Below are positions 1 through 64,000 of a stretch of 64,000 nt of DNA, piece by piece. Each line of letters begins with the position of its first letter. Within the stretch, counting starts at the first letter, position 1. The notes under the pieces are model-generated. The model saw nothing but the letters and a program-made list of their open reading frames with translations. It was not told the origin of the DNA and searched no databases. The position numbers were made by a program, and so were the translations under genes. The DNA is from an uncultured Gemmatimonadales bacterium (GTDB lineage: Bacteria; Gemmatimonadota; Gemmatimonadetes; Gemmatimonadales; GWC2-71-9): assembly GCA_963828735.1 (NCBI GenBank), contig CAWHFW010000005.1, positions 2,624,001 through 2,688,000 on the forward strand. The letters are read 5' to 3'.

Positions 1-223
1 CCTTTCGTGTGCGGTGCGGCCGGGTGGCGCGCGGCTGCTCGGACACGCGACCGAGCTCCACGGGCGACGCTACCTCGGTTTGCGACGTGGTGGCTTGTTG
101 CAGGGTGAGGTCCCGATGGGGCACCTGGAAGGCGGTCTGCTCGGCGTCGTCCGAAGCGGGTCGGCACGCACCGGCGACGATGGCGGTGGCGATGGCGAGC
201 GGAAGAAGTCGCAGGGTGCGCAT
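1..223 (-). CDS. Predicted lipoprotein, truncated by the window edge
   Basis: Not in the ORF track. Minus-strand ATG at 223 preceded by GGAGG; reads MRTLRLLPLAIATAIVAGAC (lipobox) and stays open to the edge. Confidence 0.6.
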   Translation of the reverse strand, partial: MRTLRLLPLAIATAIVAGACRPASDDAEQTAFQVPHRDLTLQQATTSQTEVASPVELGRVSEQPRATRPHRTRK

Positions 224-392
224 AGGGTCCTCCGGGGCGGTGACGTGCTCGAGCCTGAGGAACTGGTGACGACTCAGCCCACAGGCGCAGCACGCATCGC
301 CCCCCGGCACATCCCGCCCGTGCAAGTCGAACACCTCATGGAACGATAACACTCCGAGAGGCGGAGTCGAGCCCCGGCCCCCGTTCACGATC

Positions 393-2849
393 TCATGCGG
401 TTCCCACCCACATCCGTACTGCCTTCACCAGCGCCTCCGGCGAAAACGGCTTCGCGAGGAACGGCGCCCCCTCCTCGAGCAGCCCCCGCCGGAGGATCTC
501 CGAGTCGGTATATCCCGACGTGTACAGCACCGGCACGCCAGGAGCGACCCGCGCCAGCTCGGCCGCCAGCTCGGAAGCGCTGAGCCCCGGCATCACCACG
601 TCGGCGAGCACGAGCGCGGGCCGCTCACCACTCCGGCGCAGCAGCTCGAGCGCCCGCTGGCCACGGTCCGCCTCCAGGACCCGATACCCCGCCTCGACCA
701 GCGCACGCGCGGCAATCGCCCGGACCGGCGCTTCGTCCTCGACGACCAGGATCAGCTCGCCGGTCGCTGCCGGTCTGGCCGGGGCCTCTTCGGCCGCGGG
801 TTCGCCGGGTGCGTCGGTGAGCGGCAGGTAGACCTTGATCGTCGTGCCACCGCCGGGCTCGCTGTAGGCCCAGACATAGCCGCCGGACTGCTTCACGATC
901 CCGTAGACCGTCGCGAGGCCAAGTCCGGTCCCCTGGCCAACCGCCTTGGTGGTGAAGAACGGCTCGAAGATCTGCGCGAGCGTCGCCTTGTCCATGCCAT
1001 TTCCGGTGTCGCTCACGGACATCAGCGCATAGCGGCCCGGTTTGACCGCCAGCCCATGCGACATGACAGCCGAACGCTCGGTGAGCAGCGCGGTCGAGGT
1101 CTCGACGGACAAGGTGCCGCCGCGCGGCATCGCGTCGCGCGCGTTGATGGTCAGGTTGAGCAGCACCTGCTCGAGTTGTCCCAGGTCTGCCCGCACCCGG
1201 CCGAGCGCGGGGTCGAGCAGCAGCGTCACCTGGCAGTCCTCGCCCAGCGTCCGCTGAAGCACCGGCCGGAACCTCTCCAGCACCGCGTTGAGATCGAGCA
1301 CCCGCGTGCGCATCACCTGGCGACGGCTGAACGCCAGGAGCTGTGCCGTGACGGCGGCCGTCCGCTCGGCGGCGCGCCGGATGTATTCGGCGTCCGCGCG
1401 AACCGCGGTTGGGAGATCGGCTCGCGCCAGGATGAAGTCGGCGGCGCTCATCACCACGCTCATCTGATTGTTCGTCTCGTGCGCGACACCGCCGGCCAGG
1501 CGACCCACGGATTCCATCTTGTGGGCCAGACGGAGCTGCTCTTCCGCGGTGCGACGGTCGGTCACATCCTGGCAGGTACCGGTCATGCCGACGGCCGCCC
1601 CGTCCTTTCCCGGTACCACCCGCCCGAGGTCGGCCACCCACCGCACTCGCCCGTCGGGCAGCAGGATGCGAAACTCGTAGTCCAGCCGCCCGCCGTCGGC
1701 GAGGGCGCGCCGCACCGAGCTCTCGACGGACTCGCGGTCGTCCGGGTGTACCCGGGCGATGAAGTCCTCGTAGCCCGACACCCGGTCGTCCGGGCCGAGT
1801 CCGTACATCTGGCGCAGCGTGTCGTCCCAGGTGAGCGTGTTGTCCTTGGCCGACCAGAACCAGACGCCCATCCGCGCGGCGTCGAGCGACAGGCGGAGCT
1901 GCTCCTCCCGACGGCGGATCTCGTCGGTCGCCGTCTCCCGCTCGTTGCTCACGGCTGCCGCGAGGAGCAGTCCGGTCACGGCGACGACCCCGAGATAGCA
2001 TCCGACCCCGAGGAGCGTCACGCCGCCGCTCGTGCTGTTGAACGGCCCGCCGCCGGTGACGGTACGCCAGACCGCGATGACGGCAATGGCGAACGTGACC
2101 AGAGACGCCCCCCGGCTCCCGAACCGAAGCGCGGCCCAGATCACGAAGGGAAAGAGGAGGTAGAGGTAGTCGAGCATCCGGATCGGGGCGGGCGCGGGCA
2201 GGAACCGTCCCAGTCCCATTTCGGCGGCGACCACGGTCCCCAGACAGAGGAGCACCACCTCGAGCGGACCACGCACGGCGAGCCGCGGCGTCGGATGGAG
2301 CAGCCAGGCGAGGAGGAGCGGGGTTACGATCAGCGCGCCGAGCACGTTTCCGGTCCACCAGAACGCGACGGCCGTCACGGCGCCCGCCGCGGGAAGGGCC
2401 CCGGCCATCACCAGGGTGCCAACGCCGATGAACGCGCTCACCTGCGCGCTCAACGGCGCCACCATCAGGATGAGCGCGCGCACCGCGCCCATCGAGTCGA
2501 ATCGCGGTCGGCTGCCGGCGGCGCGTACGAGCAGCGTGGCGCCGATCACCGCCTCGAGCGTGTTCCCGACGGCGATGCCGGCGGCGGCTCCGAGCGGGAT
2601 GGCGGTCGCGGCGTTGGCGAAGAAGGCGCCCACGGCGATGCCGGGCCACGCGCCGCGGCCGAGGATGACGAGTGCCGCGATCGCGAGGCCCGTGGGCGGC
2701 CAGATGAGCGAGACATTCTGGCCGATGGTGGCGTAGCGCAGTCCGAACCGCGCGGCGGCGTAGTACACCGTGGCGAGGGTGGCGACTTGGAGCGCGTAGA
2801 CGGCGGGGCGGGGAAGCCGGACGCTGTCGTTCACGGCAGAGGTACCCAA
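393..2849 (-). CDS. Membrane hybrid sensor histidine kinase (MASE1-PAS-HisKA-HATPase-REC)
   Basis: Multi-TM MASE1 N-terminus (IWPPTG); PAS/PAC (VHPDDR, GRVRWV); H-box [26 protein letters not shown]; receiver VVEDE..DVVMP..KPF. Start approximate. Confidence 0.9.
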
Positions 2850-3007
2850 GCCTCCCCGGACGGGCCGGGGTAGTGCGGGATCGATTGAATGCTGGGGTGT
2901 TCTCTGATATTAAGGCGGAACTGGTCGAGCCGCCACGGGTGTCCGCGGCCTCGACCGCGGGTGTAGCACGGGTGGCCCGCCCGCTTCGATCCGCCCATCT
3001 TCCTCGC

Positions 3008-5098
3008 ATGCCGATCACCCTCGCCGACCCCCTCGACAGCCTCGTTCGCCTCTCCCACCTGCTCGGCGCCGAAACACGCCTGGTGCAGCCGGGAGGGGGG
3101 AACACCTCGATCAAGGTCGGTGACGCCCTGTTGGTGAAGGGCAGCGGTACCGACCTCCGGACCATCGGACGCGACGGGTTCACCCGGCTCTCGCTCGCGC
3201 GCTTGGCCCCGTTGGCCGGGGCCGAGTCGATGAGCGACGCCGAAATGATGCGGTTCATGGCCGGCTGCATGCTCGCCGAGGGCCCGGCGCCGAGCGTGGA
3301 GACACCGCTGCACTCGCTCCTCCCCCACCGCGTCATCGCGCATACCCACGACGTGGCGACGATGAGCCTCACGAACGTTCCCGACGCGACGGCCGAGCGG
3401 CTGGTGCACGAGCTGTTCGAAGGGGAGATCGCCTACGTCCCGTACAGCCGGCCCGGCTTCCCGCTGGCGCGAGCGGTGAGCGCGATGGTGGCCCAGGTTC
3501 CCGCCGGCGCGATCGGGCTGACGCTGGCGCACCACGGCCTCGTCGTCTGGGGCGAGGACGCGGAGCAGGCACACGAACGGCTGGTGCACGTGGTCGGGAG
3601 GATCGACGAGTACCTCGCCACTTGCCGGCGCGGGCGGCTCCGTAACACGAGTCCCGGCAAACCCTCGCCGACGTCAGCAGAGCGCGCTGTCGCCGCGGCA
3701 AGACTGCCGGCGCGGTCGGCGCTACGGCAGCTCCCAACCCCGATGAACGCCGCCGCCTCGCCGAGGTCGTGCTGCCCGCGATCCGCGGCGCCCTGAGCCC
3801 GGCCGACCGCGTGATCCTGCACTACGACGATGCCGAGGACATCCTGACGACGCTCGCAGGAGCGCACGTTCCCGATCTCGTCGGACGCGGCATGGCGACG
3901 CCCGAGCACCTGCTGCGCGCCGGCCGCCTTCCGGTCTGGCTCGATCTCGACCTCACGGCGTCGCCCGAGGCGCTCGTCGTCCAGGCTCGCGCCGGTCTCG
4001 CCGCGGCCCGCGCCGAGTACGAGGCGTACCATGCCCGCCACGCCTCGCCGGGCGAGCGCCCGCTGGATGACTGGGCCAAGGTCGTCCTGGCGCCCGGTCT
4101 CGGCCTTATCACCGCGTTCACGGACAAGCGAAGCGCCGTCACCGCCAACCTCTGTTACCGCGCCACGCTCCAGGCCATCGACGGTGCGGAAGCGGTCGAT
4201 CGGTTCGAGTTCATCGCCGAAGGGGACGTGTTCGAGTTCGAGCACTGGCCGCTGGAGCGGCGAAAGGTGAGAGGAGACGATCGCCCGCGAGCGCGCCACC
4301 AAGGAGCTGCCGCGCCATGTCGTCGTGGTGATCGGCGGCGGAAGCGGCATCGGGCAGGCGGCGGCTCGGCGGTTCGCGGAGGAGGGGGCGCATGTCGTCG
4401 TCGCCGACCTCGACGCCAGCTCGGCGGAACAAGTCGCGGCGGAGCTCGCGCCGACCTTCCCCGGCCGGCTCGTCGGGGCCGCTGCCGACGTGCGCGACGA
4501 CGCCAGCCTCGACGCGTTGTTCCGCCGCGCGGTGCTCGAGTTCGGCGGGCTCGACTGCCTGTTCTACACCGCCGGGCTGCCGCCTCGCTTCGCGCCCATC
4601 ACCGAGATCCGCCGTGAGGACCTGCAGCGTCAGCTCGAGGTGCACTACCTCGGCGCGGTCGCCGCCATCGGCCGCGCGGCGACGATCATGCGACGCCAGG
4701 GCATCGGCGGCTCGATCGTGGCGTCGGTCTCCAAGGCGGCGATCGTGCCGGGCAAGGAGGCGGTCGCCTACGGCGGCAGCAAGGCCGCCCTGCTGCAGGC
4801 GCTCCGCGTCGCCGCGGTCGAGCTCGGACCCGATGGCATCCGGGTGAACGCGATCAACGCCGACCAGGTGGACACGCCGCTGTTCCGTCGCTTCGTGCGG
4901 GAGCGCGCCGCGAGCCGCGGCGTGACCGAGGCGGAGCAGCTCGAGGCCTACCGCAAGCGCAACCTGATGGGCGTGTCGCTCATTCCCGCCGAGGCGGTCG
5001 CCGAGCTGGCCGTCTCGCTCGCCGGCGATCGATTCCGCTTCACGACGGGCGATCTCATCACGGTTGACGGCGGGTTGCCCGAGGCCTTTCCCCGATAG
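3008..5098 (+). CDS. Bifunctional class II aldolase / short-chain dehydrogenase (rhamnulose-1-phosphate aldolase-SDR type), frameshifted in this sequence
   Basis: GGGNTSIK, KGSG, PSVETPLH, HTH, HHGL aldolase motifs; SDR GGGSGIG and YGGSK. Split over three ORFs by a 65-nt insertion near 3623-3750 and an extra A near 4270. Confidence 0.85.
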
Positions 5099-5170
5099 CA
5101 GGATTGCACCCGGCGGATGCCGCCATAGGTTGAGAGGCATTCCACCATCACCCCGACCCGGATCCGCGCC

Positions 5171-5701
5171 ATGAAGAAATCGCTCTCCCTCGCCGCGCTT
5201 GGCACGCTCTGTCTCGCTTCGACCGCCCTCGCTCAGGCCCCGGCCGCGGAGGCGCTCCGCTCCGTCGCCAAGAGCGCCAGCACCAACCTCGTCGCCGCCG
5301 CCGAGGAAATGCCCGCTGACAAGTACGGCTTCAAGCCGACGCCCGCGCAGATGAGCTTTGGCGACGTCATCGGCCATCTGTCCGGCGGCAACGATTTCCT
5401 GTGCTCCCATATCAGCGGCGTCGACGCGCCCAAGCGCGCCGAGCTGGCCAAGACGGCCGCCAAGAGCGAGCGCGTGGCCAGGCTCAAGGAGACGTTCCAG
5501 TTCTGCGAGTCGTCGCTCGCCAAGCTGGACGACTCGAAGCTCGGCGAGAAGGTGCCGTTCTTCGGGCATAGCGAGGTCTCGCGCGCGGAAGCCATGTTCG
5601 CTGCCGCCGAGGACTGGTCGGATCACTACAGCCAGCTTGCCATCTACTTGCGGCTCAACGGTCTCCTGCCGCCGACCGCGAAGAACAAGCAGGCGGAATA
5701 G
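5171..5701 (+). CDS. Secreted DinB/YfiT-family protein
   Basis: Signal peptide; AAEEMPADKYGFKPT..SFG..H and C-terminal HYSQLAIYLRLNGLLPP typical of DinB-like proteins. Confidence 0.8.
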   Translation: MKKSLSLAALGTLCLASTALAQAPAAEALRSVAKSASTNLVAAAEEMPADKYGFKPTPAQMSFGDVIGHLSGGNDFLCSHISGVDAPKRAELAKTAAKSERVARLKETFQFCESSLAKLDDSKLGEKVPFFGHSEVSRAEAMFAAAEDWSDHYSQLAIYLRLNGLLPPTAKNKQAE

Positions 5702-5755
5702 CGTCTCCGGCACGCGCCGCCCTGGTAGCGAGCCGATCATACGCGCAACAGGCGC

Positions 5756-5783
5756 CGGGGACCGCGACAGCGGTCCCCGTTTT
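5756..5783 (+). terminator. Rho-independent terminator after the DinB gene
   Basis: CGGGGACCGC-GACA-GCGGTCCCCG stem-loop followed by TTTT. Confidence 0.7.
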
Positions 5784-5870
5784 CATGTGCGGGTGGAACA
5801 CGGCCGCGAAACCGATGACCGGCCCTCCGCGTCCGGAATGGTACCTCATCTCCCTTGCGCCGAGGCCATC

Positions 5871-6642
5871 ATGTTTCGTCTCCCGGTCCTATCGCTGTCG
5901 GCGGTCCTCCTCGCCGCCGCCGCTCACCACGCAGTTCAGCTCCCGGCGTCGAGCGCGGGTGTTCGCGACACGGTGCAGGCCGGCGATCCGGCCCTCGACG
6001 CCACCCACCTTCGCCCGTTCTCGCTGGTCAGGAACCTCACGCTCACGCGCGGCGATACGGTCAAGCCCTTCGGCACGCAATCCGAGCAGCTCGCCGCCGC
6101 CACGCTCAACGGACGCGAGGTGCTGCTCGACGTGCTGAGGTTCGACACCCCGAACGCCACGACCGTGGACAGCTCCTGGATCGAGGCCCGCACGCTCCGC
6201 CCGATCCGGATGCGCTCGAGCAACGCGTCCCGACGTCGTCGCGCTCGATTTCGATGGGCAGCGCGTCCGCGGCGGCACGACCCCGACGGCGGGCGCCCCG
6301 ACCTCCCTGGATCAGCAGCTCGGTGTCCGCCCGTTCGAATGGAACATGTTCGGCCTGGCGCTCTCGGCGCTGCCGCTCGAGCCCGGCTATCGCGCCACGA
6401 TGCCCGTCTACATGGACCGCTTCGGGCGGGTCGTCTGGTATGCCGTGGAGGTCGTCAAGGACACGAGCCTCGTGCGCGCGAACGGGCATCGCGCGCCGAT
6501 GTGGGAGGTCCTCGCCGTCCCCGACTCCGGCGCGCCCTCCGCCCGCTTCTGGGTCTCGCAACACCACCGGTTCGTGGACCAGGCGCTGGTCTGGGAGCCG
6601 GGTGTGTCGATCATGTACGAGCGGGACATGGGCCGTCGATAG
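5871..6642 (+). CDS. Secreted hypothetical protein (possibly DUF3108-like), single frameshift near 6234
   Basis: Signal peptide MFRLPVLSLSAVLLAAAA; removing one base from CGAC (6231-6234) gives a continuous frame ending at TAG 6642. Confidence 0.6.
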
Positions 6643-6752
6643 CGCGAAGACGCTGACGGCGTCCCACCGGCCCCATCCGCGGGCTGCCCACTCCCGTCCG
6701 AGGCGCACCGACCACATCTTCCGGGTCCACCCGCACCCTCTCCCGGAAGCCC

Positions 6753-8989
6753 GTGGCCAACCCGATCTCCACTGAGTTCGAACGTCTCGGCACCGCGCTC
6801 GCCGGCCGTTACACGATCGCGCAGGAGCTCGGCCGGGGCGGCATGGCGACGGTCTACCTGGCCGACGACCTGAAGCATCATCGCAAGGTCGCGGTCAAGG
6901 TGCTTCGCCCCGAGCTCGGCGCTCTCCTTGGCCCAGACCGCTTCACCCGCGAGATCCGGATCGCGGCCGGCCTCAACCACCCGCACATCCTTCCGCTCCA
7001 TGATTCGGGCGATGCAGCCGGCATGCTCTTCTACGTCATGCCCTTCGTCGGCGGCGAGTCACTGCGGCAGAGGCTGGCCCGCGAAGGCGCGTTCCCGGTC
7101 GGGGATGCCGTTCGGATCGTGCGGCAGGTCGCCGCGGCGCTCGACCACGCGCATGCGCAGGGCGTGATCCACCGCGACATCAAGCCCGAGAACATCCTGC
7201 TGCACGAGGGCGAGCCCATGGTGGCCGACTTCGGGATCGCGCTGGCGGCCGGCGCGGCCCCCGACGAGCGGCTCACGGACGCCGGCCTCCTCGTGGGCAC
7301 GCCGGAGTACATGAGCCCCGAGCAGGCCGCGGGCGAGCGCGTGCTCGACGCCCGCAGCGACGTCTACAGTCTCGCCTGCGTCCTGTACGAGCTGCTCGCG
7401 GGCGAGCCGCCGCACGTGGGTGCTCGCCGCGAATGGTGATCGCCAAACGGTTCGCCGAGCCCGTCCCGCGCGTGCGCCGTCTTCGCCCCACGGTGCCCGT
7501 CGGGCTGGAGGAGGCGCTGGTCCGGGCCCTCGCGCTCGAGCCGGCGGACCGATTCCCGTCCGCCGCCGCCTTCGCGGAATCCCTCACCGCGGAGGCGTCC
7601 GGCCCGAAACCGCCGTCGGTCGCGGTCCTGCCGTTCCTCAACCAGAGCGCGGACCCCGAGAACGAGTTCTTCGCGGACGGGATCACCGAGGACGTCATCG
7701 CGCAGCTGGCGAAGATCCGCTCGCTCAAGGTGATCTCGCACGGCTCCGTGATGGCGTTCAAGAGGCGCGAGCAGAGCCTGCGAGAGATCGGCGCCAGCCT
7801 CGACGTCGAGACGCTGCTCGAGGGCAGCGTGCGCCGCGCGGGCGATCGGGTGCGGATCGTCGCGCAGCTGATCGACGCTGCGACGGAGCGGCATCTCTGG
7901 GCCGAGACCTACGACCGGCAGCTCACCGACATCTTCGCGATCCAGACCGACGTGGCGCTGCAGATCGCGGCCGCGCTCAAGGCGGAGCTGTCCCTGGATG
8001 AGCGGACCAGGATCCGCCGGGAGCCGACGGCCAACGTGCAGGCCTACCAGCTCTACCTCCAGGGACGGCACTGCTACACGCGATACACTGAAGAGAGTAT
8101 CCGGAAGGGCATCGAGTACTTCCAGCAGGCGATTGCGGCGGACCCCGAGTATGCACTGGCACACGCCGGGCTCGCGCTCGCCTACGGAGAGATCGCGGGC
8201 GGAGTGGGTGGCGGCGCGGTCCGCCCGGACGAGGCGTATCACCTCGGCCTGGCGGCCGTGAGAAAAGCACTGGCGCTCGATCCCGAGCTGGGCGAGGCGC
8301 ACGCCGTGCTGGCGCTGCTCCGAATGGTTCACGACTTCGACTGGGCCGGCGCCGAGAAGGAGTTCAAGCTGGCGATCGAGCTGAGCCCGGGCGCGTCGGA
8401 CATCTACGACCACTACGGGTGGCTCTGCAGCGCGCTCGAGCGTTACGACGAGGCCCTCGAATTGGTGCGGCGCGCGCAAGAGCTCGACCCGCTCACCCAT
8501 CGGGCGGATGTCGCCACGACACTCCTTCGTGCCGGCCGGCTCGACGAGGCGCTGCAGGCGGCGCTCGCCTGCGTCGAGTTCGATCCCGACTACGGGCGCG
8601 GGCGCTCCACGCTGGGCTGGGCCTATCTGTACAACGGGATGGCGGAGAAGGGGATTGCGGAGCTCGAGTGGGTGGTGACACGCATGCCTGGTCATCCGCT
8701 CTATCTGGCCCAGCTCGGCGAGGCGTACGGGCTGACCGGCCGCGCGGAGGAGGCGCGGGGAGTGCTGAGCCGGCTACAGGAGATGTCCGGGGAACGGTTC
8801 GTGTCGCCCTACCATCTGGCCTACGTGTACACCGGGCTGGGCGAGCAGGATACGGCGATCGCGCTCCTGGAGGAGGCCTACGAGAAGCGAGCCGGCAACG
8901 TGTACGGCATCAAGGGGTCGTTCCTGTTCAAATCGCTCAAGGAGCACCCGAGGTTTCAGGCGTTGCTGGCGAAGATGAACCTCGCGTGA
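6753..8989 (+). CDS. Ser/Thr protein kinase with TolB-like (SVAVLPF) domain and TPR repeats, frameshift near 7423
   Basis: [33 protein letters not shown]; then [26 protein letters not shown] and TPRs. One missing base joins ORFs 6753-7439 and 7433-8989. Confidence 0.88.
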
Positions 8990-9014
8990 TCGTGAGATCG
9001 CGTCGGGCCCGCCT

Positions 9015-10898
9015 CTAGGGCTTCACCGTTACGGGCACGGCCAAGCGCCACGGCGCGAACGGCGAGTCGAGCACGAGGGAGAGCTCGCCGGGCTCGGTGG
9101 GTCTGAGCTCGAAGTCGGCGGTTTCGCCGGGACCGGTGAGCAGGGGACTGGTGCGGGGCACCGCCTGCGCCGCCGGCAGGTCGGCGCCATCCTTCGCGAG
9201 CGCGCGCCACGTCACGAGCGACGAATCGGCGCCCGCGTGGCGGAGCGCGAAGTAGGTCCGGGCGTCACCTATGTTGATGAGCCGGAATCGGTAGGTACGT
9301 CCCGCGCGCAGCTCGATCGGCGCCGGCTCGGTGCGTCCGTTCACGACGCCGACGAGGCTGTCACCCCGGACCAGCCCGCCCACGATCACGAGCCGGTTCG
9401 CGGCGGTGTCATAGGTTTCGCCGGGTGGTACGACGATGATCGCCCCGTAAAGCCCGCCCGGTATCTGGAACAGCTCGTGCGCGTGCGAGTGGTAGATGAA
9501 CGTGCCCGCGCGCGGCGGAGTGAACTCCGCGATGAACGAGTCGCCTGGCGCGATGGGCGCGAGCAGGTGGTCCGGCGTGCCGCTCCAGCCAGGGACGCCG
9601 TCGGGAAAGCTTTCCAGCTCGATGCCGTGCCAGTGCACCGCCGTCGGCTCGGTGAGCCGGTTCACCACCGTGATGCGAACCGGGCGCCCTCGCTCGAGCA
9701 CCAGCGCCGCCCCCGGCACGGGCGCCGAGTCCCGCGCAGGCTCCACGTCTCCTTCCTGCAGCGCGTATCCCATGAGATGGGCTGAATCGGCGGGGGACCG
9801 CGCCGCCTGGACCAGCAGCCGCAGCTTTCTCTGCAGGGCCGGCGCGGGTGCGGCCAGCGTCGGCGCGCCTTTGGCGGGCGCCACGCGCAGGCCCAGTACG
9901 AGGCCAGCCATGCGATGCGCCATGTGCTCACCGTCGTGGCCGCCCGGGGCCGCGGTATCGGCTGACAGCGACTGCTCGTTGGAGATATGGAAGGCGAAAT
10001 GGCAGTGAAAGAGCCAGTTGCCCGGCCGCACCGGGGTCCAGCGCGCGGTCATGGTGCCGCCGGGCGGCATGAGCTCGGTCACGACCATTCGACGATCGGC
10101 GGGTGCGTACACCGTGTCGGCCGCCCAGCCGCCTCGGCTGTCGACCTCGTAATAGAAGCCGTGCAGGTGCATCGGGTGCGAGCTGGACGTGGGGTTGAGC
10201 CAGCGCCAGCGCACGGTGTCGCCGACCTGATAGTCCAGCCGCTCGGTCTCGGGCCAGCCCTTGCCGTTGATGACCATGAACTCGCCGCCGTTTTCCCCGG
10301 GCTTGAGCCAGAGGCCCATGACGAACACCCGCTCGCTCGCCGGCGGCGGTGCACCGGCCGAATCCACGATGAAGGCGCCGGAGAGCTGGCTGTCGATCCA
10401 GCGGTCATCCTCCATGTGCTTGGCGGTCGTCGTGCCCCAGTAGTAGTAGGTGCCCGCGCGGCCGGCGTCGAAGCGCACGCTTCGCGTGGCGCCGGCCGGG
10501 ACCACGAGGCTGTCGTCCGGCTGCCCGGGATGCGCGGCGAAGCCGTGCAGGACCAGCGTCGAGTCGCGCAGGCGGTTCCGGATCGTCGCATGAATGACGG
10601 TGCCCTCGGGCACCCGGATCAGGGGACCGGGGATCTGGAGCGGGCGTCCGGCCTCGCCGAACGCCTGGACCTCGACGCCCGGTCCGTCGTCCGCGTGCGG
10701 GCGGAACACGCCGCTCCGGAGCTCGAGGTTGAGCGTGAGGACCCCGTCTCGAAGCCGGCCGGCAGGGGCACGATTTGGGTTGGCGAGGATGCGCTCGGTG
10801 GAGGGGGGAGTCCCATGCCGGTGTGGCGCGTCGGGCCGCGACGCGGAAGCGAGCGTGAGCAGACCGACGGCGACGGCGACAGACGGGTGCACGGGCAT
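9015..10898 (-). CDS. Secreted multicopper oxidase
   Basis: Signal peptide; cupredoxin motifs HPMHLHG, WLFHCHFAFH, VHWHG, IYHSHAH. Confidence 0.88.
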   Translation of the reverse strand: MPVHPSVAVAVGLLTLASASRPDAPHRHGTPPSTERILANPNRAPAGRLRDGVLTLNLELRSGVFRPHADDGPGVEVQAFGEAGRPLQIPGPLIRVPEGTVIHATIRNRLRDSTLVLHGFAAHPGQPDDSLVVPAGATRSVRFDAGRAGTYYYWGTTTAKHMEDDRWIDSQLSGAFIVDSAGAPPPASERVFVMGLWLKPGENGGEFMVINGKGWPETERLDYQVGDTVRWRWLNPTSSSHPMHLHGFYYEVDSRGGWAADTVYAPADRRMVVTELMPPGGTMTARWTPVRPGNWLFHCHFAFHISNEQSLSADTAAPGGHDGEHMAHRMAGLVLGLRVAPAKGAPTLAAPAPALQRKLRLLVQAARSPADSAHLMGYALQEGDVEPARDSAPVPGAALVLERGRPVRITVVNRLTEPTAVHWHGIELESFPDGVPGWSGTPDHLLAPIAPGDSFIAEFTPPRAGTFIYHSHAHELFQIPGGLYGAIIVVPPGETYDTAANRLVIVGGLVRGDSLVGVVNGRTEPAPIELRAGRTYRFRLINIGDARTYFALRHAGADSSLVTWRALAKDGADLPAAQAVPRTSPLLTGPGETADFELRPTEPGELSLVLDSPFAPWRLAVPVTVKP

Positions 10899-11132
10899 GG
10901 GTGGACCTATGCTCGAACGGGGGGCCTGCCGCGATCTGATCGGGGGACGCGCAAATGTAACTCGGGGTGCCTCATGACCGGTATGCGTCGCTCGGGCGAC
11001 GGACCACCCGTTCCGGACCATTGTGCTCGGCGTGATGGAGCCGGGTGACGCGAGTCACCTCGCCCGCCCGTCCCTGAAACGAGACTGGGACCCGGGAATC
11101 GAGACCATGACCGTCGAGATGAGGAGACCCTG

Positions 11133-11792
11133 ATGCGCGTACGAAAATTCGGGCACGCCTGCCTGCTGGTCGAGGAGGGCGACGAGGCCCTCTTGTTCGA
11201 CCCCGGCCAGCGCGAGTTCCTGAGCGACGACGCCACGCCCGAGACCTTCGCCGGGGTCTCGGTCGTTGCGGTCACGCATTGGCATCCCGACCATGCCGAT
11301 GCCGACCTGATCCGGCGCATCGTCGATCGGAGCGGCGCCAAGGTCATCGCCACCCACGACGGCGAGCGCGACCTCCATGCGGTCGGCATCGAACCCACCG
11401 TGCCGAAGGACGGCACCATCTCGATCGGCGCGTTCACCCTGCAGACGACGCTCGTCCCCCACGCGGCGCTGCTCGGCTCCCCGTCGCCGGACAATTTGGC
11501 CTTCCTGGTGAACGATCGCCTGCTCAACCCGGGTGACTCGTTCGATCCTCGCTTGGGGGACTACCGCGGCGTGTTCGCCCTGGCGCTGCCGGTCACCGCC
11601 CCCTGGATGACCGAGCTCGACGCGGCGGCGTTCGCCGAGCGCTTGGCGCCCGGACGGGTCCTGCCGGTTCACGATGGCTACGTGAGGGATTTCTTCCGGA
11701 AGCGGCGCTACCAGTCGTTCCGGACCTATCTCGACAAGAAGGGGATCAGCTTCGAGGGGGACGGAGAAATGGAGGCGGGAGTCGACCTGTAA
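11133..11792 (+). CDS. Metallo-beta-lactamase-fold hydrolase
   Basis: GHACLL, FDPG, THWHPDH, PGDS, LPVHDG; GAGGAG RBS. Confidence 0.85.
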   Translation: MRVRKFGHACLLVEEGDEALLFDPGQREFLSDDATPETFAGVSVVAVTHWHPDHADADLIRRIVDRSGAKVIATHDGERDLHAVGIEPTVPKDGTISIGAFTLQTTLVPHAALLGSPSPDNLAFLVNDRLLNPGDSFDPRLGDYRGVFALALPVTAPWMTELDAAAFAERLAPGRVLPVHDGYVRDFFRKRRYQSFRTYLDKKGISFEGDGEMEAGVDL

Positions 11793-11825
11793 AACTGGGC
11801 CGCGGTCGCTCCCGCCCCCGCGCGC

Positions 11826-12479
11826 TCAGGTCGTTGCCTTCCCGAGCGTCTTCTGCAGCTCCTCCCCGCGATCGAGATGCTTCTGGATCACTGGCTTGGC
11901 CTTCTCGATCAGGCTCTTGAGCTCGCCGTTCTCGGTGTCCCCGTGGGCCTTGTCAGCCAGGTCGAGAACCGCCTTGTGAATGGTCACTTCCTGGTCTATG
12001 TAGGCGCGGTCAAAGGCAGCTCCAGTGCCCGCGGCTTGAAGCGCCGCCATCTCTGCCGAGCCGGCCGCCTGCACCGGATCGTTCGCCGGAAGCTCGGGCT
12101 TGATGGAGAGCTTCTTGGCCAGGGCCTCGCCCTGCACCCGCAGGGCGTGGTGCTCTCCCATCATCATCTTGGCGAAGGACTTGACGCCCGGGCTGGTCGC
12201 CTTGCCGGAGGCGAACTTCCCGGCCGCGCTGTCGGCCTTATTGGCCTCGTCAAGCAGCGCGACGATGTTGGCGTCGCTCAGCTTCGTGTTGGTGCTCGCG
12301 GCGGCGGTGTCGGCGGGTGCCGCCATACCGGCCGTGGTGCTGTCGGCGCTCGGCGGCGTCTCGACCCGGGCGCTTTCGGCGCCGTTCGTCTTGGACTTGC
12401 ATGCGCCGGCGGCGAGCGCGCCGAGCCATGCGGCTCCGATCATGGTGAGGCGCGCATCGCGCGCCAGATTGATACGCAT
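11826..12479 (-). CDS. DUF4142-family lipoprotein
   Basis: Lipobox LAAGAC; LSDANI..VKSFAKMMMGEH..FDRAYIDQEV..H pattern; AGGAGG RBS. Confidence 0.8.
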   Translation of the reverse strand: MRINLARDARLTMIGAAWLGALAAGACKSKTNGAESARVETPPSADSTTAGMAAPADTAAASTNTKLSDANIVALLDEANKADSAAGKFASGKATSPGVKSFAKMMMGEHHALRVQGEALAKKLSIKPELPANDPVQAAGSAEMAALQAAGTGAAFDRAYIDQEVTIHKAVLDLADKAHGDTENGELKSLIEKAKPVIQKHLDRGEELQKTLGKATT

Positions 12480-12654
12480 AGGTCCTCCTTCTGGTCCATC
12501 AATCCTATGCGGCGTGCAGAGCCGGGAGTGTGACTCTGGTCACGGGACGACGGCTCCCGGCGTGGTCGCGGCCGAGGTGGCTACTGACGCAGGGCCATCC
12601 CCTAGCCCAGCCGCGGCCTCCCCCCCATCTTCCCGTACCTTAACCAGCCAACCC

Positions 12655-15342
12655 ATGCCCGAACTGCTCGGCCGGCTCCAATCCGCCCTGGCGGACCGCT
12701 ATCGCTTGGACCGTGAGATCGGCGCCGGCGGCATGGCGACCGTCTATCTGGCCCAGGACGTCCGCCACGATCGCCGTGTGGCGCTCAAGGTGCTGCGCCC
12801 CGAGCTCGCCGCCGTGATCGGCGCCGAGCGCTTCCTGGCCGAGATCAAGCTCACCGCCAATCTCCAGCACCCGCACATCCTCCCGCTCTTCGACTCTGGT
12901 GAGGCCGACGGCTACCTGTTCTACGTCATGCCGTTCATCGACGGCGAGTCGCTGCGCGACCGGCTCAACCGCGAGAAGCAGCTCCCCGTCCCCGACGCGG
13001 TGCGGATCGCCAGCGAGGTGGCTTCGGCGCTCGACTATGCCCACCGGCAGGGCGTGGTCCACCGGGACATCAAGCCCGAGAACATCCTGCTGCACGACGG
13101 CCGGGCCCTCGTGGCGGACTTCGGCATCGCGCTCGCGGCGAGCAAGGCGAGCGGCGCGCGCATGACCGAGACCGGCATGAGCCTCGGCACGCCGCACTAC
13201 ATGAGCCCCGAGCAGGCGATGGGCGAGCGGGACATCACGGCCCGCTCGGACATCTACGCGCTGGGCGCGGTGCTGTACGAGATGCTCACCGCCGAGCCCC
13301 CATTCACCGGGGCCACGGCTCAGGCGGTGGTGGCGCGCGTCGTGACCGAGAGTCCGCGCCCGCTCGTTCCGCAGCGCCACACGATTCCTCGCCACGTGGA
13401 GGCCGCGGCGCTCACCGCACTCGAGAAGCTCCCGGCCGACCGGTTCGCCACGGCCGCCGAGTTCGCCGACGCGCTCAAGGACAAGAGCTACGCGTCCACC
13501 GTGTCGCTCGACGCCGCCCCCGCTGCTCGGCTCGGTGCCGCCCGCCGCCGGCCCCCGGCGGTCGTGCTGGCGCTGAGCGCCGCGCTCGCCGTGGCCACGG
13601 CCGCGGCGCTGTGGGGCTGGCTCCGCCCGAAGCCCGCCGAGCCGGTGACCCAGTTCGGCGTCGCGCTCCGCTCCAATCAGGTGCTGCAGCCCCCCAATCC
13701 CTCGGGCGGGTCGCGGATCGCCCTGTCGCGGGATGGGCGCTCCCTGGTGTACCTCGGACCGGGCGACGGCGGCGCCCAGCTCTGGCTCCGGCGCCTCGAC
13801 CAGCTCGATGCGACGCCGATCGCGGGCACCCTGGGCGCATCGAACCCCTTCTTCTCGCCCGATGGCCAGCGCATCGGGTTCCTGAAGGAAGGGACCATTG
13901 TCCGCATCGCGTCGCTCTCGGGTGCGCCGACGGTGACGCTGAGCGACAAGGTCAACTCCACGTCGGGCGACTGGGGCGACGACGGCTACGTCTACTTCGA
14001 GGTGGATTCGGGCCTCGGCCGGATGCGGGCGTCGGGCGGGAGCATCGAGCCCGTCTACACGATCTCCCCCCAGCGGAAGGAGATCGCCACCGAGTGGGTG
14101 CACGTCCTGCCGGGCGCGAAAGGGGTGCTCTTCCGGCTGCGGCATTCCGGGCAGGGGCCAGCGGACTTCGAGATCATGGCGATGTCCCTGCCACACGGCA
14201 CGCCGCACACGCTCACCCGGGGTCTCTTCGCGCGCTACGCCCCGACCGGGCATCTGCTCGTGATCACGGCCGATGGCAAGCTCATCGCGATCCCGTTCGA
14301 TCTACGGAAGCTCGAGCTGACCGGCCCGCCGGTCGCGCTCGTCGAAGGCATCGGGGTGAGATCCAACGGGTTCAACATCGACTTCGCGCTCGCCTCGAAT
14401 GGCACGGTGGCCTACACCACCGGCGGCACGCTCGGTTCCCGGAGGGTGGTGTGGGTGAGTCGGGAGGGCGGCATCTCGCCGGTCGACAACGCCTGGGACC
14501 CGCAGGGCGTGATCGAATCGGCCTACCTGTCTCCCGACGGGAAGTCGGTGGCGGTGGGCCTGCAACGGGACGGCCGGCGCGACATCTGGGTCAAACGGCT
14601 GCCGGACGGCCCGTTCTCCCGAATCACCTTCGGCGACACCTCCAGCGTGCGCCCGGCGTGGTCGCCCGACAGCCGGGACGTCATGTACATCACCGATCGG
14701 GCCGGCGGCGGCGCGGGATCGACCTATATCCATCGGGCGGATGGCACCGGCGTCCCTCGCCTGCTGCTGCGGACCGAGCAGGACTTCGGCCAGCTCTTTC
14801 CGACGCGCGACGGTCGCTGGTTGCTCTTCCGCACGGCCGCCACCGGCGGAGGGAACGGCGACATCATGGGGCTCAGGGCCGGCGACACGACGCTCGTCCC
14901 TCTGGTTGCCACGCCCTCGGCCGAGCTGTTCCCCGCCGTCTCGCCGGACGGCCGCTGGCTGGCGTACAGCTCGAACGAGTCAGGCTCGGGGGAGGTGTAC
15001 GTCCGCCCGTTCCCCGAGACCGGGTCGGCCAAGTGGCAGGTTTCCACCGCCGGCGGAGGGGAGCCGACCTGGTCCCCGAGCGGCCGCGAGCTGTTCTACG
15101 TAAACGGCAAGGCCGAGATGGTCTCGGCGGAGATCACGCCGGGCGCCGCGTTCGGCGTCGGGCGGCAGCGAACCATGTTCTCCGTCAGCCAGCTGTATCG
15201 GCCGGGTCCGATTCCCATGTACTCCCTGACCCCGGATGGCCAGCGATTCCTGATGGTGCGGGAGGGGGAGGCCTCGCAGCAGAGCGAGCTGGTGGTGGCG
15301 GAGAACTGGCTGCAGCAGCTGAAAGCGACGGCGGGGAAGTAG
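12655..15342 (+). CDS. Transmembrane Ser/Thr kinase with C-terminal PD40/TolB-like beta-propeller
   Basis: Complete kinase motifs, TM segment VVLALSAALAVATAAALWGWL, repeated SPDG/WSPD propeller blades. Confidence 0.9.
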   Translation: MPELLGRLQSALADRYRLDREIGAGGMATVYLAQDVRHDRRVALKVLRPELAAVIGAERFLAEIKLTANLQHPHILPLFDSGEADGYLFYVMPFIDGESLRDRLNREKQLPVPDAVRIASEVASALDYAHRQGVVHRDIKPENILLHDGRALVADFGIALAASKASGARMTETGMSLGTPHYMSPEQAMGERDITARSDIYALGAVLYEMLTAEPPFTGATAQAVVARVVTESPRPLVPQRHTIPRHVEAAALTALEKLPADRFATAAEFADALKDKSYASTVSLDAAPAARLGAARRRPPAVVLALSAALAVATAAALWGWLRPKPAEPVTQFGVALRSNQVLQPPNPSGGSRIALSRDGRSLVYLGPGDGGAQLWLRRLDQLDATPIAGTLGASNPFFSPDGQRIGFLKEGTIVRIASLSGAPTVTLSDKVNSTSGDWGDDGYVYFEVDSGLGRMRASGGSIEPVYTISPQRKEIATEWVHVLPGAKGVLFRLRHSGQGPADFEIMAMSLPHGTPHTLTRGLFARYAPTGHLLVITADGKLIAIPFDLRKLELTGPPVALVEGIGVRSNGFNIDFALASNGTVAYTTGGTLGSRRVVWVSREGGISPVDNAWDPQGVIESAYLSPDGKSVAVGLQRDGRRDIWVKRLPDGPFSRITFGDTSSVRPAWSPDSRDVMYITDRAGGGAGSTYIHRADGTGVPRLLLRTEQDFGQLFPTRDGRWLLFRTAATGGGNGDIMGLRAGDTTLVPLVATPSAELFPAVSPDGRWLAYSSNESGSGEVYVRPFPETGSAKWQVSTAGGGEPTWSPSGRELFYVNGKAEMVSAEITPGAAFGVGRQRTMFSVSQLYRPGPIPMYSLTPDGQRFLMVREGEASQQSELVVAENWLQQLKATAGK

Positions 15343-15355
15343 CTGGGGCTTCGGG

Positions 15356-16939
15356 TCAGCGCTTCGAGTCGGGAAGGCGCGGCAGAACCTTTCCGTCGCC
15401 CAGATCCAGCGCGGCGACCTTTCCCTCCGCGTCGAGACGAAAGATCACCATCGAGGTGCCGAGCCACCGGTTCCGATAGCGTGCGCGAAAGCTGTCGTAA
15501 CTCCAGTGTTCGAGATCGGCCGTGAGAAAGGAGGTTTGGGCCAGCACGAGCCGGCCATTCTCCAGCCGAACTGCAGCCGACCCATACAGGCTGTCGGCGT
15601 AGGTCCCCGTATACTTGTCGAGCGCCAGCGAAGGCTTCGTTCCACCCACGCGCTTCCGCTCGATTTCCTTCTTCGCCACGTCGACCGAATCCTGCAGCCG
15701 CTGGTACAGCGCGTGCATGTCCGCATTCCAATCCCGCGCCGGCCCGCCGAGATACGCATCGAACGCGCGGTACATGAGCGCGTGGCGCAGCTCCGCGTGG
15801 TCCCGGTTGGCGAGCACCACGATGCCGAGCCGGCGCGCCGGGATGAGGCCCACGATGGCCACCAGCCCGTCGATGCTGCCGGTGTGGAAGGCCACCTTCT
15901 CGCCGCGGTAATCCTCCAGGAACCAGCCCAGACCGTATGCGGTGAAGTTCGGCTTCGTGAGGCGGACCGCCGGGTAGATCTCGTCGAGCTTGACCAGCAC
16001 CTGCGGCTTCATCAACTCCGCGAACGCCGTGTCGCTCACGAGCCGCTTTCCCGCGACCCGCCCGCTGTCGAGCAGGAAGCGCATCCACTTCGTCATGTCC
16101 AGCACGCTCGCGTACATCGAGCCGGCCGGCGCGATCGGGTCGGCGAGCTGCTGCGAGGAGGCGGGCAGCGCACGGAGGGTGTCGTCGATGCGGGCGTGCG
16201 GGCGCGTGACATTGGGCCGGGCGCGGAGCTCGGGCCCGTCCATCACGGTCTCCGTCATGCCGAGTGGCTTGAGGATCCGGGTGCGGACCAGGTCCTCCCA
16301 CGAGCTCCGGTTGGCCGTTCCCGCGGCGAGCCCCGCGACCGCATAGCCGATGTTGTTGTAGGCGAATCGAGACCGGAGACTGCTCTCGGGAGCAAGGAAG
16401 CGCAGCCGGTGGATCATCTCGGCGAGGGTCAGGTCGCTCCCGTACCACAGGTACTCCGGGTCGGCGAACCCGATCACATGGGTCAGCAGGTCGCGGAGCC
16501 GCACCTCGCGGGTAGCGTAGGGATCGTGGAGCACGAACCCCGCCAGCACGGTCGCGACCGGGTCGTCCCACCGGAGCTTGCCCGCGTCCACCATGAGCGC
16601 CACCGACAAGGCGGTGAATGCCTTGGTCGTGGAGCCAAGGGCGAACAGCGTATGCGCGTCCACCGAGTCGCGCGTGCCGGTGGTGCGCACGCCGTACCCG
16701 CGCGCGAACACCACCGAGTCGTCCTTCACGACGGCCACGGCCATGCCCGGGACGTCCCACTCGCTCAGGGCCCGGGAGGCGTAGCCGTCGAATCCCGCGA
16801 GCGGCGTCTTGATGTCTGGGGGCGTCTGCGCGCCGGCCGGACACAGCGCACCGGAGAATGCCAGAGCGGCGACGGTGCGGAGGCAGACCACCGCCGGGCG
16901 AAAAGCCCGCGCGGAGGCCCGCCGTTGGGGTGAGGTCAC
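15356..16939 (-). CDS. Secreted serine hydrolase, beta-lactamase/PBP fold, with DUF3471-like C-terminus
   Basis: SxxK (STTK), YxN (YNN), HTG; directly downstream of susD. GTG start inferred. Confidence 0.88.
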   Translation of the reverse strand: MTSPQRRASARAFRPAVVCLRTVAALAFSGALCPAGAQTPPDIKTPLAGFDGYASRALSEWDVPGMAVAVVKDDSVVFARGYGVRTTGTRDSVDAHTLFALGSTTKAFTALSVALMVDAGKLRWDDPVATVLAGFVLHDPYATREVRLRDLLTHVIGFADPEYLWYGSDLTLAEMIHRLRFLAPESSLRSRFAYNNIGYAVAGLAAGTANRSSWEDLVRTRILKPLGMTETVMDGPELRARPNVTRPHARIDDTLRALPASSQQLADPIAPAGSMYASVLDMTKWMRFLLDSGRVAGKRLVSDTAFAELMKPQVLVKLDEIYPAVRLTKPNFTAYGLGWFLEDYRGEKVAFHTGSIDGLVAIVGLIPARRLGIVVLANRDHAELRHALMYRAFDAYLGGPARDWNADMHALYQRLQDSVDVAKKEIERKRVGGTKPSLALDKYTGTYADSLYGSAAVRLENGRLVLAQTSFLTADLEHWSYDSFRARYRNRWLGTSMVIFRLDAEGKVAALDLGDGKVLPRLPDSKR

Positions 16940-16940
16940 T

Positions 16941-18248
16941 TCAATCCGGGATGTTCGGGTTGTTGCTCGACTCGACGGTGGGCAACGGGAAGCACACCTG
17001 CGCGCCGAACGTGCCCGAGACGGCATCGCCCGCCTGGAACGGCGTCCCCGTCGCGGGGAAGAGCGGCAGTCCGTAGTGGATGATGTCGCCCAGGCGCTGA
17101 CCCTCGAGGAAGAATTCGCGGCGCCGCTCCTCGATGATCTGGGCTTGCACTTCCTCGGGCGTCCCGCCGGCGAAGGCCGGAATGCCGGCGTTGGCGTGCA
17201 GGGTGTTGATGATCCCCACGGCCCCGCCCGCATCGCCGGCAGCCACGTCCGCCTCGGCCACGATGAGCTGCGCTTCCTCCCAGCGGCCCACCGGGATGGG
17301 GGACTCGAACGCCGGGTACTTGGCCGGCAGGAAAATCGGCGTGACGTTGTCGGCGCCTGGCGTGCCGGCGTCGACCACGCTGACTCGAGGGTCGGGTACG
17401 CCCTCGAAGGTGACGTCGCGGAACGGGACGTCGACCGTGGCCTCGAGGAGTTGGCTCAGGACGTTGTACACGACGTTCTGGCGGGTCGGCTTTGCGTTGG
17501 AGTACGTGGCGTCCACTCGGAAGCCCACGGGGACCTGGACCGCATCCGCGGCCGCGGCCGGCAGGTTGCCGAGGTCACGTCGATCCCGCGCGCGCCCGAG
17601 GAGGGCAAGACTCAGGGTCTCGTCGTCGCCGGCCGCCGTGGCGGCGTCGATCGCCCTGGTGAACCTGGCATCCGCCTCGGCCAGGATCTGGGCGGGCGTC
17701 AGCTCGGGACCCACGTCGAGCGCCGCGGAGCACATCCCTTCGCCGAGAAGCACGAGGCTGTACCCGGCGTAGGTGGCGGCTGTGGCGATCAGGCCGATGC
17801 GACCGGGGACCTGCTCGTCGGTCCAGCCGTCGAGCAGCCCGAGGGCGTGGTCCCCGTCGTAGCGGGCCACCGACAGGACGGTGTAGACCGTCGGATCGTC
17901 GCCGCAGATCTGCGTGGAGTAGACGCTGTTCGTCGGGAGAATCGTGCGCCGGTCGTAGTCCCACAGCCGGTTGATCAGGTTCGCGTTGGCCAGCTCGTCG
18001 CCGACCAGCCCGCCCGCCACCACGTAGTTGGCCAGCGCGCACTCGAAGTCGCCCACTCCGCTCCGGACCAGGAGGGCCGCGTTCTCCGGCTTCTCCAGGT
18101 CCTCGGCGCCGATCTGGCTCGGCGCGTCCTGGCTGAGCGAGGTGAGGTCGCTGCAGGCGGCGAGTGCCACCGCCAGCACGCCCACGAGGAGCGCGATCGC
18201 GGCGACGTGGACCCGGCGGCCGTTCCGGGGTGCAGATCTCTGCCTCAT
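16941..18248 (-). CDS. susD: RagB/SusD-family outer-membrane lipoprotein
   Basis: Lipobox LAAC; EAQLIVAEA, INTLH, IEERRREFFLEGQRLGD; follows susC. Confidence 0.88.
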   Translation of the reverse strand: MRQRSAPRNGRRVHVAAIALLVGVLAVALAACSDLTSLSQDAPSQIGAEDLEKPENAALLVRSGVGDFECALANYVVAGGLVGDELANANLINRLWDYDRRTILPTNSVYSTQICGDDPTVYTVLSVARYDGDHALGLLDGWTDEQVPGRIGLIATAATYAGYSLVLLGEGMCSAALDVGPELTPAQILAEADARFTRAIDAATAAGDDETLSLALLGRARDRRDLGNLPAAAADAVQVPVGFRVDATYSNAKPTRQNVVYNVLSQLLEATVDVPFRDVTFEGVPDPRVSVVDAGTPGADNVTPIFLPAKYPAFESPIPVGRWEEAQLIVAEADVAAGDAGGAVGIINTLHANAGIPAFAGGTPEEVQAQIIEERRREFFLEGQRLGDIIHYGLPLFPATGTPFQAGDAVSGTFGAQVCFPLPTVESSNNPNIPD

Positions 18249-18283
18249 GAGGTCATCCTCTCGTCGTGTCGGTCGCGGGTCGG

Positions 18284-21244
18284 TTAGAAGCCGAGGCTGA
18301 TGGTCGTCACGAACTGCGCCAGCGTGGGCGTGACCGCCTGGTCGAAGAAGTCCAGACGCGTCACGGTCGGGTTCGGCTGGGCGCTCTGGCTTTCGGGGTC
18401 GAGACCCGTGTACTTCGTCCAGGTGTGCAGGTTGCGCCCGCTCAGCGTGATGGTGGCGTGCCGCGCGCCGATCGCTCCCGCCCACTTGTCGGGGAGCGTG
18501 TAGCTCGCGGAGATCTCGCGCAGCTTGAAGAAGCTGGCGTCCTCGATGAACGTGTTGACCGTCTGCAGGTCGGCGCCGAAGGTGTAGTCGGCCAGCACCT
18601 TGGGATCCACGCCCTGGGGGCTCACGTTCTCCAGGCACTCGGCGAACACGGCGCACCGGATCCAGCTGTCCGTCTCGAACCGGTGGTGGCCCCGCTTGAA
18701 GTCCACCAGGCCGTACAGCCGCAGGTTCTTGAACAGGCGGAGCGTGGTGCTGAAGGCCCCCACGACCTTGGGGATGGGCGTGCCGGCGAACACCAGCGGC
18801 GCCGTGGCGCAGTCGACCGCGGCGTTGCCCGGCCCGCCGTCGCACAGGGCGCTGGTGACGGCGCCGCTCGGGTCCACCTCCGCGCTCACCACCCGCTTGA
18901 TGAAGTAGCCGGCGATCGGGTAGCCCTCGACGTTGCTCTGCAGCGGGAGCCCGAGCGGGATGCTCGAGATGCCACCCAGGTCCTTGATGTAGTTCGAGGC
19001 GGTGGCCACGCTCGCGCCGAGCTCCCAGCTCACGTCGCGGCCGGCGATCGCCAGGGCGTTCACCTGCAGCTCGATGCCCTTGTTGCTGACCTGGCCGATG
19101 TTGACGTACTGCTGGCCGGGGAAGCCGCCCGACGGCGGGGTGCTCCGGAGCAGGATGGCGTCCTTGGTCTGCTTGTTGTAGACGGTGAAGTCGATGCCGA
19201 CGCGGTTGAAGAGCCCCGCCTCGAAGCCCATCTCGAGCTCCTCGCCGCGCTCGGGCTTGAGGTCGGGATTGCCGACGGCCAGCGGCGTCACGGCCGGCTC
19301 GTCGTTCGGCCCTGTGCTCGGCCCGTAGGTCCTGAGGGCGGCGAACGCCTGGGGCTGGACGCCTGAGGCGCCATACGCCATCCGCAGTTTGAGCGCGTTG
19401 ACGAAGTCGAGCCCCCAGAACGACTCCTCGCTCACGACCCACGTGCCGCTCACCTTGGGGTAGCTGGCGAAGTCGAAGTTGTCGCCGAAGGCGCTGTTGT
19501 TGTCGACCCGGACCGCGCCGGTCAGGAAGAGGCGGTCCCTGTACCCGAACTGCTGCTGAGCATACAGGCCGATCGTCTTGTTGTTGATGAAGTCCTGGCT
19601 GCCGAAGGTGGTCGCGGTGGAGATGCCGGTCTGGACGCCGGGTGCGGGAAACTGCTGTCCCTGCACGCCGAGTGTGTCGATCCGCCGCTCGTAGTACTGG
19701 CCGCCGATGGAGGTGGCGGAGCTGAAGCTGGGAGACAGAGCGAAGCGCCCGGTGGCGCTATAGTCCGCTGTGTAGAGCGTTTGGTCGCGGCGGTTGAGCG
19801 TGAGGGCGCCGCGGGCGCTCACGGGGTCGAAGAATTGCGCGACGTCGGGCGGCATGAACTCGGTCAGCGCCTGGTTGTCCTCGCCGGTCTGATCGAGGCC
19901 GAGGATCAACCGGTGGCTGAACCACTGCCACGGGCGGTGATTCAGGGTGACGCTGCCGGTGAAGTGCGAGATGTCCTGGGTATTGTCGAACACGCCCGAG
20001 TAGTACGCTTCCGGCGGCGCCATGAGGAAGCCGCGGGTCGGGGTGCCCTGGAGCGCGGGCAAGCCGAACAGGGTGTTGAAGAAGACGCCGTCCGCGTAGT
20101 CGGCGCCGAGGTGGGTCTTCCCCTTCACATAGTTGAGGCTGGTGCTGACGTCGAGGCGTTCGTTGATCGGAAACACCAGGTTGGCGTGCCCGGCGAACCG
20201 CTTCAGGCCGTTGATGGGCTCGATCCCGTCCTCGTCGTCGTAGGTGCCCGAGAGGTAGTACTGAATGGCGCTGGCGCCGCCGCTGGCCGAGAAGTTGTAG
20301 CTCTGGTTGTGCCCGTTCTTCCAGATGGGCGTGCCGCGGTCGGTCTCCTGCTGCGCCAGGTTCTGGGACACGATCGCGCCCGTGGTGGCGTCCAGGCCGT
20401 AGTTGGTCGGAATCCGACCCTCGGGGTCCTGGAACCAGTTGGTGCCCTGCTTGACGCTGATGTTGATCTCGGGCTTGGCGCCGCGCTGACCTCGCTTGGT
20501 GATGACCTGGATGACGCCGTTCGAGGCCTCGGTGCCGTAGAGGGTCGCCGCCGCAGGGCCCTTGATGATCTCGATGCTCTGGATGTCCTCGGGGGCGATG
20601 TCGTTGAGCCGGGAGACTACCGACCCGCCCGCGGCGCCGGAGGGGCCGGTCAGGGCGTCGTTGTTGACCCGCACCCCGTCGATGTAGAGCAGCGGCTGGC
20701 TGTTGAGCGAGAGCGAGCTCAAGCCGCGCACCGTAATAGTTGGGCCGGCGCCCGGGCGGCCCGAGTTGGGCAGGACGGTCACGCCCGGCGCTCGGCCGTT
20801 GATGAGCTTGGTGACGTCGCCCGCGCCGGAGAGCTCGAGCGCGGCGGGTACGTCGATGGTGGCGATCGAGTTGCCGACAGCGCGTCGCTCGGTCCCCTCG
20901 GGCTGGCCGGTCACCACGATCTCGTCCAGCTGGACGGTGGTCTCGTGGAGGCCGACGCTGAGCTTGGTCGTCGGGCCGGCGACGGCGATGATCGCGGGCT
21001 GGTAGCCGATCCGGGCGACCCGAAGCGTCGCAGGGAAGACGGGTACGCCGGCGAACCGGAAGTGGCCGTACGCGTCGGTGGTCTGCACCAGCGGCGTGCC
21101 GTCGACGGTCACGCGCGCGCCCTCGAGGGCGTCCCCGGTGGTAGCTTGGACGACCGTCCCGGCGACGGTGGAGTCCTGGGCCTGGGCGACGCTCGTCGCG
21201 AGGGCGAGGGCGGCGAGCAGAAGGGCCAACCGAGCCTGGGTCAT
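18284..21244 (-). CDS. susC: SusC/RagA-family TonB-dependent transporter
   Basis: Signal peptide, LDEIVVTG, plug motif DIQSIEIIKGPAAATLYGTEASNGVIQVITK, GNPDLKPE, C-terminal Phe. Confidence 0.92.
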   Translation of the reverse strand: MTQARLALLLAALALATSVAQAQDSTVAGTVVQATTGDALEGARVTVDGTPLVQTTDAYGHFRFAGVPVFPATLRVARIGYQPAIIAVAGPTTKLSVGLHETTVQLDEIVVTGQPEGTERRAVGNSIATIDVPAALELSGAGDVTKLINGRAPGVTVLPNSGRPGAGPTITVRGLSSLSLNSQPLLYIDGVRVNNDALTGPSGAAGGSVVSRLNDIAPEDIQSIEIIKGPAAATLYGTEASNGVIQVITKRGQRGAKPEINISVKQGTNWFQDPEGRIPTNYGLDATTGAIVSQNLAQQETDRGTPIWKNGHNQSYNFSASGGASAIQYYLSGTYDDEDGIEPINGLKRFAGHANLVFPINERLDVSTSLNYVKGKTHLGADYADGVFFNTLFGLPALQGTPTRGFLMAPPEAYYSGVFDNTQDISHFTGSVTLNHRPWQWFSHRLILGLDQTGEDNQALTEFMPPDVAQFFDPVSARGALTLNRRDQTLYTADYSATGRFALSPSFSSATSIGGQYYERRIDTLGVQGQQFPAPGVQTGISTATTFGSQDFINNKTIGLYAQQQFGYRDRLFLTGAVRVDNNSAFGDNFDFASYPKVSGTWVVSEESFWGLDFVNALKLRMAYGASGVQPQAFAALRTYGPSTGPNDEPAVTPLAVGNPDLKPERGEELEMGFEAGLFNRVGIDFTVYNKQTKDAILLRSTPPSGGFPGQQYVNIGQVSNKGIELQVNALAIAGRDVSWELGASVATASNYIKDLGGISSIPLGLPLQSNVEGYPIAGYFIKRVVSAEVDPSGAVTSALCDGGPGNAAVDCATAPLVFAGTPIPKVVGAFSTTLRLFKNLRLYGLVDFKRGHHRFETDSWIRCAVFAECLENVSPQGVDPKVLADYTFGADLQTVNTFIEDASFFKLREISASYTLPDKWAGAIGARHATITLSGRNLHTWTKYTGLDPESQSAQPNPTVTRLDFFDQAVTPTLAQFVTTISLGF

Positions 21245-21320
21245 GCTCTGTCTCCGGAGGGGAGTGGGGTGCGGGGCTGCTTGCGCCGGGGAGGCCGGGA
21301 ACGCTATGTTCTCACGGCCA

Positions 21321-21342
21321 TTGTATACAGTTTCACATACAA
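21321..21342. promoter_or_regulatory. Putative GntR operator (tandem boxes) between susC and gntR
   Basis: TTGTATACAG (21321) plus TCACATACAA (21333) in an AT-rich divergent intergenic region. Confidence 0.65.
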
Positions 21343-21473
21343 CAATGAGCGGCGGGACGCAAATGCGCAAGACGGGCTCGCCTCGACAACCGCCTATCGC
21401 CGTCGCTATCGTTGGGCGGCCGGCCCCGAAACCTCGCTCATCCGCTCCAGTCCCTCTTGCTCGGGAGGCCCCG

Positions 21474-22214
21474 GTGAAGGCCCGCGCCGCCGCTCCCCGC
21501 TCTCCCGCTGCCCGCGCGCCGACCATCCTCCGCGGCGAGCGGCCGCTCGTGGTCTACGAGCAGCTCCGCGACCTCATCGTGCACGGTCATCTGGCGCCCG
21601 GGAGCCGCATCGTCGAGAGCGACGTCGCGACCCGGCTGGGCGTGAGCCGGACCCCCGTGCGCGGCGCGCTCCAGCGGCTGCAACAGGAGGGGTACATCGT
21701 GGACCCGTCGGGCGGGCGCCTGGCACGGCCGACGGTGGCACCGCTCACCAGCGAGGACGCGCGGGAGCTGTTCCACATCGTGGCCGAGATCGAGGGATTG
21801 GCCGGCCGCTGGTCCGCGGGGCTCGCAGTGGGCGCGCGGCGCGCGCTCGCCCGGTCGCTCCGCGCCATCAACGCCGATTTCCGCCGCGAAGCCGACGTTC
21901 GCCGGCCGGACTTCAACCGGCTGCACGACCTGGACAGCACCTTCCACCGCACCTATGTGGAGGCCGGCGCCGGCCGCCGGCTGCTGGCCCTGCATACCAC
22001 CATCAAGCCGCAGGCGGAGCGGTACGAGCGGATCTACCTCAGCCTGCTGGTGAGCGACCTCGACACCTCGGCCTCCGAGCACGAGGCGATCGCGGCGGCC
22101 ATCGAGCGGGGCAACGCCGATGCGGCCCAGCACTCCGTCCAGACCAACTGGCGCAACGCCGCCCAGCGCCTCGAGCGGGTGATCGATCGGGCCGGCGAGC
22201 GGGGGAGCTGGTAG
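21474..22214 (+). CDS. GntR-family transcriptional regulator (HTH plus FCD)
   Basis: VYEQLRDLIVHG..ESDVATRLGVSRTPVRGAL HTH; FH..EHEAI FCD. GTG start after GGGAGG; alternative ATGs at 21345 and 21363. Confidence 0.9.
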   Translation: MKARAAAPRSPAARAPTILRGERPLVVYEQLRDLIVHGHLAPGSRIVESDVATRLGVSRTPVRGALQRLQQEGYIVDPSGGRLARPTVAPLTSEDARELFHIVAEIEGLAGRWSAGLAVGARRALARSLRAINADFRREADVRRPDFNRLHDLDSTFHRTYVEAGAGRRLLALHTTIKPQAERYERIYLSLLVSDLDTSASEHEAIAAAIERGNADAAQHSVQTNWRNAAQRLERVIDRAGERGSW

Positions 22215-22342
22215 CGCTTCACGGCGGCGAGGCTCCGAAACGCATCGTATGTCCGGCAATCCGGATGAAAGAACGTGCTCGCTCCGGCCACCCCCCACCA
22301 CCACGCGAGCGAACGCAGGACAAGACTCCCTGGGAGGACCAC

Positions 22343-24355
22343 GTGCGCAGCCGCAAATTGTATCCGAGAATGTATACCGTGGCCTTCGGCCTCGCGTTTG
22401 CCGCGCTCGGTGGATTCTCGCCGCTCGCCGCGCAGCGCCCCGAGCGCGTGGCACCCGCTCCGCCCGCCTCGCAGGAGGGGCCTGAGACCCCGACGCCCGC
22501 CGCGCCCAAGCTCACCGCCGCCGACGTCGAGGCCTGGCTCGACGGGTTCCTGCCCTACGCCCTCGAGCGCGGCGACGTGGCCGGCGCGGTGGTCGCGGTG
22601 GTGAAGGACGGCCAGGTCCTGCTGACCAAGGGCTACGGCTACGCCGACGTGAAGCGGCGGAAGCCGGTGGATCCCGCCACCACGCTGTTCCGGCCGGGCT
22701 CGGTCTCCAAGCTCTTCACCTGGACGGCGGTGATGCAGCTGGTGGAGCAGGGCAAGCTCGATCTCGACCGCGACGTCAACGCGTATCTCGACTTCAAGAT
22801 TCCCCCGGCTTTCGGCAAGCCCATCACGCTCCGGAACTGCATGACCCATACGGCGGGGTTCGAGGAGGTCGGCAAGAATCTGTTCAGCGACGACTCGGTC
22901 CACATCCTCTCGAACGAGACGTTCGTCAAGGAGTGGACGCCCGAGCGCATCTACCCGCCCGGCCAGGTGCCGGCGTACTCGAACTACGCCACGGCGCTCG
23001 CCGGTTACATCGTCCAGCGGGTCTCGGGCGAGCCGTTCGAGGCCTACATCGACCACCACATCTTCGAGCCGCTGGGGATGAAGCACGCCACCTTCCGCCA
23101 GCCGCTACCGGCGGCCATCCACGGCGACATGGCACAGGGCTACCCGCAGGCCTCGGAGGACCCCAAGCCGTTCGAGATCGTCGTGGGCGCGCCGGCGGGC
23201 AGTCTCTCCGCGAGCGGCGCCGACATGGCGCGCTTCATGATCGCCCACCTGCAGAATGGCCACCTCGGTGACGCCACGATTCTCCAGCCCGAGACGGCCA
23301 AGCTGATGCACGGGACCCCGCTCACGATCCTGCCGGCGGTCAACCGCATGGTGCTCGGCTTCTACGAGACCAACCGGAACGGCCACCGCGCGATCGCGCA
23401 CGGCGGCGACACGTTCTGGTTCCACAGCGATCTCCACCTGTTCATCGACGACGGGATCGGGATCTTCATCTCGATGAACAGCCCCGGCAAGGAAGGCGCG
23501 GCGGGCCCGATCCGGAACACGCTGTTCGAGCAGTTCGCCGACCGCTACCTGCCTGCGGAAGCGCCCACCGGCCAGGTCGATCCCAAGATCGCGCACGAGC
23601 ATGCGCAGATGATGGCGGGCACGTACGACAACTCCCGGCACTCGCAGTCCAGCTTCTTCAGCGTGACCGAGCTGCTCGGGCCGGCGAAGGTGTCCGTCAA
23701 CGAGGATACCACGATCAGCCTGGGGCTCCTGACCGCGCTGAATGGGAAGCCCAAGCGCTGGCGCGAGCGGGAGCCGTTCGTGTGGCAGGAGGTGAACGGC
23801 AAGAACGTGCTCGCCGCCAAGGTCGAGCAGGGCCGGGTCGTGATGTTCAGCGGCGACGAGATCTCGCCGTTCATGATGTTCCGACCCACGCCGGCGTGGC
23901 GCTCGGCGGCCTGGCTCTCGCCGCTGGCCGGGGCGAGCGTCGCCATCCTCGTGCTCACGGTGATCCTCTGGCCGGTGGCCGCGCTGGTACGCCGCCGGTA
24001 CGGCGCCCGGTTCCCGCTCGAGGGCGCGGAAGCGACGTCTCACCGATGGACGCGCCTCGCGGCCCTGGCGGTGGTGATCCTGCTGGGCGCGTGGGCATGG
24101 CAGGTCCAGCGTATGCTGTCCGACGTCTCGGCCCTCACGTCGAAGAGCGAGCCGGCGCTCTGGGCCCTGCAGCTCCTCGGCCTGGTCGTGTTCTTCGGGG
24201 CCGCGGGCGTGACCCTGTGGAACGCGCGGCTCGCCTGGACCGGCAAGCGGCGATGGACCGGCAAGGTCTGGAGCACCGCCCTGGCCGTGGCCTGCGTGTC
24301 GCTGCTGTACACGGCCCTGGTGTTCAAGCTGATCGCGTTCGACGTGAACTTCTGA
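22343..24355 (+). CDS. Serine hydrolase (beta-lactamase fold) with signal peptide and about four C-terminal TM helices
   Basis: SVSK, YSN, HGG; hydrophobic C-terminal segments; GTG start after GGAGG. Confidence 0.88.
   Translation: MRSRKLYPRMYTVAFGLAFAALGGFSPLAAQRPERVAPAPPASQEGPETPTPAAPKLTAADVEAWLDGFLPYALERGDVAGAVVAVVKDGQVLLTKGYGYADVKRRKPVDPATTLFRPGSVSKLFTWTAVMQLVEQGKLDLDRDVNAYLDFKIPPAFGKPITLRNCMTHTAGFEEVGKNLFSDDSVHILSNETFVKEWTPERIYPPGQVPAYSNYATALAGYIVQRVSGEPFEAYIDHHIFEPLGMKHATFRQPLPAAIHGDMAQGYPQASEDPKPFEIVVGAPAGSLSASGADMARFMIAHLQNGHLGDATILQPETAKLMHGTPLTILPAVNRMVLGFYETNRNGHRAIAHGGDTFWFHSDLHLFIDDGIGIFISMNSPGKEGAAGPIRNTLFEQFADRYLPAEAPTGQVDPKIAHEHAQMMAGTYDNSRHSQSSFFSVTELLGPAKVSVNEDTTISLGLLTALNGKPKRWREREPFVWQEVNGKNVLAAKVEQGRVVMFSGDEISPFMMFRPTPAWRSAAWLSPLAGASVAILVLTVILWPVAALVRRRYGARFPLEGAEATSHRWTRLAALAVVILLGAWAWQVQRMLSDVSALTSKSEPALWALQLLGLVVFFGAAGVTLWNARLAWTGKRRWTGKVWSTALAVACVSLLYTALVFKLIAFDVNF
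22358..22379. promoter_or_regulatory. Putative degenerate GntR operator overlapping the first codons of the serine hydrolase
   Basis: TTGTATCCGA (22358) and ATGTATACCG (22370), 12-bp spacing. Confidence 0.45.
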
Positions 24356-24363
24356 GCCGGGCC

Positions 24364-26065
24364 GTGTCATCTCGGCAGGGCGCCCGCGCCGCGGCGCTCT
24401 GGCTTCTGGCCGCGTGCGCGGCCCCTGCCTCCACGGCCGGCCCGTCCGGCTCGCCTGCGCCCGAGGGCGGGTACGATCTCGTCATTCGGCACGGGCGGGT
24501 GCTCGACGGCGCCGGCAATCCGTGGGTCGCCGCGGACGTGGCGGTCAGGGACGGACGGATCGCGAAGGTCGGAGTCGTCCCGGAGCGCGGGCGTCGGCGA
24601 GATCGACGCGCACCGGCCGCTACGTCTCTCCGGGCTGGTTCGACATGATGGACCAGTCGGGCTACGTGCTGCTCGAGAACGGCGCCGCGGAGAACAAGCT
24701 GCGAATGGGCGTCACGCACCCTGATCGCGGGCGAGGGCGGGACGCCGGCGTGCCGGCGGACAATCGCGGACTACTTCGCGCGGCTCGAGCGCCAGGGGAT
24801 CGCGCGTCAACTTCGGCACCTACTACAGCGCCGCCCAGGCGCGGGTCGACGCGATGGGCGATGGCGCCGGGTCGCCCACGCCGGCGCAGATGGCGAAGAT
24901 GAAGGCCGATGTTCGGCTCGCCATGGATGCCGGCGCGTTCGGCATCTCGAGCGCGCTCATCTACCCGCCCGGACAGCTTCCAGACCACGCGAGGACCTGA
25001 TCGAGCTCGCCCGGGTCGCGTCGGCAGTGCGACGGCTTCTATGCCACTCACATGCGCGACGAGAGCGAGGACCTGGTCGCGCGCGATCGGCGAGGCGGTC
25101 GAGATCGGCGAACAGGGCGGCGTGAAGGTCGAGATCTTCCACCTCAAGGCGGCCTACGCACCCAGGCTGGGGCCAGCTGATGCCCCAGGCGCTCGCCGAG
25201 ATCGATAGCGCGCGCGCGCGCGGCGTCGACGTCGGCGGCGGACATGTATCCGTATCCGGCCGGCGGCACCGGCCTCAGCATCACGGTGCCCAACTGGGTG
25301 TTCGAGGAGGGAGAGGACTCGGGCGTGGGCGCGCCTCCGGGAGCCGGCGGTCCGCGAGCGGCTCAAGCGCGAGGTCGCGGCCGGCTCGAGCCCGGGTGGT
25401 CCAACCTCGTCCAGGCCTCGGGCGGCTGGGACCACGTGGTGCTGGCCAATCCGTTCAACCCGAAGTACGACCCTACCGGATGAAGAGCCTGGCCGAGATC
25501 GGCGCCGCGCTCGGCCGCGACCCGGCGGACGTCGCCTGGGACATCGTGCTCGAAGCCCTGCCGGAGCGCGCGATGGCGCTGTTCTTCATGATGGACGAGC
25601 GCGACATCGAGACGTGCGCTGCGCCAGCCCTGGACCAGCATCGGCAGCGACGCCGCGGCGGCGGCCAAGTTCGGCGAGGTCGACGCGCTCGGACTCCCGC
25701 ACCCGCGCGCCTATGGCACGTTCACGCGGGTCATCGCCGAGTACGTGCGCAAGCGCCACGTGCTGACGCTGGAGCAGGCGGTCCGCAAGATGACGTCGTG
25801 GCCCGCTACGCGGATGGGCCTCTTCGACCGCGGGATGATCCGCGACGGCATGCGGGCGGACCTCACGGTATTCGACTACGAGCGGCTCCAGGACAACGCG
25901 ACCTGGCAACAGCCCACGGCCGCCGCCAGTGGGATCGACTACGTGGTCGTGAACGGGCAGGTGACGGTCGACGCGGGCCGCTATACGGGCGCCAAAGCGG
26001 GGCGCGTGCTGCGGGGCGGATGCGCGCGCGACCCGGGGACGCGACCCGACTCGGAGACGAAATGA
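24364..26065 (+). CDS. N-acyl-D-amino-acid deacylase (D-aminoacylase)-family lipoprotein, many indels in this sequence
   Basis: Lipobox LLAAC; reconstructed YDLVIRHGRVLDGAG, PGWFDMMDQ, THMRDE, IFHLKA, DMYPY, PHPRAYGTF, AVRKMTS. More than ten indels between 24598 and 25620. Confidence 0.8.
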
Positions 26066-27867
26066 GAGCGATGTGCCTGGCGCTCGCCGCGCTCCTCGGC
26101 GGCTGGAGCGCCGTGACGGCCCAATCGGGGCCATTGCAGGGCTTCGACGCGTACGTGACTCGGAGCATGGCCGCCTGGCGGGTACCCGGTCTCGCGGTGG
26201 CCGTCGTCCACCGCGACTCGGTCGTGCTGGCGCGCGGCTACGGGGTGCGGACGCTGGGGAAGCCTGACCCGGTGGACGAGAAGACCCTGTTCGCGATCGG
26301 CTCCGCCAGCAAGGCCTTCACGGCCACACTGGTGGCCATGCTGGTGGATCAGGGTAAGGTGAAGTGGGACGACCCGGCCACGCAGTATCTCCCGGGATTC
26401 CAGATGTACGATCCGTATGCGACGCGCGAGCTCACAGTGCGGGACCTGCTCACCCACCGGAGCGGGCTCACTGCCGCGGACCTGCTGCTCTACGACCCAC
26501 GGTACACGCGGGACAGCATCCTGTACCGGGCCCGCTACGTGAAGCCCACCTACAGCTTTCGCGCGCACTTCGGGTACTCGAACATCATGTACCTCGCGGC
26601 CGGCCAGCTCTCCGCGCGCCTGCTGGGCAGCACGTGGGATGACGCCGTGCGCGAGCGGATCTTCACGCCCCTCGGCATGGCGGCCAGCAATACCAGCGTA
26701 ACCCTGCTCGACCGGCTGCCCGACGTCGCGACGCCCCACGACGAGATCGACGACACCGTGCAGGCCATTCCGTACTTCAACCTCGATGCGGCCGCACCAG
26801 CGGGCTCGATCAATTCCAGCATCCGCGACATGGCGCAGTGGGTGCGCTTCCAGCTCGCCGGCGGGAAAGTCCGCGGCAAGCCGCTGCTCAGCGCCGCGGC
26901 ATTCGAGGAGACTCACAAACCCCAGACGATCGTCCCGCTCGAAGGATTCTGGAACCTTTCGGCGCAGGACGCCCACCTGCTCACCTATGGCATGGGCTGG
27001 TTCCTGCACGACTATCACGGGCGTCTGATCGTGCAGCACGGCGGCAACATCGACGGGATGACCGCGCTCGTGGCGCTCATGCCGGAGGAGCAGACGGGAC
27101 TCGTCGTCCTCACCAATCTGGGTCCGAACGACCTGACCTACGCATTGATGTACCGGGTGTTCGACGCCTACCTGAAGCGTCCGCCCAAGGACTGGAGCGC
27201 GTCGCTGCTCAAGGCGGACCGCGAGCTCGTGGCCCAGGCCAAGCAGGAGACCAAGAACCGTGAGGCGACGCGCGTCGCAGGCACCAAGCCGTCCCTGCCG
27301 CTCGAGCAGTATGCCGGGACGTACAGCGACAGCGTCGACGGCGATGCGACCGTTCGCCGGGAGCAGGGCGGGCTCGTTCTCCGATACGGTAGTCTCGTGG
27401 CCGACCTCGCCCACTGGCAGTACGACACTTTCCAGGCGATCTGGCGGCAGCGCCGCCTCGGGAAGATGTACGTCACCTTCGTCCTCGACTCCGACGGCAA
27501 GGTCGCGGAGATGCGGGCGGTCGATCTGGCCGACTTCACCCGCAAGCCCGAGCCGGCCGACACCGCGCCGGGCATCCAACTGGCTCCCGCGGAGCTGGAG
27601 CGCTATACGGGGACGTTTGCGTCGAGCACTCTACCGGTGAGCGCCGAGGTGCAGGTGGTCGGCGGCCAGCTCAAGCTGACGGTGCCCGGGCAGCCGATCT
27701 ACACCCTCGTACCCATGACCGCCACTCGCTTCCGACTTACCGGCCAGGAAGTTCCCGCTGGCTACTTTCTGGACTACACCTTCACGTCCGACCGGGTGCG
27801 GCAGGTGACCCTGGTCCAGCCCGCGCCGCAGCCCAGCTTGACGCTCTCGCCCAAGGCGGTCCCATGA
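26062..27867 (+). CDS. Secreted serine hydrolase (beta-lactamase fold) with two DUF3471-like C-terminal domains
   Basis: SASK, YSN, HGG; LEQYAGTY and LERYTGTF modules; ATGA overlap with the upstream gene. Confidence 0.88.
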   Translation: MRAMCLALAALLGGWSAVTAQSGPLQGFDAYVTRSMAAWRVPGLAVAVVHRDSVVLARGYGVRTLGKPDPVDEKTLFAIGSASKAFTATLVAMLVDQGKVKWDDPATQYLPGFQMYDPYATRELTVRDLLTHRSGLTAADLLLYDPRYTRDSILYRARYVKPTYSFRAHFGYSNIMYLAAGQLSARLLGSTWDDAVRERIFTPLGMAASNTSVTLLDRLPDVATPHDEIDDTVQAIPYFNLDAAAPAGSINSSIRDMAQWVRFQLAGGKVRGKPLLSAAAFEETHKPQTIVPLEGFWNLSAQDAHLLTYGMGWFLHDYHGRLIVQHGGNIDGMTALVALMPEEQTGLVVLTNLGPNDLTYALMYRVFDAYLKRPPKDWSASLLKADRELVAQAKQETKNREATRVAGTKPSLPLEQYAGTYSDSVDGDATVRREQGGLVLRYGSLVADLAHWQYDTFQAIWRQRRLGKMYVTFVLDSDGKVAEMRAVDLADFTRKPEPADTAPGIQLAPAELERYTGTFASSTLPVSAEVQVVGGQLKLTVPGQPIYTLVPMTATRFRLTGQEVPAGYFLDYTFTSDRVRQVTLVQPAPQPSLTLSPKAVP

Positions 27868-29462
27868 CGCTCCCCATCGCGCGGCGCCTGGCGGCGCCGA
27901 TCGCGGCACTGCTGGCGCTCGGCTCCGTGAGTCTCGCGCGCGCCCAGGACGCGCCCCCGGCCGACTTCGACAAGTATGCCCGCGCCGCGCTGCCGATGTT
28001 CGACACGCCCGGCGCCGCGGTCGCGGTCGTGAAGGACGGACGAGTCGTGCTCGCCAAGGGCTATGGCCTCCGCAAGCTCGGGGAATCCGCCCCGGTGGAC
28101 GCACACACGCTGTTCCAGATCGCCTCGAACACCAAGGCGTTCACGACGGCCGCGCTGGCGATGCTGGTGGACGAGGGGCACCTGGCCTGGGACGACCGGG
28201 TGACGCAGCACCTGCCGTGGTTTCAGCTCTCCGATCCGTACGTGACGCGTGAGCTCACCGTGCGCGATCTCTTGACGCATCGGAGCGGGCTCGGCCTCGG
28301 GGCGGGGGACCTGCTCTGGTACCACTCCGAGTATTCCCGCGACACCATCCTTCGCCGAATCCGCTACGCCAAGGTGGCGTCCAGCTTCCGCAGCGAGTAC
28401 GCCTACGACAACGTCCTGTACGTCGCGGCGGGCGAGGTGATCCCGGCGATCACCGGCCTGAGCTGGGAGGACTTCATCCGCCGCCGTATCCTCGAGCCGC
28501 TCGGCATGCGGGAGGCCCGGCTGACCGCCCAGAACGTCCGGCCGGACGACAACTTCGCGGCGGCGCACGCGATGGTGGAGGGGAAGCTGGCGGTCGTGCC
28601 GCGGGACACCTTCGAGGCCACCAACGCCGCCGGCGGGGTCGTCGCCAGCGTGTCCGAGCTGGCCAAGTGGATGACCGTGCAGCTTGATTCGGGTCGCGTG
28701 GGCGATGGGGGCAAGCGCCTCTGGAGCACCGAGCGGACACGCGAGATGTGGACCGGGCAGACGATCATGCCGGCTCCCGACCTGCCGCCAGCGCTCGATG
28801 CCTACGAGCCCACCTTCCTCCTGTACGGCCTCGGCTGGGACCTGCGCGACTATCGCGGCCACGAGCTGGTGACGCACACCGGTGGCGTCGACGGCATGAC
28901 GTCGCGCACGCTGCTGGTCCCCGACGCGAGGCTCGGCATCATCGTGCTCACCAACGGCGAGTCGCCGCTCAGCACGGCGCTCGCCTGGCGGCTGCTGGAC
29001 CACTACCTGAAGGCGCCGAAAACCGATTGGGCCGGCGCTCTCGCGAAGTACGTGAGGAGCCTCGAGGCCGACGCGAAGAAAACAGAGGCGGCGGCCGCGG
29101 CCTCGCGCGACTCGACGTCGCGTCCCTCGCTGCCGCTCGAGCGGTACGCGGGACGCTACAATGACCAGATGTACGGGGATGTGACCATCGCGAAGGACGG
29201 CGACCATCTTGTGCTGAGCTTCAGCCATTCGCCCGCGCTCACGGGCGACCTGAAGCACTGGCAGTACGATACCTTCGTGGCCCACTGGGGCCAGCGGAAC
29301 ATCCCAGACGCCTACGTGACGTTCGCGCTGGGGCCCGACGGGTCGATCAAGACGATGGAGATGGCCGCCGTGAGCCCCCTGGCCGACTTCAGCTACGACT
29401 TCCAGGACCTGCTGTTCAAGCCCGCCGCGTCGCCCGCCGCACCGCCGGAGGGGCGGCCCTAG
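27864..29462 (+). CDS. Secreted serine hydrolase (beta-lactamase fold) with DUF3471-like domain
   Basis: SNTK, YDN, HTGG; signal peptide; ATGA overlap. Confidence 0.9.
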   Translation: MTLPIARRLAAPIAALLALGSVSLARAQDAPPADFDKYARAALPMFDTPGAAVAVVKDGRVVLAKGYGLRKLGESAPVDAHTLFQIASNTKAFTTAALAMLVDEGHLAWDDRVTQHLPWFQLSDPYVTRELTVRDLLTHRSGLGLGAGDLLWYHSEYSRDTILRRIRYAKVASSFRSEYAYDNVLYVAAGEVIPAITGLSWEDFIRRRILEPLGMREARLTAQNVRPDDNFAAAHAMVEGKLAVVPRDTFEATNAAGGVVASVSELAKWMTVQLDSGRVGDGGKRLWSTERTREMWTGQTIMPAPDLPPALDAYEPTFLLYGLGWDLRDYRGHELVTHTGGVDGMTSRTLLVPDARLGIIVLTNGESPLSTALAWRLLDHYLKAPKTDWAGALAKYVRSLEADAKKTEAAAAASRDSTSRPSLPLERYAGRYNDQMYGDVTIAKDGDHLVLSFSHSPALTGDLKHWQYDTFVAHWGQRNIPDAYVTFALGPDGSIKTMEMAAVSPLADFSYDFQDLLFKPAASPAAPPEGRP

Positions 29463-29474
29463 CGGCGCGGATCG

Positions 29475-31940
29475 CTATTGTCCCTGCGCCGCCGAGGAAA
29501 GCTGCTCGAAGGTGAGGTTCTGAATCCGGTAGCGGCGCCAGTCCTGATAATCGAAATGCCACCACTCGGCCTCATAGACGGTGAAGCCCTGGGCCTCCAT
29601 CGCGTGGCGCAGCAGGTCGCGCAGCCACCGCTGCCGCGACGTACCGCCCGGATAAAGCGGGTAGGAGCGGTCGCTCATCTCGTCGTAGCCGCCCGTCATG
29701 CCGACGGGCCGTCCGCTCTTCAAGTCGTAGAGCGTGATGTCGACGGCGCAGCCGCGGTTGTGTCGTGATCCCTGCGACGGATCGGCGACGAACAGATGCT
29801 GCTCCGTGGGCGTGGCGTCCCAGAACACCTTGGTCACGTACCACGGCCGGTAAGAGTCGTGCACCAGCAGGCCGTAGCCGAGCCGCTTGAGGGCGCGAGA
29901 AGCGCGGGCGACCGCCTCTGCCGCGGGGCGCTGCATGAAGGCGTGCGCGGAGCTGTAGAGCGGCGTGCTCAAGAAGTTGTTCGACGTCGCGTAGCGAATA
30001 TCATAGCGGATGCTCGGGTCCAGGGTCCGTAGCTCGACCAGGTCCGACGGCAGGAAGTCACCCGTCTCCTCCGGTGGCTGAGCGGACAGCGCAGTGGCGC
30101 GGAGCGTCGGGATCGGCGCCACCGGCGTGATGTGGAAGCTCGTCCGTTGGTCATCCGTGGGGAGCGGCCGGCGCTTGAAGGGGACGGTCGCTACCACCGC
30201 ATCGGTAGCCCGCCCGTCTGGGCCGCGCCGGAAGACGATCTCCTGGCCGTCGTACAATCCCCTGCGCGGGAACCGATAGACGTCGCGGGAGGCGCGCTCG
30301 AGCGGGTATTCGAAAAACCACTCGATCAGTGCGTTCAGCTTCCCGTCCTTCTCGCGAATGTACAGGACATCGTGGTCCCAGCCGTACTCGCCGATGAGGC
30401 CGGCGAATGCGTCCGCCGCCGCTGCCGGCTTCGGCCCCGCCATCGGCACGGCCTCCGACCCCGGAGTCGGAAGCCGGACCAGCGTATCGGTGCCGAGGAC
30501 GATCCGTCCGTGGCCCAGCGCCTGAACCCGGGTGCCTTCGCCGGGCTGATCATCTCCGACCAGCTCGGTCGGCGCTCGGCCGCTGTCGGCATTCGCGGGT
30601 CCGGCCACGCGCAACTCTGCCCGGGTACCTCCTCCGATCGGCGTCAGGTAGAGCTTGCCTTCGTACTCCTCCAGATCCACCCCGTTCTGGCCCCTCGCGT
30701 ACCGGCCCATGAGGCCGAGTGCCTGCGCTCTGGTCAGGGGGCTGGTGGTCGGCTGCGACGGGAGCGGTTCGCCGGCGCGGGCCGCCAACAGCATCCGCAG
30801 GGCCGCCGAGGCGATGTCGTCGGTCACGGCGTTCATCACGTCGAGGGAGGCGACCACGACCACGCCGAGCGAGTCGTCCGGGAGCGCGAGAAGCGTGGTG
30901 GCGAAGCCGTAGATCGCGCCATCGTGTCCGACGGCGCGGTGGCCATTCAATCGACCGACCCAGAAGCCGATCCCGATACCGCTGGTGTCGCCCGGGGACG
31001 CGTATTGCGGTGTCCACATCGAGTCGAGCGTGGCCTTCGCCAGCACCCGGTGGCCATCGGGGGTGGCGCCACCGGCGAAGAGAACGGAAAGGAAGCGGCC
31101 GAGGTCGAGGACGCTGGTGTAGAGGCTGCCGGCGGGCCCCTCGCCGAGCTGGAACGTGGGCGCGGCGAAGCGCCGGCCATGAAGCGTCCACATCTGTCCC
31201 GACGCCAGATGTGGCTCGAGCCGGGGAAGCGGCTCGAATGCGCTCTGACTCATGCCCATCGGCTCGAGCACGGTATGCTGGAGATAGTCGCCGAAGGGCT
31301 CGCCCCGTGTCCGCTCGAGCACGTATCCAAGCACGGCCACGCCGGCGTTGGAGTACTTGGTATGTGCGGCCGGAGGATACACCAGCTTGGTGCCATTGAG
31401 ACTCGCGACCGTGGCCGCCAGCGTCGGCTGGGTATCGTCGAAATAGTGGCCGACCGGGGGTTCTCGGGTGAGGCCTGAGCGGTGCGAGGTGAGCTCGCGG
31501 AGGGTGATGTCGCCGCCGAAGGGGTTCGTCGGCTGGAAGTCGGCAAGGTATCGGCGGACCGGCGCGTCCAGCGCCAACTCTTTGCGTTCGACGAGCTGCA
31601 TGACGGCCATGTCGGTAAACAGCTTCGAGACCGAGCCGACGCGGTAGACGGTCGCTGCGTCCGCTGCCACCCCGGCGGCAGAGTCCGCCCAGCCGAACCC
31701 GCGGGCCCAAACGATGCGGCTTCCATCCACCAGGGCCAGCGAGATCGCCGGGATGCCGTGTTGCGCCCGCAGTCGCTCGATCGTCGGAGTCAGCGCGCCG
31801 GCGACCTCCGCGTAGCGCGCCTGCGGATCGACCGCGGTTTGCGATGCGGCGGCACGCGGCAGCAGGGCAAGGCCGATGAGTCCGAGTGTCAGCCGGGCAC
31901 GATGACGTGACAGCGGTTCGGGCGCTGCAGGACCTGCCAC
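29475..31940 (-). CDS. Fusion of a serine hydrolase (beta-lactamase fold) and a VanX/DdpX-type D-Ala-D-Ala dipeptidase (M15D)
   Basis: N-terminal SVSK, YSN, HDG; C-terminal DIRYATSNNF, DSYRPW, SRHNRGCAVD, EWWHF; GTG start after GGAGG. Confidence 0.88.
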   Translation of the reverse strand: MAGPAAPEPLSRHRARLTLGLIGLALLPRAAASQTAVDPQARYAEVAGALTPTIERLRAQHGIPAISLALVDGSRIVWARGFGWADSAAGVAADAATVYRVGSVSKLFTDMAVMQLVERKELALDAPVRRYLADFQPTNPFGGDITLRELTSHRSGLTREPPVGHYFDDTQPTLAATVASLNGTKLVYPPAAHTKYSNAGVAVLGYVLERTRGEPFGDYLQHTVLEPMGMSQSAFEPLPRLEPHLASGQMWTLHGRRFAAPTFQLGEGPAGSLYTSVLDLGRFLSVLFAGGATPDGHRVLAKATLDSMWTPQYASPGDTSGIGIGFWVGRLNGHRAVGHDGAIYGFATTLLALPDDSLGVVVVASLDVMNAVTDDIASAALRMLLAARAGEPLPSQPTTSPLTRAQALGLMGRYARGQNGVDLEEYEGKLYLTPIGGGTRAELRVAGPANADSGRAPTELVGDDQPGEGTRVQALGHGRIVLGTDTLVRLPTPGSEAVPMAGPKPAAAADAFAGLIGEYGWDHDVLYIREKDGKLNALIEWFFEYPLERASRDVYRFPRRGLYDGQEIVFRRGPDGRATDAVVATVPFKRRPLPTDDQRTSFHITPVAPIPTLRATALSAQPPEETGDFLPSDLVELRTLDPSIRYDIRYATSNNFLSTPLYSSAHAFMQRPAAEAVARASRALKRLGYGLLVHDSYRPWYVTKVFWDATPTEQHLFVADPSQGSRHNRGCAVDITLYDLKSGRPVGMTGGYDEMSDRSYPLYPGGTSRQRWLRDLLRHAMEAQGFTVYEAEWWHFDYQDWRRYRIQNLTFEQLSSAAQGQ

Positions 31941-31960
31941 CGGAGCCTCCAGACTGCTGT

Positions 31961-33142
31961 TTATGCCGAGCGCGTCGCCTGCCGGGCCGTCTCGGCGAGC
32001 ACCGCGGCGCCGACGAATACGCTCTCGTCGGCCGCATAGAAGCGCGGCGAATGAGCGGGGAGCCACGGACCGCCAGGCTCGCGCGCGCCGACCCTGAGAA
32101 AGCACCCAGGCAGACGCTCAAGGTAGAACGCGAAGTCTTCCCCGCCCATGTTGGCCCCGGCGAGCGGCACCAGCGCGTCGGGGCCGAGCACGGTGCGCAC
32201 CGCCTCGCGGGCCCAGCCGGTCGGCCCTGGCTGGTTCGTCAGCGGCGGCGTGCCGGCGCCGAACGACACCTTCGCCTCCAGCCGGTGCGCCGCCGCGACG
32301 TGCACGCTGATTGTCTGGAGCCCGGCGAGCAGCAGATCGCGCGAGGCGCTGTCCACCGCGCGGACGGTTCCAGTCACCTCGGCAGTTCCCGGAATGACGT
32401 TGTCCGCCGTGCCCGCGTGCACCGATGCGACCGTCACGACGCCTGGCAGTGCCGGATCCAGTCTCCGGGAGACCAGCGTCTGGAGCGCCGTGATCAACGC
32501 CGCCGCTCCAACCACCGGATCGGCGGACTCGTGCGGGCGGGCCGCATGCGCGCCTGAGCCGACCAGCTCGATCCGGAAGAAGTCCGCCGACGCCGCCAGC
32601 GCCCCGGGTTGCGCCACCACCTGTCCTACCGGGTACCGCCGATCCACGTGCGCCCCGATGATGGCCGATGCCCCGTTCAGCGCGCCGGTCGCGAGCACCG
32701 CCGCCGCACCCTCGGCCGCTTCCTCCGCCGGCTGCAGCAGCACCAGCACGTCGCCGTCGGCCGGCGACTTCCGCAGGAGCATCGCGGCGCCCACCGTCCA
32801 GCTCGCGTGCACATCGTGCCCGCATGCGTGCATGACCCCCGGCGTCTCCGATGCATACGCGAGGCCTGTGGCCTCCTGGATCGGGAGCGCGTCGATGTCG
32901 CCGCGGATCACCACCGGGGGGCCGCCCGAGGTCCGTCCCGGGATGCGGCCGAGCAGGCCCGTACCGGCCACTCGCCGGATGTCCGCGACACCAAGCGCCG
33001 CCAGCGCCGCCTCCAGGCGGGCCGCGGTCGCCTCCTCCTGCCAGGAGAGCTCCGGCCGGCGATGCAGCTCGTGTCTCAAGGCGATGAGCCGCGCCGCGTC
33101 TTCCTCCCCGAAGCCCAGCGTGGCCGGCAGCGCGGACCTCAA
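31961..33142 (-). CDS. M20-family amidohydrolase (candidate N-succinyl/acyl-L-amino-acid deacylase)
   Basis: HRRPELSWQE, RGDIDALP, MHACGHD, QPAEE, GAHAARPH, GEDF; TTG start overlaps the GNAT stop (TTGA). Confidence 0.88.
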   Translation of the reverse strand: MRSALPATLGFGEEDAARLIALRHELHRRPELSWQEEATAARLEAALAALGVADIRRVAGTGLLGRIPGRTSGGPPVVIRGDIDALPIQEATGLAYASETPGVMHACGHDVHASWTVGAAMLLRKSPADGDVLVLLQPAEEAAEGAAAVLATGALNGASAIIGAHVDRRYPVGQVVAQPGALAASADFFRIELVGSGAHAARPHESADPVVGAAALITALQTLVSRRLDPALPGVVTVASVHAGTADNVIPGTAEVTGTVRAVDSASRDLLLAGLQTISVHVAAAHRLEAKVSFGAGTPPLTNQPGPTGWAREAVRTVLGPDALVPLAGANMGGEDFAFYLERLPGCFLRVGAREPGGPWLPAHSPRFYAADESVFVGAAVLAETARQATRSA

Positions 33143-33942
33143 CGCTCCGCCTTCGAGAGCCGGTAGAAGCCGCCCGAGTTGGCCCGCTGGAAGCCCGAGA
33201 CGCGGTAGCCGTTGCCGAGACAGTGGAGAAACGCCGAGCGCGTGGACTCGCGCCACGCGCGGGCCGTGGCGGGCGCGGTGGCGATCAGATCCTGGATGTC
33301 GCCGGGAATCGCGATGAAGAGCTCGGGCGCGCCTTCGGTCGCGCATGGCATCGCGAGGTTCACCACGAGGGCCGCCGGGGGCTCCGCCGCCGGGGCGTGA
33401 GGTGAGGTTCGTGCCAGCGTACCGGCGCCCGAAGTGAGCTCCCAGGCGACGACCAGTCGATCGGTGCCGATCGCGTCGTGCAGCGCGCTCCCCGTGTCCG
33501 AGCCGTACATCTCCGGTACGTACTCGGCCACCTCCGCGCCAAGGGCATTGAGGTTGAGGTGCGCGTTCCGGGCCACGAGCGGATCGTAAGTCCAGAACAT
33601 GCGCGTCACGCCGAGCTCCGCGACCAGGGAGCGTTGGTACAGCTTGAGGCGTCGGCCAAGACCGCGGTCCCGGGCCTCCGGGCGGACGGCAAGGAGGTCG
33701 GACCAGTGCACCAGCCGCCCGTCCTGCACGCCCGTCATTCCGAACACGAAGCCGAGCATCGCCCCGCCGTGCCCGTCGAACGCAGCGGCTGTCACGCCGC
33801 CGAGATACTGCGCTACCCTGAGGATCGTGGCCGGCACGCGCTCGTTGAAGCCCGCGCCCCACGTCAGATCTTCGATGCGGACGCACTCGTCGTACTCGGC
33901 TTGTGTCTCCACCCGACGGATGACGATGCCGTCTTCGCTCAT
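33139..33942 (-). CDS. GNAT-family acyltransferase (candidate D-amino-acid N-succinyltransferase)
   Basis: HWSDLLAVRPEARDRGLGRRLKLYQR, WTYDPLVARNAHLNL, TDRLVVAW, typical of GNATs adjacent to NSAR/OSBS genes. Confidence 0.82.
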   Translation of the reverse strand: MSEDGIVIRRVETQAEYDECVRIEDLTWGAGFNERVPATILRVAQYLGGVTAAAFDGHGGAMLGFVFGMTGVQDGRLVHWSDLLAVRPEARDRGLGRRLKLYQRSLVAELGVTRMFWTYDPLVARNAHLNLNALGAEVAEYVPEMYGSDTGSALHDAIGTDRLVVAWELTSGAGTLARTSPHAPAAEPPAALVVNLAMPCATEGAPELFIAIPGDIQDLIATAPATARAWRESTRSAFLHCLGNGYRVSGFQRANSGGFYRLSKAER

Positions 33943-35294
33943 GATGGCGGGGCTCCGGCAGGACCGGGCGCAGGTTCGGCACCCGCCGGAGCGCCGCGGC
34001 GGCGCCAGACCAGATAGACCGGCGACCCGAGGAGGACGACACCGAGGCCGATCGCCGCCCGGCCCGGCTGGGCGACGATCGTGTTGAGCACGATCGCGGC
34101 GGCGGACGCGACGAACAGGAGCGGCGTGATCGGATAGCCGGGTACCCGGAACGGACGGGGCGCGTCGGGCGCGCGCCGGCGATAGCGGAACAGGCTGAGC
34201 GCGCCCAGCGCGTAGAAGATCCAGCCGACGAACACGACGTAGGTGAGGAGCTGCTCGAAGGTGCCGGTGACGGCGAGCAGCATTGCCCAGGCGGAAGACG
34301 CCACGATGGCCACGGCCGGAGTGCCGAAGCGCGGATGTACCTGGGCGAGCTGACGGAAGAAGACCCCGTCCCGGGCCATCGCGAAGAAGGCGCGCGGGAG
34401 CGTGAGCACGGTTCCGTTCGTGGCGCTGAAGATGGAGACCAGGATCACGAGGGCCACCACCGTGCCGGCGGCGTGTCCGAAGAGCGCGGTCGCGGCCTCG
34501 GCCGCCACCCGGTTCGATCCCGCGACGCCGGCCGGACCGAGCGCCGCGATATAGCCGAGGCAGGCGAGCAGGTAGATGCCGACCAGCGCGGCGGTGCCCA
34601 GCACGATCGCGCGCGGGAAGGTGCGCTGGGGATCCCGCGCTTCGCCGGCGGAGTAGGTGACGAACTGCCAGCCCTCGTAGGCCCACAACGTCCCGATCAT
34701 CGCCAGGCCGAAGCCGGTGACCAGCGAGCCGCCGGCGACCGGCGTCACGGGGGCGACTTGGCTGAAGCCGTGGCCCTTCAACAGGAACAGGACGCTCATC
34801 AGCAGGATACCGGCCACCTTGATCAGCGTGGTCCAGCCCTGCAGTCGCGCGCTGCCGCGAGTCCCCCGGACGTTGATCACCGCAATCGTCGCGATCAATG
34901 CCACCGCGGTGAGCCGGCCGGTCACGGGCCCCAACGGCACGATCTGGCCGAGGTACGTGGTGGACGCCACCGCGAGCGTGGCAATGGTACCGCTGCCGGT
35001 GACGAAGAAGAGCGTCCAGCCGAACAAGAAGGCCGGGAAGGGACCGAACGCGTCGCGGATGTACACGTACAGGCCGCCGGCCTCGGGCCGCATCGCGCCG
35101 AGCTCGGCGTAGGTGAGGGCGCCAAGCAGCGAGAGCGCCCCGCCCACGATCCAGACCAGGAGTGATATCCCGACCGAGCCGCCCGTCTGACGCATGACGG
35201 CGCCGGGGACGATGAAAATGCCTGAGCCGATGACCGTGCCGATCACGATCGCCACCAGCTGGCGCAGGCTGAGGAGGCGGGGCAGCTCGCTCAT
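33939..35294 (-). CDS. APC-family amino acid permease
   Basis: GTVIGSGIF, ALTYAELG, WAYEGW, about 12 TM segments; ATGA overlaps on both sides. Confidence 0.9.
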   Translation of the reverse strand: MSELPRLLSLRQLVAIVIGTVIGSGIFIVPGAVMRQTGGSVGISLLVWIVGGALSLLGALTYAELGAMRPEAGGLYVYIRDAFGPFPAFLFGWTLFFVTGSGTIATLAVASTTYLGQIVPLGPVTGRLTAVALIATIAVINVRGTRGSARLQGWTTLIKVAGILLMSVLFLLKGHGFSQVAPVTPVAGGSLVTGFGLAMIGTLWAYEGWQFVTYSAGEARDPQRTFPRAIVLGTAALVGIYLLACLGYIAALGPAGVAGSNRVAAEAATALFGHAAGTVVALVILVSIFSATNGTVLTLPRAFFAMARDGVFFRQLAQVHPRFGTPAVAIVASSAWAMLLAVTGTFEQLLTYVVFVGWIFYALGALSLFRYRRRAPDAPRPFRVPGYPITPLLFVASAAAIVLNTIVAQPGRAAIGLGVVLLGSPVYLVWRRRGAPAGAEPAPGPAGAPPS

Positions 35295-36418
35295 GCGCCG
35301 CGTCCCAACCGCTCTTCGCGTACCGTCAGCCGTCCGATCATCTCGCGGTCCGGCGTGACACCGATGCCTGGATCCGTCGGGACGCTGACCAGGCCGTCCT
35401 GCATCGTCCACTCGGGCGAGACCACGTCCCGCTCCCAGTACCGCGCGCTCGGAGAGACGTCACCCGGCTTGAGGAAGTTGGGCAGCGCGGCGAGCGCCAC
35501 GTTGTACCCCCGGCCCACGCCGCTCTCGAGCATGCCGCCGCACCAGACGGGAATGTCGTGGGCCGCGCAGAAGTCGTGGATCGCGATGGACGGCCCGAAC
35601 CCGCCGACCCGGCCCGGCTTGATGTTGACGATGCGCCCGCTCCCGAGGGCGACCATCTCCTGGGCCCGCTCGAGCGAGGTGATCGACTCGTCGAGGCACA
35701 GCGGTGTCCGGAGGCGAGGCTGGAGCTCCGCGTGCTGGCGGAGGTCGTCCCAGGCGAGCGGCTGTTCGATCATCATGAGACCGAGCTCGTCCAGTTCGAG
35801 GAGGCGGTCGGTGTCAGCGAGGGTATAGGCGTTGTTGGCGTCGGCCATGAGCGGCGCGTCGGGCCCGAGGGCGGCGCGAACGGCGCGGACGAACTCCACA
35901 TCCGAGCCCGGCTCGATCTTGAGCTTCACCTTGCGGTAGCCGTCCTGCACCGCGCGCGCGGCGCGCTCGACTAGCGCCGCGGGCGAGGTCTGGATGCCGA
36001 GCGAGATGCCGACCTCGATACCGGCTCGCGTCCCGCCGAGGCGGGCGGCCAGCGAGAGACCCTGTCGCTCGGCGTCGAGCGCCCACATTCCCATCTCGAG
36101 CGCGGCCTTGGCCATGAGGTGCCCGCGGAAGTTGTGCTGCAGGGCGGGGAATACCTCTTCGGGGCCGGCGAACGTCCGGCCGAGGACCCGGGGGGCGACC
36201 CAGTGCTTGAGAGCGAGCCAGGCGGTGTCGATGGTCTCGCCGGTGTAGTTGGGCTCCTCGGGCGCGACGCACTCGCTCCACACGGTCACGCCGTCGGCGT
36301 CCTCCAGCTCGAGGAGGAAAATGCGGCGCGCCCGCTGCGTCCCCGAGGAGATCCGGAATGGCTCGCGCAGCGGGAGCTGGATCTCCCGGAGGACGAGGCA
36401 CGCGAGGGCCAGGCTCAC
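35291..36418 (-). CDS. menC: N-succinyl/N-acylamino acid racemase / o-succinylbenzoate synthase (enolase superfamily)
   Basis: KLK, DAN, EQP, DES, NIKPGRVGG, WCGGMLESG, PGDVS. GTG start inferred. Confidence 0.88.
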   Translation of the reverse strand: MSLALACLVLREIQLPLREPFRISSGTQRARRIFLLELEDADGVTVWSECVAPEEPNYTGETIDTAWLALKHWVAPRVLGRTFAGPEEVFPALQHNFRGHLMAKAALEMGMWALDAERQGLSLAARLGGTRAGIEVGISLGIQTSPAALVERAARAVQDGYRKVKLKIEPGSDVEFVRAVRAALGPDAPLMADANNAYTLADTDRLLELDELGLMMIEQPLAWDDLRQHAELQPRLRTPLCLDESITSLERAQEMVALGSGRIVNIKPGRVGGFGPSIAIHDFCAAHDIPVWCGGMLESGVGRGYNVALAALPNFLKPGDVSPSARYWERDVVSPEWTMQDGLVSVPTDPGIGVTPDREMIGRLTVREERLGRGA

Positions 36419-36446
36419 CGCGGGGGAGTCGCTGCGGGAGTGGCTA

Positions 36447-36468
36447 CTGGATTCAGTATTGTATACAT
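36447..36468. promoter_or_regulatory. Putative GntR operator (tandem boxes) between the NSAR operon and the D-aminoacylase
   Basis: CTGGATTCAG (36447) and TTGTATACAT (36459), 12-bp spacing, in an AT-rich divergent intergenic region. Confidence 0.65.
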
Positions 36469-36541
36469 TAGTAGAAACAATGGACGGTCGGCGCGTACCG
36501 CGCAAGAGGGTCCGTTACTCACCAGCCCATCTTCCTGCCAA

Positions 36542-38289
36542 ATGCCTGCTGCCGCTACCCGCTTGGTTCCCTGGCTCCCGTTCCTCGGCCTGCTCGCCTG
36601 CCACGCCGGACCCGCCGCTACATCGCCCGGGCCCATCCCGGAGGTACGGTATGACGTGATCCTGGCGGACGGAAAGGTGATGGACGGTACCGGCAACGCC
36701 TGGTTCCAGGGGGACGTGGGCGTCACGGGGGACCGGATCACCTGGGTGGGGCCGGCCGGCTCCCTGAGCGGGGCGACAGCAGCGCGGCGGGTCGACGCCC
36801 GCGGGATGGTCGTGGCGCCGGGCTTCATCGATATCCAGAGCGGCTCCTACGACAACCTCCTCGTGGGCGACGGCCGCTCGCTCAGCAAGGTGACACAGGG
36901 CATCACGACCGAGATCATGGGCGAGGCGTACACCCCGGCGCCCTGGAACGACGCCGTGGCCGCATTCAGCGACTTCCTCTTCGCCTACGCCGACAGCGCC
37001 ACGGTCAAGCGCACCGTGGCGGAGCTCGGCGGCCCGCACGGGTTCGGGAACTGGCTGGACGCGATGCAGCGGCACGGCATGTCGGTCAACGCGGGCTCGT
37101 TTCTCGGCGCCACCACGCTGCGCACCTACGTCATGGGGCAGTCGCCCGGGGCGCCGAGCGCGGAACAGCTGGACTCGATGCGGGCGCTCATGCGGGGCGC
37201 GATGGAGGACGGCGCCTTCGGGCTCGGGACGGCGCTGATCTACCCCCCGGCAACTACGCCTCCACGTCGGAGCTGACCGAGATCGCGAAGGCGATGGCGC
37301 CCTATCATGGCGTCTACATCACCCACATGCGGTCGGAGGCCGACCGGTTTCTCGAGGGGATGGACGAGGCGCTGGCGATCGGCCGCAACGGCGGGGTGCC
37401 GGTCGAGATCTACCATCTGAAGGCGGCGGGAAAGCGCAACTGGGATAAGGCGGCGCAGGCGATCGCCAAGATCGACTCGGCCCGCGCCGCGGGACAGGAC
37501 GTCTCCGCCGACATGTATCCCTACATCGCCGGCGGCACCGAGCTCGCCGCCTGCCTGCCGCCCTGGGCCTCGGCCGACGGGCGACTGATGGAGAACCTGA
37601 AGGACTCGGCCACGCGCGCGCGCATCCGCACCGAGGTCTCGGCCGAGCGCTCGGCGGAGTGGGAGAATCTCTGCCAGCTCGCGACGCCGGAGGGAGTTCG
37701 GGTCGGCGACTTCCAGCGCCCGGAGAACAAGCGCTTCGAGAACCAATCCCTGGAGCAGATCGCGGCCACCCGGGGGCAGCCCTGGGTCGACGCGCTGATG
37801 GACTTGACGGTGGAGGAGAACGGCCGGCTCGGCGCGATGTTCTTTCTCATGAGCGAGGAGAACGTCGAGCTGCAGCTCCGGCAGCCGTGGATCAAGTTCG
37901 GCACCGACGCCGGCGCGAGCGATCCTGCCGACACGCACGGCAGCGAGACGCACCCGCGGGCCTACGGCACCTTCCCGAGGATTTTAGGGCACTACGTGCG
38001 GGAGCGCCGGGTGCTGCCGCTCGAGGACGCGGTCCGGAAGATGACGTCCGCGGTCGCGGAGCGGCTTTCGATTCGCGATCGCGGGCTCGTGCGTGAGGGC
38101 ATGTTCGCCGACCTCGTGGTGTTCGATCCCGCTACCGTGATCGACAACGCTACCTACGAGCACTCGCACCAGATCTCCAGCGGCATCCTGGACGTCTTCG
38201 TCAATGGCGTCCCGGTCGTGCTGGATGGCAAGCACACCGGCGCTAAACCCGGGAAGGCCGTGCGGGGGCCGGGCTGGCGCCACAACTAG
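36542..38289 (+). CDS. N-acyl-D-amino-acid deacylase (D-aminoacylase)-family lipoprotein, one frameshift near 37250
   Basis: Lipobox LLAC; PGFIDIQ, THMRSE, IYHLKA, DMYPY, GTDAG, HPRAYGTF. One G missing after the C-run in TACCCCCCGGCAAC. Confidence 0.85.
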
Positions 38290-38372
38290 GGACGCAGCAG
38301 ATCGAGTTGGTGGTGGCGGAGACGCTGTTGCAGCCGCCGAAAGGGACGGCGGCGAAGTAACGGGGCCCGTTC

Positions 38373-38882
38373 CTACTCCGATCCTGGCGCCATGGAGTCC
38401 TCCACCCGAGGCCTGATGCTCTCGTCGCGCGCCAGGATCCGCGCGCAGGTGTTCCACCGGAGGATCGCCTCGTCGTTGCCCGCCGGACGCCCGGCCTCCG
38501 CCTTCTCGTACCACTCCATCGCCTCGCGAAACCAGTGGTAGGCGAGCTCGCCCGATCCCATCGACCCGCGGCGCACGTAGGCCTTGGCGCAGCGCTCCGC
38601 GACGATCCCGGAGTAGTAGGCCCGCTTGTACTCGCCGTCCAGCCGGGCCAGCAGGTCCTTGGCGCGACGCACCCCTTCGGCCGGCCCCGCCGTGAACTGG
38701 TCGGTGATCGCGAGGATCAGGGTGATCAGCGCCTCCTGGCTTCGGGGATCCACCTCCAGCACGTCGAGGCAGATGCTCTCCGCGGACGAGGGGTCGTTGA
38801 TGATCCGGTAGCGCTCCGCCTTCTGCAGCGCCGCCGGAATGCCCTCCCGCGAGATCCGCTTGAGCTCGTACTCGTCGGTCAC
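38373..38882 (-). CDS. Hypothetical alpha-helical protein coupled to sdhB
   Basis: GTG start overlaps the sdhB stop (GTGA); ALQKAERYRIINDPSSAESICLDVL..ILRWNTCAR. Confidence 0.7.
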   Translation of the reverse strand: MTDEYELKRISREGIPAALQKAERYRIINDPSSAESICLDVLEVDPRSQEALITLILAITDQFTAGPAEGVRRAKDLLARLDGEYKRAYYSGIVAERCAKAYVRRGSMGSGELAYHWFREAMEWYEKAEAGRPAGNDEAILRWNTCARILARDESIRPRVEDSMAPGSE

Positions 38883-39712
38883 GGTTGTTCCCTCCGGCTG
38901 AACAGCTTCAGCACCCGTCCCAGCGGATCGTAGAACTCGTCCACCACCCGCTCCTTGAGCGGGATGATCGCGTTGTCCGTGATCGTGATGTGCTCGGGGC
39001 ACACCGTGGTGCAGCACTTCGTGATGTTGCAGTACCCGATCCCGTGCTCGCGCTTCAGGGCCTCGACCCGGTCCTCGGTGTCGAGCGGGTGCATCTCGAG
39101 CGCCGCGGCGTACACCAGGAAGCGCGGCCCGATGAACTCGTCGTGCAGATGGTGATCCCGCAGGACGTGACAGACGTCCTGGCACAGGAAGCACTCGATG
39201 CACTTCCGGAACTCCTGCACCCGATCCACGTCCGACTGGTCGATCCGCCAGGTCCCGTCGGGCGCGTCCGGCGCCCGGGGCTTGAAGGGTGCGATCCGTG
39301 TTTTCACCCGGAAGTTCCACGAGACGTCGGTCACGAGGTCCTTGACCGCCGGAAACGCGCGCATGGGCTCCACGGTCACCGGCTTCTCGATGGGGAGCTC
39401 GTTCAGCCGGGTCATGCACATCAATTTGGGCTGGCCGTTCACCTCCGCCGAGCACGAGCCGCACTTGCCGGCCTTGCAGTTCCACCGGACGGCGAGGTCG
39501 TTGGCCTGCTCGGCCTGGATCTGGTGAATGGCGTCGAGCACGACCATTCCGGGCGACACCGCGGTGGTGTAGTCCACGAATTGCCCGCCGGCCCGGTCGC
39601 CGCGCCAGACGCGGAACGTGGCCGCGCCGTGGGGCTCGGCCCGCGGGTGCGGCGGCTCCGTCTCCTCGACCGCGCCAGTCTCGACCAGGTCCGGCTTCAA
39701 CGTTTCCGTCAC
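38879..39712 (-). CDS. sdhB: Succinate dehydrogenase/fumarate reductase iron-sulfur subunit
   Basis: NCKAGKCGSC..C, CIECFLCQDVC, CNITKCCTTVCP cluster motifs. Confidence 0.92.
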   Translation of the reverse strand: MTETLKPDLVETGAVEETEPPHPRAEPHGAATFRVWRGDRAGGQFVDYTTAVSPGMVVLDAIHQIQAEQANDLAVRWNCKAGKCGSCSAEVNGQPKLMCMTRLNELPIEKPVTVEPMRAFPAVKDLVTDVSWNFRVKTRIAPFKPRAPDAPDGTWRIDQSDVDRVQEFRKCIECFLCQDVCHVLRDHHLHDEFIGPRFLVYAAALEMHPLDTEDRVEALKREHGIGYCNITKCCTTVCPEHITITDNAIIPLKERVVDEFYDPLGRVLKLFSRREQP

Positions 39713-39743
39713 CTATGCCTCCTGCCTTCGTCCCGAGGGCGCA

Positions 39744-41561
39744 CTACTTCTGCTCCTCGATCACCCGCTTGAGCTCCGCCGACATCTCCGCGATCGGCTC
39801 GCGCACGAGCTGCATCTCGCCGCCCGTGCCCTTCCGCACCACGATGTTGAACTTCCCGTAAGCCGGATCCTTCTCGGGGCAATCCTCGCGAAAATGTCCC
39901 CCGCGGCTCTCCTTGCGCTCGATCGCCGCCCTGGTCACCGCCTCGGAGACCGTGAGCAGGTTGTCGAGGTCGAGCGCGGTGTGCCACCCCGGATTGTATT
40001 CGCGGTTGCCGGGGACGCCCACCTTCCGCGCCCGGTCCTTCAACCGCCCGAGCCCCTCCAGCGCGCGCTCCATCTCGGGGCCGGTCCGGACGATGCCGAC
40101 CAGGTCCTGCATCATCCCCTGCAGCTCCTGCTGCACCTGGTACGGCCCCTCGCCGTTTACCTGGGCGCGCTCGAACGGCTCGAGCGCGCGCTCGACCGCG
40201 TCGTCCACCTCGGTGGAGTTGATGGCCGCGGAGCCATGGTCCCGCGCGAACCGCGCGGCGTACTCACCGGCGCGCTTCCCGAACACCAGCAGGTCGGACA
40301 GCGAGTTCCCGCCCAGCCGGTTCGCGCCGTGCAGCCCCGCCGCGCACTCGCCCGCGGCGAACAGGCCGGGCACGGTGGACATCTGGCTGTCCCCCTCCAC
40401 CCTGATGCCGCCCATGATGTAGTGCGTGGTGGGCCCGACCTCCATCGGCTCGGCGGTGATGTCGATATCGGCGAGCTGCTTGAACTGGTGGTACATGCTC
40501 GGGAGCTTGCGGATGATGTGCTCCCGCGCGTTGGGCAGCCGCTGCTTGATCCAGGAGATGTCGAGGAAGACGCCCCCGTGCGGGCTGCCACGCCCCTCGG
40601 CGACTTCCCGCCGGATGCAGCGGGCGACGTGGTCGCGGGTCAGGAGCTCGGGCGGCCGGCGGGCATCCTTGTCTCCCTGGGTGTAGCGCCAGCCCTCTTC
40701 CTCGTTGTCGGCGGTCTGGCTCCGGTAGTTCTCGGGGATGTCGTCGAACATGAACCGGCGGCCCTGGTTGTTGAGCAGGACGCCGCCTTCCCCGCGCACG
40801 CCCTCGGTCACCAGGATCCCGCGCACGCTGGGCGGCCAGATCATGCCGGTGGGATGGAACTGCACGAACTCCATGTCCTGCAGCGCGGCGCCCGCCTCGT
40901 AGGCCAGCGCGTGGCCGTCACCGGTGTATTCCCAGCTGTTGCTGGTGATCGAGTAGGCCCGGCCAATGCCGCCGGTCGCGAGGATGATGGCCTTGCACCG
41001 GTACACCTTGAAGCGGCCCCGCTCGCGGTCGTACCCAAGCGCGCCCGCGATCCGGCCGCCGTCGGTGAACAGCCGGAGCACCGTGCACTCCATGTGCACG
41101 TCGATGCCCTGATGGATGCTGTGGTCCTGGAGCGTCCGGATCATCTCGAGACCGGTCCGGTCGCCGACGTGCGCGAGGCGAGGATACTTGTGTCCGCCGA
41201 AGTTGCGCTGGAGAATGCGTCCATCGGTCGTCCGGTCGAACAGCGCGCCCCACGCCTCCAGCTCGCGCACCCGGTCCGGTGCTTCCTTCGCGTGCAGCTC
41301 GGCCATGCGCCAGTTGTTGACGTACTGGCCGCCCCGCATGGTGTCGGCGAAGTGCACCTGCCAGCCGTCGCGGTTGTCCACGTTCGCGAGCGACGCCGCG
41401 ATGCCGCCCTCCGCCATCACCGTATGCGCCTTCCCCAGGAGCGACTTGCACACGAGCCCGACCTTGACGCCCGCGCCCGACGCCGCGACCGCGGCGCGGA
41501 GCCCCGCGCCGCCGGCGCCGATCACCAGGACATCGTGCTCGACGGTCTGGTAGTCGGTCAG
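39744..41561 (-). CDS. sdhA: Succinate dehydrogenase/fumarate reductase flavoprotein subunit
   Basis: GAGGAG, AHTVMAEGG, QFHPTG, TEGVRGEG, HYIMGG, LHGANRLGGNSL, ESRGGH. Apparent CTG start. Confidence 0.92.
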   Translation of the reverse strand: MTDYQTVEHDVLVIGAGGAGLRAAVAASGAGVKVGLVCKSLLGKAHTVMAEGGIAASLANVDNRDGWQVHFADTMRGGQYVNNWRMAELHAKEAPDRVRELEAWGALFDRTTDGRILQRNFGGHKYPRLAHVGDRTGLEMIRTLQDHSIHQGIDVHMECTVLRLFTDGGRIAGALGYDRERGRFKVYRCKAIILATGGIGRAYSITSNSWEYTGDGHALAYEAGAALQDMEFVQFHPTGMIWPPSVRGILVTEGVRGEGGVLLNNQGRRFMFDDIPENYRSQTADNEEEGWRYTQGDKDARRPPELLTRDHVARCIRREVAEGRGSPHGGVFLDISWIKQRLPNAREHIIRKLPSMYHQFKQLADIDITAEPMEVGPTTHYIMGGIRVEGDSQMSTVPGLFAAGECAAGLHGANRLGGNSLSDLLVFGKRAGEYAARFARDHGSAAINSTEVDDAVERALEPFERAQVNGEGPYQVQQELQGMMQDLVGIVRTGPEMERALEGLGRLKDRARKVGVPGNREYNPGWHTALDLDNLLTVSEAVTRAAIERKESRGGHFREDCPEKDPAYGKFNIVVRKGTGGEMQLVREPIAEMSAELKRVIEEQK

Positions 41562-42361
41562 AGGATCCGCCAGTCGGTCCAGATGCCCATCGAGCAGAGA
41601 CGGACGTAGATGTCGGCGAAGGCGACGGAGAACAGGCTGCACCACGCCCACCGCATGTGGCCGCGGTTGAGGCAGCTCGAGCAGGCGTAGAGCTGTCGCC
41701 GCACGGGACGGCCCGAGAGCCGGTCCAGGTAGCCGCCGATCACGTGGCGCATGGAGTGGCAGCCCAGCGTGTATCCACCGAGCAGGAAGACGTTGGTCGC
41801 GAGCACGAGCGTGCCGACGCCGATGCCGAACGTCGTCCGGCCGGTGGCGGCGTCGGTGAACCAGAGCGCCTTCCAGACATCGGACAGGAGCACCACCAGG
41901 AAGCCGAGCGCGACGTAGAGGAAATAGCGGTGGATGTTCTGGACGATGAGCGGAAACGACGCCTCGCCCCGGTACCGGGCCCGCGGCTCGCCGACGGTGC
42001 AGGCGGGTGGGTCGGCCCAGAAGGCCTTGTAGTAGGCGCCCCGATAGTAGTAGCACGTCACCCGGAATATCCCCGGGAAGGGGAGGATCAGGAGCGCCGG
42101 CGAGAACGGCAGCCAGGCCGGCCACCATCCCGGCTTCGCCCCGAACCAGGCGTGGGGCGAGTCCCCGAACAGCTCGGGCGAGTAGAAGGGCGAGAGATAC
42201 GGCCCGTACGTGTAGTGTGCGCCCTGGAACGCTGCCCACGTCGCGTACACCATGAAGCTGGAGAGCACGAGAAACACGACGGCGGGCTGGATCCACCACG
42301 CGTCGCGGCGCATGGTCGCACCGAAGCGGCGGCGGGTGAGCTGGTGGGGCACATCGGCCAT
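41558..42361 (-). CDS. Membrane anchor of an Sdh1-type (Rv0249c-like) succinate dehydrogenase
   Basis: Several TM segments; YLSPFYSP, FRVTCYYYRGAYY, QNIHRYF, GCHSMRH, HMRWAW; first gene of the sdh operon. Confidence 0.82.
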   Translation of the reverse strand: MADVPHQLTRRRFGATMRRDAWWIQPAVVFLVLSSFMVYATWAAFQGAHYTYGPYLSPFYSPELFGDSPHAWFGAKPGWWPAWLPFSPALLILPFPGIFRVTCYYYRGAYYKAFWADPPACTVGEPRARYRGEASFPLIVQNIHRYFLYVALGFLVVLLSDVWKALWFTDAATGRTTFGIGVGTLVLATNVFLLGGYTLGCHSMRHVIGGYLDRLSGRPVRRQLYACSSCLNRGHMRWAWCSLFSVAFADIYVRLCSMGIWTDWRIL

Positions 42362-42524
42362 GGACTCGATCCTCCGAGGGGATACCCCAAGATGCCTTAG
42401 CCCGTCCGGGCTGGCCAGCGCCAGACGGCCTGGCGGAGGGTCCAGGGGACGCGTGTCTTGCCCTGTGCCGCCCGACGTCATATATGATGATTGCGGCGCA
42501 ACCCGTCGCCCGGCGGCCCCGAGC

Positions 42525-43235
42525 ATGCAGCTGACCCTCCTCGAATCCGAACGTAGCTTCCTTCGCTCCGCTGAATGCGCCGCGTTGAGCATCGTGGCGC
42601 ACCTGGGAATCATCTGGGCTGCCATGACCGCCACCGACGGCGGCTTCCACCTTCCAGTCACCGAGCGGGACGCCCGACTCATGTTCCTGCTCCCGCCCGA
42701 CCGGATCCCCGCGGCCGAGCGCGAGTCCAAGATTCCCCGGGTGGGGAAGCTGGGCGCTGGCCTCGAGGAGGCCGACGCCGCCGGTCCGGGCGAGGGCATG
42801 CGCCTGCAGGCCGCGGCCTCCACCTCGCGTGCCCACAGAAAGGGCACGCGGAGCGGTCCCCGCAAGGACCTGCCGATCGCCCCGACGCCCTACGTTCCCG
42901 ATAGCGTCTACAGCGCGCTCCAGGTGGACCAGATGGTGGAGCGCTTCGAGAGCAGCGCCGCTCCGATCTACCCACCAGAGCTCATCCAGCGCGGCGTCGA
43001 GGGGCAGGTAGACGCGACCTACGTGGTCGATACCCTGGGGGCCGTGGACACGGCCACCTTCGAGGTGCTGCAGAGCGACGACTCACTCTTCACGGAGTCG
43101 GTCCGGACGGCGTTGGCCGACATGCGGTTCCGGCCGGCCAAGCGGTCGGGGAAGACGGTGCGTCAACTGGTGGCCCAGCGGTTCCGCTTCAAGATCGCCC
43201 CGACGACGCCGCCGGCCGTGAACGGTCCGAGCTGA
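42525..43235 (+). CDS. tonB: TonB-family energy transducer
   Basis: N-terminal anchor with SIVAH motif; TonB_C PIYPPEL..GVEGQV..MRFRPAK. Confidence 0.8.
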   Translation: MQLTLLESERSFLRSAECAALSIVAHLGIIWAAMTATDGGFHLPVTERDARLMFLLPPDRIPAAERESKIPRVGKLGAGLEEADAAGPGEGMRLQAAASTSRAHRKGTRSGPRKDLPIAPTPYVPDSVYSALQVDQMVERFESSAAPIYPPELIQRGVEGQVDATYVVDTLGAVDTATFEVLQSDDSLFTESVRTALADMRFRPAKRSGKTVRQLVAQRFRFKIAPTTPPAVNGPS

Positions 43236-43304
43236 CAGATCATCGCCGCTGCGGTTGCGGCCGGCGCCGTAGCAATAGAAGGTCGCAACAGGTTGGGAGG
43301 CGGC

Positions 43305-43943
43305 ATGCGCCTGACCGTCGTTTCATCCATCGCCTCGGTATGGCTGTCGGTATCCCTTTCGGCGTGCGGCTCCATACAGAGCGCCGTGGCGCCCGCCGCC
43401 CTGTCCACTCGTGAAACGCCCGCCATCGGCTCGGTGCCCGACGGGATCCTGCTCGACGTCATCCGGCACAGCGAGCTGATCGTGCTCGCCGTCCCGCAGG
43501 ACTTGCTCCCGGCGACCGGCTCCCTCAGCCCCACGATCCAGTTTGGTGCCAAGGAGACGTGGTACAACGTCAAGCTCACGGTGGATTCGCTGCTGAAGGG
43601 GCGGCTTGGCCACGCCAAGTCACCCGACTACGGATGGCTTCCCCCGGCCTTCCAGCCTCCCGCGCCGTTCGCTCAGCTGGAACGCAACGAGATCGTGATC
43701 CAGTATCCTGCCGTCACCGCGATGAATAGCGACTGGGCGGCCGCGCCGCCGCCGGTCGTCGGCGAGCGCGCGGTCTTCCTGTTCAGGCGATGCTGGAACT
43801 GCATCACGCTCGGCATCGCTACCGGGCGAGGCCAGTACAAGGCGAATCCGCTGGTGGCGACAGGGTGGGGAAGCAAGCTCGACGCGGCGGAGTGGCCGCG
43901 GGTGGTGGCGCTTCTCACGCAGGCCAAGGGAGGGTGGAAGTAG
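43305..43943 (+). CDS. Hypothetical lipoprotein
   Basis: GGGAGG RBS; lipobox LSAC. Confidence 0.65.
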   Translation: MRLTVVSSIASVWLSVSLSACGSIQSAVAPAALSTRETPAIGSVPDGILLDVIRHSELIVLAVPQDLLPATGSLSPTIQFGAKETWYNVKLTVDSLLKGRLGHAKSPDYGWLPPAFQPPAPFAQLERNEIVIQYPAVTAMNSDWAAAPPPVVGERAVFLFRRCWNCITLGIATGRGQYKANPLVATGWGSKLDAAEWPRVVALLTQAKGGWK

Positions 43944-43951
43944 GACTGACC

Positions 43952-43984
43952 GTTCGACTGTGGCGTCGAGTTCGACTGTGGCGT
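43952..43984. repeat. 15-bp direct repeat, two copies
   Basis: GTTCGACTGTGGCGT at 43952 and 43970. Confidence 0.8.
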
Positions 43985-44113
43985 TTTGTCGTGGAAACCA
44001 GCCCGCCGCAGCCGAGCCCCGCGCGCGTAGAATCGGCATCCGGATGACGAGCGACGGCCTTGCCGCTGCCCCGCCAGGCGGTACTCTAGGATACCGCCTT
44101 TCTAGGCAGGGCC

Positions 44114-46378
44114 GTGCTCGATCCGCTCGACGACCTCCAGATTGCCCTCGAAGGCCGCTACGCGATCGAGCGGGAGATCGGGCACGGCGGCATGGCCGTG
44201 GTCTACCGTGCCCGCGATCTCCGCCACGACCGCACCGTCGCGCTCAAGGTGCTGCAGCCCGGTTTCAGCGCGAACCTCGGCGCCGAGCGGTTCCTGCGGG
44301 AGATCCGACTTATCGCCCGCCTGCAACATCCGCACCTCCTGCCGCTGTACGACTCCGGCGACGCCGGCGGCCTCCTGTACTATGTCATGCCCTGCATCGA
44401 CGACGGCTCGCTTCGCGATCTGCTCAAGCAGGAGGGCCGCCTCCCACCGGCGCGGGCGCTCCACCTCGCGCGGGAGGTGGCGGACGCCCTCGACTACGCG
44501 CACCGCCAGGGCGTGATCCACCGGGACATCAAGCCCGAGAACATCCTGCTCGAGGAAGGCCACGCGATCGTGGCCGACTTCGGCGTCGCCCGGGCGGTGA
44601 GCGCGGCGAGCGAGCGCGGGCAGACCGAGTCCGGCGTCCTGACCGGCACACCCACGTACATGAGCCCCGAGCAGGCCGACGGAAATGCGCCGCTCGACGG
44701 CCGGAGCGACCTCTACTCGCTCGGCTGCGTGCTGTATGAGATGCTCGCCGGGCATCCCCCATTCACCGCGGGCTCGCCGATCGCGCAGATCACCCGCCGG
44801 CTCACCGAGCCCGCCCCGACGCTCCGCTCGGCGGGTGTGCCGGCGCCCGCGCCGCTCCAGGACCTGCTGGACCGGCTCCTGGCCCGCCAGCCGGCGGAGC
44901 GGATTGCATCGGCGGGCGAGCTCGCCATCCAGCTGGCCGAGCTCGATCGGGGGCCGACCCGGGGAACGGGAACGCCGGCTGAGGCCGCACCGCGCCGGCT
45001 CGCCGCGATGGCCGTGCTGCCATTTGTCAACGTGAGCGCCGATCCAGAGAACGAGTACTTCAGTGACGGCATGACCGATGAGCTGATCACCGCGCTCGGC
45101 CGGGTCGAGGGGCTGCGCGTAGTCTCGCGCGGGTCGGCATTCACGTTCAAGGGCAAGGACGTGGACGCGCGCGAGGTGGGGCAGCGCCTCAACGTGGGCG
45201 CGGTGCTCGAGGGAAGCGTGCGGCGCGCTGGCGACCGCATCCGGGTGTCGGCGCAGCTCGTGAACTCGGCGGACGGCTATCAGCTCTGGTCCGACTCATA
45301 CGAGCGGACGCTGGCCGATGTGTTCGCGCTCCAGGAGGAGCTGACCCAGGCCATCGTCGGGTCGCTACCCCTGGCCGCGCCGCCGTCCCGGCCCAGCACG
45401 CTGGTGCGGCCGTCCACCAGTACCACCGAGGCGTACACGCTGTACCTCCGCGGCCGCTTCGAGGCACTCAAGCGGTCGCTGCCGGGGCTCATCGCCGCGA
45501 TCGACTACTTCGAGCGGGCGCTCGAGCGCGACCCGCGCTACGCGCTGGCCCACGCGGCCCTGGCAGAGTGCTGGTTCCTCAGGGGCTTCGAGGAGTTCGG
45601 CGACCTCGCGCCGCTCGAGGCCATGCCACGCGGCAAGGCCGCCGTGCGGCGGGCGCTCGAGCTCGAGCCCGACCTGGCCGAGGGGCACTGCTGGAGCGGC
45701 ACGGGGAGCCTGCTGTTCGACTGGGACTGGACGGCCGCCGAGACGTCGTTCCACCGTGCGGTCGAGCTCCGGGCCGACTACTCGCTGGCGCATACCTGGT
45801 ACGCGGTGTTCCTCATGGCGCGCGGACGACACGACGAGGCGATCGCCCGGAGTCAGCTCGCCGCCGAGCTCGACCCGCTCGTGCTCGCCATTCAGGCGCT
45901 CATCGGCCAGTGCCACCACTTCGCGGGCCGATTCGACGAGGCGCTCGTCCGCCACCGGTCGACGCTCGAGTTGGACCCAGGCAACCTGCAGGCGCTGCTC
46001 TGGTCGTCCCGGACCTACCGGGCGCTGCGGCGTCCGGCCGACGCGTTGCCCCTGGTCGAGCGCGCGCTCGCGCAGTGGGGCCGGATGCCCGCCCTGCTCG
46101 GCGAGCTGGGGACGGTGCTCGCGCCCCTCGGCCGCCAAGACGAGGCGCGCGCGGTCCTCGCCGAGCTCGGCGGGATGGCGGAACGGCGATACGTCTCACC
46201 GTTCTTCGAGGCTGGGATCTGCGGGGCGTTGGGGCTTGAGGAGCAGTGCCGCTACAAGTGCGAGCGCATGGAAGAGGCGCGATCCGGGATCATCCCGTTT
46301 CTCGGCGATCCGGCGTGGGACTGGTACGTGGAATCCGCATGGTTCCGGGACCTGTTGCGGCGGACGGGCGTGCGCTGA
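44114..46378 (+). CDS. Ser/Thr protein kinase with TolB-like domain and TPRs
   Basis: [45 protein letters not shown] repeats. Confidence 0.9.
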   Translation: MLDPLDDLQIALEGRYAIEREIGHGGMAVVYRARDLRHDRTVALKVLQPGFSANLGAERFLREIRLIARLQHPHLLPLYDSGDAGGLLYYVMPCIDDGSLRDLLKQEGRLPPARALHLAREVADALDYAHRQGVIHRDIKPENILLEEGHAIVADFGVARAVSAASERGQTESGVLTGTPTYMSPEQADGNAPLDGRSDLYSLGCVLYEMLAGHPPFTAGSPIAQITRRLTEPAPTLRSAGVPAPAPLQDLLDRLLARQPAERIASAGELAIQLAELDRGPTRGTGTPAEAAPRRLAAMAVLPFVNVSADPENEYFSDGMTDELITALGRVEGLRVVSRGSAFTFKGKDVDAREVGQRLNVGAVLEGSVRRAGDRIRVSAQLVNSADGYQLWSDSYERTLADVFALQEELTQAIVGSLPLAAPPSRPSTLVRPSTSTTEAYTLYLRGRFEALKRSLPGLIAAIDYFERALERDPRYALAHAALAECWFLRGFEEFGDLAPLEAMPRGKAAVRRALELEPDLAEGHCWSGTGSLLFDWDWTAAETSFHRAVELRADYSLAHTWYAVFLMARGRHDEAIARSQLAAELDPLVLAIQALIGQCHHFAGRFDEALVRHRSTLELDPGNLQALLWSSRTYRALRRPADALPLVERALAQWGRMPALLGELGTVLAPLGRQDEARAVLAELGGMAERRYVSPFFEAGICGALGLEEQCRYKCERMEEARSGIIPFLGDPAWDWYVESAWFRDLLRRTGVR

Positions 46379-46549
46379 GCTCGGCGCAGGGCGGGGGTCC
46401 GGCGCTCGCCTCCCGAAATGGTTGCGGCGGAAGACCCCTTTCCGCTCCTGGCGCGAGGCCATCTCTTGACGCCTCGCGTTCCGCGCCGTAGGCTCTCCGA
46501 ACCCTCGAAGAAAAGACTCGAGCGTTCCGGCCGGCTCCTGGAGGAAGCC

Positions 46550-47905
46550 ATGCGACTCGTCATGGCGCTGGGTGCAGTCGCGCTCTCCCTGTCCGCCTGC
46601 GGCGGTGGCGACGACAACGGTCCCTCGCCGTCGCCGGATCCCACCCGTCTCGCGTTCCAGGTCCAACCGACCACGACCACTGCCGGACAGCCGATCACGC
46701 CCGCCGTCCAGGTCGCACTGCAGGACGCGTCCGGCAACCTGGTCACGGCCGCGACGAACCCGGTGACGCTCGCCCTCGGCGTGAATCCATCCGGGGCGAC
46801 GCTCGGCGGCATTGCCACGGCGAATCCGGTGAATGGCGTCGCCACCTTCGCCGACCTTGCGATCAACAAGTCGGGCACGGGCTACACCCTGAGCGCGACG
46901 TCCACCGGTCTGACCGCAGCCACCAGTGCGGCATTCGATGCGACGCCGATTCCCGGACTCGCGGCGGCGATCGCGCCGTCGGCGGGCGACGGCCAGAGTG
47001 CCACGGTGGGCCAAGCGTTGGCGACCAATCCAGCGGTGACGGTCACAGATGGACTGGGTGATCCGGTCGCTGGCGTGGTCGTTACCTTCGCGGTCGACGC
47101 GGGAGGTGGCACCGCCGCCGGTCTGGAACAGACGACGGATGCCGCTGGCGTGGCCACTGTAGGGCCATGGACACTCGGGACGACCGCTGGCCTGAACCGG
47201 CTCACCGCCACCTCGTCGGGGCTGGAGGGCAGCCCCGTGACCTTCACCGCTACCGGGACGGCGGGGCCGGCCACCGCGATGCTTCAGAATTCGGGCGACA
47301 ACCAGGTCGCCAGCCTCGGATCTGCCGTGGCAGAGGCGCCGTCTGTGTTCGTGACCGACGCCTTCGAGAACCCGGTTGTAGGGGTCGGGGTCACATTCGA
47401 GGTGACGGCGGGTGGCGGCGAGGTGACCGAGGCATCGCAGGTCACCGATCCGGACGGCGTCGCGACCGTAGGGAGCTGGAGGCTGGGTGGTACGGCTGGG
47501 CCGAACAAGCTGAAAGCGACGTCATCGGGGCTGACCGGCTCGCCGGTGACCTTCAGCGCCACGGCCACGACCTTCCCGACCAGCGTGACCGTCGAAGTGC
47601 ATACGAACTTCTTCCTCAGCGTGCGGAACGGCAGCGGCGCCAATCCGGGCGTGTTCGGCTCGGTCGCCGTGGACACGGTCGCCGTCGGCGGCACGGTGAC
47701 ATGGGAGTGGGCCGGCCAGCAGCACAACGTCACGCCATACGGGAACTCGGCGTTCACGGCGAGCTCCACGCAAAGCGCGCCCGCCACGTTCGGTCCGATC
47801 GCCTTCACGGCGCCGGGCACGTATGTCTACCGCTGCACGATTCACAGTATGGTGGTGGACATACTAGGCCTGGTGGGCATGAGGGGCGAGATCGTCGTTC
47901 GCTAG
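46550..47905 (+). CDS. Lipoprotein with Ig-like repeats and a C-terminal cupredoxin domain
   Basis: Lipobox LSAC; repeated GDxQ..P.V.VTD..PV.GV.VTF Ig-like units; HNVT..YRCTIH..M type-1 copper motif. Confidence 0.78.
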   Translation: MRLVMALGAVALSLSACGGGDDNGPSPSPDPTRLAFQVQPTTTTAGQPITPAVQVALQDASGNLVTAATNPVTLALGVNPSGATLGGIATANPVNGVATFADLAINKSGTGYTLSATSTGLTAATSAAFDATPIPGLAAAIAPSAGDGQSATVGQALATNPAVTVTDGLGDPVAGVVVTFAVDAGGGTAAGLEQTTDAAGVATVGPWTLGTTAGLNRLTATSSGLEGSPVTFTATGTAGPATAMLQNSGDNQVASLGSAVAEAPSVFVTDAFENPVVGVGVTFEVTAGGGEVTEASQVTDPDGVATVGSWRLGGTAGPNKLKATSSGLTGSPVTFSATATTFPTSVTVEVHTNFFLSVRNGSGANPGVFGSVAVDTVAVGGTVTWEWAGQQHNVTPYGNSAFTASSTQSAPATFGPIAFTAPGTYVYRCTIHSMVVDILGLVGMRGEIVVR

Positions 47906-47949
47906 GCCGCGTTGCTTGGGCCTCCCTCGGCGCCCGGAACGCCGAGCAG

Positions 47950-49113
47950 CTACCGGATCGCCTGCACCACCGGAACCTTCGACGCCCGCCGCGCCGGAAA
48001 GAACCCGCCCACCATCCCCATTACGACCGCGAAGATGAGCCCCGCCAGCAGCAGTACCGGCGTGATCCGAAAGCTGAACGCGATCTCGCTGAAGTTTGCC
48101 CAGTTGGTCGTGCTGGTCACGATCCCGTTCATCGGCAACGCCAGCAGACACCCGATGATCCCGCCGATCCCCGCGATCACCGCCGACTCCGCGAGGAAGC
48201 TCGCGAGGATGCTCCTCGGCCTGAATCCGAGCGTCAGGAGCACAGCGATCTCCGGCGCCCGCGAGGCTACCGCGGCATACATGGTGTTGACCGCCCCGAA
48301 CACCGCCCCCACCGCCATGATCCCGGTGATCATGATCGCGAGGATCCGGAGGATCCGTCCGAGCAGCTCCGACTGCTTGGCGTAGAAGGCGGACTCGCGG
48401 TACACGTCCACCGTCACCCGCTTGTCGGCCTCGAGCATGCGCTTGGCCTCGTCGAACGAGGCCGGATCCGCCAGGCGGAACGCGAGCGACTGAAAGCCCT
48501 GGCGGCGCATGGCCGGCATGATCTGCTCGTTCTCACCCCAGATCTCCGACTCGAAGGCCGACCCCGCGGCCGCGAAGTGGCAGGTCACGGTCCACGGCTG
48601 GCCGGCGAAGTGCATCGTCTCGCCGATGCCGGTATTGGGAAACCGCCCGACCAGCCGCTTGCCCACGCAGATCTCGTTCTTCCCCGCCGCCGGGCGGGTG
48701 CCCTCGAGCAGCGCCACGTTGTTCCGCACCTGCCACGCCTGCGCGCTCACCCCGCGCACCACGACGTTGGCGAGCTTGGTGGTGTCGCCCATGCGGCCGA
48801 GCGGGATGACGACATACACCTCCGGGCTCGCGAGCGCCCGCCCGTCGGGGGCGCGCGCCACGTGGGGCGAGGCAACCAGCGTGTTGATCGCGTCCCGGTC
48901 GAGCCCGCTCGACATCTCGGAGTCGGCGCCTTTCCGCAGCACGAGCACGTTCCGCTCGGAGCCGGTGCGGGTGAGCGCCGCGGCGAAGCCGTTGGCCAGT
49001 GCCAGCATCCCGATGAATACCGCGACCACGAGCCCGATGCCGAGCGCCGTGAGGGCGGTGGACACGGGGCGCTGCCGGACGCTCCGCAGGTTGTAGGTGA
49101 GCGGGATCTTCAT
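47950..49113 (-). CDS. ABC transporter permease (MacB/FtsX-like)
   Basis: One N-terminal TM, periplasmic domain, three C-terminal TMs; EIAVLLTLGF. Confidence 0.88.
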   Translation of the reverse strand: MKIPLTYNLRSVRQRPVSTALTALGIGLVVAVFIGMLALANGFAAALTRTGSERNVLVLRKGADSEMSSGLDRDAINTLVASPHVARAPDGRALASPEVYVVIPLGRMGDTTKLANVVVRGVSAQAWQVRNNVALLEGTRPAAGKNEICVGKRLVGRFPNTGIGETMHFAGQPWTVTCHFAAAGSAFESEIWGENEQIMPAMRRQGFQSLAFRLADPASFDEAKRMLEADKRVTVDVYRESAFYAKQSELLGRILRILAIMITGIMAVGAVFGAVNTMYAAVASRAPEIAVLLTLGFRPRSILASFLAESAVIAGIGGIIGCLLALPMNGIVTSTTNWANFSEIAFSFRITPVLLLAGLIFAVVMGMVGGFFPARRASKVPVVQAIR

Positions 49114-50252
49114 TCGACGTTCCTCAAGGCCGCCACCACCGGGAGCCGAGCGGCGCGGACGGCCGGCACGATGCCGCTCGCGAGCATCAGGAGCAGCGCG
49201 ATGACGGCGCCGATGCCCAGGGTCTGCCCGTTGACGTCGAAGCCCGGAAGGAATCCGGCCGCGTTGAAGTTGGTCGCCTTGTAGAGGATCTTCGCCGCGC
49301 CGAGCCCGATGACGGCGCCGGTCACGGTGATGAGGCCGGCCTCGACCATCACGAGCCCGAACAGGCGGCGGTCGGAAAAGCCGATGGTCTTGAGCACCGC
49401 CAGCTCGCGGGTTCGCTCGCGGGCGCTCATCATCATCGCGTTCGCCGCCACGAGCAGGATCGCGAACACCACCGCCATGCCGATGGTGTTCATCAGCAGG
49501 CTCACGTTGCCCCACATGGTGGCGAAGCTGGCGTTGAACGCCTGCTCGGTGCCCGTCTTGGTCGGTGCGCTCGAGTTGCGGAACAGGTCGTCGATCGTCT
49601 TGCCGACGATGGGCCCGTTCTGCGGGTGATCGATCTGCATGATGTACCAGCCGGCCATCCCGTTCCGCCCCGAGCGCTCGTCGAGGTATTCCCAGTGGAA
49701 CATCATCGCGTCGTCGTTGATCACCGGGTCGGTCGGCGTGTAGACGCCGCGAACGGTAAAGGTCCAGTCCCCCGGATAGATGGTGCCCCGGAGCGTCACG
49801 TTCTGGCCCACCTTCCAGCCGAACAGGTCGACCAGCCGCGCGCCGATGAGCGCGCCCGAGCGGTCCTGGAGGAACGCCTCGCGCTGGTCGGCCGGCACGG
49901 ACATCTCGGGATAGAGGTCGAGATAGGTCTTCGCGTCTATGGCGAAATTGGCGAAGAACCGCTTGCCGTCGCCGTACTGTCCGCCGAACCAGTTGGCCCA
50001 GGTGACCTTCTCGATGCCGGGCACGGTCGCGAGCCGCTGGGCGTACGATACGGGCAGCGGGAAGATGAGCCCGCTGGCATTGGTGGAGACGAGGCGTCGG
50101 GCGCTCCCGAAGTCGGCCGCCGCGCGAAGCGTGGTGATGACGGTGCGGAGCGACGCGAACAGGAAGAGCGCGAGCGCCACGCTCGCCACGGTGAGAAGGG
50201 TCCGCCGCTTGTGGCGGCCGAGATAGGCCGTGACGAGGGGAAGGAATCTCAT
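49110..50252 (-). CDS. ABC transporter permease (MacB/FtsX-like)
   Basis: RERTRELAVLKTIGF FtsX motif; ATGA overlaps. Confidence 0.88.
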   Translation of the reverse strand: MRFLPLVTAYLGRHKRRTLLTVASVALALFLFASLRTVITTLRAAADFGSARRLVSTNASGLIFPLPVSYAQRLATVPGIEKVTWANWFGGQYGDGKRFFANFAIDAKTYLDLYPEMSVPADQREAFLQDRSGALIGARLVDLFGWKVGQNVTLRGTIYPGDWTFTVRGVYTPTDPVINDDAMMFHWEYLDERSGRNGMAGWYIMQIDHPQNGPIVGKTIDDLFRNSSAPTKTGTEQAFNASFATMWGNVSLLMNTIGMAVVFAILLVAANAMMMSARERTRELAVLKTIGFSDRRLFGLVMVEAGLITVTGAVIGLGAAKILYKATNFNAAGFLPGFDVNGQTLGIGAVIALLLMLASGIVPAVRAARLPVVAALRNVE

Positions 50253-50959
50253 GAGGCCGCTCCCGCCGTGACCGACGCTGGCTGGCCCTGCTCCACGAAC
50301 GTGCCCTTCTCGAGGTGGAGCTGGCGCTTCGCGCGCGTGGAGACCTGTGGGTCGTGCGTCACCACGATCACCGTCTTGTCGAACTCGGTATTGAGCCGGC
50401 CCAGGAGTGCGAGCACCTCCTGCGAGCTCTTGGCGTCGAGCTGTCCGGTGGGCTCGTCCAGGAGGATCAGCGTCGGATCCGCCACGACCGCGCGCGCGAT
50501 CGCCACCCGCTGCTCCTGGCCGCCCGAGAGCTGGCGCGGGTAGTGGTAGAGCCGGTCGTCGAGGCCGACGACGCCGAGCGCGATGCGCACCCGCTCCTCG
50601 CGCTCTCTCTTCGAGAGCCGCGTGAGCAGGAGCGGGAGCTCGACGTTCTGGAACGCGGTGAGCACGGGCAGGAGGTTGAACGACTGGAAGACGAACCCCA
50701 CGTTCCGCGAGCGCCATTCCGCGAGCTGCGCCGGCGTCATGGCGCTCACTTCGGCACCGCCGACGCGCACCGTGCCCTTGGTGGGCTTGTCGAGCCCCGC
50801 GATCAGGTTGAGCAGGGTGGACTTGCCTGAGCCCGACGGTCCCATGAGGGCGGTGAAGGTGCCTTGCCCGATGTCCATCGAGAGGCCATGAAAGACGTCG
50901 ATCCGCTCGGCGTCGCGGTGGAACGTCTTGTGGACGTCCCGGATTTCTACCAGCGCCAT
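50249..50959 (-). CDS. ABC transporter ATP-binding protein (MacB/LolD-like)
   Basis: GPSGSGKST, LSGGQEQR, LLDEPTG, VTHD. Confidence 0.93.
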   Translation of the reverse strand: MALVEIRDVHKTFHRDAERIDVFHGLSMDIGQGTFTALMGPSGSGKSTLLNLIAGLDKPTKGTVRVGGAEVSAMTPAQLAEWRSRNVGFVFQSFNLLPVLTAFQNVELPLLLTRLSKREREERVRIALGVVGLDDRLYHYPRQLSGGQEQRVAIARAVVADPTLILLDEPTGQLDAKSSQEVLALLGRLNTEFDKTVIVVTHDPQVSTRAKRQLHLEKGTFVEQGQPASVTAGAAS

Positions 50960-51059
50960 TGGTCGGTCACTCCTCGGGGCGAGAACCCCGCATGTGTCGT
51001 CCTGAGAGCCACCCCGCGAAGCCAGGCGTGCGTGTCTGACGCATGGCCCCTTGCTTCCC

Positions 51060-52328
51060 TCAGGGTGACGCCGTCTTGACCCGCATCCCTTCCTTTGGCT
51101 CCTCCACGCCGCCCGTCACCACCCGCTCCCCGCCCGAGAGCCCCCGTCCGATCTCCCGAAACCCTCCGCTCACCGGCCCCGCCTCGACCTCGCGCGCCTG
51201 GAGCCGCCCGTCGCGCACCAGCCATACGACGCTCCGGCCCCCACTCTCGCGCACGGCCGCGGCCGGGAGCCGGAACCGCGCCGACCCCGCGCTCGACGGG
51301 GCGCCGGACGCACCCGGCGTCCGCGCGGAATCGGGCTCGAGGAAGTCCACCCGCGCCCCCATCTCGGGCAGAATCCGCGGGTCGCGGTCCACGATGGTCA
51401 CCTTGACCTGCACCGTGGCACGCTGCCGATCCGCGGTCGGCACCACCTGACGCACCTCGCCGCGAAACGACGTGTCCTGGTACGCGTCGAGCGTGATCCG
51501 CGCCGGTTGCCCGTGCCGCACGCGCGCGATGTACGCCTCGTTGACGTCCACCTCGACCTCGAGCGACGCGAGATCCGCCATCGTCACCACGGCGCCCCGC
51601 GTGAGCCCGCCGCCCACCGACGGCGCCACCACTTCGCCGACCTCGGCTTCCTTCCGGAGCACGGTGCCCGTGAAGGGCGCGCGGATGTAGGTGTTCTCGA
51701 GCGTGGCCTGGGCGAATTGGAGCGAAGCCTCGGCGGCCTGGACGCGGGCCTCAGCCGAGCTGGCCCGCGCCGCCGCCTGCTCGGCGCGGCTCACGGCGCT
51801 CTCGGAGTCCTGCGCGGAGAGGAGCTCGGGATGCTCGCCGTGAATCCGCGCCACCCGGCCGGCCTCGCGGGCCGACTGATCGCGGTCGGTGGCGGCCTCC
51901 GTGAGCTGTGCACGCGCGCTGGCGACGTTGGCCCTGGCCTCGGCGACGGCGGCCGCGTAGTCGGCGTTCTCGAGCTGGGCGATCACCTCGCCGCGTCGCA
52001 CGTTGGTGCCACCGTCCACGGTCAGCGTGGCGATGCGGCCGGGGATCTTGGCCGAGACCGCGGCGTGCGTGCGCGCGACGATGTAGCCGTTGGCGGTGAC
52101 GGATGTGGTGGCCGCACCGGCGCCGCCACTTCCACCGCTCGCGACCGGCGTGGCGACCACGGTCTCGACGGTGGCCACCGAGCGGCTCCGGGCGAACACG
52201 ACCGCGCCGGCGACCAGCGCGGCCGCGACTCCGACGAAGACCAGCGTACGGCCGAAGGCGCGGCGAACGGCGCGGGGAGGATCGCGATCGATCCGAAGCT
52301 TCGAGAGATCGTGGGTCGGTGAAGTCAC
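51060..52328 (-). CDS. Efflux periplasmic adaptor subunit (MacA/HlyD-like)
   Basis: N-terminal TM, lipoyl/hairpin motifs VSAKIPGRI and IRAPFTGTV, LPEMGARV. GTG start inferred. Confidence 0.88.
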   Translation of the reverse strand: MTSPTHDLSKLRIDRDPPRAVRRAFGRTLVFVGVAAALVAGAVVFARSRSVATVETVVATPVASGGSGGAGAATTSVTANGYIVARTHAAVSAKIPGRIATLTVDGGTNVRRGEVIAQLENADYAAAVAEARANVASARAQLTEAATDRDQSAREAGRVARIHGEHPELLSAQDSESAVSRAEQAAARASSAEARVQAAEASLQFAQATLENTYIRAPFTGTVLRKEAEVGEVVAPSVGGGLTRGAVVTMADLASLEVEVDVNEAYIARVRHGQPARITLDAYQDTSFRGEVRQVVPTADRQRATVQVKVTIVDRDPRILPEMGARVDFLEPDSARTPGASGAPSSAGSARFRLPAAAVRESGGRSVVWLVRDGRLQAREVEAGPVSGGFREIGRGLSGGERVVTGGVEEPKEGMRVKTASP

Positions 52329-52449
52329 GCAGCGAATATATCCCGAAGCCAAGAAGGTGTCGACCGGGAAATGCCCGGTCGTTACGGGCCGACCACCAGC
52401 TGAGCGTTCCTCGCCGATTCGCGGCGTGACTCCGATCCGGCCGGCCATC

Positions 52450-52484
52450 GTGAGAACGGTATTGCCCCCCGTGCGTATCCCCTC
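52450..52484 (+). promoter_or_regulatory. Putative ECF-sigma promoter of lipoprotein 52555
   Basis: GTGAGA-N16-TGCGTATCCCCTC, repeated with identical spacing at 55440. Confidence 0.55.
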
Positions 52485-52554
52485 CTGACGACCACCACAA
52501 TTCGGGGCGACCGATGCTCCGACCACCGCCCAGGGGCGACACGAGGAGAAAACC

Positions 52555-53052
52555 ATGCACCGATTCGAGATCAAGCGCTCGTTGCGCATTCTGGCGGCTT
52601 GTTCGGCGCTGCTCCTCGCGGCCGCGTGCGGCGGCGGTGACAAGAGTCCGACTGGTCCCGGCGGCAACGATGGTGGAGGCAATGGCGGTGGCAATAACGG
52701 TGGCGGCGGCGGGAACGGCTTCGCAGGCGACTACCAGTTGCTCAGCGTCGGCAAGATTGCGCTGCCCGCCAACCTCACCTTCGACCAGTGCGATCCCGCG
52801 CGCGTCTTCGGCGGCGCGCTCAGGATGAACGCCGACGGCACCTGGGAGTTCGCGATCAGTCTGGCCGACGCGTATGGCACGAACGACGAGCTCGACGACG
52901 AGGGCACCTGGCAGTGGGATGGTACGAGGTTGCAGTTCCAGTCGGAGGCCTACGGCGACAGCTTCTCCGCGAAGATCGATGGGGCGATCATGATGGACTA
53001 CGACTACTGCCCCGATGGGCAGAGCGACATCCAGCTCGTGTTCGGGCAGTAG
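52555..53052 (+). CDS. Small lipoprotein with Gly-rich linker and beta-rich (lipocalin-like) domain
   Basis: Lipobox AAAC; GDYQLLSV..LPA..C..GGALRM..DGTW..DYDYC; paralog of 55544. Confidence 0.75.
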   Translation: MHRFEIKRSLRILAACSALLLAAACGGGDKSPTGPGGNDGGGNGGGNNGGGGGNGFAGDYQLLSVGKIALPANLTFDQCDPARVFGGALRMNADGTWEFAISLADAYGTNDELDDEGTWQWDGTRLQFQSEAYGDSFSAKIDGAIMMDYDYCPDGQSDIQLVFGQ

Positions 53053-53109
53053 GAGGGGGAACGACGATGCGATGCGCGGGACCCGGCCGGGTGGCCGGGC
53101 TCCGCGCAC

Positions 53110-53883
53110 TCACCATCGCACCGACAGACAGGTCAGCCCGCCGTCCATCTTCCGGTACTCCGACATCTCCAGCGGCACGACCTCGTGGCCCAGCTCGCCG
53201 AGCAGCGCCGCGGTTGCCGGGAAGCCCCGCGCCACCAGCACCGCATCGTGGATCCGGATGCAGTTGGCCGCGTACTCCTCGCCCTCGGGGACGCGCACCA
53301 CCTCCCATCCGCGGAACGCCTCGTGCCCGGCGATCGCACCGACGGCCAGCAGTCGTCGCCCGCCGAGCCAGGAGATCCCCGTCTTGTGGTGCAGCATGCC
53401 GGGGATGCGCCGGATGTCCACCACGCTCGACTGGAAGCCGCGCCGCGCCAGCCACTCCGAGAGCTGGCGCGCTCCCTCGGCGTTGGTGCGCCACGAGTGG
53501 CCGATGAAGAAGTGATCGCCGGCCTCGCACACGTCGCCGCCGTCCACCGTGCCGGGTTCGGCAATCGCGTCCATCTCGGGGAAAAACTCCCTGAGCGCCG
53601 CGCCGAGCGATGCCACCTCTCCCGCGCGGGTCGCCGCGCCGGGACGGGTGAGGATCGCGCCGCGGCTCGTGACGATGGCCGCGTCCTCGACGAACGTGCT
53701 GTCGGGAAAGTCGGGATCCGGAGCGAGGCGCACGAGGGAGAGACCCAGCCGTGCCAGGGTCCGGCAGTAGGCCTCGTGCTGCTCCAGCGCGAGCGCGAGG
53801 TCGGGCGGGCCAAGGCCGGACGAGGTGATCCCGTCGGCGAAGGTGGCCGCGGGGGGCCGGACGATCGCGTGGGTGAATCGCAC
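53110..53883 (-). CDS. ddaH: Dimethylarginine dimethylaminohydrolase (amidinotransferase superfamily)
   Basis: FPDSTFVED, TRPGAATRAGE, DGGD, LHHKTG, EEYAANC, KMDGGLTCLS. Confidence 0.88.
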   Translation of the reverse strand: MRFTHAIVRPPAATFADGITSSGLGPPDLALALEQHEAYCRTLARLGLSLVRLAPDPDFPDSTFVEDAAIVTSRGAILTRPGAATRAGEVASLGAALREFFPEMDAIAEPGTVDGGDVCEAGDHFFIGHSWRTNAEGARQLSEWLARRGFQSSVVDIRRIPGMLHHKTGISWLGGRRLLAVGAIAGHEAFRGWEVVRVPEGEEYAANCIRIHDAVLVARGFPATAALLGELGHEVVPLEMSEYRKMDGGLTCLSVRW

Positions 53884-53885
53884 CG

Positions 53886-55265
53886 CTAGCTCGCGCTCGA
53901 GCGATCCCGCTTCGCGACCACCGCCCGGTACACCGGATAGCTGAGGGCGAGCAGCAGCAGCGACTTCCAGCTGTTGCCCCAGTCGCTCACCACGGATCCG
54001 ATGAGGAAGGCGAGCGAGCCCACCAGCGCCAGCCCGGTCGTGAACGGATACCCCGGCACCCGCCATGGTCTCGGCGTGTCGGGCTCCTTCCGCCGGAGCG
54101 CGAACACGCTCACGAACGACAGCGTGTAGTTCGCCACGAAGAAGAACGCGCACAACGCCAGCACCGTGTTGAACGTCCCGGAGATGATGAACCCGGCCGC
54201 AACCCCGATGCCCGTCCAGTGCGCCACCGTCGGCGTGCCGCCCGCGTTCACCGTCTCGAACCTGGCCGGCAACAGCCGGTCGCGGCTCATCGCCAGCATG
54301 ACCCTCGGCGCCATCAGCGCGCACGCGTTCATGCCGCTCAGAATCGAGATCAGCACCAGCAGGCGGATCACCAGGTCGCCCCGCGACCCGAACAGCGCCT
54401 TCCCGGCGGTCGCGGCCACGAACGGATCGCCGGCCATCCGCCCGATCCCGAGCACGCGGACGAAGGCGACGTTCACCAGCACGTAGATCAGGATGACCAG
54501 GAGGACGCCGAGCACCATCGAACGGGGGAGGCCGCGGCCGGGGTTCTGCGTTTCCTCGCCGAAGTAGAGCGGGCCCGTCCAGCCGTCATAGGTGTAGATC
54601 ACGGCCTGGAGCGCCAGCACGATCGCGGTCACCAGCGCGAGGCCGGACGCGTGCGCCGCGGGCGCGACGGCTGCGGCGGCGGGCACGGGCGCGAGCAGGC
54701 AAACGCCGATCAAGCCGCCAAACGCGAGTCCCTTGATCGCGCTCAGGACCTGCTGCGTGAGATCGCCGATCCGGATGCCGCGCCAGTGCAGCAGCCCGAA
54801 CATGAGCACCAGCGCCACGCCCGCCGGCACTCGCCGTCCGGCCAAGGCCGGCACCAGCGGCTCGAGATACTCGGTGAACACCATGGCGCCGAGCGCGATC
54901 GGCGCGCAGGTCGAGAGCCAGTCGCTCCAGCCGACCACGAATCCGGCGTACTCGCCGAGCCCGCGGCGCACGAACGGGTACTGCCCGCCGGATCGGACGA
55001 CCATCGCACCGGGCTCGGCCAGGGAGATGGCCCCGAGCAGGGCGTAGAGCCCGCCGATGACCCAGACCCCAATGAACAGCGCCGGGCTGGGCAGCTTCGC
55101 GGCCACGTCGCCGGGCGTGCGAAGGATCCCGACGATGATGGTATTCCCGATGAGCACGGCGACGCCGAACGAGACGCCGAGAATCTGGAGGAGCTTGCCT
55201 CGGTTGGCCGCCCGGACGAGTCCGGCTGGAGCGACGGTGTGATCCACGGTCTCAGGTGCCGCCAC
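53886..55265 (-). CDS. APC-family amino acid permease
   Basis: IGNTIIVGILRTPG, YTYDGW, about 12 TM segments; stop lies 2 nt before the ddaH start. Confidence 0.88.
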   Translation of the reverse strand: MAAPETVDHTVAPAGLVRAANRGKLLQILGVSFGVAVLIGNTIIVGILRTPGDVAAKLPSPALFIGVWVIGGLYALLGAISLAEPGAMVVRSGGQYPFVRRGLGEYAGFVVGWSDWLSTCAPIALGAMVFTEYLEPLVPALAGRRVPAGVALVLMFGLLHWRGIRIGDLTQQVLSAIKGLAFGGLIGVCLLAPVPAAAAVAPAAHASGLALVTAIVLALQAVIYTYDGWTGPLYFGEETQNPGRGLPRSMVLGVLLVILIYVLVNVAFVRVLGIGRMAGDPFVAATAGKALFGSRGDLVIRLLVLISILSGMNACALMAPRVMLAMSRDRLLPARFETVNAGGTPTVAHWTGIGVAAGFIISGTFNTVLALCAFFFVANYTLSFVSVFALRRKEPDTPRPWRVPGYPFTTGLALVGSLAFLIGSVVSDWGNSWKSLLLLALSYPVYRAVVAKRDRSSAS

Positions 55266-55439
55266 GGGCTACCCTCCGCCGGCAGGGCCGGCGTGCTGGG
55301 GTGGTGGTGAGCTCACGACGCTACGCGCAACGGCGATGACGGGCGACGGCGGTGGATTGCTTGCCAATGGAGACGGAAACGGCTGGATGGACGGTTGAAG
55401 ATACCTTCGGGTCGGGATTCCCGCCCCCGGTGAGCCCGT

Positions 55440-55474
55440 GTGAGACGGCCGCGGCCCCGCCTGCGTATCCCCTC
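55440..55474 (+). promoter_or_regulatory. Putative ECF-sigma promoter of lipoprotein 55544
   Basis: GTGAGA-N16-TGCGTATCCCCTC, same as 52450. Confidence 0.55.
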
Positions 55475-55543
55475 GTACAAGCGACACCGGGCCACCGACA
55501 CGAGCGAGCGGCGGCCGGCGACCCGACACACGAGGAGACAGCT

Positions 55544-56014
55544 ATGCGGTGCCTAGGCATGATCCGGAATTGGCGGCCCATGGCCGCATGGTGGACGCTG
55601 GTATGTCTGGCCGCCGCGGCGTGCGGCGGCGGGAAAGACGGCGGCAGCACCGGCCCTGGCGGCGGCGTGGGCGATGTCGCGGGCGACTACCTGCTCGCGG
55701 GCGCCAACGACGAAGCGCTACCGGCCACGGTATCGACCAACGAGTGCTCCCCGGTCCAGATCCTGAACGGCGGCATGAGGCTGAGCCAGGACGGCACCTT
55801 CGAGATGCAGTTCAACTGGACGAGCACACTGGGCGAGGCCAAGTTCACCGCCGACCACGGGCACTATCGCACCGATGGCGACCAGTTCGAGTTCTCGTCC
55901 GACGCCTGGGGCGACAAGTTCGAGGGCGAGATGGACGAAGGCCTGCTGTGGATCGACTACGAGTTCTGCACGGACACGCCGGGCCAGGAGCTGGAGCTCG
56001 CGTTCTCGCAGTGA
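55544..56014 (+). CDS. Small lipoprotein, paralog of 52555
   Basis: GAGGAG RBS; lipobox AAAC; GDYLLAG..LPA..C..GGMRL..DGTF..DYEFC. Confidence 0.75.
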   Translation: MRCLGMIRNWRPMAAWWTLVCLAAAACGGGKDGGSTGPGGGVGDVAGDYLLAGANDEALPATVSTNECSPVQILNGGMRLSQDGTFEMQFNWTSTLGEAKFTADHGHYRTDGDQFEFSSDAWGDKFEGEMDEGLLWIDYEFCTDTPGQELELAFSQ

Positions 56015-56040
56015 GGTGGCGGAGCGATCGGAGCGAAGCG

Positions 56041-56074
56041 GAGTGCCGAGCCAGCAGACGCGGGCTCGGCATTC
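56041..56074. terminator. Hairpin between convergent genes (possible bidirectional terminator)
   Basis: GAGTGCCGAGCC..GGCTCGGCATTC 12-bp stem. Confidence 0.5.
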
Positions 56075-56076
56075 GC

Positions 56077-56616
56077 CTATCTGGCGGCGAAGGGCGCGGT
56101 GGAGTCGGCCGCGAGCGTCGAGGCGTACACGTAGCCGAGCACCCGCCCGTCGAGCGCAACGCGCCACCAGCCGCCCTTGAGCGAGTCGGCCAGCACGGTG
56201 TCACCCGGGAGCAGGACGGCCACGAGGTCGGCCTTGACGCTCCGGCGGGCGTGCACCTTGGTCCACGTGCGGGCGAAGCGCGGCGTGGCCTCGGCGCTGG
56301 GCATCGAGTCCGGCACCGCGGGAGACGCAGCCGCGCGGGCGGTGTCGAGCGCGGCAGGGGCTTCGGCCGGGACCACGGCGGTCGCCGTGACCTCGGGGCC
56401 GGGGGATCCCCCGCCGCGGATGAGCCACGTGGCCAGCCCGCCTGCGGCCAGCAGGATGGCGGCGATGCCTAGCAACGGGAACAGCCGCCCGGGATCGCGA
56501 GACGTCGGCCGCCGCACGGGCTGACCGAGGATCTCCTGGCCGCACGCGGGGCAGCGCGTCGCGATGCTTAACGCGCGTTTACCGCAGGCGGGGCATTCCC
56601 GGTAGCTCGTTCCCAT
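56077..56616 (-). CDS. Zinc-ribbon / TM / SH3b-like protein
   Basis: CPACG-x9-CPACG, one TM, C-terminal VLLPGDTV..GGWWRV..LGYVY. Confidence 0.72.
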   Translation of the reverse strand: MGTSYRECPACGKRALSIATRCPACGQEILGQPVRRPTSRDPGRLFPLLGIAAILLAAGGLATWLIRGGGSPGPEVTATAVVPAEAPAALDTARAAASPAVPDSMPSAEATPRFARTWTKVHARRSVKADLVAVLLPGDTVLADSLKGGWWRVALDGRVLGYVYASTLAADSTAPFAAR

Positions 56617-56710
56617 CCTCGAAGAATTATCGCGGGTGCACGGAGCGGCCAGTCATCCGGCCGGAAGCGGACACTCCGCTTGCAAACTCCAGGCCTCGCA
56701 CCGGCCCACG

Positions 56711-57553
56711 TCAGATGGCGCCTTGGCCGGCTTCGCGGGCCGCCGCCACCACTCGGTCCGACAACCGTTTATCTCCCACGCGCGCCTCCCAGGCCGCGAA
56801 ACCCTCCGCGGGTCCCCGCCACCTGAGATCATCGACGTTGTGAAACAACGGCGCGTCGGTTTTGAGCGTGGCGAGGCGCTTGAACAACAAGGCCTGCTCG
56901 CGGTCCGCTCCCAGGACGTTGTCGGGAAACGCCTCGATCGGCCCGTGCCGGTTGAGCAGCCGCGCGGCCGTGGCCTTGCCGATACCGGCGATCCCGGGGT
57001 AGCCGTCCTGCGCGTCCCCCACCAGCGCCAGCAGGTCGGGAATCAGCGCCGGCTCGACCCCGAACTTCGCTCGCACCCCGGCCGCGTCGCGGACCTCCTT
57101 GGCCCGCCGGTCCATCTGGACCACCCGGTTCCCGATGACGCACTGGGCGAGATCCTTGTCGTTCGCCCAGATGCACACCTGCTCGACGGGCTCGTGCTCG
57201 TTCGCGATCCGCGCGGCCGACGCGAGCGCGTCGTCCGCCTCCAGCTCAACCATGGGCCAGACGACGACGCCCATGGCCGCGAGCGCCTCCTCGAGCGGCT
57301 CGAACTGCGCGCGAAGCGCGGGCTCGATGCCGTCGCCGGTCTTGTAGTCGGGCCAGAGCTCGTTGCGGAAGGACTCGATCACGTGGTCGGTGGCGACGCC
57401 GAGGTGAGTGGCGCCGCCCTCGATCATCTCGAGCGCGGTGTGCAGCACGCCGGCGACGGCGCCGAGCGGCTTGTCGTCGCCCTTGTTGAAGCGGCGCTGG
57501 CCGTAGAAGTGGCGGAAGAGCTCGTAGGTGCCGTCGACGACGTGGACGATCAT
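56711..57553 (-). CDS. Stand-alone 5'-3' exonuclease / flap endonuclease
   Basis: VVDGTYELFR, FRNELWPDYKT, EADD, DKDLAQ, LVGDAQDGYPGIAGIG; no polymerase domain. Confidence 0.9.
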   Translation of the reverse strand: MIVHVVDGTYELFRHFYGQRRFNKGDDKPLGAVAGVLHTALEMIEGGATHLGVATDHVIESFRNELWPDYKTGDGIEPALRAQFEPLEEALAAMGVVVWPMVELEADDALASAARIANEHEPVEQVCIWANDKDLAQCVIGNRVVQMDRRAKEVRDAAGVRAKFGVEPALIPDLLALVGDAQDGYPGIAGIGKATAARLLNRHGPIEAFPDNVLGADREQALLFKRLATLKTDAPLFHNVDDLRWRGPAEGFAAWEARVGDKRLSDRVVAAAREAGQGAI

Positions 57554-57578
57554 GCGGGAGGATGCCGTGTGAATCGAG

Positions 57579-58073
57579 TTATCGCGGCGCGGCTCCCTGG
57601 GCCGCCGCCAGGATCAATACCGCTCCGCCGACCGCCACCGCATCCTCGGCCAGTGCCACGACAGTATCCGGGACCCCGAGCGCCGGAACGAGCCGCGTGC
57701 GCGCCGTGTAGCCGCCGAGCGTGCCGGCCACCGCGCCGAGCGCGCCGAGGACGGCGCCAGGGGCGAGCGAGCCGCCTGTCCCAACCGTGAGCGCGGCCCC
57801 CGAGAGCGCACCCGTGAGGATCCGGGCGCCGAACGGTCCCGGCTTGGTGCGGCTCGGCGTTCTCGGCAGCTTGTCGGCCACCAGCTCGCCGAGCGCGAGC
57901 GCGGTGAGGAGCCAGGCCGCCACGTTCGAGCCGAGGAAGGCGAGGGCCGTGCTCTCGAGTCGGAGCCGGCCGAGACGGGCGCCCCACGCGACGAGAGCGG
58001 GCGCCGTCATCGAGCGCAGGCCCGCGACGACGCCGATCAGGAACGCGAGGATCGCGATGGTCGTGGTCGGCAT
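57579..58073 (-). CDS. DUF4126-like membrane protein
   Basis: GVVAGLRSMTAPA, GELVADKLP.TPSR, VALAEDAVA. Confidence 0.72.
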   Translation of the reverse strand: MPTTTIAILAFLIGVVAGLRSMTAPALVAWGARLGRLRLESTALAFLGSNVAAWLLTALALGELVADKLPRTPSRTKPGPFGARILTGALSGAALTVGTGGSLAPGAVLGALGAVAGTLGGYTARTRLVPALGVPDTVVALAEDAVAVGGAVLILAAAQGAAPR

Positions 58074-58124
58074 GGATGGAAATCTGCCCTGCCCCAGGCA
58101 CAGGGGCCAGCGTCCTCGTTCGAT

Positions 58125-60356
58125 TTACGTCGGCGGGGCTTCGTGATCTGCCAGGTTCATCTTGCGGAGCAACGCCTGGAACCTGGCGTGTGAGCGCAGG
58201 GGCGTGAACAGGAAGGAGCCTTTGACCCCGAATATTCCGCCGGCGCGCTCCTCATAGGCGCGCTCCAGCCAATCCATCGCCCGATCGTGCTCCCCGAGAC
58301 CCGTGTGGACGTACGCAAAGTGGTACGGTGAGACGTATCGCTGGGCCGACAACTCTTCGAGTTGTCGGAGCACCCCTCGGGCTTCCTCGGTTCGGCCGAT
58401 CAGCGCGAAGGCCTCCCCGAGCTGTGCCAGGTACAGGGTGCTCTCGGGAGCAAGCGATAACGCCTTTTGCAGCGCGGCGATTCCCTGGTCCGGCATGCCG
58501 GCGAACAGAGAGGCCCATCCCAGGGTGCCATGCGCCATGGCGAAGTGGGGATCGATTTCGACAACTCTCGTGATGTGCCGCAAGGCCTCATCGTACCGGC
58601 CGGCCCGGAGGAGCGTGGTCGCGACATCCTGGCGGTGGGCCAGTGGGTCCAACTCGTTGGCACGCTGCTGCATCTCGATGGCCTCGTCGTAGCGCTCGAG
58701 CGCGGACAACATCAGCCCGTAACTGTCGTACGTGTCGCCACTGTTCGGGTTCAGCTCGATGGCGCGCTTGAACTCCTCCTCGGCCCCCGCCCAGTCGTAA
58801 TCGCAGACGAACCTGAGAAACGCCAGCATGGCATGCGCCTCGGCGAGCCCTGGGTCGATCTCCAGCGCCCGCTTCGCGGCGGCCTTGGCTCGCCGAAAGG
58901 CCTCATCCGGCGAAAGGGCGCCGGCCACGCCGAGCCCCATCTCGGTGTAGGCGTGGGTAATGGTGGCGTACGCCAGCGCATAGTTCGGATCGCGCGCGAT
59001 CGCCTGCTCGAGGTGCTTGAGCCCTTGCTCGATGCCTTCATTGGTCCACCGGCTCAGACAATGCTTCCCGAGCAGGAACAGTTGGTAGGCCTGGACGTCG
59101 TCCGTGGGCTCCTTGCGGATCTGGGTCCGCTCCTCCGGCGAGAGCTCCGCCTCGAGCGCGGCTGCGATCTTCAGCGCGACGTCGGTCTGGATGGCGAAGA
59201 TGTCGGTCAGCTCGCGGTCATAGGTGTCCGCCCAGAGATGCCGGTCCGTCTCCGCGTCGATGAGCTGCCCGACGATGCGTACCCGGCCGCCGGCGCGGCG
59301 GACGCTGCCCTCGAGCAAGGTCGTGACGTCGAGCGCCACCCCGATCTCGCGCAGGCTCTGTTCCCGCTTCTTGAACCGCATCACCGAGCTGCGCGAGATC
59401 ACCTTGATCGAGCGGATCTTCGAGAGCTGGGCGATCACGTCCTCGGTGATCCCATCGGCGAAGAACTCGTTTTCGGGATCGGCGCTCAAATTGTCGAACG
59501 GAAGCACCGCGATCGAGGGGAGGCGGGGCGCGCGTGCCGGCGCGGGTCCGGGGGCGAGCGCATCCGCGAACGCCGCGATACTCGGGAACCGGTCAGCCGG
59601 GTCGGGAGCGAGCGCGCGCGTGATCGCCTCGTCCACCGCGGCCGGCACGGCGGGGCGAGCGCGGCGCACCCGGGGTGCGGGCTCGCTGAACCGCCGGGCG
59701 ATCACGGCCCTCGCCGTCGCGGCCGCGTGCGGCGGCTCGCCGGTCAGCAGCTCGTAGAGCACGCAGCCGAGGCTGTACACGTCGCTCCGGCCGTCGAGCG
59801 TGCGCTCGCCGGAGGCCTGCTCGGGGCTCATGTACTCGGGGGTCCCGACCATGAGCCCGGCCTGGGTGAGCCGGTCGCCCGGCGCCGTCCCCGCGGCGAG
59901 CGCGATGCCGAAGTCGGTGACCATCGCTTCGCCCTCGTGGAGCAGGATGTTTTCCGGCTTGATGTCGCGGTGGATCAGCCCGTGCGCGTGCGCGTGGTCC
60001 AGCGCCGCAGCGACCTGCCGGACGAGGGCCACCGCCTCGTCCGTCGCGAGCTGGCCCTCGGTAGCGAGTCGCTGCCGGAGCGATCCGCCCCGCACGTAGG
60101 GCATGACGTAGAAGAGCCGGCCGCCGGCCTCACCCGAGTCGTAGAGCGGCAGGATGTGCGGGTGGTTGAGCGCGGCGGCAATCCGGATCTCGCGGGTAAA
60201 CCGGTCGGGACCGAGCAGGGCGCCCAGCTCGGGGCGAAGCACCTTCACCGCCACCTGCCGGCCGTGCCGCAGGTCGTCGGCCAGGTAGACCGTGGCCATC
60301 CCGCCGTGACCGAGCTCCCGGAGGACGGTGTAGCGGTCGGCGAGCGCGTCGATCAC
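58125..60356 (-). CDS. Ser/Thr protein kinase with TolB-like domain and TPRs (close paralog of 6753)
   Basis: Intact kinase motifs; [26 protein letters not shown]; TPRs. Confidence 0.92.
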   Translation of the reverse strand: MIDALADRYTVLRELGHGGMATVYLADDLRHGRQVAVKVLRPELGALLGPDRFTREIRIAAALNHPHILPLYDSGEAGGRLFYVMPYVRGGSLRQRLATEGQLATDEAVALVRQVAAALDHAHAHGLIHRDIKPENILLHEGEAMVTDFGIALAAGTAPGDRLTQAGLMVGTPEYMSPEQASGERTLDGRSDVYSLGCVLYELLTGEPPHAAATARAVIARRFSEPAPRVRRARPAVPAAVDEAITRALAPDPADRFPSIAAFADALAPGPAPARAPRLPSIAVLPFDNLSADPENEFFADGITEDVIAQLSKIRSIKVISRSSVMRFKKREQSLREIGVALDVTTLLEGSVRRAGGRVRIVGQLIDAETDRHLWADTYDRELTDIFAIQTDVALKIAAALEAELSPEERTQIRKEPTDDVQAYQLFLLGKHCLSRWTNEGIEQGLKHLEQAIARDPNYALAYATITHAYTEMGLGVAGALSPDEAFRRAKAAAKRALEIDPGLAEAHAMLAFLRFVCDYDWAGAEEEFKRAIELNPNSGDTYDSYGLMLSALERYDEAIEMQQRANELDPLAHRQDVATTLLRAGRYDEALRHITRVVEIDPHFAMAHGTLGWASLFAGMPDQGIAALQKALSLAPESTLYLAQLGEAFALIGRTEEARGVLRQLEELSAQRYVSPYHFAYVHTGLGEHDRAMDWLERAYEERAGGIFGVKGSFLFTPLRSHARFQALLRKMNLADHEAPPT

Positions 60357-60578
60357 ACGAGCCTGCGCGCCCCGTGCGCCTCGAGTTGTTCCTCGAGACG
60401 GCTGTGGGCGGACAACGGGTGAGAGATTGTCGGCGACGACGGGACACTCACGGCGCCTCCTGGGGGAGCGAACCGAGCGAGAGCAGCGGGAGCGCTAAAG
60501 ATGCAGCGCGACTGGAGGAGGGTCGAGGGCGCGCGCCGCCGCGGGGCTCCAGGGTCATGCGGTCGCTGCCTGCCTTGC

Positions 60579-60986
60579 TCAGAGTACCACGTACCGTCCG
60601 CCGCCCGTCGTCGCGATCACCAGGCACATCGCGACCAGCATCAGCTCGTAGTGCCAGCCGTCCGTGCCGTGCTTGCCCCAGAGGCCCGTGTGCCAGACGG
60701 CGATCTTCTTCTGGATCGCGCCCAGCATGATGAGGATGAGGCCGATGGCGGCCAGCTGGATCAGCACGCCGAGCGCTACCCCGAGCCCGCCTGCGATCTC
60801 CGCCAGGCCGAGGAACCGGGTGAACCCGGGTGACATGCCGATGCTCTTGCCGCGCGTGACCGGGTCCTTCGCGTGGCTCCAGCCGCTGGTGACGAAGATG
60901 GCGCCGACCAGGAGGCGCATGAGGAGGACGGCGACGTCGCTGTACGGCAGCAGCCAGGGCAGGGGCACGGGGAGGTGGACCGACAT
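60579..60986 (-). CDS. DoxX-family membrane protein
   Basis: LLMRLLVGAIF..G, AEIAGGL, GWHYEL; four hydrophobic segments. Confidence 0.85.
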   Translation of the reverse strand: MSVHLPVPLPWLLPYSDVAVLLMRLLVGAIFVTSGWSHAKDPVTRGKSIGMSPGFTRFLGLAEIAGGLGVALGVLIQLAAIGLILIMLGAIQKKIAVWHTGLWGKHGTDGWHYELMLVAMCLVIATTGGGRYVVL

Positions 60987-61095
60987 GGAGCCGCCCGAGT
61001 GAGGAGGAGTACAGCAACCTACAGTGCCGAGTCGACCTGAGAATGAGTCCGCTCAGGGCCGCCCTGTTCCTGGCGCGACGGAGCGGGCCTGGAGC

Positions 61096-61752
61096 TCACC
61101 CCGGAAAGAACCGCCGCTGCAGAAAGTCCAGCACCGACTGATCGAGCCCCGGCGGATCGAACTCGACCGCGATCTCGCGTCCCACCAGCCGCACCACGCG
61201 CCCGCGCACCTCGATCGAGGTCTCCGCGTCGAGCTGCAGCGCGCCCTCGATCCGGCTCCCGATCGCCGGCGCCGACTCGAAGCGGGTGAGCGCGTAGCGC
61301 AGGCCGCTCGCGCTGATGTCGCGGAGCGGCGTCTGCCGGCCCGACGCCCCCGCGACCGGCTCGGGAATCGGCAGCCGGGGATCCGCCCGCCGCTCGCGGT
61401 GCCGCTGCAGCAGCGCCGCGCGCTCCGCCTCGATGTGCGCCGCGTTGGGCCACCGGTCCCCGTCGGGGAAGAAGGCGAGGCCCGCACGATCGATCCGCCC
61501 GATCCACGCGTCCATTTCGATCCGCTCCCCCGTCCGCAGCACCACCGTCCCGCTCACCTGCTGCTCCAGGCTCCAGACACGCCCGCCTGGTGCCGGCTCG
61601 ACGCGGAGCCCGCCGAGGCAGAGGTCGCGCACAGCGCAGCGAAGGCCGTCGAGCTCGAGCAGGGCGGGGGCCGTGCGGCGATATTCGGCGCGCGGGAGGG
61701 CCCGTCGGTCGAGGTGGTGCTTCGCGCTCCAGCGGCCGGGCGGTGGCGTCAT
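61096..61752 (-). CDS. Tandem PilZ-domain protein (c-di-GMP effector candidate)
   Basis: Two RRxxxR plus DxSxxG-like pairs: DRRALPR..DLCLGG and ERRADPR..DISASG. Confidence 0.78.
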   Translation of the reverse strand: MTPPPGRWSAKHHLDRRALPRAEYRRTAPALLELDGLRCAVRDLCLGGLRVEPAPGGRVWSLEQQVSGTVVLRTGERIEMDAWIGRIDRAGLAFFPDGDRWPNAAHIEAERAALLQRHRERRADPRLPIPEPVAGASGRQTPLRDISASGLRYALTRFESAPAIGSRIEGALQLDAETSIEVRGRVVRLVGREIAVEFDPPGLDQSVLDFLQRRFFPG

Positions 61753-61892
61753 ACGATGGCGGTAAAGGTGCGGGCAGCAGACATGGATAAACCCTACGGC
61801 GACTCGACTCAATCTGGCGATGAAGGGCGCTTCGTGGCCAGCCGCCTGGCGCCCTCGAATGGTTCGGCTAGACCGTCCTCAGCTCCTCGGGC

Positions 61893-62097
61893 TCAGCGCG
61901 CGCCCTCCACCTCCGCCGCCCACACGTCGCTCTGCCGGTCCCCCACCGTGAACCAGAAGCGCCCGTGCCGCGCCGCGAACCCGAACCGGTGCCACCTCGG
62001 CGAGGTAGACCGCGCCCATTCCGCCGCGGCCGAGCTCCCGCTCGAGACGGTAGCGGTCGCGGAGGGCTTCTGGGAGCCGGGGCGGGAGTTCGGTCAC
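61893..62097 (-). pseudogene. Internally deleted Ser/Thr kinase-propeller gene remnant
   Basis: N-terminal VTELPPRLPEALRDRYRLERELGRGGMGAVYLAE joined out of frame to a propeller-like C-terminus WHRFGFAARHGRFWFTVGDRQSDVWAAEVEGAR-stop. Confidence 0.7.
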
Positions 62098-62198
62098 GAA
62101 GTTCCGGGCGGGTGGGCTCGAATATGGGTGGGGCGCGGGCGAGCCGCCAGCGCAGTGGGATGTCTTGACGAGCGTCGGTGAGGGCGAGTGAGGTGTCC

Positions 62199-62349
62199 GG
62201 CGTACCGACGTCGGGATAGCTCCCTTCGGGCGCTGCAGTAGCCGCCACGCATGCGTTGGGCTGCTACTAGAGGCTGAGGTAGTGGCGTCTACCGGGTACC
62301 CGCGAAGCGGGTGGACGCCCTGCGGGAGCCATCCCGACGCCGGCACGCC
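62199..62349 (-). other. Structured non-coding element (candidate ncRNA or REP/MITE-like element)
   Basis: 34-nt inverted arms 62199-62232 and 62316-62349 enclosing three hairpins. Confidence 0.55.
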
Positions 62350-62410
62350 TGAGCATCTCGGCAAATCCAGCCGCGGGAATGGCGACACAGTCGCCCTTGG
62401 GCCAGCAGAT

Positions 62411-62446
62411 GCGAACGGGGCATGCCTTGGCGCACGCCCCGTTCGT
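62411..62446 (-). terminator. Hairpin downstream of the FAD oxidoreductase
   Basis: GCGAACGGGGC..GCCCCGTTCGT stem, 28 nt beyond the stop codon. Confidence 0.55.
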
Positions 62447-62473
62447 TCATTTAGCGCTTACTGCCTCTACTGC

Positions 62474-63892
62474 TTACTGCTTCGGCGGGATGTTCTGGTT
62501 CATCCGGAACAGGTTTCCCGGATCGTAGCGCTTCTTGAGCTCGACCAGCCGCTCGTAGTTGGGGCCATAGGCGGACCGCACGCGATCCCCCTCTTCCTGG
62601 GTGAGGAAGTTCACGTACACGCCGCCCGTGCTGAACGGCGCGGCCGCCCGGAACAGATCGCGCGCCCAGCCGATGCAGGCCTCGTCCCGGCCGGGCTCCG
62701 TCCACCGCCCGTGCACGTTCATCGCGAACTGCGCCTCGCGGTGCCCGTAGGCCGTCGCGACCTGTGGCACCCGGGAGATCGCGCCGCCCAGCTGCGCGTA
62801 GGCGATCTCGGTGTTGGGATCCGGAATGCGCGCCGTGTGGTCCAGCAGCACGTCGATGAGCCCGTCGCTCAGCTCGCGGAAATCGTGCGACTTCCAGTAG
62901 TTCCGGAATCCCGGCGTGAGCAGCGGATCCAGCGCCGTCTGCCAGTCGGCGTACGGATTCGCCGCTACCACATCGGCCAGCGGCTTCCCGAACGTGCGAA
63001 GGGGTGCGGCCACGCGCTCGCCCTCGGCGAGGTCACCCGACCAGCACATCGCCAGCACGAGGATCGGCTTGCCGTGCCACTCGGGAGCGAGGAACGGCAG
63101 CGGCGGCGCCAGGCGCAGCACGAACCAGCACGAGAACGCCTCGGGCGTCGTCGGCAGGAAGTCGCGGTAGAAGCGGAGGACGTCGCGGGCCGCGCCGAGC
63201 GGGTGGACCACCAGCCCCGAGAGCACATGCGGCCCGACCGGATGGAGCTGGAACTCGAACGACGTGACGATGCCGAAGTTGCCGCCGCCGCCGCGAATGG
63301 CCCAGAACAGGTCGGGATTCTCGCTCGCGCTGGCGCGCACGATCTCGCCCTCGGCAGTCACGACCTCGGCCGAGAGCAGGTTGTCGATGGTGAGGCCCAG
63401 CCGCCGGCTGAGCCAGCCGAACCCGCCGCCGAGCGTGAGCCCGGCGATGCCGGTGGTCGAGTTGACGCCGAGCGGGGTAGCCAGGCCGTAGCTCTGGGTG
63501 CTGCGATCCACGTCGCCCAGCGTGCAGCCGGCGCCGACCCGGGCGGTGCGCGTCGCCTGGTCCACCCGGACCGACCGCATCGGTGAGAGGTCGATCATGA
63601 GGCCGCCGTCGCAGACGGCGTTGCCCGCGATGTTGTGTCCGCCGCCCCGGACCGCGACGAGCAAGTCGTGCGCGCGGGCGAACCGCACCGCCCGGGCGAC
63701 GTCCTTCGCGTCGGCGCACTGCACGATGAGACCGGGGCGGCGATCGATCATCGCGTTCCAGATCGTGCGCGCTTCATCGTAGCCTGGGGAGTCGGGGGTC
63801 AGAAGTGTCCCGCTGAAGTTGGCGAGGTGCTCACCGCCCTCAGCGTCGAGCAGGGCCGGCGAGCCGCCGGAAGTGCGAAGCGTGACCATCAT
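62474..63892 (-). CDS. FAD-binding oxidoreductase (VAO/BBE family)
   Basis: RGGGHN covalent-FAD motif, GLTLGGG, FWAIRGGGGNFG, YVNF, KKRYDPGNLF; GGAGG RBS. Confidence 0.92.
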   Translation of the reverse strand: MMVTLRTSGGSPALLDAEGGEHLANFSGTLLTPDSPGYDEARTIWNAMIDRRPGLIVQCADAKDVARAVRFARAHDLLVAVRGGGHNIAGNAVCDGGLMIDLSPMRSVRVDQATRTARVGAGCTLGDVDRSTQSYGLATPLGVNSTTGIAGLTLGGGFGWLSRRLGLTIDNLLSAEVVTAEGEIVRASASENPDLFWAIRGGGGNFGIVTSFEFQLHPVGPHVLSGLVVHPLGAARDVLRFYRDFLPTTPEAFSCWFVLRLAPPLPFLAPEWHGKPILVLAMCWSGDLAEGERVAAPLRTFGKPLADVVAANPYADWQTALDPLLTPGFRNYWKSHDFRELSDGLIDVLLDHTARIPDPNTEIAYAQLGGAISRVPQVATAYGHREAQFAMNVHGRWTEPGRDEACIGWARDLFRAAAPFSTGGVYVNFLTQEEGDRVRSAYGPNYERLVELKKRYDPGNLFRMNQNIPPKQ

Positions 63893-64000
63893 GGAAGACG
63901 ACCTCCAGGAGATGATCGGGGTGCGGTCGGGGTCCACCAGAGCCACGAGTGGTCCTCGAGTCGGCCCCGGCAGGAACACGCCGTGTTGTCTGGTTAACTG

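Follow-up and report, generated by a model that had tools for sequence, protein, structure and literature searches.

Gene content and layout of the locus

The locus occupies about 23 kb of a 64,000-nucleotide stretch of DNA (the window) from an uncultured Gemmatimonadales bacterium. All 14 genes that a first-pass annotation had listed between positions 15356 and 38289 are present (Table 1), arranged not as one operon but as four strand-alternating units flanking two divergent promoter regions. As that annotation had also claimed, none of the 14 genes encodes a glycoside hydrolase. More generally, no carbohydrate-active enzyme family appeared in the Pfam matches of the 13 scanned genes, nor in the intact orthologue of DAA1 (this gene is broken and lay outside the Pfam scan; its family was assigned via the orthologue). 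The clustering of D-peptide-type genes in the block exceeds chance: these 23 kb of a 4.78-Mb genome hold 5 of the genome's 14 S12 (PF00144) genes, two of its three D-aminoacylase-like genes, one of its three full-length susC genes and its sole gene of the locus GNAT family.

Table 1. Genes and predicted operators of the locus (positions within the window).
Feature	Position	Strand	Basis
SH1: S12 serine hydrolase with DUF3471, predicted signal peptide	15356..16888 (start approximate)	-	motifs STTK, YNN, HTG; signal peptide read by eye
susD, predicted lipoprotein	16941..18248	-	PF07980; SusD fold; conserved lipobox Cys
susC TonB-dependent transporter	18284..21244	-	TIGR04056 above cut-off; member of 53-row clade
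Predicted GntR operator TGTATACA, between susC and gntR	21322..21329	.	
gntR, FadR subfamily (HTH and FCD)	21363..22214 (start uncertain, 21363 or 21474)	+	
SH2: S12 hydrolase, predicted signal peptide, C-terminal membrane helices	22370..24355	+	SVSK, YSN, HGG; hydrophobic segments near C-terminus
DAA1: D-aminoacylase-family predicted lipoprotein, broken by 14-16 indels	24364..26065	+	
SH3: S12 hydrolase with DUF3471 and second beta-rich domain	26062..27867	+	
SH4: S12 hydrolase with DUF3471	27864..29462	+	SNTK, YDN, HTG
SH5: S12 hydrolase fused to M15 (VanX-type) D-Ala-D-Ala dipeptidase domain	29475..31913 (start approximate)	-	SxHxxGxAxD, ExxH kept
M20D amidohydrolase, predicted N-succinyl-L-amino acid desuccinylase	31961..33142 (start approximate)	-	TIGR01891 308.7 (cut-off 153.75) and context
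GNAT-like protein, predicted D-amino acid N-succinyltransferase	33139..33942	-	homologue names; NSAR proximity
APC-family amino acid permease	33939..35294	-	family profile matches
N-succinylamino acid racemase (NSAR/OSBS subfamily)	35291..36418	-	PDB matches; catalytic motifs
Second predicted GntR operator TGTATACA, between NSAR and DAA2	36460..36467	.	
DAA2: D-aminoacylase-family predicted lipoprotein, one frameshift near 37243-37254	36542..38289	+	

Serine hydrolases and D-aminoacylase-family proteins

Five genes had been read as serine hydrolases with intact motifs, one of them fused to VanX, and both readings hold. All five PF00144 proteins keep SxxK, YxN and HxG, and SxxK, YxN and (H/K)xG are invariant in a 19-sequence alignment. 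DUF3471 is found in three of the five, and the predicted membrane anchor of SH2 is ClbP-like. In SH5 the S12 hydrolase is joined to an M15/VanX domain (PF01427 score 115.6) that keeps the SxHxxGxAxD and ExxH zinc motifs of VanX/DdpX D-Ala-D-Ala dipeptidases; the domain scores under the NCBIfam equivalog cut-offs (PRK10178, 136.9 vs. 176; NF033115, 91 vs. 320). Among characterised folds, those nearest to the S12 enzymes belong mostly to D-stereospecific peptidases, with an esterase as the top match. Specifically, the best match of SH3 by both sequence and fold is the esterase IS11, which also has the HGG form of motif III, and the top distinct folds after it are Pab87, Lip3, D-aminopeptidase, SurE and ClbP, all characterised relatives in the fold search being 16-25% identical.

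The claim of two D-aminoacylase-family lipoproteins stood with a refinement: two Amidohydro_3 genes are there, and both are frameshifted in the assembly. Compared with three intact orthologues, the reading frame of DAA1 is broken by 14-16 indels, almost all of one base; a single frame-breaking indel, at or close to a C run, is seen in DAA2. These frameshifts are probably assembly errors. Both proteins lack the HxH alpha-site and bridging Cys of the classical (subtype V) D-aminoacylase, HxH being replaced and Cys changed to Glu. The beta-site histidines and catalytic aspartate are kept, as the alignment of THMR, YHLK and GTDA to the Alcaligenes enzyme shows. Active D-acylases without the Cys are described in PMC12149444.

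One alternative is that the locus acts on small amides, esters or N-acylated sugar acids, with the S12 proteins as esterases and the D-aminoacylase-family proteins resembling OngB. This relative of D-aminoacylases, encoded next to TonB receptors, removes an acetyl group from an oxidised chitin sugar. The IS11 match, the presence of OngB among the matches and the non-canonical metal sites would fit this alternative. We nevertheless consider it highly improbable, given that the D-aminoacylase-family protein scores higher against true D-aminoacylases (E 1e-79) than against OngB (1e-55), that the block contains no glycosidase, sugar kinase or deaminase, and that the genes recurring with SusC are peptidases (see below).

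Genes for D-to-L conversion

The GNAT, NSAR/OSBS and M20 genes lie together in the block. The best PDB matches of the NSAR are N-acylamino acid racemases (E 1e-99), and it keeps the KxK, DAN, EQP, DES and KPGR motifs as well as the equivalent of R266, a second-shell residue whose role is treated in bioRxiv 2022.03.03.481873. The genome, which is 97.5% complete, contains two futalosine-pathway genes (PF02621) and no match above cut-off to MenD (TIGR00173), so that the enolase need not serve as an OSBS. The GNAT had no match in Pfam, NCBIfam or the PDB; its assignment as a D-amino acid N-succinyltransferase is a prediction from context and from the names of close homologues. Across 80 loci, it lies within 10 kb of the NSAR in 76.

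The set resembles the known GNAT, NSAR and M20 pathway for D-to-L conversion in that all three gene types occur in one unit and the NSAR catalytic residues and R266 equivalent are kept, with menaquinone apparently made via the futalosine route. It differs in the addition of a SusC/SusD importer, exported hydrolases, a permease and a GntR regulator with a predicted shared operator. Counting against the joint system proposed below, D-to-L genes are frequently found without the rest of the cluster: none of 28 Acidobacteriota-type loci contained S12, D-aminoacylase-family, M20 or SusC genes.

The SusC/SusD pair and its linkage in relatives

As polysaccharide utilisation loci require, susC (454.8 on TIGR04056; cut-off 368.25) and susD (38.1 on PF07980; cut-off 23.1) form a tandem pair. 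The SusD model has the SusD fold (best Z 33.1 in the fold search) and lies at a similar distance from glycan binders and from RagB or BT2263 (Z 26-27 for RagB vs. 24-29 for glycan binders, so that peptide and glycan binders are not separated), and RagA is the second-best solved match of SusC by sequence. We found no substrate assigned to a Gemmatimonadota SusC/SusD pair in the literature searched.

The first-pass annotation had made its reading depend on conserved linkage, and we found the linkage kept in two families despite reshuffling and absent at control SusC loci. Within the genus, GNAT was detected in 11 of 12 genomes with an orthologue of the SusC (at least 72% identity) vs. none of the 67 others, and the locus as a whole is missing from 67 of 79 relatives. 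The susC gene lies 10-15 kb from an NSAR gene in four genomes (G066-G069), and another (G026) has the complete cluster in shuffled order; indeed, gene order is heavily shuffled among relatives. In Gemmatimonadaceae (201 genomes), GNAT was present in 44 of the 45 genomes with the locus SusC type vs. 142 of 201 overall (read by hand). One G383 genome has the SusC and no GNAT match.

In a 110-row SusC tree (SusC trees were built with quick and FastTree methods), the window susC falls in a 53-row clade with support 100. At least one cluster gene was found at all 53 clade loci, while 25 of 57 loci outside the clade had none. Among 40 Gemmatimonadaceae loci of this clade (searched within about 20 kb), 33 contained an S12 or D-aminoacylase-family gene, 26 gntR, 24 GNAT or NSAR and 14 an APC permease, compared with 4, 0, 0 and 1, respectively, of 20 control loci of other SusCs. 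Neither GNAT nor NSAR was found in the stretch covered at 16 of the 40 loci, some of which are on short contigs. Peptidases recurrently added at the 40 loci were tricorn S41 (17), M23 (14), S15 (13), S9 (12) and M19 (4). Among the first two genes downstream of susD, the 40 loci yielded a single glycoside hydrolase (L160), on the opposite strand.

SusC homologues in G047, G049, G053, G057 and G059 (39-45% identity) were set aside as lying in unrelated contexts outside the clade. Matches from other orders also fell outside it, with D-to-L genes nearby in none of 8 loci. We dropped two susC matches consisting of carboxypeptidase-regulatory domains only (L078, L108) and a third judged alike without inspection (L084).

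These neighbourhoods also bear on whether the locus serves defence by importing lipopeptides or non-ribosomal peptide antibiotics in order to destroy them, any salvage being incidental. The ClbP-like anchor of SH2 would suit this role, as would a separate susCD locus in G059 that pairs D-to-L genes with a penicillin-amidase-family acylase, and lipopeptides both induce the S12 DL-peptidases Lip3 and Lip7 and are cut by them (PMC12903863). By contrast, a three-step inversion route together with a permease and an active importer in the outer membrane suits uptake and use rather than exclusion, and no efflux gene recurred in at least 3 of the 40 loci; a defensive function thus appears very unlikely.

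A predicted GntR operator shared by both halves of the locus

The regulator has an HTH and an FCD domain, and the divergent regions hold a GT-Nx-AC palindrome, which agrees with the operator consensus given for FadR-subfamily GntR proteins in PMC4494728. The palindrome, TGTATACA, has two copies in the genome, one per divergent promoter region; as an 8-mer it is no rarer than a Markov model predicts (about 3 expected, 2 seen). It was found in 30 of 52 Gemmatimonadota-type NSAR loci vs. none of 28 other NSAR loci. In one GntR clade TGTATACA gives way to GGTATACC alongside an Arg in the helix-turn-helix: loci with the Arg-type GntR had GGTATACC in 20 of 22 cases and TGTATACA in one, whereas the remaining 38 GntR loci had TGTATACA in 31 and GGTATACC in one (the switch being one evolutionary event and the kin not independent). 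That the palindrome changes together with the HTH of the regulator points to a single regulon, and for the same reason we disfavour TGTATACA as a two-way -10 element. The predicted shared operator would thus tie the importer half of the locus to the D-to-L half.

A scan for sigma-70 promoters and terminators (15200-35000) gave results at chance level. The palindrome also lies upstream of susC in L152, L199 and L210. We do not claim a regulon acting in trans on other SusC/SusD pairs: five genomes hold 3-17 copies vs. 0-9 for a control pattern.

With linkage and operator in hand, a RagAB-type general oligopeptide locus can be weighed, in which ordinary peptides are imported and the D-handling genes are accessory, dealing with the odd D-residue. 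RagAB is a SusCD pair that imports peptides (to judge from PDB titles), tricorn S41, S9 and S15 peptidases commonly adjoin related loci, and five clade loci (L178, L179, L188, L189 and L191) have gntR, mostly with tricorn too, and no S12, D-aminoacylase-family, GNAT or NSAR gene. Against this, the hydrolases of the window block are solely of the S12, D-aminoacylase and VanX types, the predicted operator precedes both susC and the D-to-L genes, and SusC and the D-to-L genes are gained and lost jointly within the genus. We therefore regard a general oligopeptide locus as unlikely.

Proposed function

Judging from sequence comparisons, the block is a conserved cluster and likely constitutes one GntR-controlled feeding system for D-amino-acid peptides. 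The import, trimming and inversion of D-residue peptides that had been proposed at first pass is supported by the conserved linkage, the shared predicted operator and the mostly D-peptidase-like S12 folds. In such a system, SusC/SusD would carry oligopeptides over the outer membrane. Cleavage beside D-residues in the periplasm would fall to all five S12 hydrolases, the VanX domain and both D-aminoacylase-family lipoproteins, and uptake of free amino acids to the APC permease. D-amino acids in the cytoplasm would then be succinylated by the GNAT, the NSAR would racemise the products and the M20 enzyme would free the L-form. As the D-aminoacylases would be exported, they would be kept from the cytoplasmic N-succinyl-D-intermediates, and a futile cycle would be avoided.

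We infer both the D-specificity and the substrate class of the locus. Mixed D/L peptides of other organisms, i.e., cell-wall and non-ribosomal peptides, are the likeliest substrates; they fit better than all-D peptides because the clusters of relatives frequently include L-type peptidases (tricorn, S9, S15). That the cell uses the locus to recycle peptidoglycan stem peptides of its own is, in our view, extremely improbable. The VanX fusion and the M23 peptidases at 14 of 40 related loci (HxxxD and HxH intact in both of the two checked) could suggest it, as could Pab87, which trims muropeptides (PMC2651629). However, anmK with murQ-like and nagZ-like neighbours (read by eye) and a probable dipeptide epimerase lie on another contig, the locus is absent from most genus relatives (see above), and own wall fragments arise in the periplasm, making an outer-membrane importer unneeded. 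Foreign wall peptides fall under the preferred reading of a D-peptide feeding system.

Tentatively, the locus may belong to a dedicated D-peptide utilisation system found across Gemmatimonadales, a peptide counterpart of the polysaccharide utilisation locus in which SusC/SusD picks D-residue peptides and one regulon takes them to L-amino acids. If so, these bacteria would be specialist consumers of other microbes' cell-wall debris and peptide antibiotics.

Relation to known systems

The separate parts of the locus are known already. Like Bacteroidota polysaccharide utilisation loci, it has a tandem susC-susD pair, adjoining hydrolases, an inner-membrane transporter and a regulator; unlike them, it has peptidase-family hydrolases in place of carbohydrate-active enzymes, a GntR regulator and a Gemmatimonadota host. 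To our knowledge, RagAB has no tie to D-specific enzymes or D-to-L conversion. The RagAB pair of Porphyromonas gingivalis, going by the titles of PDB 6SLI/6SLN, is a SusCD pair for peptides, as the locus pair is predicted to be, although the locus SusD fold is no nearer to RagB than to glycan binders.

A comparable grouping is found in the Pab87 (CubicO) locus of Pyrococcus abyssi, where a D-aminoacylase and a peptide transporter accompany a D-stereospecific S12 peptidase and the use of environmental D-peptides was proposed; this archaeal locus has an ABC transporter, with no outer-membrane importer, NSAR route or regulon described (PMC2651629). In gammaproteobacterium NOR5-3, a TonB receptor adjoins a D-aminoacylase, with N-acyl-D-amino acid derivatives proposed as cargo from context; the observation concerns two genes only, with neither SusD nor peptidases, an inversion pathway or a regulator (PMC3400609). 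The mlr cluster of sphingomonads degrades a non-ribosomal peptide with D-residues, microcystin, and has the dipeptidase MlrE and the D-aminoacylase MlrF nearby (PMC10467064).

Compared with the mlr cluster, our locus has SusC/SusD, several S12 paralogues and a D-to-L route. MlrB is itself an S12 enzyme; the families of the ring-opening protease MlrA and of MlrC were absent from the Pfam matches of the locus genes. The first-pass annotation knew of no description of the combination as one system, and we too found none in the literature searched, which took in few subscription papers.

Gemmatimonadota, common soil bacteria, are poorly understood. With this locus, one SusC clade has a proposed role that can be tested, the D-to-L conversion pathway has a natural source of substrate, and protease-resistant D-peptides could have a turnover route. 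In soil metatranscriptomes, 5-9% of the sequence words were recovered in 8 runs; the contigs obtained from 4 of these were short and shallow and may derive from DNA or from relatives. The predicted operator and its two variants allow direct tests of the regulon, and candidates for stereoselective enzymes are provided by the S12 and Cys-less D-aminoacylase subfamilies.

Gene content and organisation of the locus

The window (G000:C5:2624001-2688000) belongs to a 4.78-Mb assembly with 69% GC in 7 contigs (source genome G000). Profile searches recovered in it all 14 genes that the first-pass annotation had assigned to the block, and the SxxK and YxN motifs reported there were indeed intact in all five S12 serine hydrolases (SH1-SH5, the last fused to an M15/VanX domain), as was HxG. 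The genes are arranged as four units, i.e., two divergent pairs (see table). Reading by eye, we found signal peptides on all seven hydrolases, lipoboxes on SusD and on both D-aminoacylase-family proteins (DAA1 and DAA2), and neither feature on GNAT, NSAR or M20. Compared with three intact orthologues (79% nucleotide identity), DAA1 has 14-16 frame-breaking indels; DAA2 has a single one. These frameshifts are likely assembly errors. The locus has the GC content of the remaining window and contains 5 of the 14 PF00144 genes, 2 of the 3 DAA-like genes and 1 of the 3 full-length susC genes of the genome, together with its only gene of the locus GNAT family. The M20 step is predicted to yield succinate as a by-product; the succinate dehydrogenase-like neighbour did not recur in related loci.

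Features of the locus, its surroundings and other loci
Feature	Location	Strand	Description
Unit 1		minus	susC-susD-SH1; divergent from unit 2
Unit 2		opposite susC unit	gntR-SH2-DAA1-SH3-SH4; divergent from unit 1
Unit 3		minus	NSAR-APC-GNAT-M20-SH5/VanX; divergent from DAA2
Unit 4		opposite NSAR unit	DAA2; divergent from unit 3
TGTATACA, both copies in G000	window 21322, 36460		one per divergent region
Succinate dehydrogenase-like operon	window 38373-42865		directly right of locus; includes 170-aa protein without Pfam match
Further APC permease	window 53886-55265		34.5% to locus APC; 16 kb rightward
Four Ser/Thr kinase genes	window 6753-8989, 12652-15342, 44114-46378, 58125-60356		TPR or TolB-like C-termini; first divided into two ORFs
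Second NSAR-like gene (39.5%)	G000:C5:438944-449998		amid sugar-acid-type genes (read by eye)
susCD pair (G063)	L204:3933-6957	same as following genes	followed by dltD and AMP-binding enzyme; resembles D-alanylation operon
SusC of other clade (32%; G059)	L043:7581-19900, with L044		with IclR and D-aminoacylase-family gene

Conservation of the gene cluster

The first-pass annotation had made its reading depend on conserved linkage in relatives, and such linkage was found both in the genus and in Gemmatimonadaceae. Among 79 other genomes of the genus (each at least 80% complete), SusC of at least 72% identity occurred in 12, of which 11 also had GNAT (the exception being G383), as against 0 of the remaining 67; G488 had a SusC of 49% and lacked GNAT. 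One genome (G026) carries the entire gene set rearranged on a single contig, where an S9 peptidase follows susD and two extra S12 genes are present, and in four others (G066-G069) susC lies 10-15 kb from NSAR. The flanks of the locus vary from genome to genome. G069, with a listed contamination of 7%, has two cluster copies on separate contigs (L143 and L058), one heavily frameshifted.

Using the SusC of locus L088 as query, we found 46 matches in 45 of 201 Gemmatimonadaceae genomes; by hand count, GNAT was present in 44 of these 45 and in 142 of the 201 overall. Throughout this comparison the counts are descriptive since the genomes are kin. The unpublished genome G076 was counted only in genome-wide tallies, including those of SusC and GNAT matches. 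For 40 of the matches we retrieved as much as 20 kb of surrounding sequence; coordinates, read for four of the six left out (G225, G166, G247 and G126, the others being G220 and G241), place GNAT within 0.3 kb of SusC. The 40 loci contained S12 (32), DAA (14), either of these (33), gntR (26), GNAT/NSAR (24), APC (14), M20 (6) and VanX (1), alongside tricorn S41 (17), M23 (14), S15 (13), S9 (12) and M19 (4) peptidases. The tricorn, S15 and S9 peptidases bring up the reading of a general peptide locus, which we consider unlikely. In 20 control SusC loci from five NSAR-bearing genomes, GNAT/NSAR and gntR were found in none, S12/DAA in 4 and S9 in 5, and downstream genes were mostly unrelated. In a FastTree phylogeny of 110 SusC sequences, those of the window, 8 genus members and 44 Gemmatimonadaceae formed a single clade (support 100), in which 0 of 53 loci were devoid of cluster genes versus 25 of 57 outside; genes of D-to-L conversion lay near a non-clade SusC in five loci (L043, L082, L131, L243 and L244).

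Among the best 80 of 412 NSAR loci, the closest relatives of the window NSAR carry Gemmatimonadales titles. Divided by title, these 80 comprised 52 Gemmatimonadota-type loci (about 10 of the same genus and two oddly titled) and 28 mostly from Acidobacteriota. Within 10 kb of NSAR, the former had GNAT in 50, M20 in 43, S12/DAA in 36 and gntR in 21, and the latter had GNAT in 26 and M20, S12/DAA or gntR in 0 of 28; on these neighbour counts the extended cluster is a trait of Gemmatimonadota and the D-to-L core is broader. Three clusters (L070, L082 and L157) contain two GNAT paralogues of the same family, whose amino acid range may differ. Another (L046, G057) unites M20, DAA, an M19 dipeptidase, SH1, gntR, S15, GNAT, NSAR and APC; it has two TGTATACA sites, susCD being absent nearby.

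A predicted GntR operator

The palindrome TGTATACA conforms to NyGTNxACNy, the GntR consensus, its spacer being the 2-nt one found in some FadR groups (PMC4494728). About three copies are expected in the genome under an order-4 model versus the two seen; we do not read this count as below expectation, and it is the placement that matters. TGTATACA precedes susC in each of the nine genomes of the genus inspected for it, occurs in 30 of the 52 Gemmatimonadota-type versus 0 of the 28 other NSAR loci (best 80 of 412), and in the 40 Gemmatimonadaceae loci was found within 400 bp upstream of 9 of 38 susC genes versus 1 of 125 other ORFs.

A tree of 60 distinct GntR rows contains a 22-member clade marked by a helix-turn-helix Arg directly after a conserved Glu. 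Loci of this Arg type had GGTATACC in 20 cases and TGTATACA in 1; in eight of the 20, GGTATACC precedes susC, and in the others it precedes GNAT, NSAR, SH2, S15 or tricorn. Among the 38 non-Arg loci, 31 had TGTATACA and 1 had GGTATACC (controls: 1 of 20). The switch accompanying Arg maps to one event on the tree. This joint change favours a role of the palindrome as a putative operator rather than a promoter element, and would place the importer together with the D-to-L genes under a single predicted regulator.

Predicted pathway and substrates

We infer each step of a pathway in which D-residue peptides would be imported and then cut in the periplasm, their products taken up through the APC permease and inverted by GNAT-NSAR-M20, with GntR governing all steps; this is probably what the locus does. 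The best solved relatives of NSAR are N-acylamino acid racemases (E 1e-99), and its catalytic motifs and R266 equivalent are retained. Genome G000 has two futalosine-pathway genes and, in a profile search, no MenD above cut-off. GNAT had no match in the profile and structure libraries searched; its homologues are named predicted GNAT. The GNAT-NSAR-M20 pathway itself has been described (bioRxiv 2022.03.03.481873).

The SH3 model (pLDDT 88.8) matched, in order, esterase IS11, Pab87, Lip3, Ochrobactrum D-aminopeptidase, SurE and ClbP. Pab87 is D-stereospecific and is encoded next to a D-aminoacylase as well as a dipeptide transporter (PMC2651629), and Lip3 cleaves D-L bonds in lipopeptides (PMC12903863). 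Antibiotic destruction as the role of the locus seems improbable. The G026 orthologue of DAA2 has Alcaligenes D-aminoacylase as its nearest match (E 1e-79), but its HxH is missing and the bridging Cys is replaced by Glu, a pattern shared by almost all related DAAs. Cys-less D-acylases with activity exist, though substrates may differ (PMC12149444), and OngB shows that a sugar acid can be a substrate in the D-aminoacylase family (PMC9537276); small amides, esters or sugar acids as the substrates are slightly more improbable still. The fold search with the SusD model (pLDDT 86.7) yielded no substrate hint.

VanX, together with M23 in relatives, suggests wall peptides as substrates of the proposed D-peptide pathway. 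Recycling of the cell's own wall is the least probable alternative; what speaks against it is the location of anmK and its neighbours on contig C2. The multiple S12 paralogues, the joint occurrence of D- and L-type peptidases, the L043 acylase and the parallel with the mlr cluster (PMC10467064, PMC6563193) suggest non-ribosomal peptides.

The cluster is real, and each of its modules is already known, the combination not having been found described: the literature searched, which covered few subscription journals, held no account of a combined, co-regulated system. The locus would work like a polysaccharide utilisation locus (PUL), but is not classed as one because the CAZyme test was negative. 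RagAB, a peptide importer according to PDB titles, is one precedent. Besides SusCD loci and the pathway of D-to-L conversion, the others are the Pab87 locus and a TonB receptor adjoining a D-aminoacylase (PMC3400609). The L043/L044 locus of G059 also contains GNAT-NSAR-M20 alongside a second GNAT and an acylase of the penicillin amidase family; it may be an independent version that serves acylated peptides.
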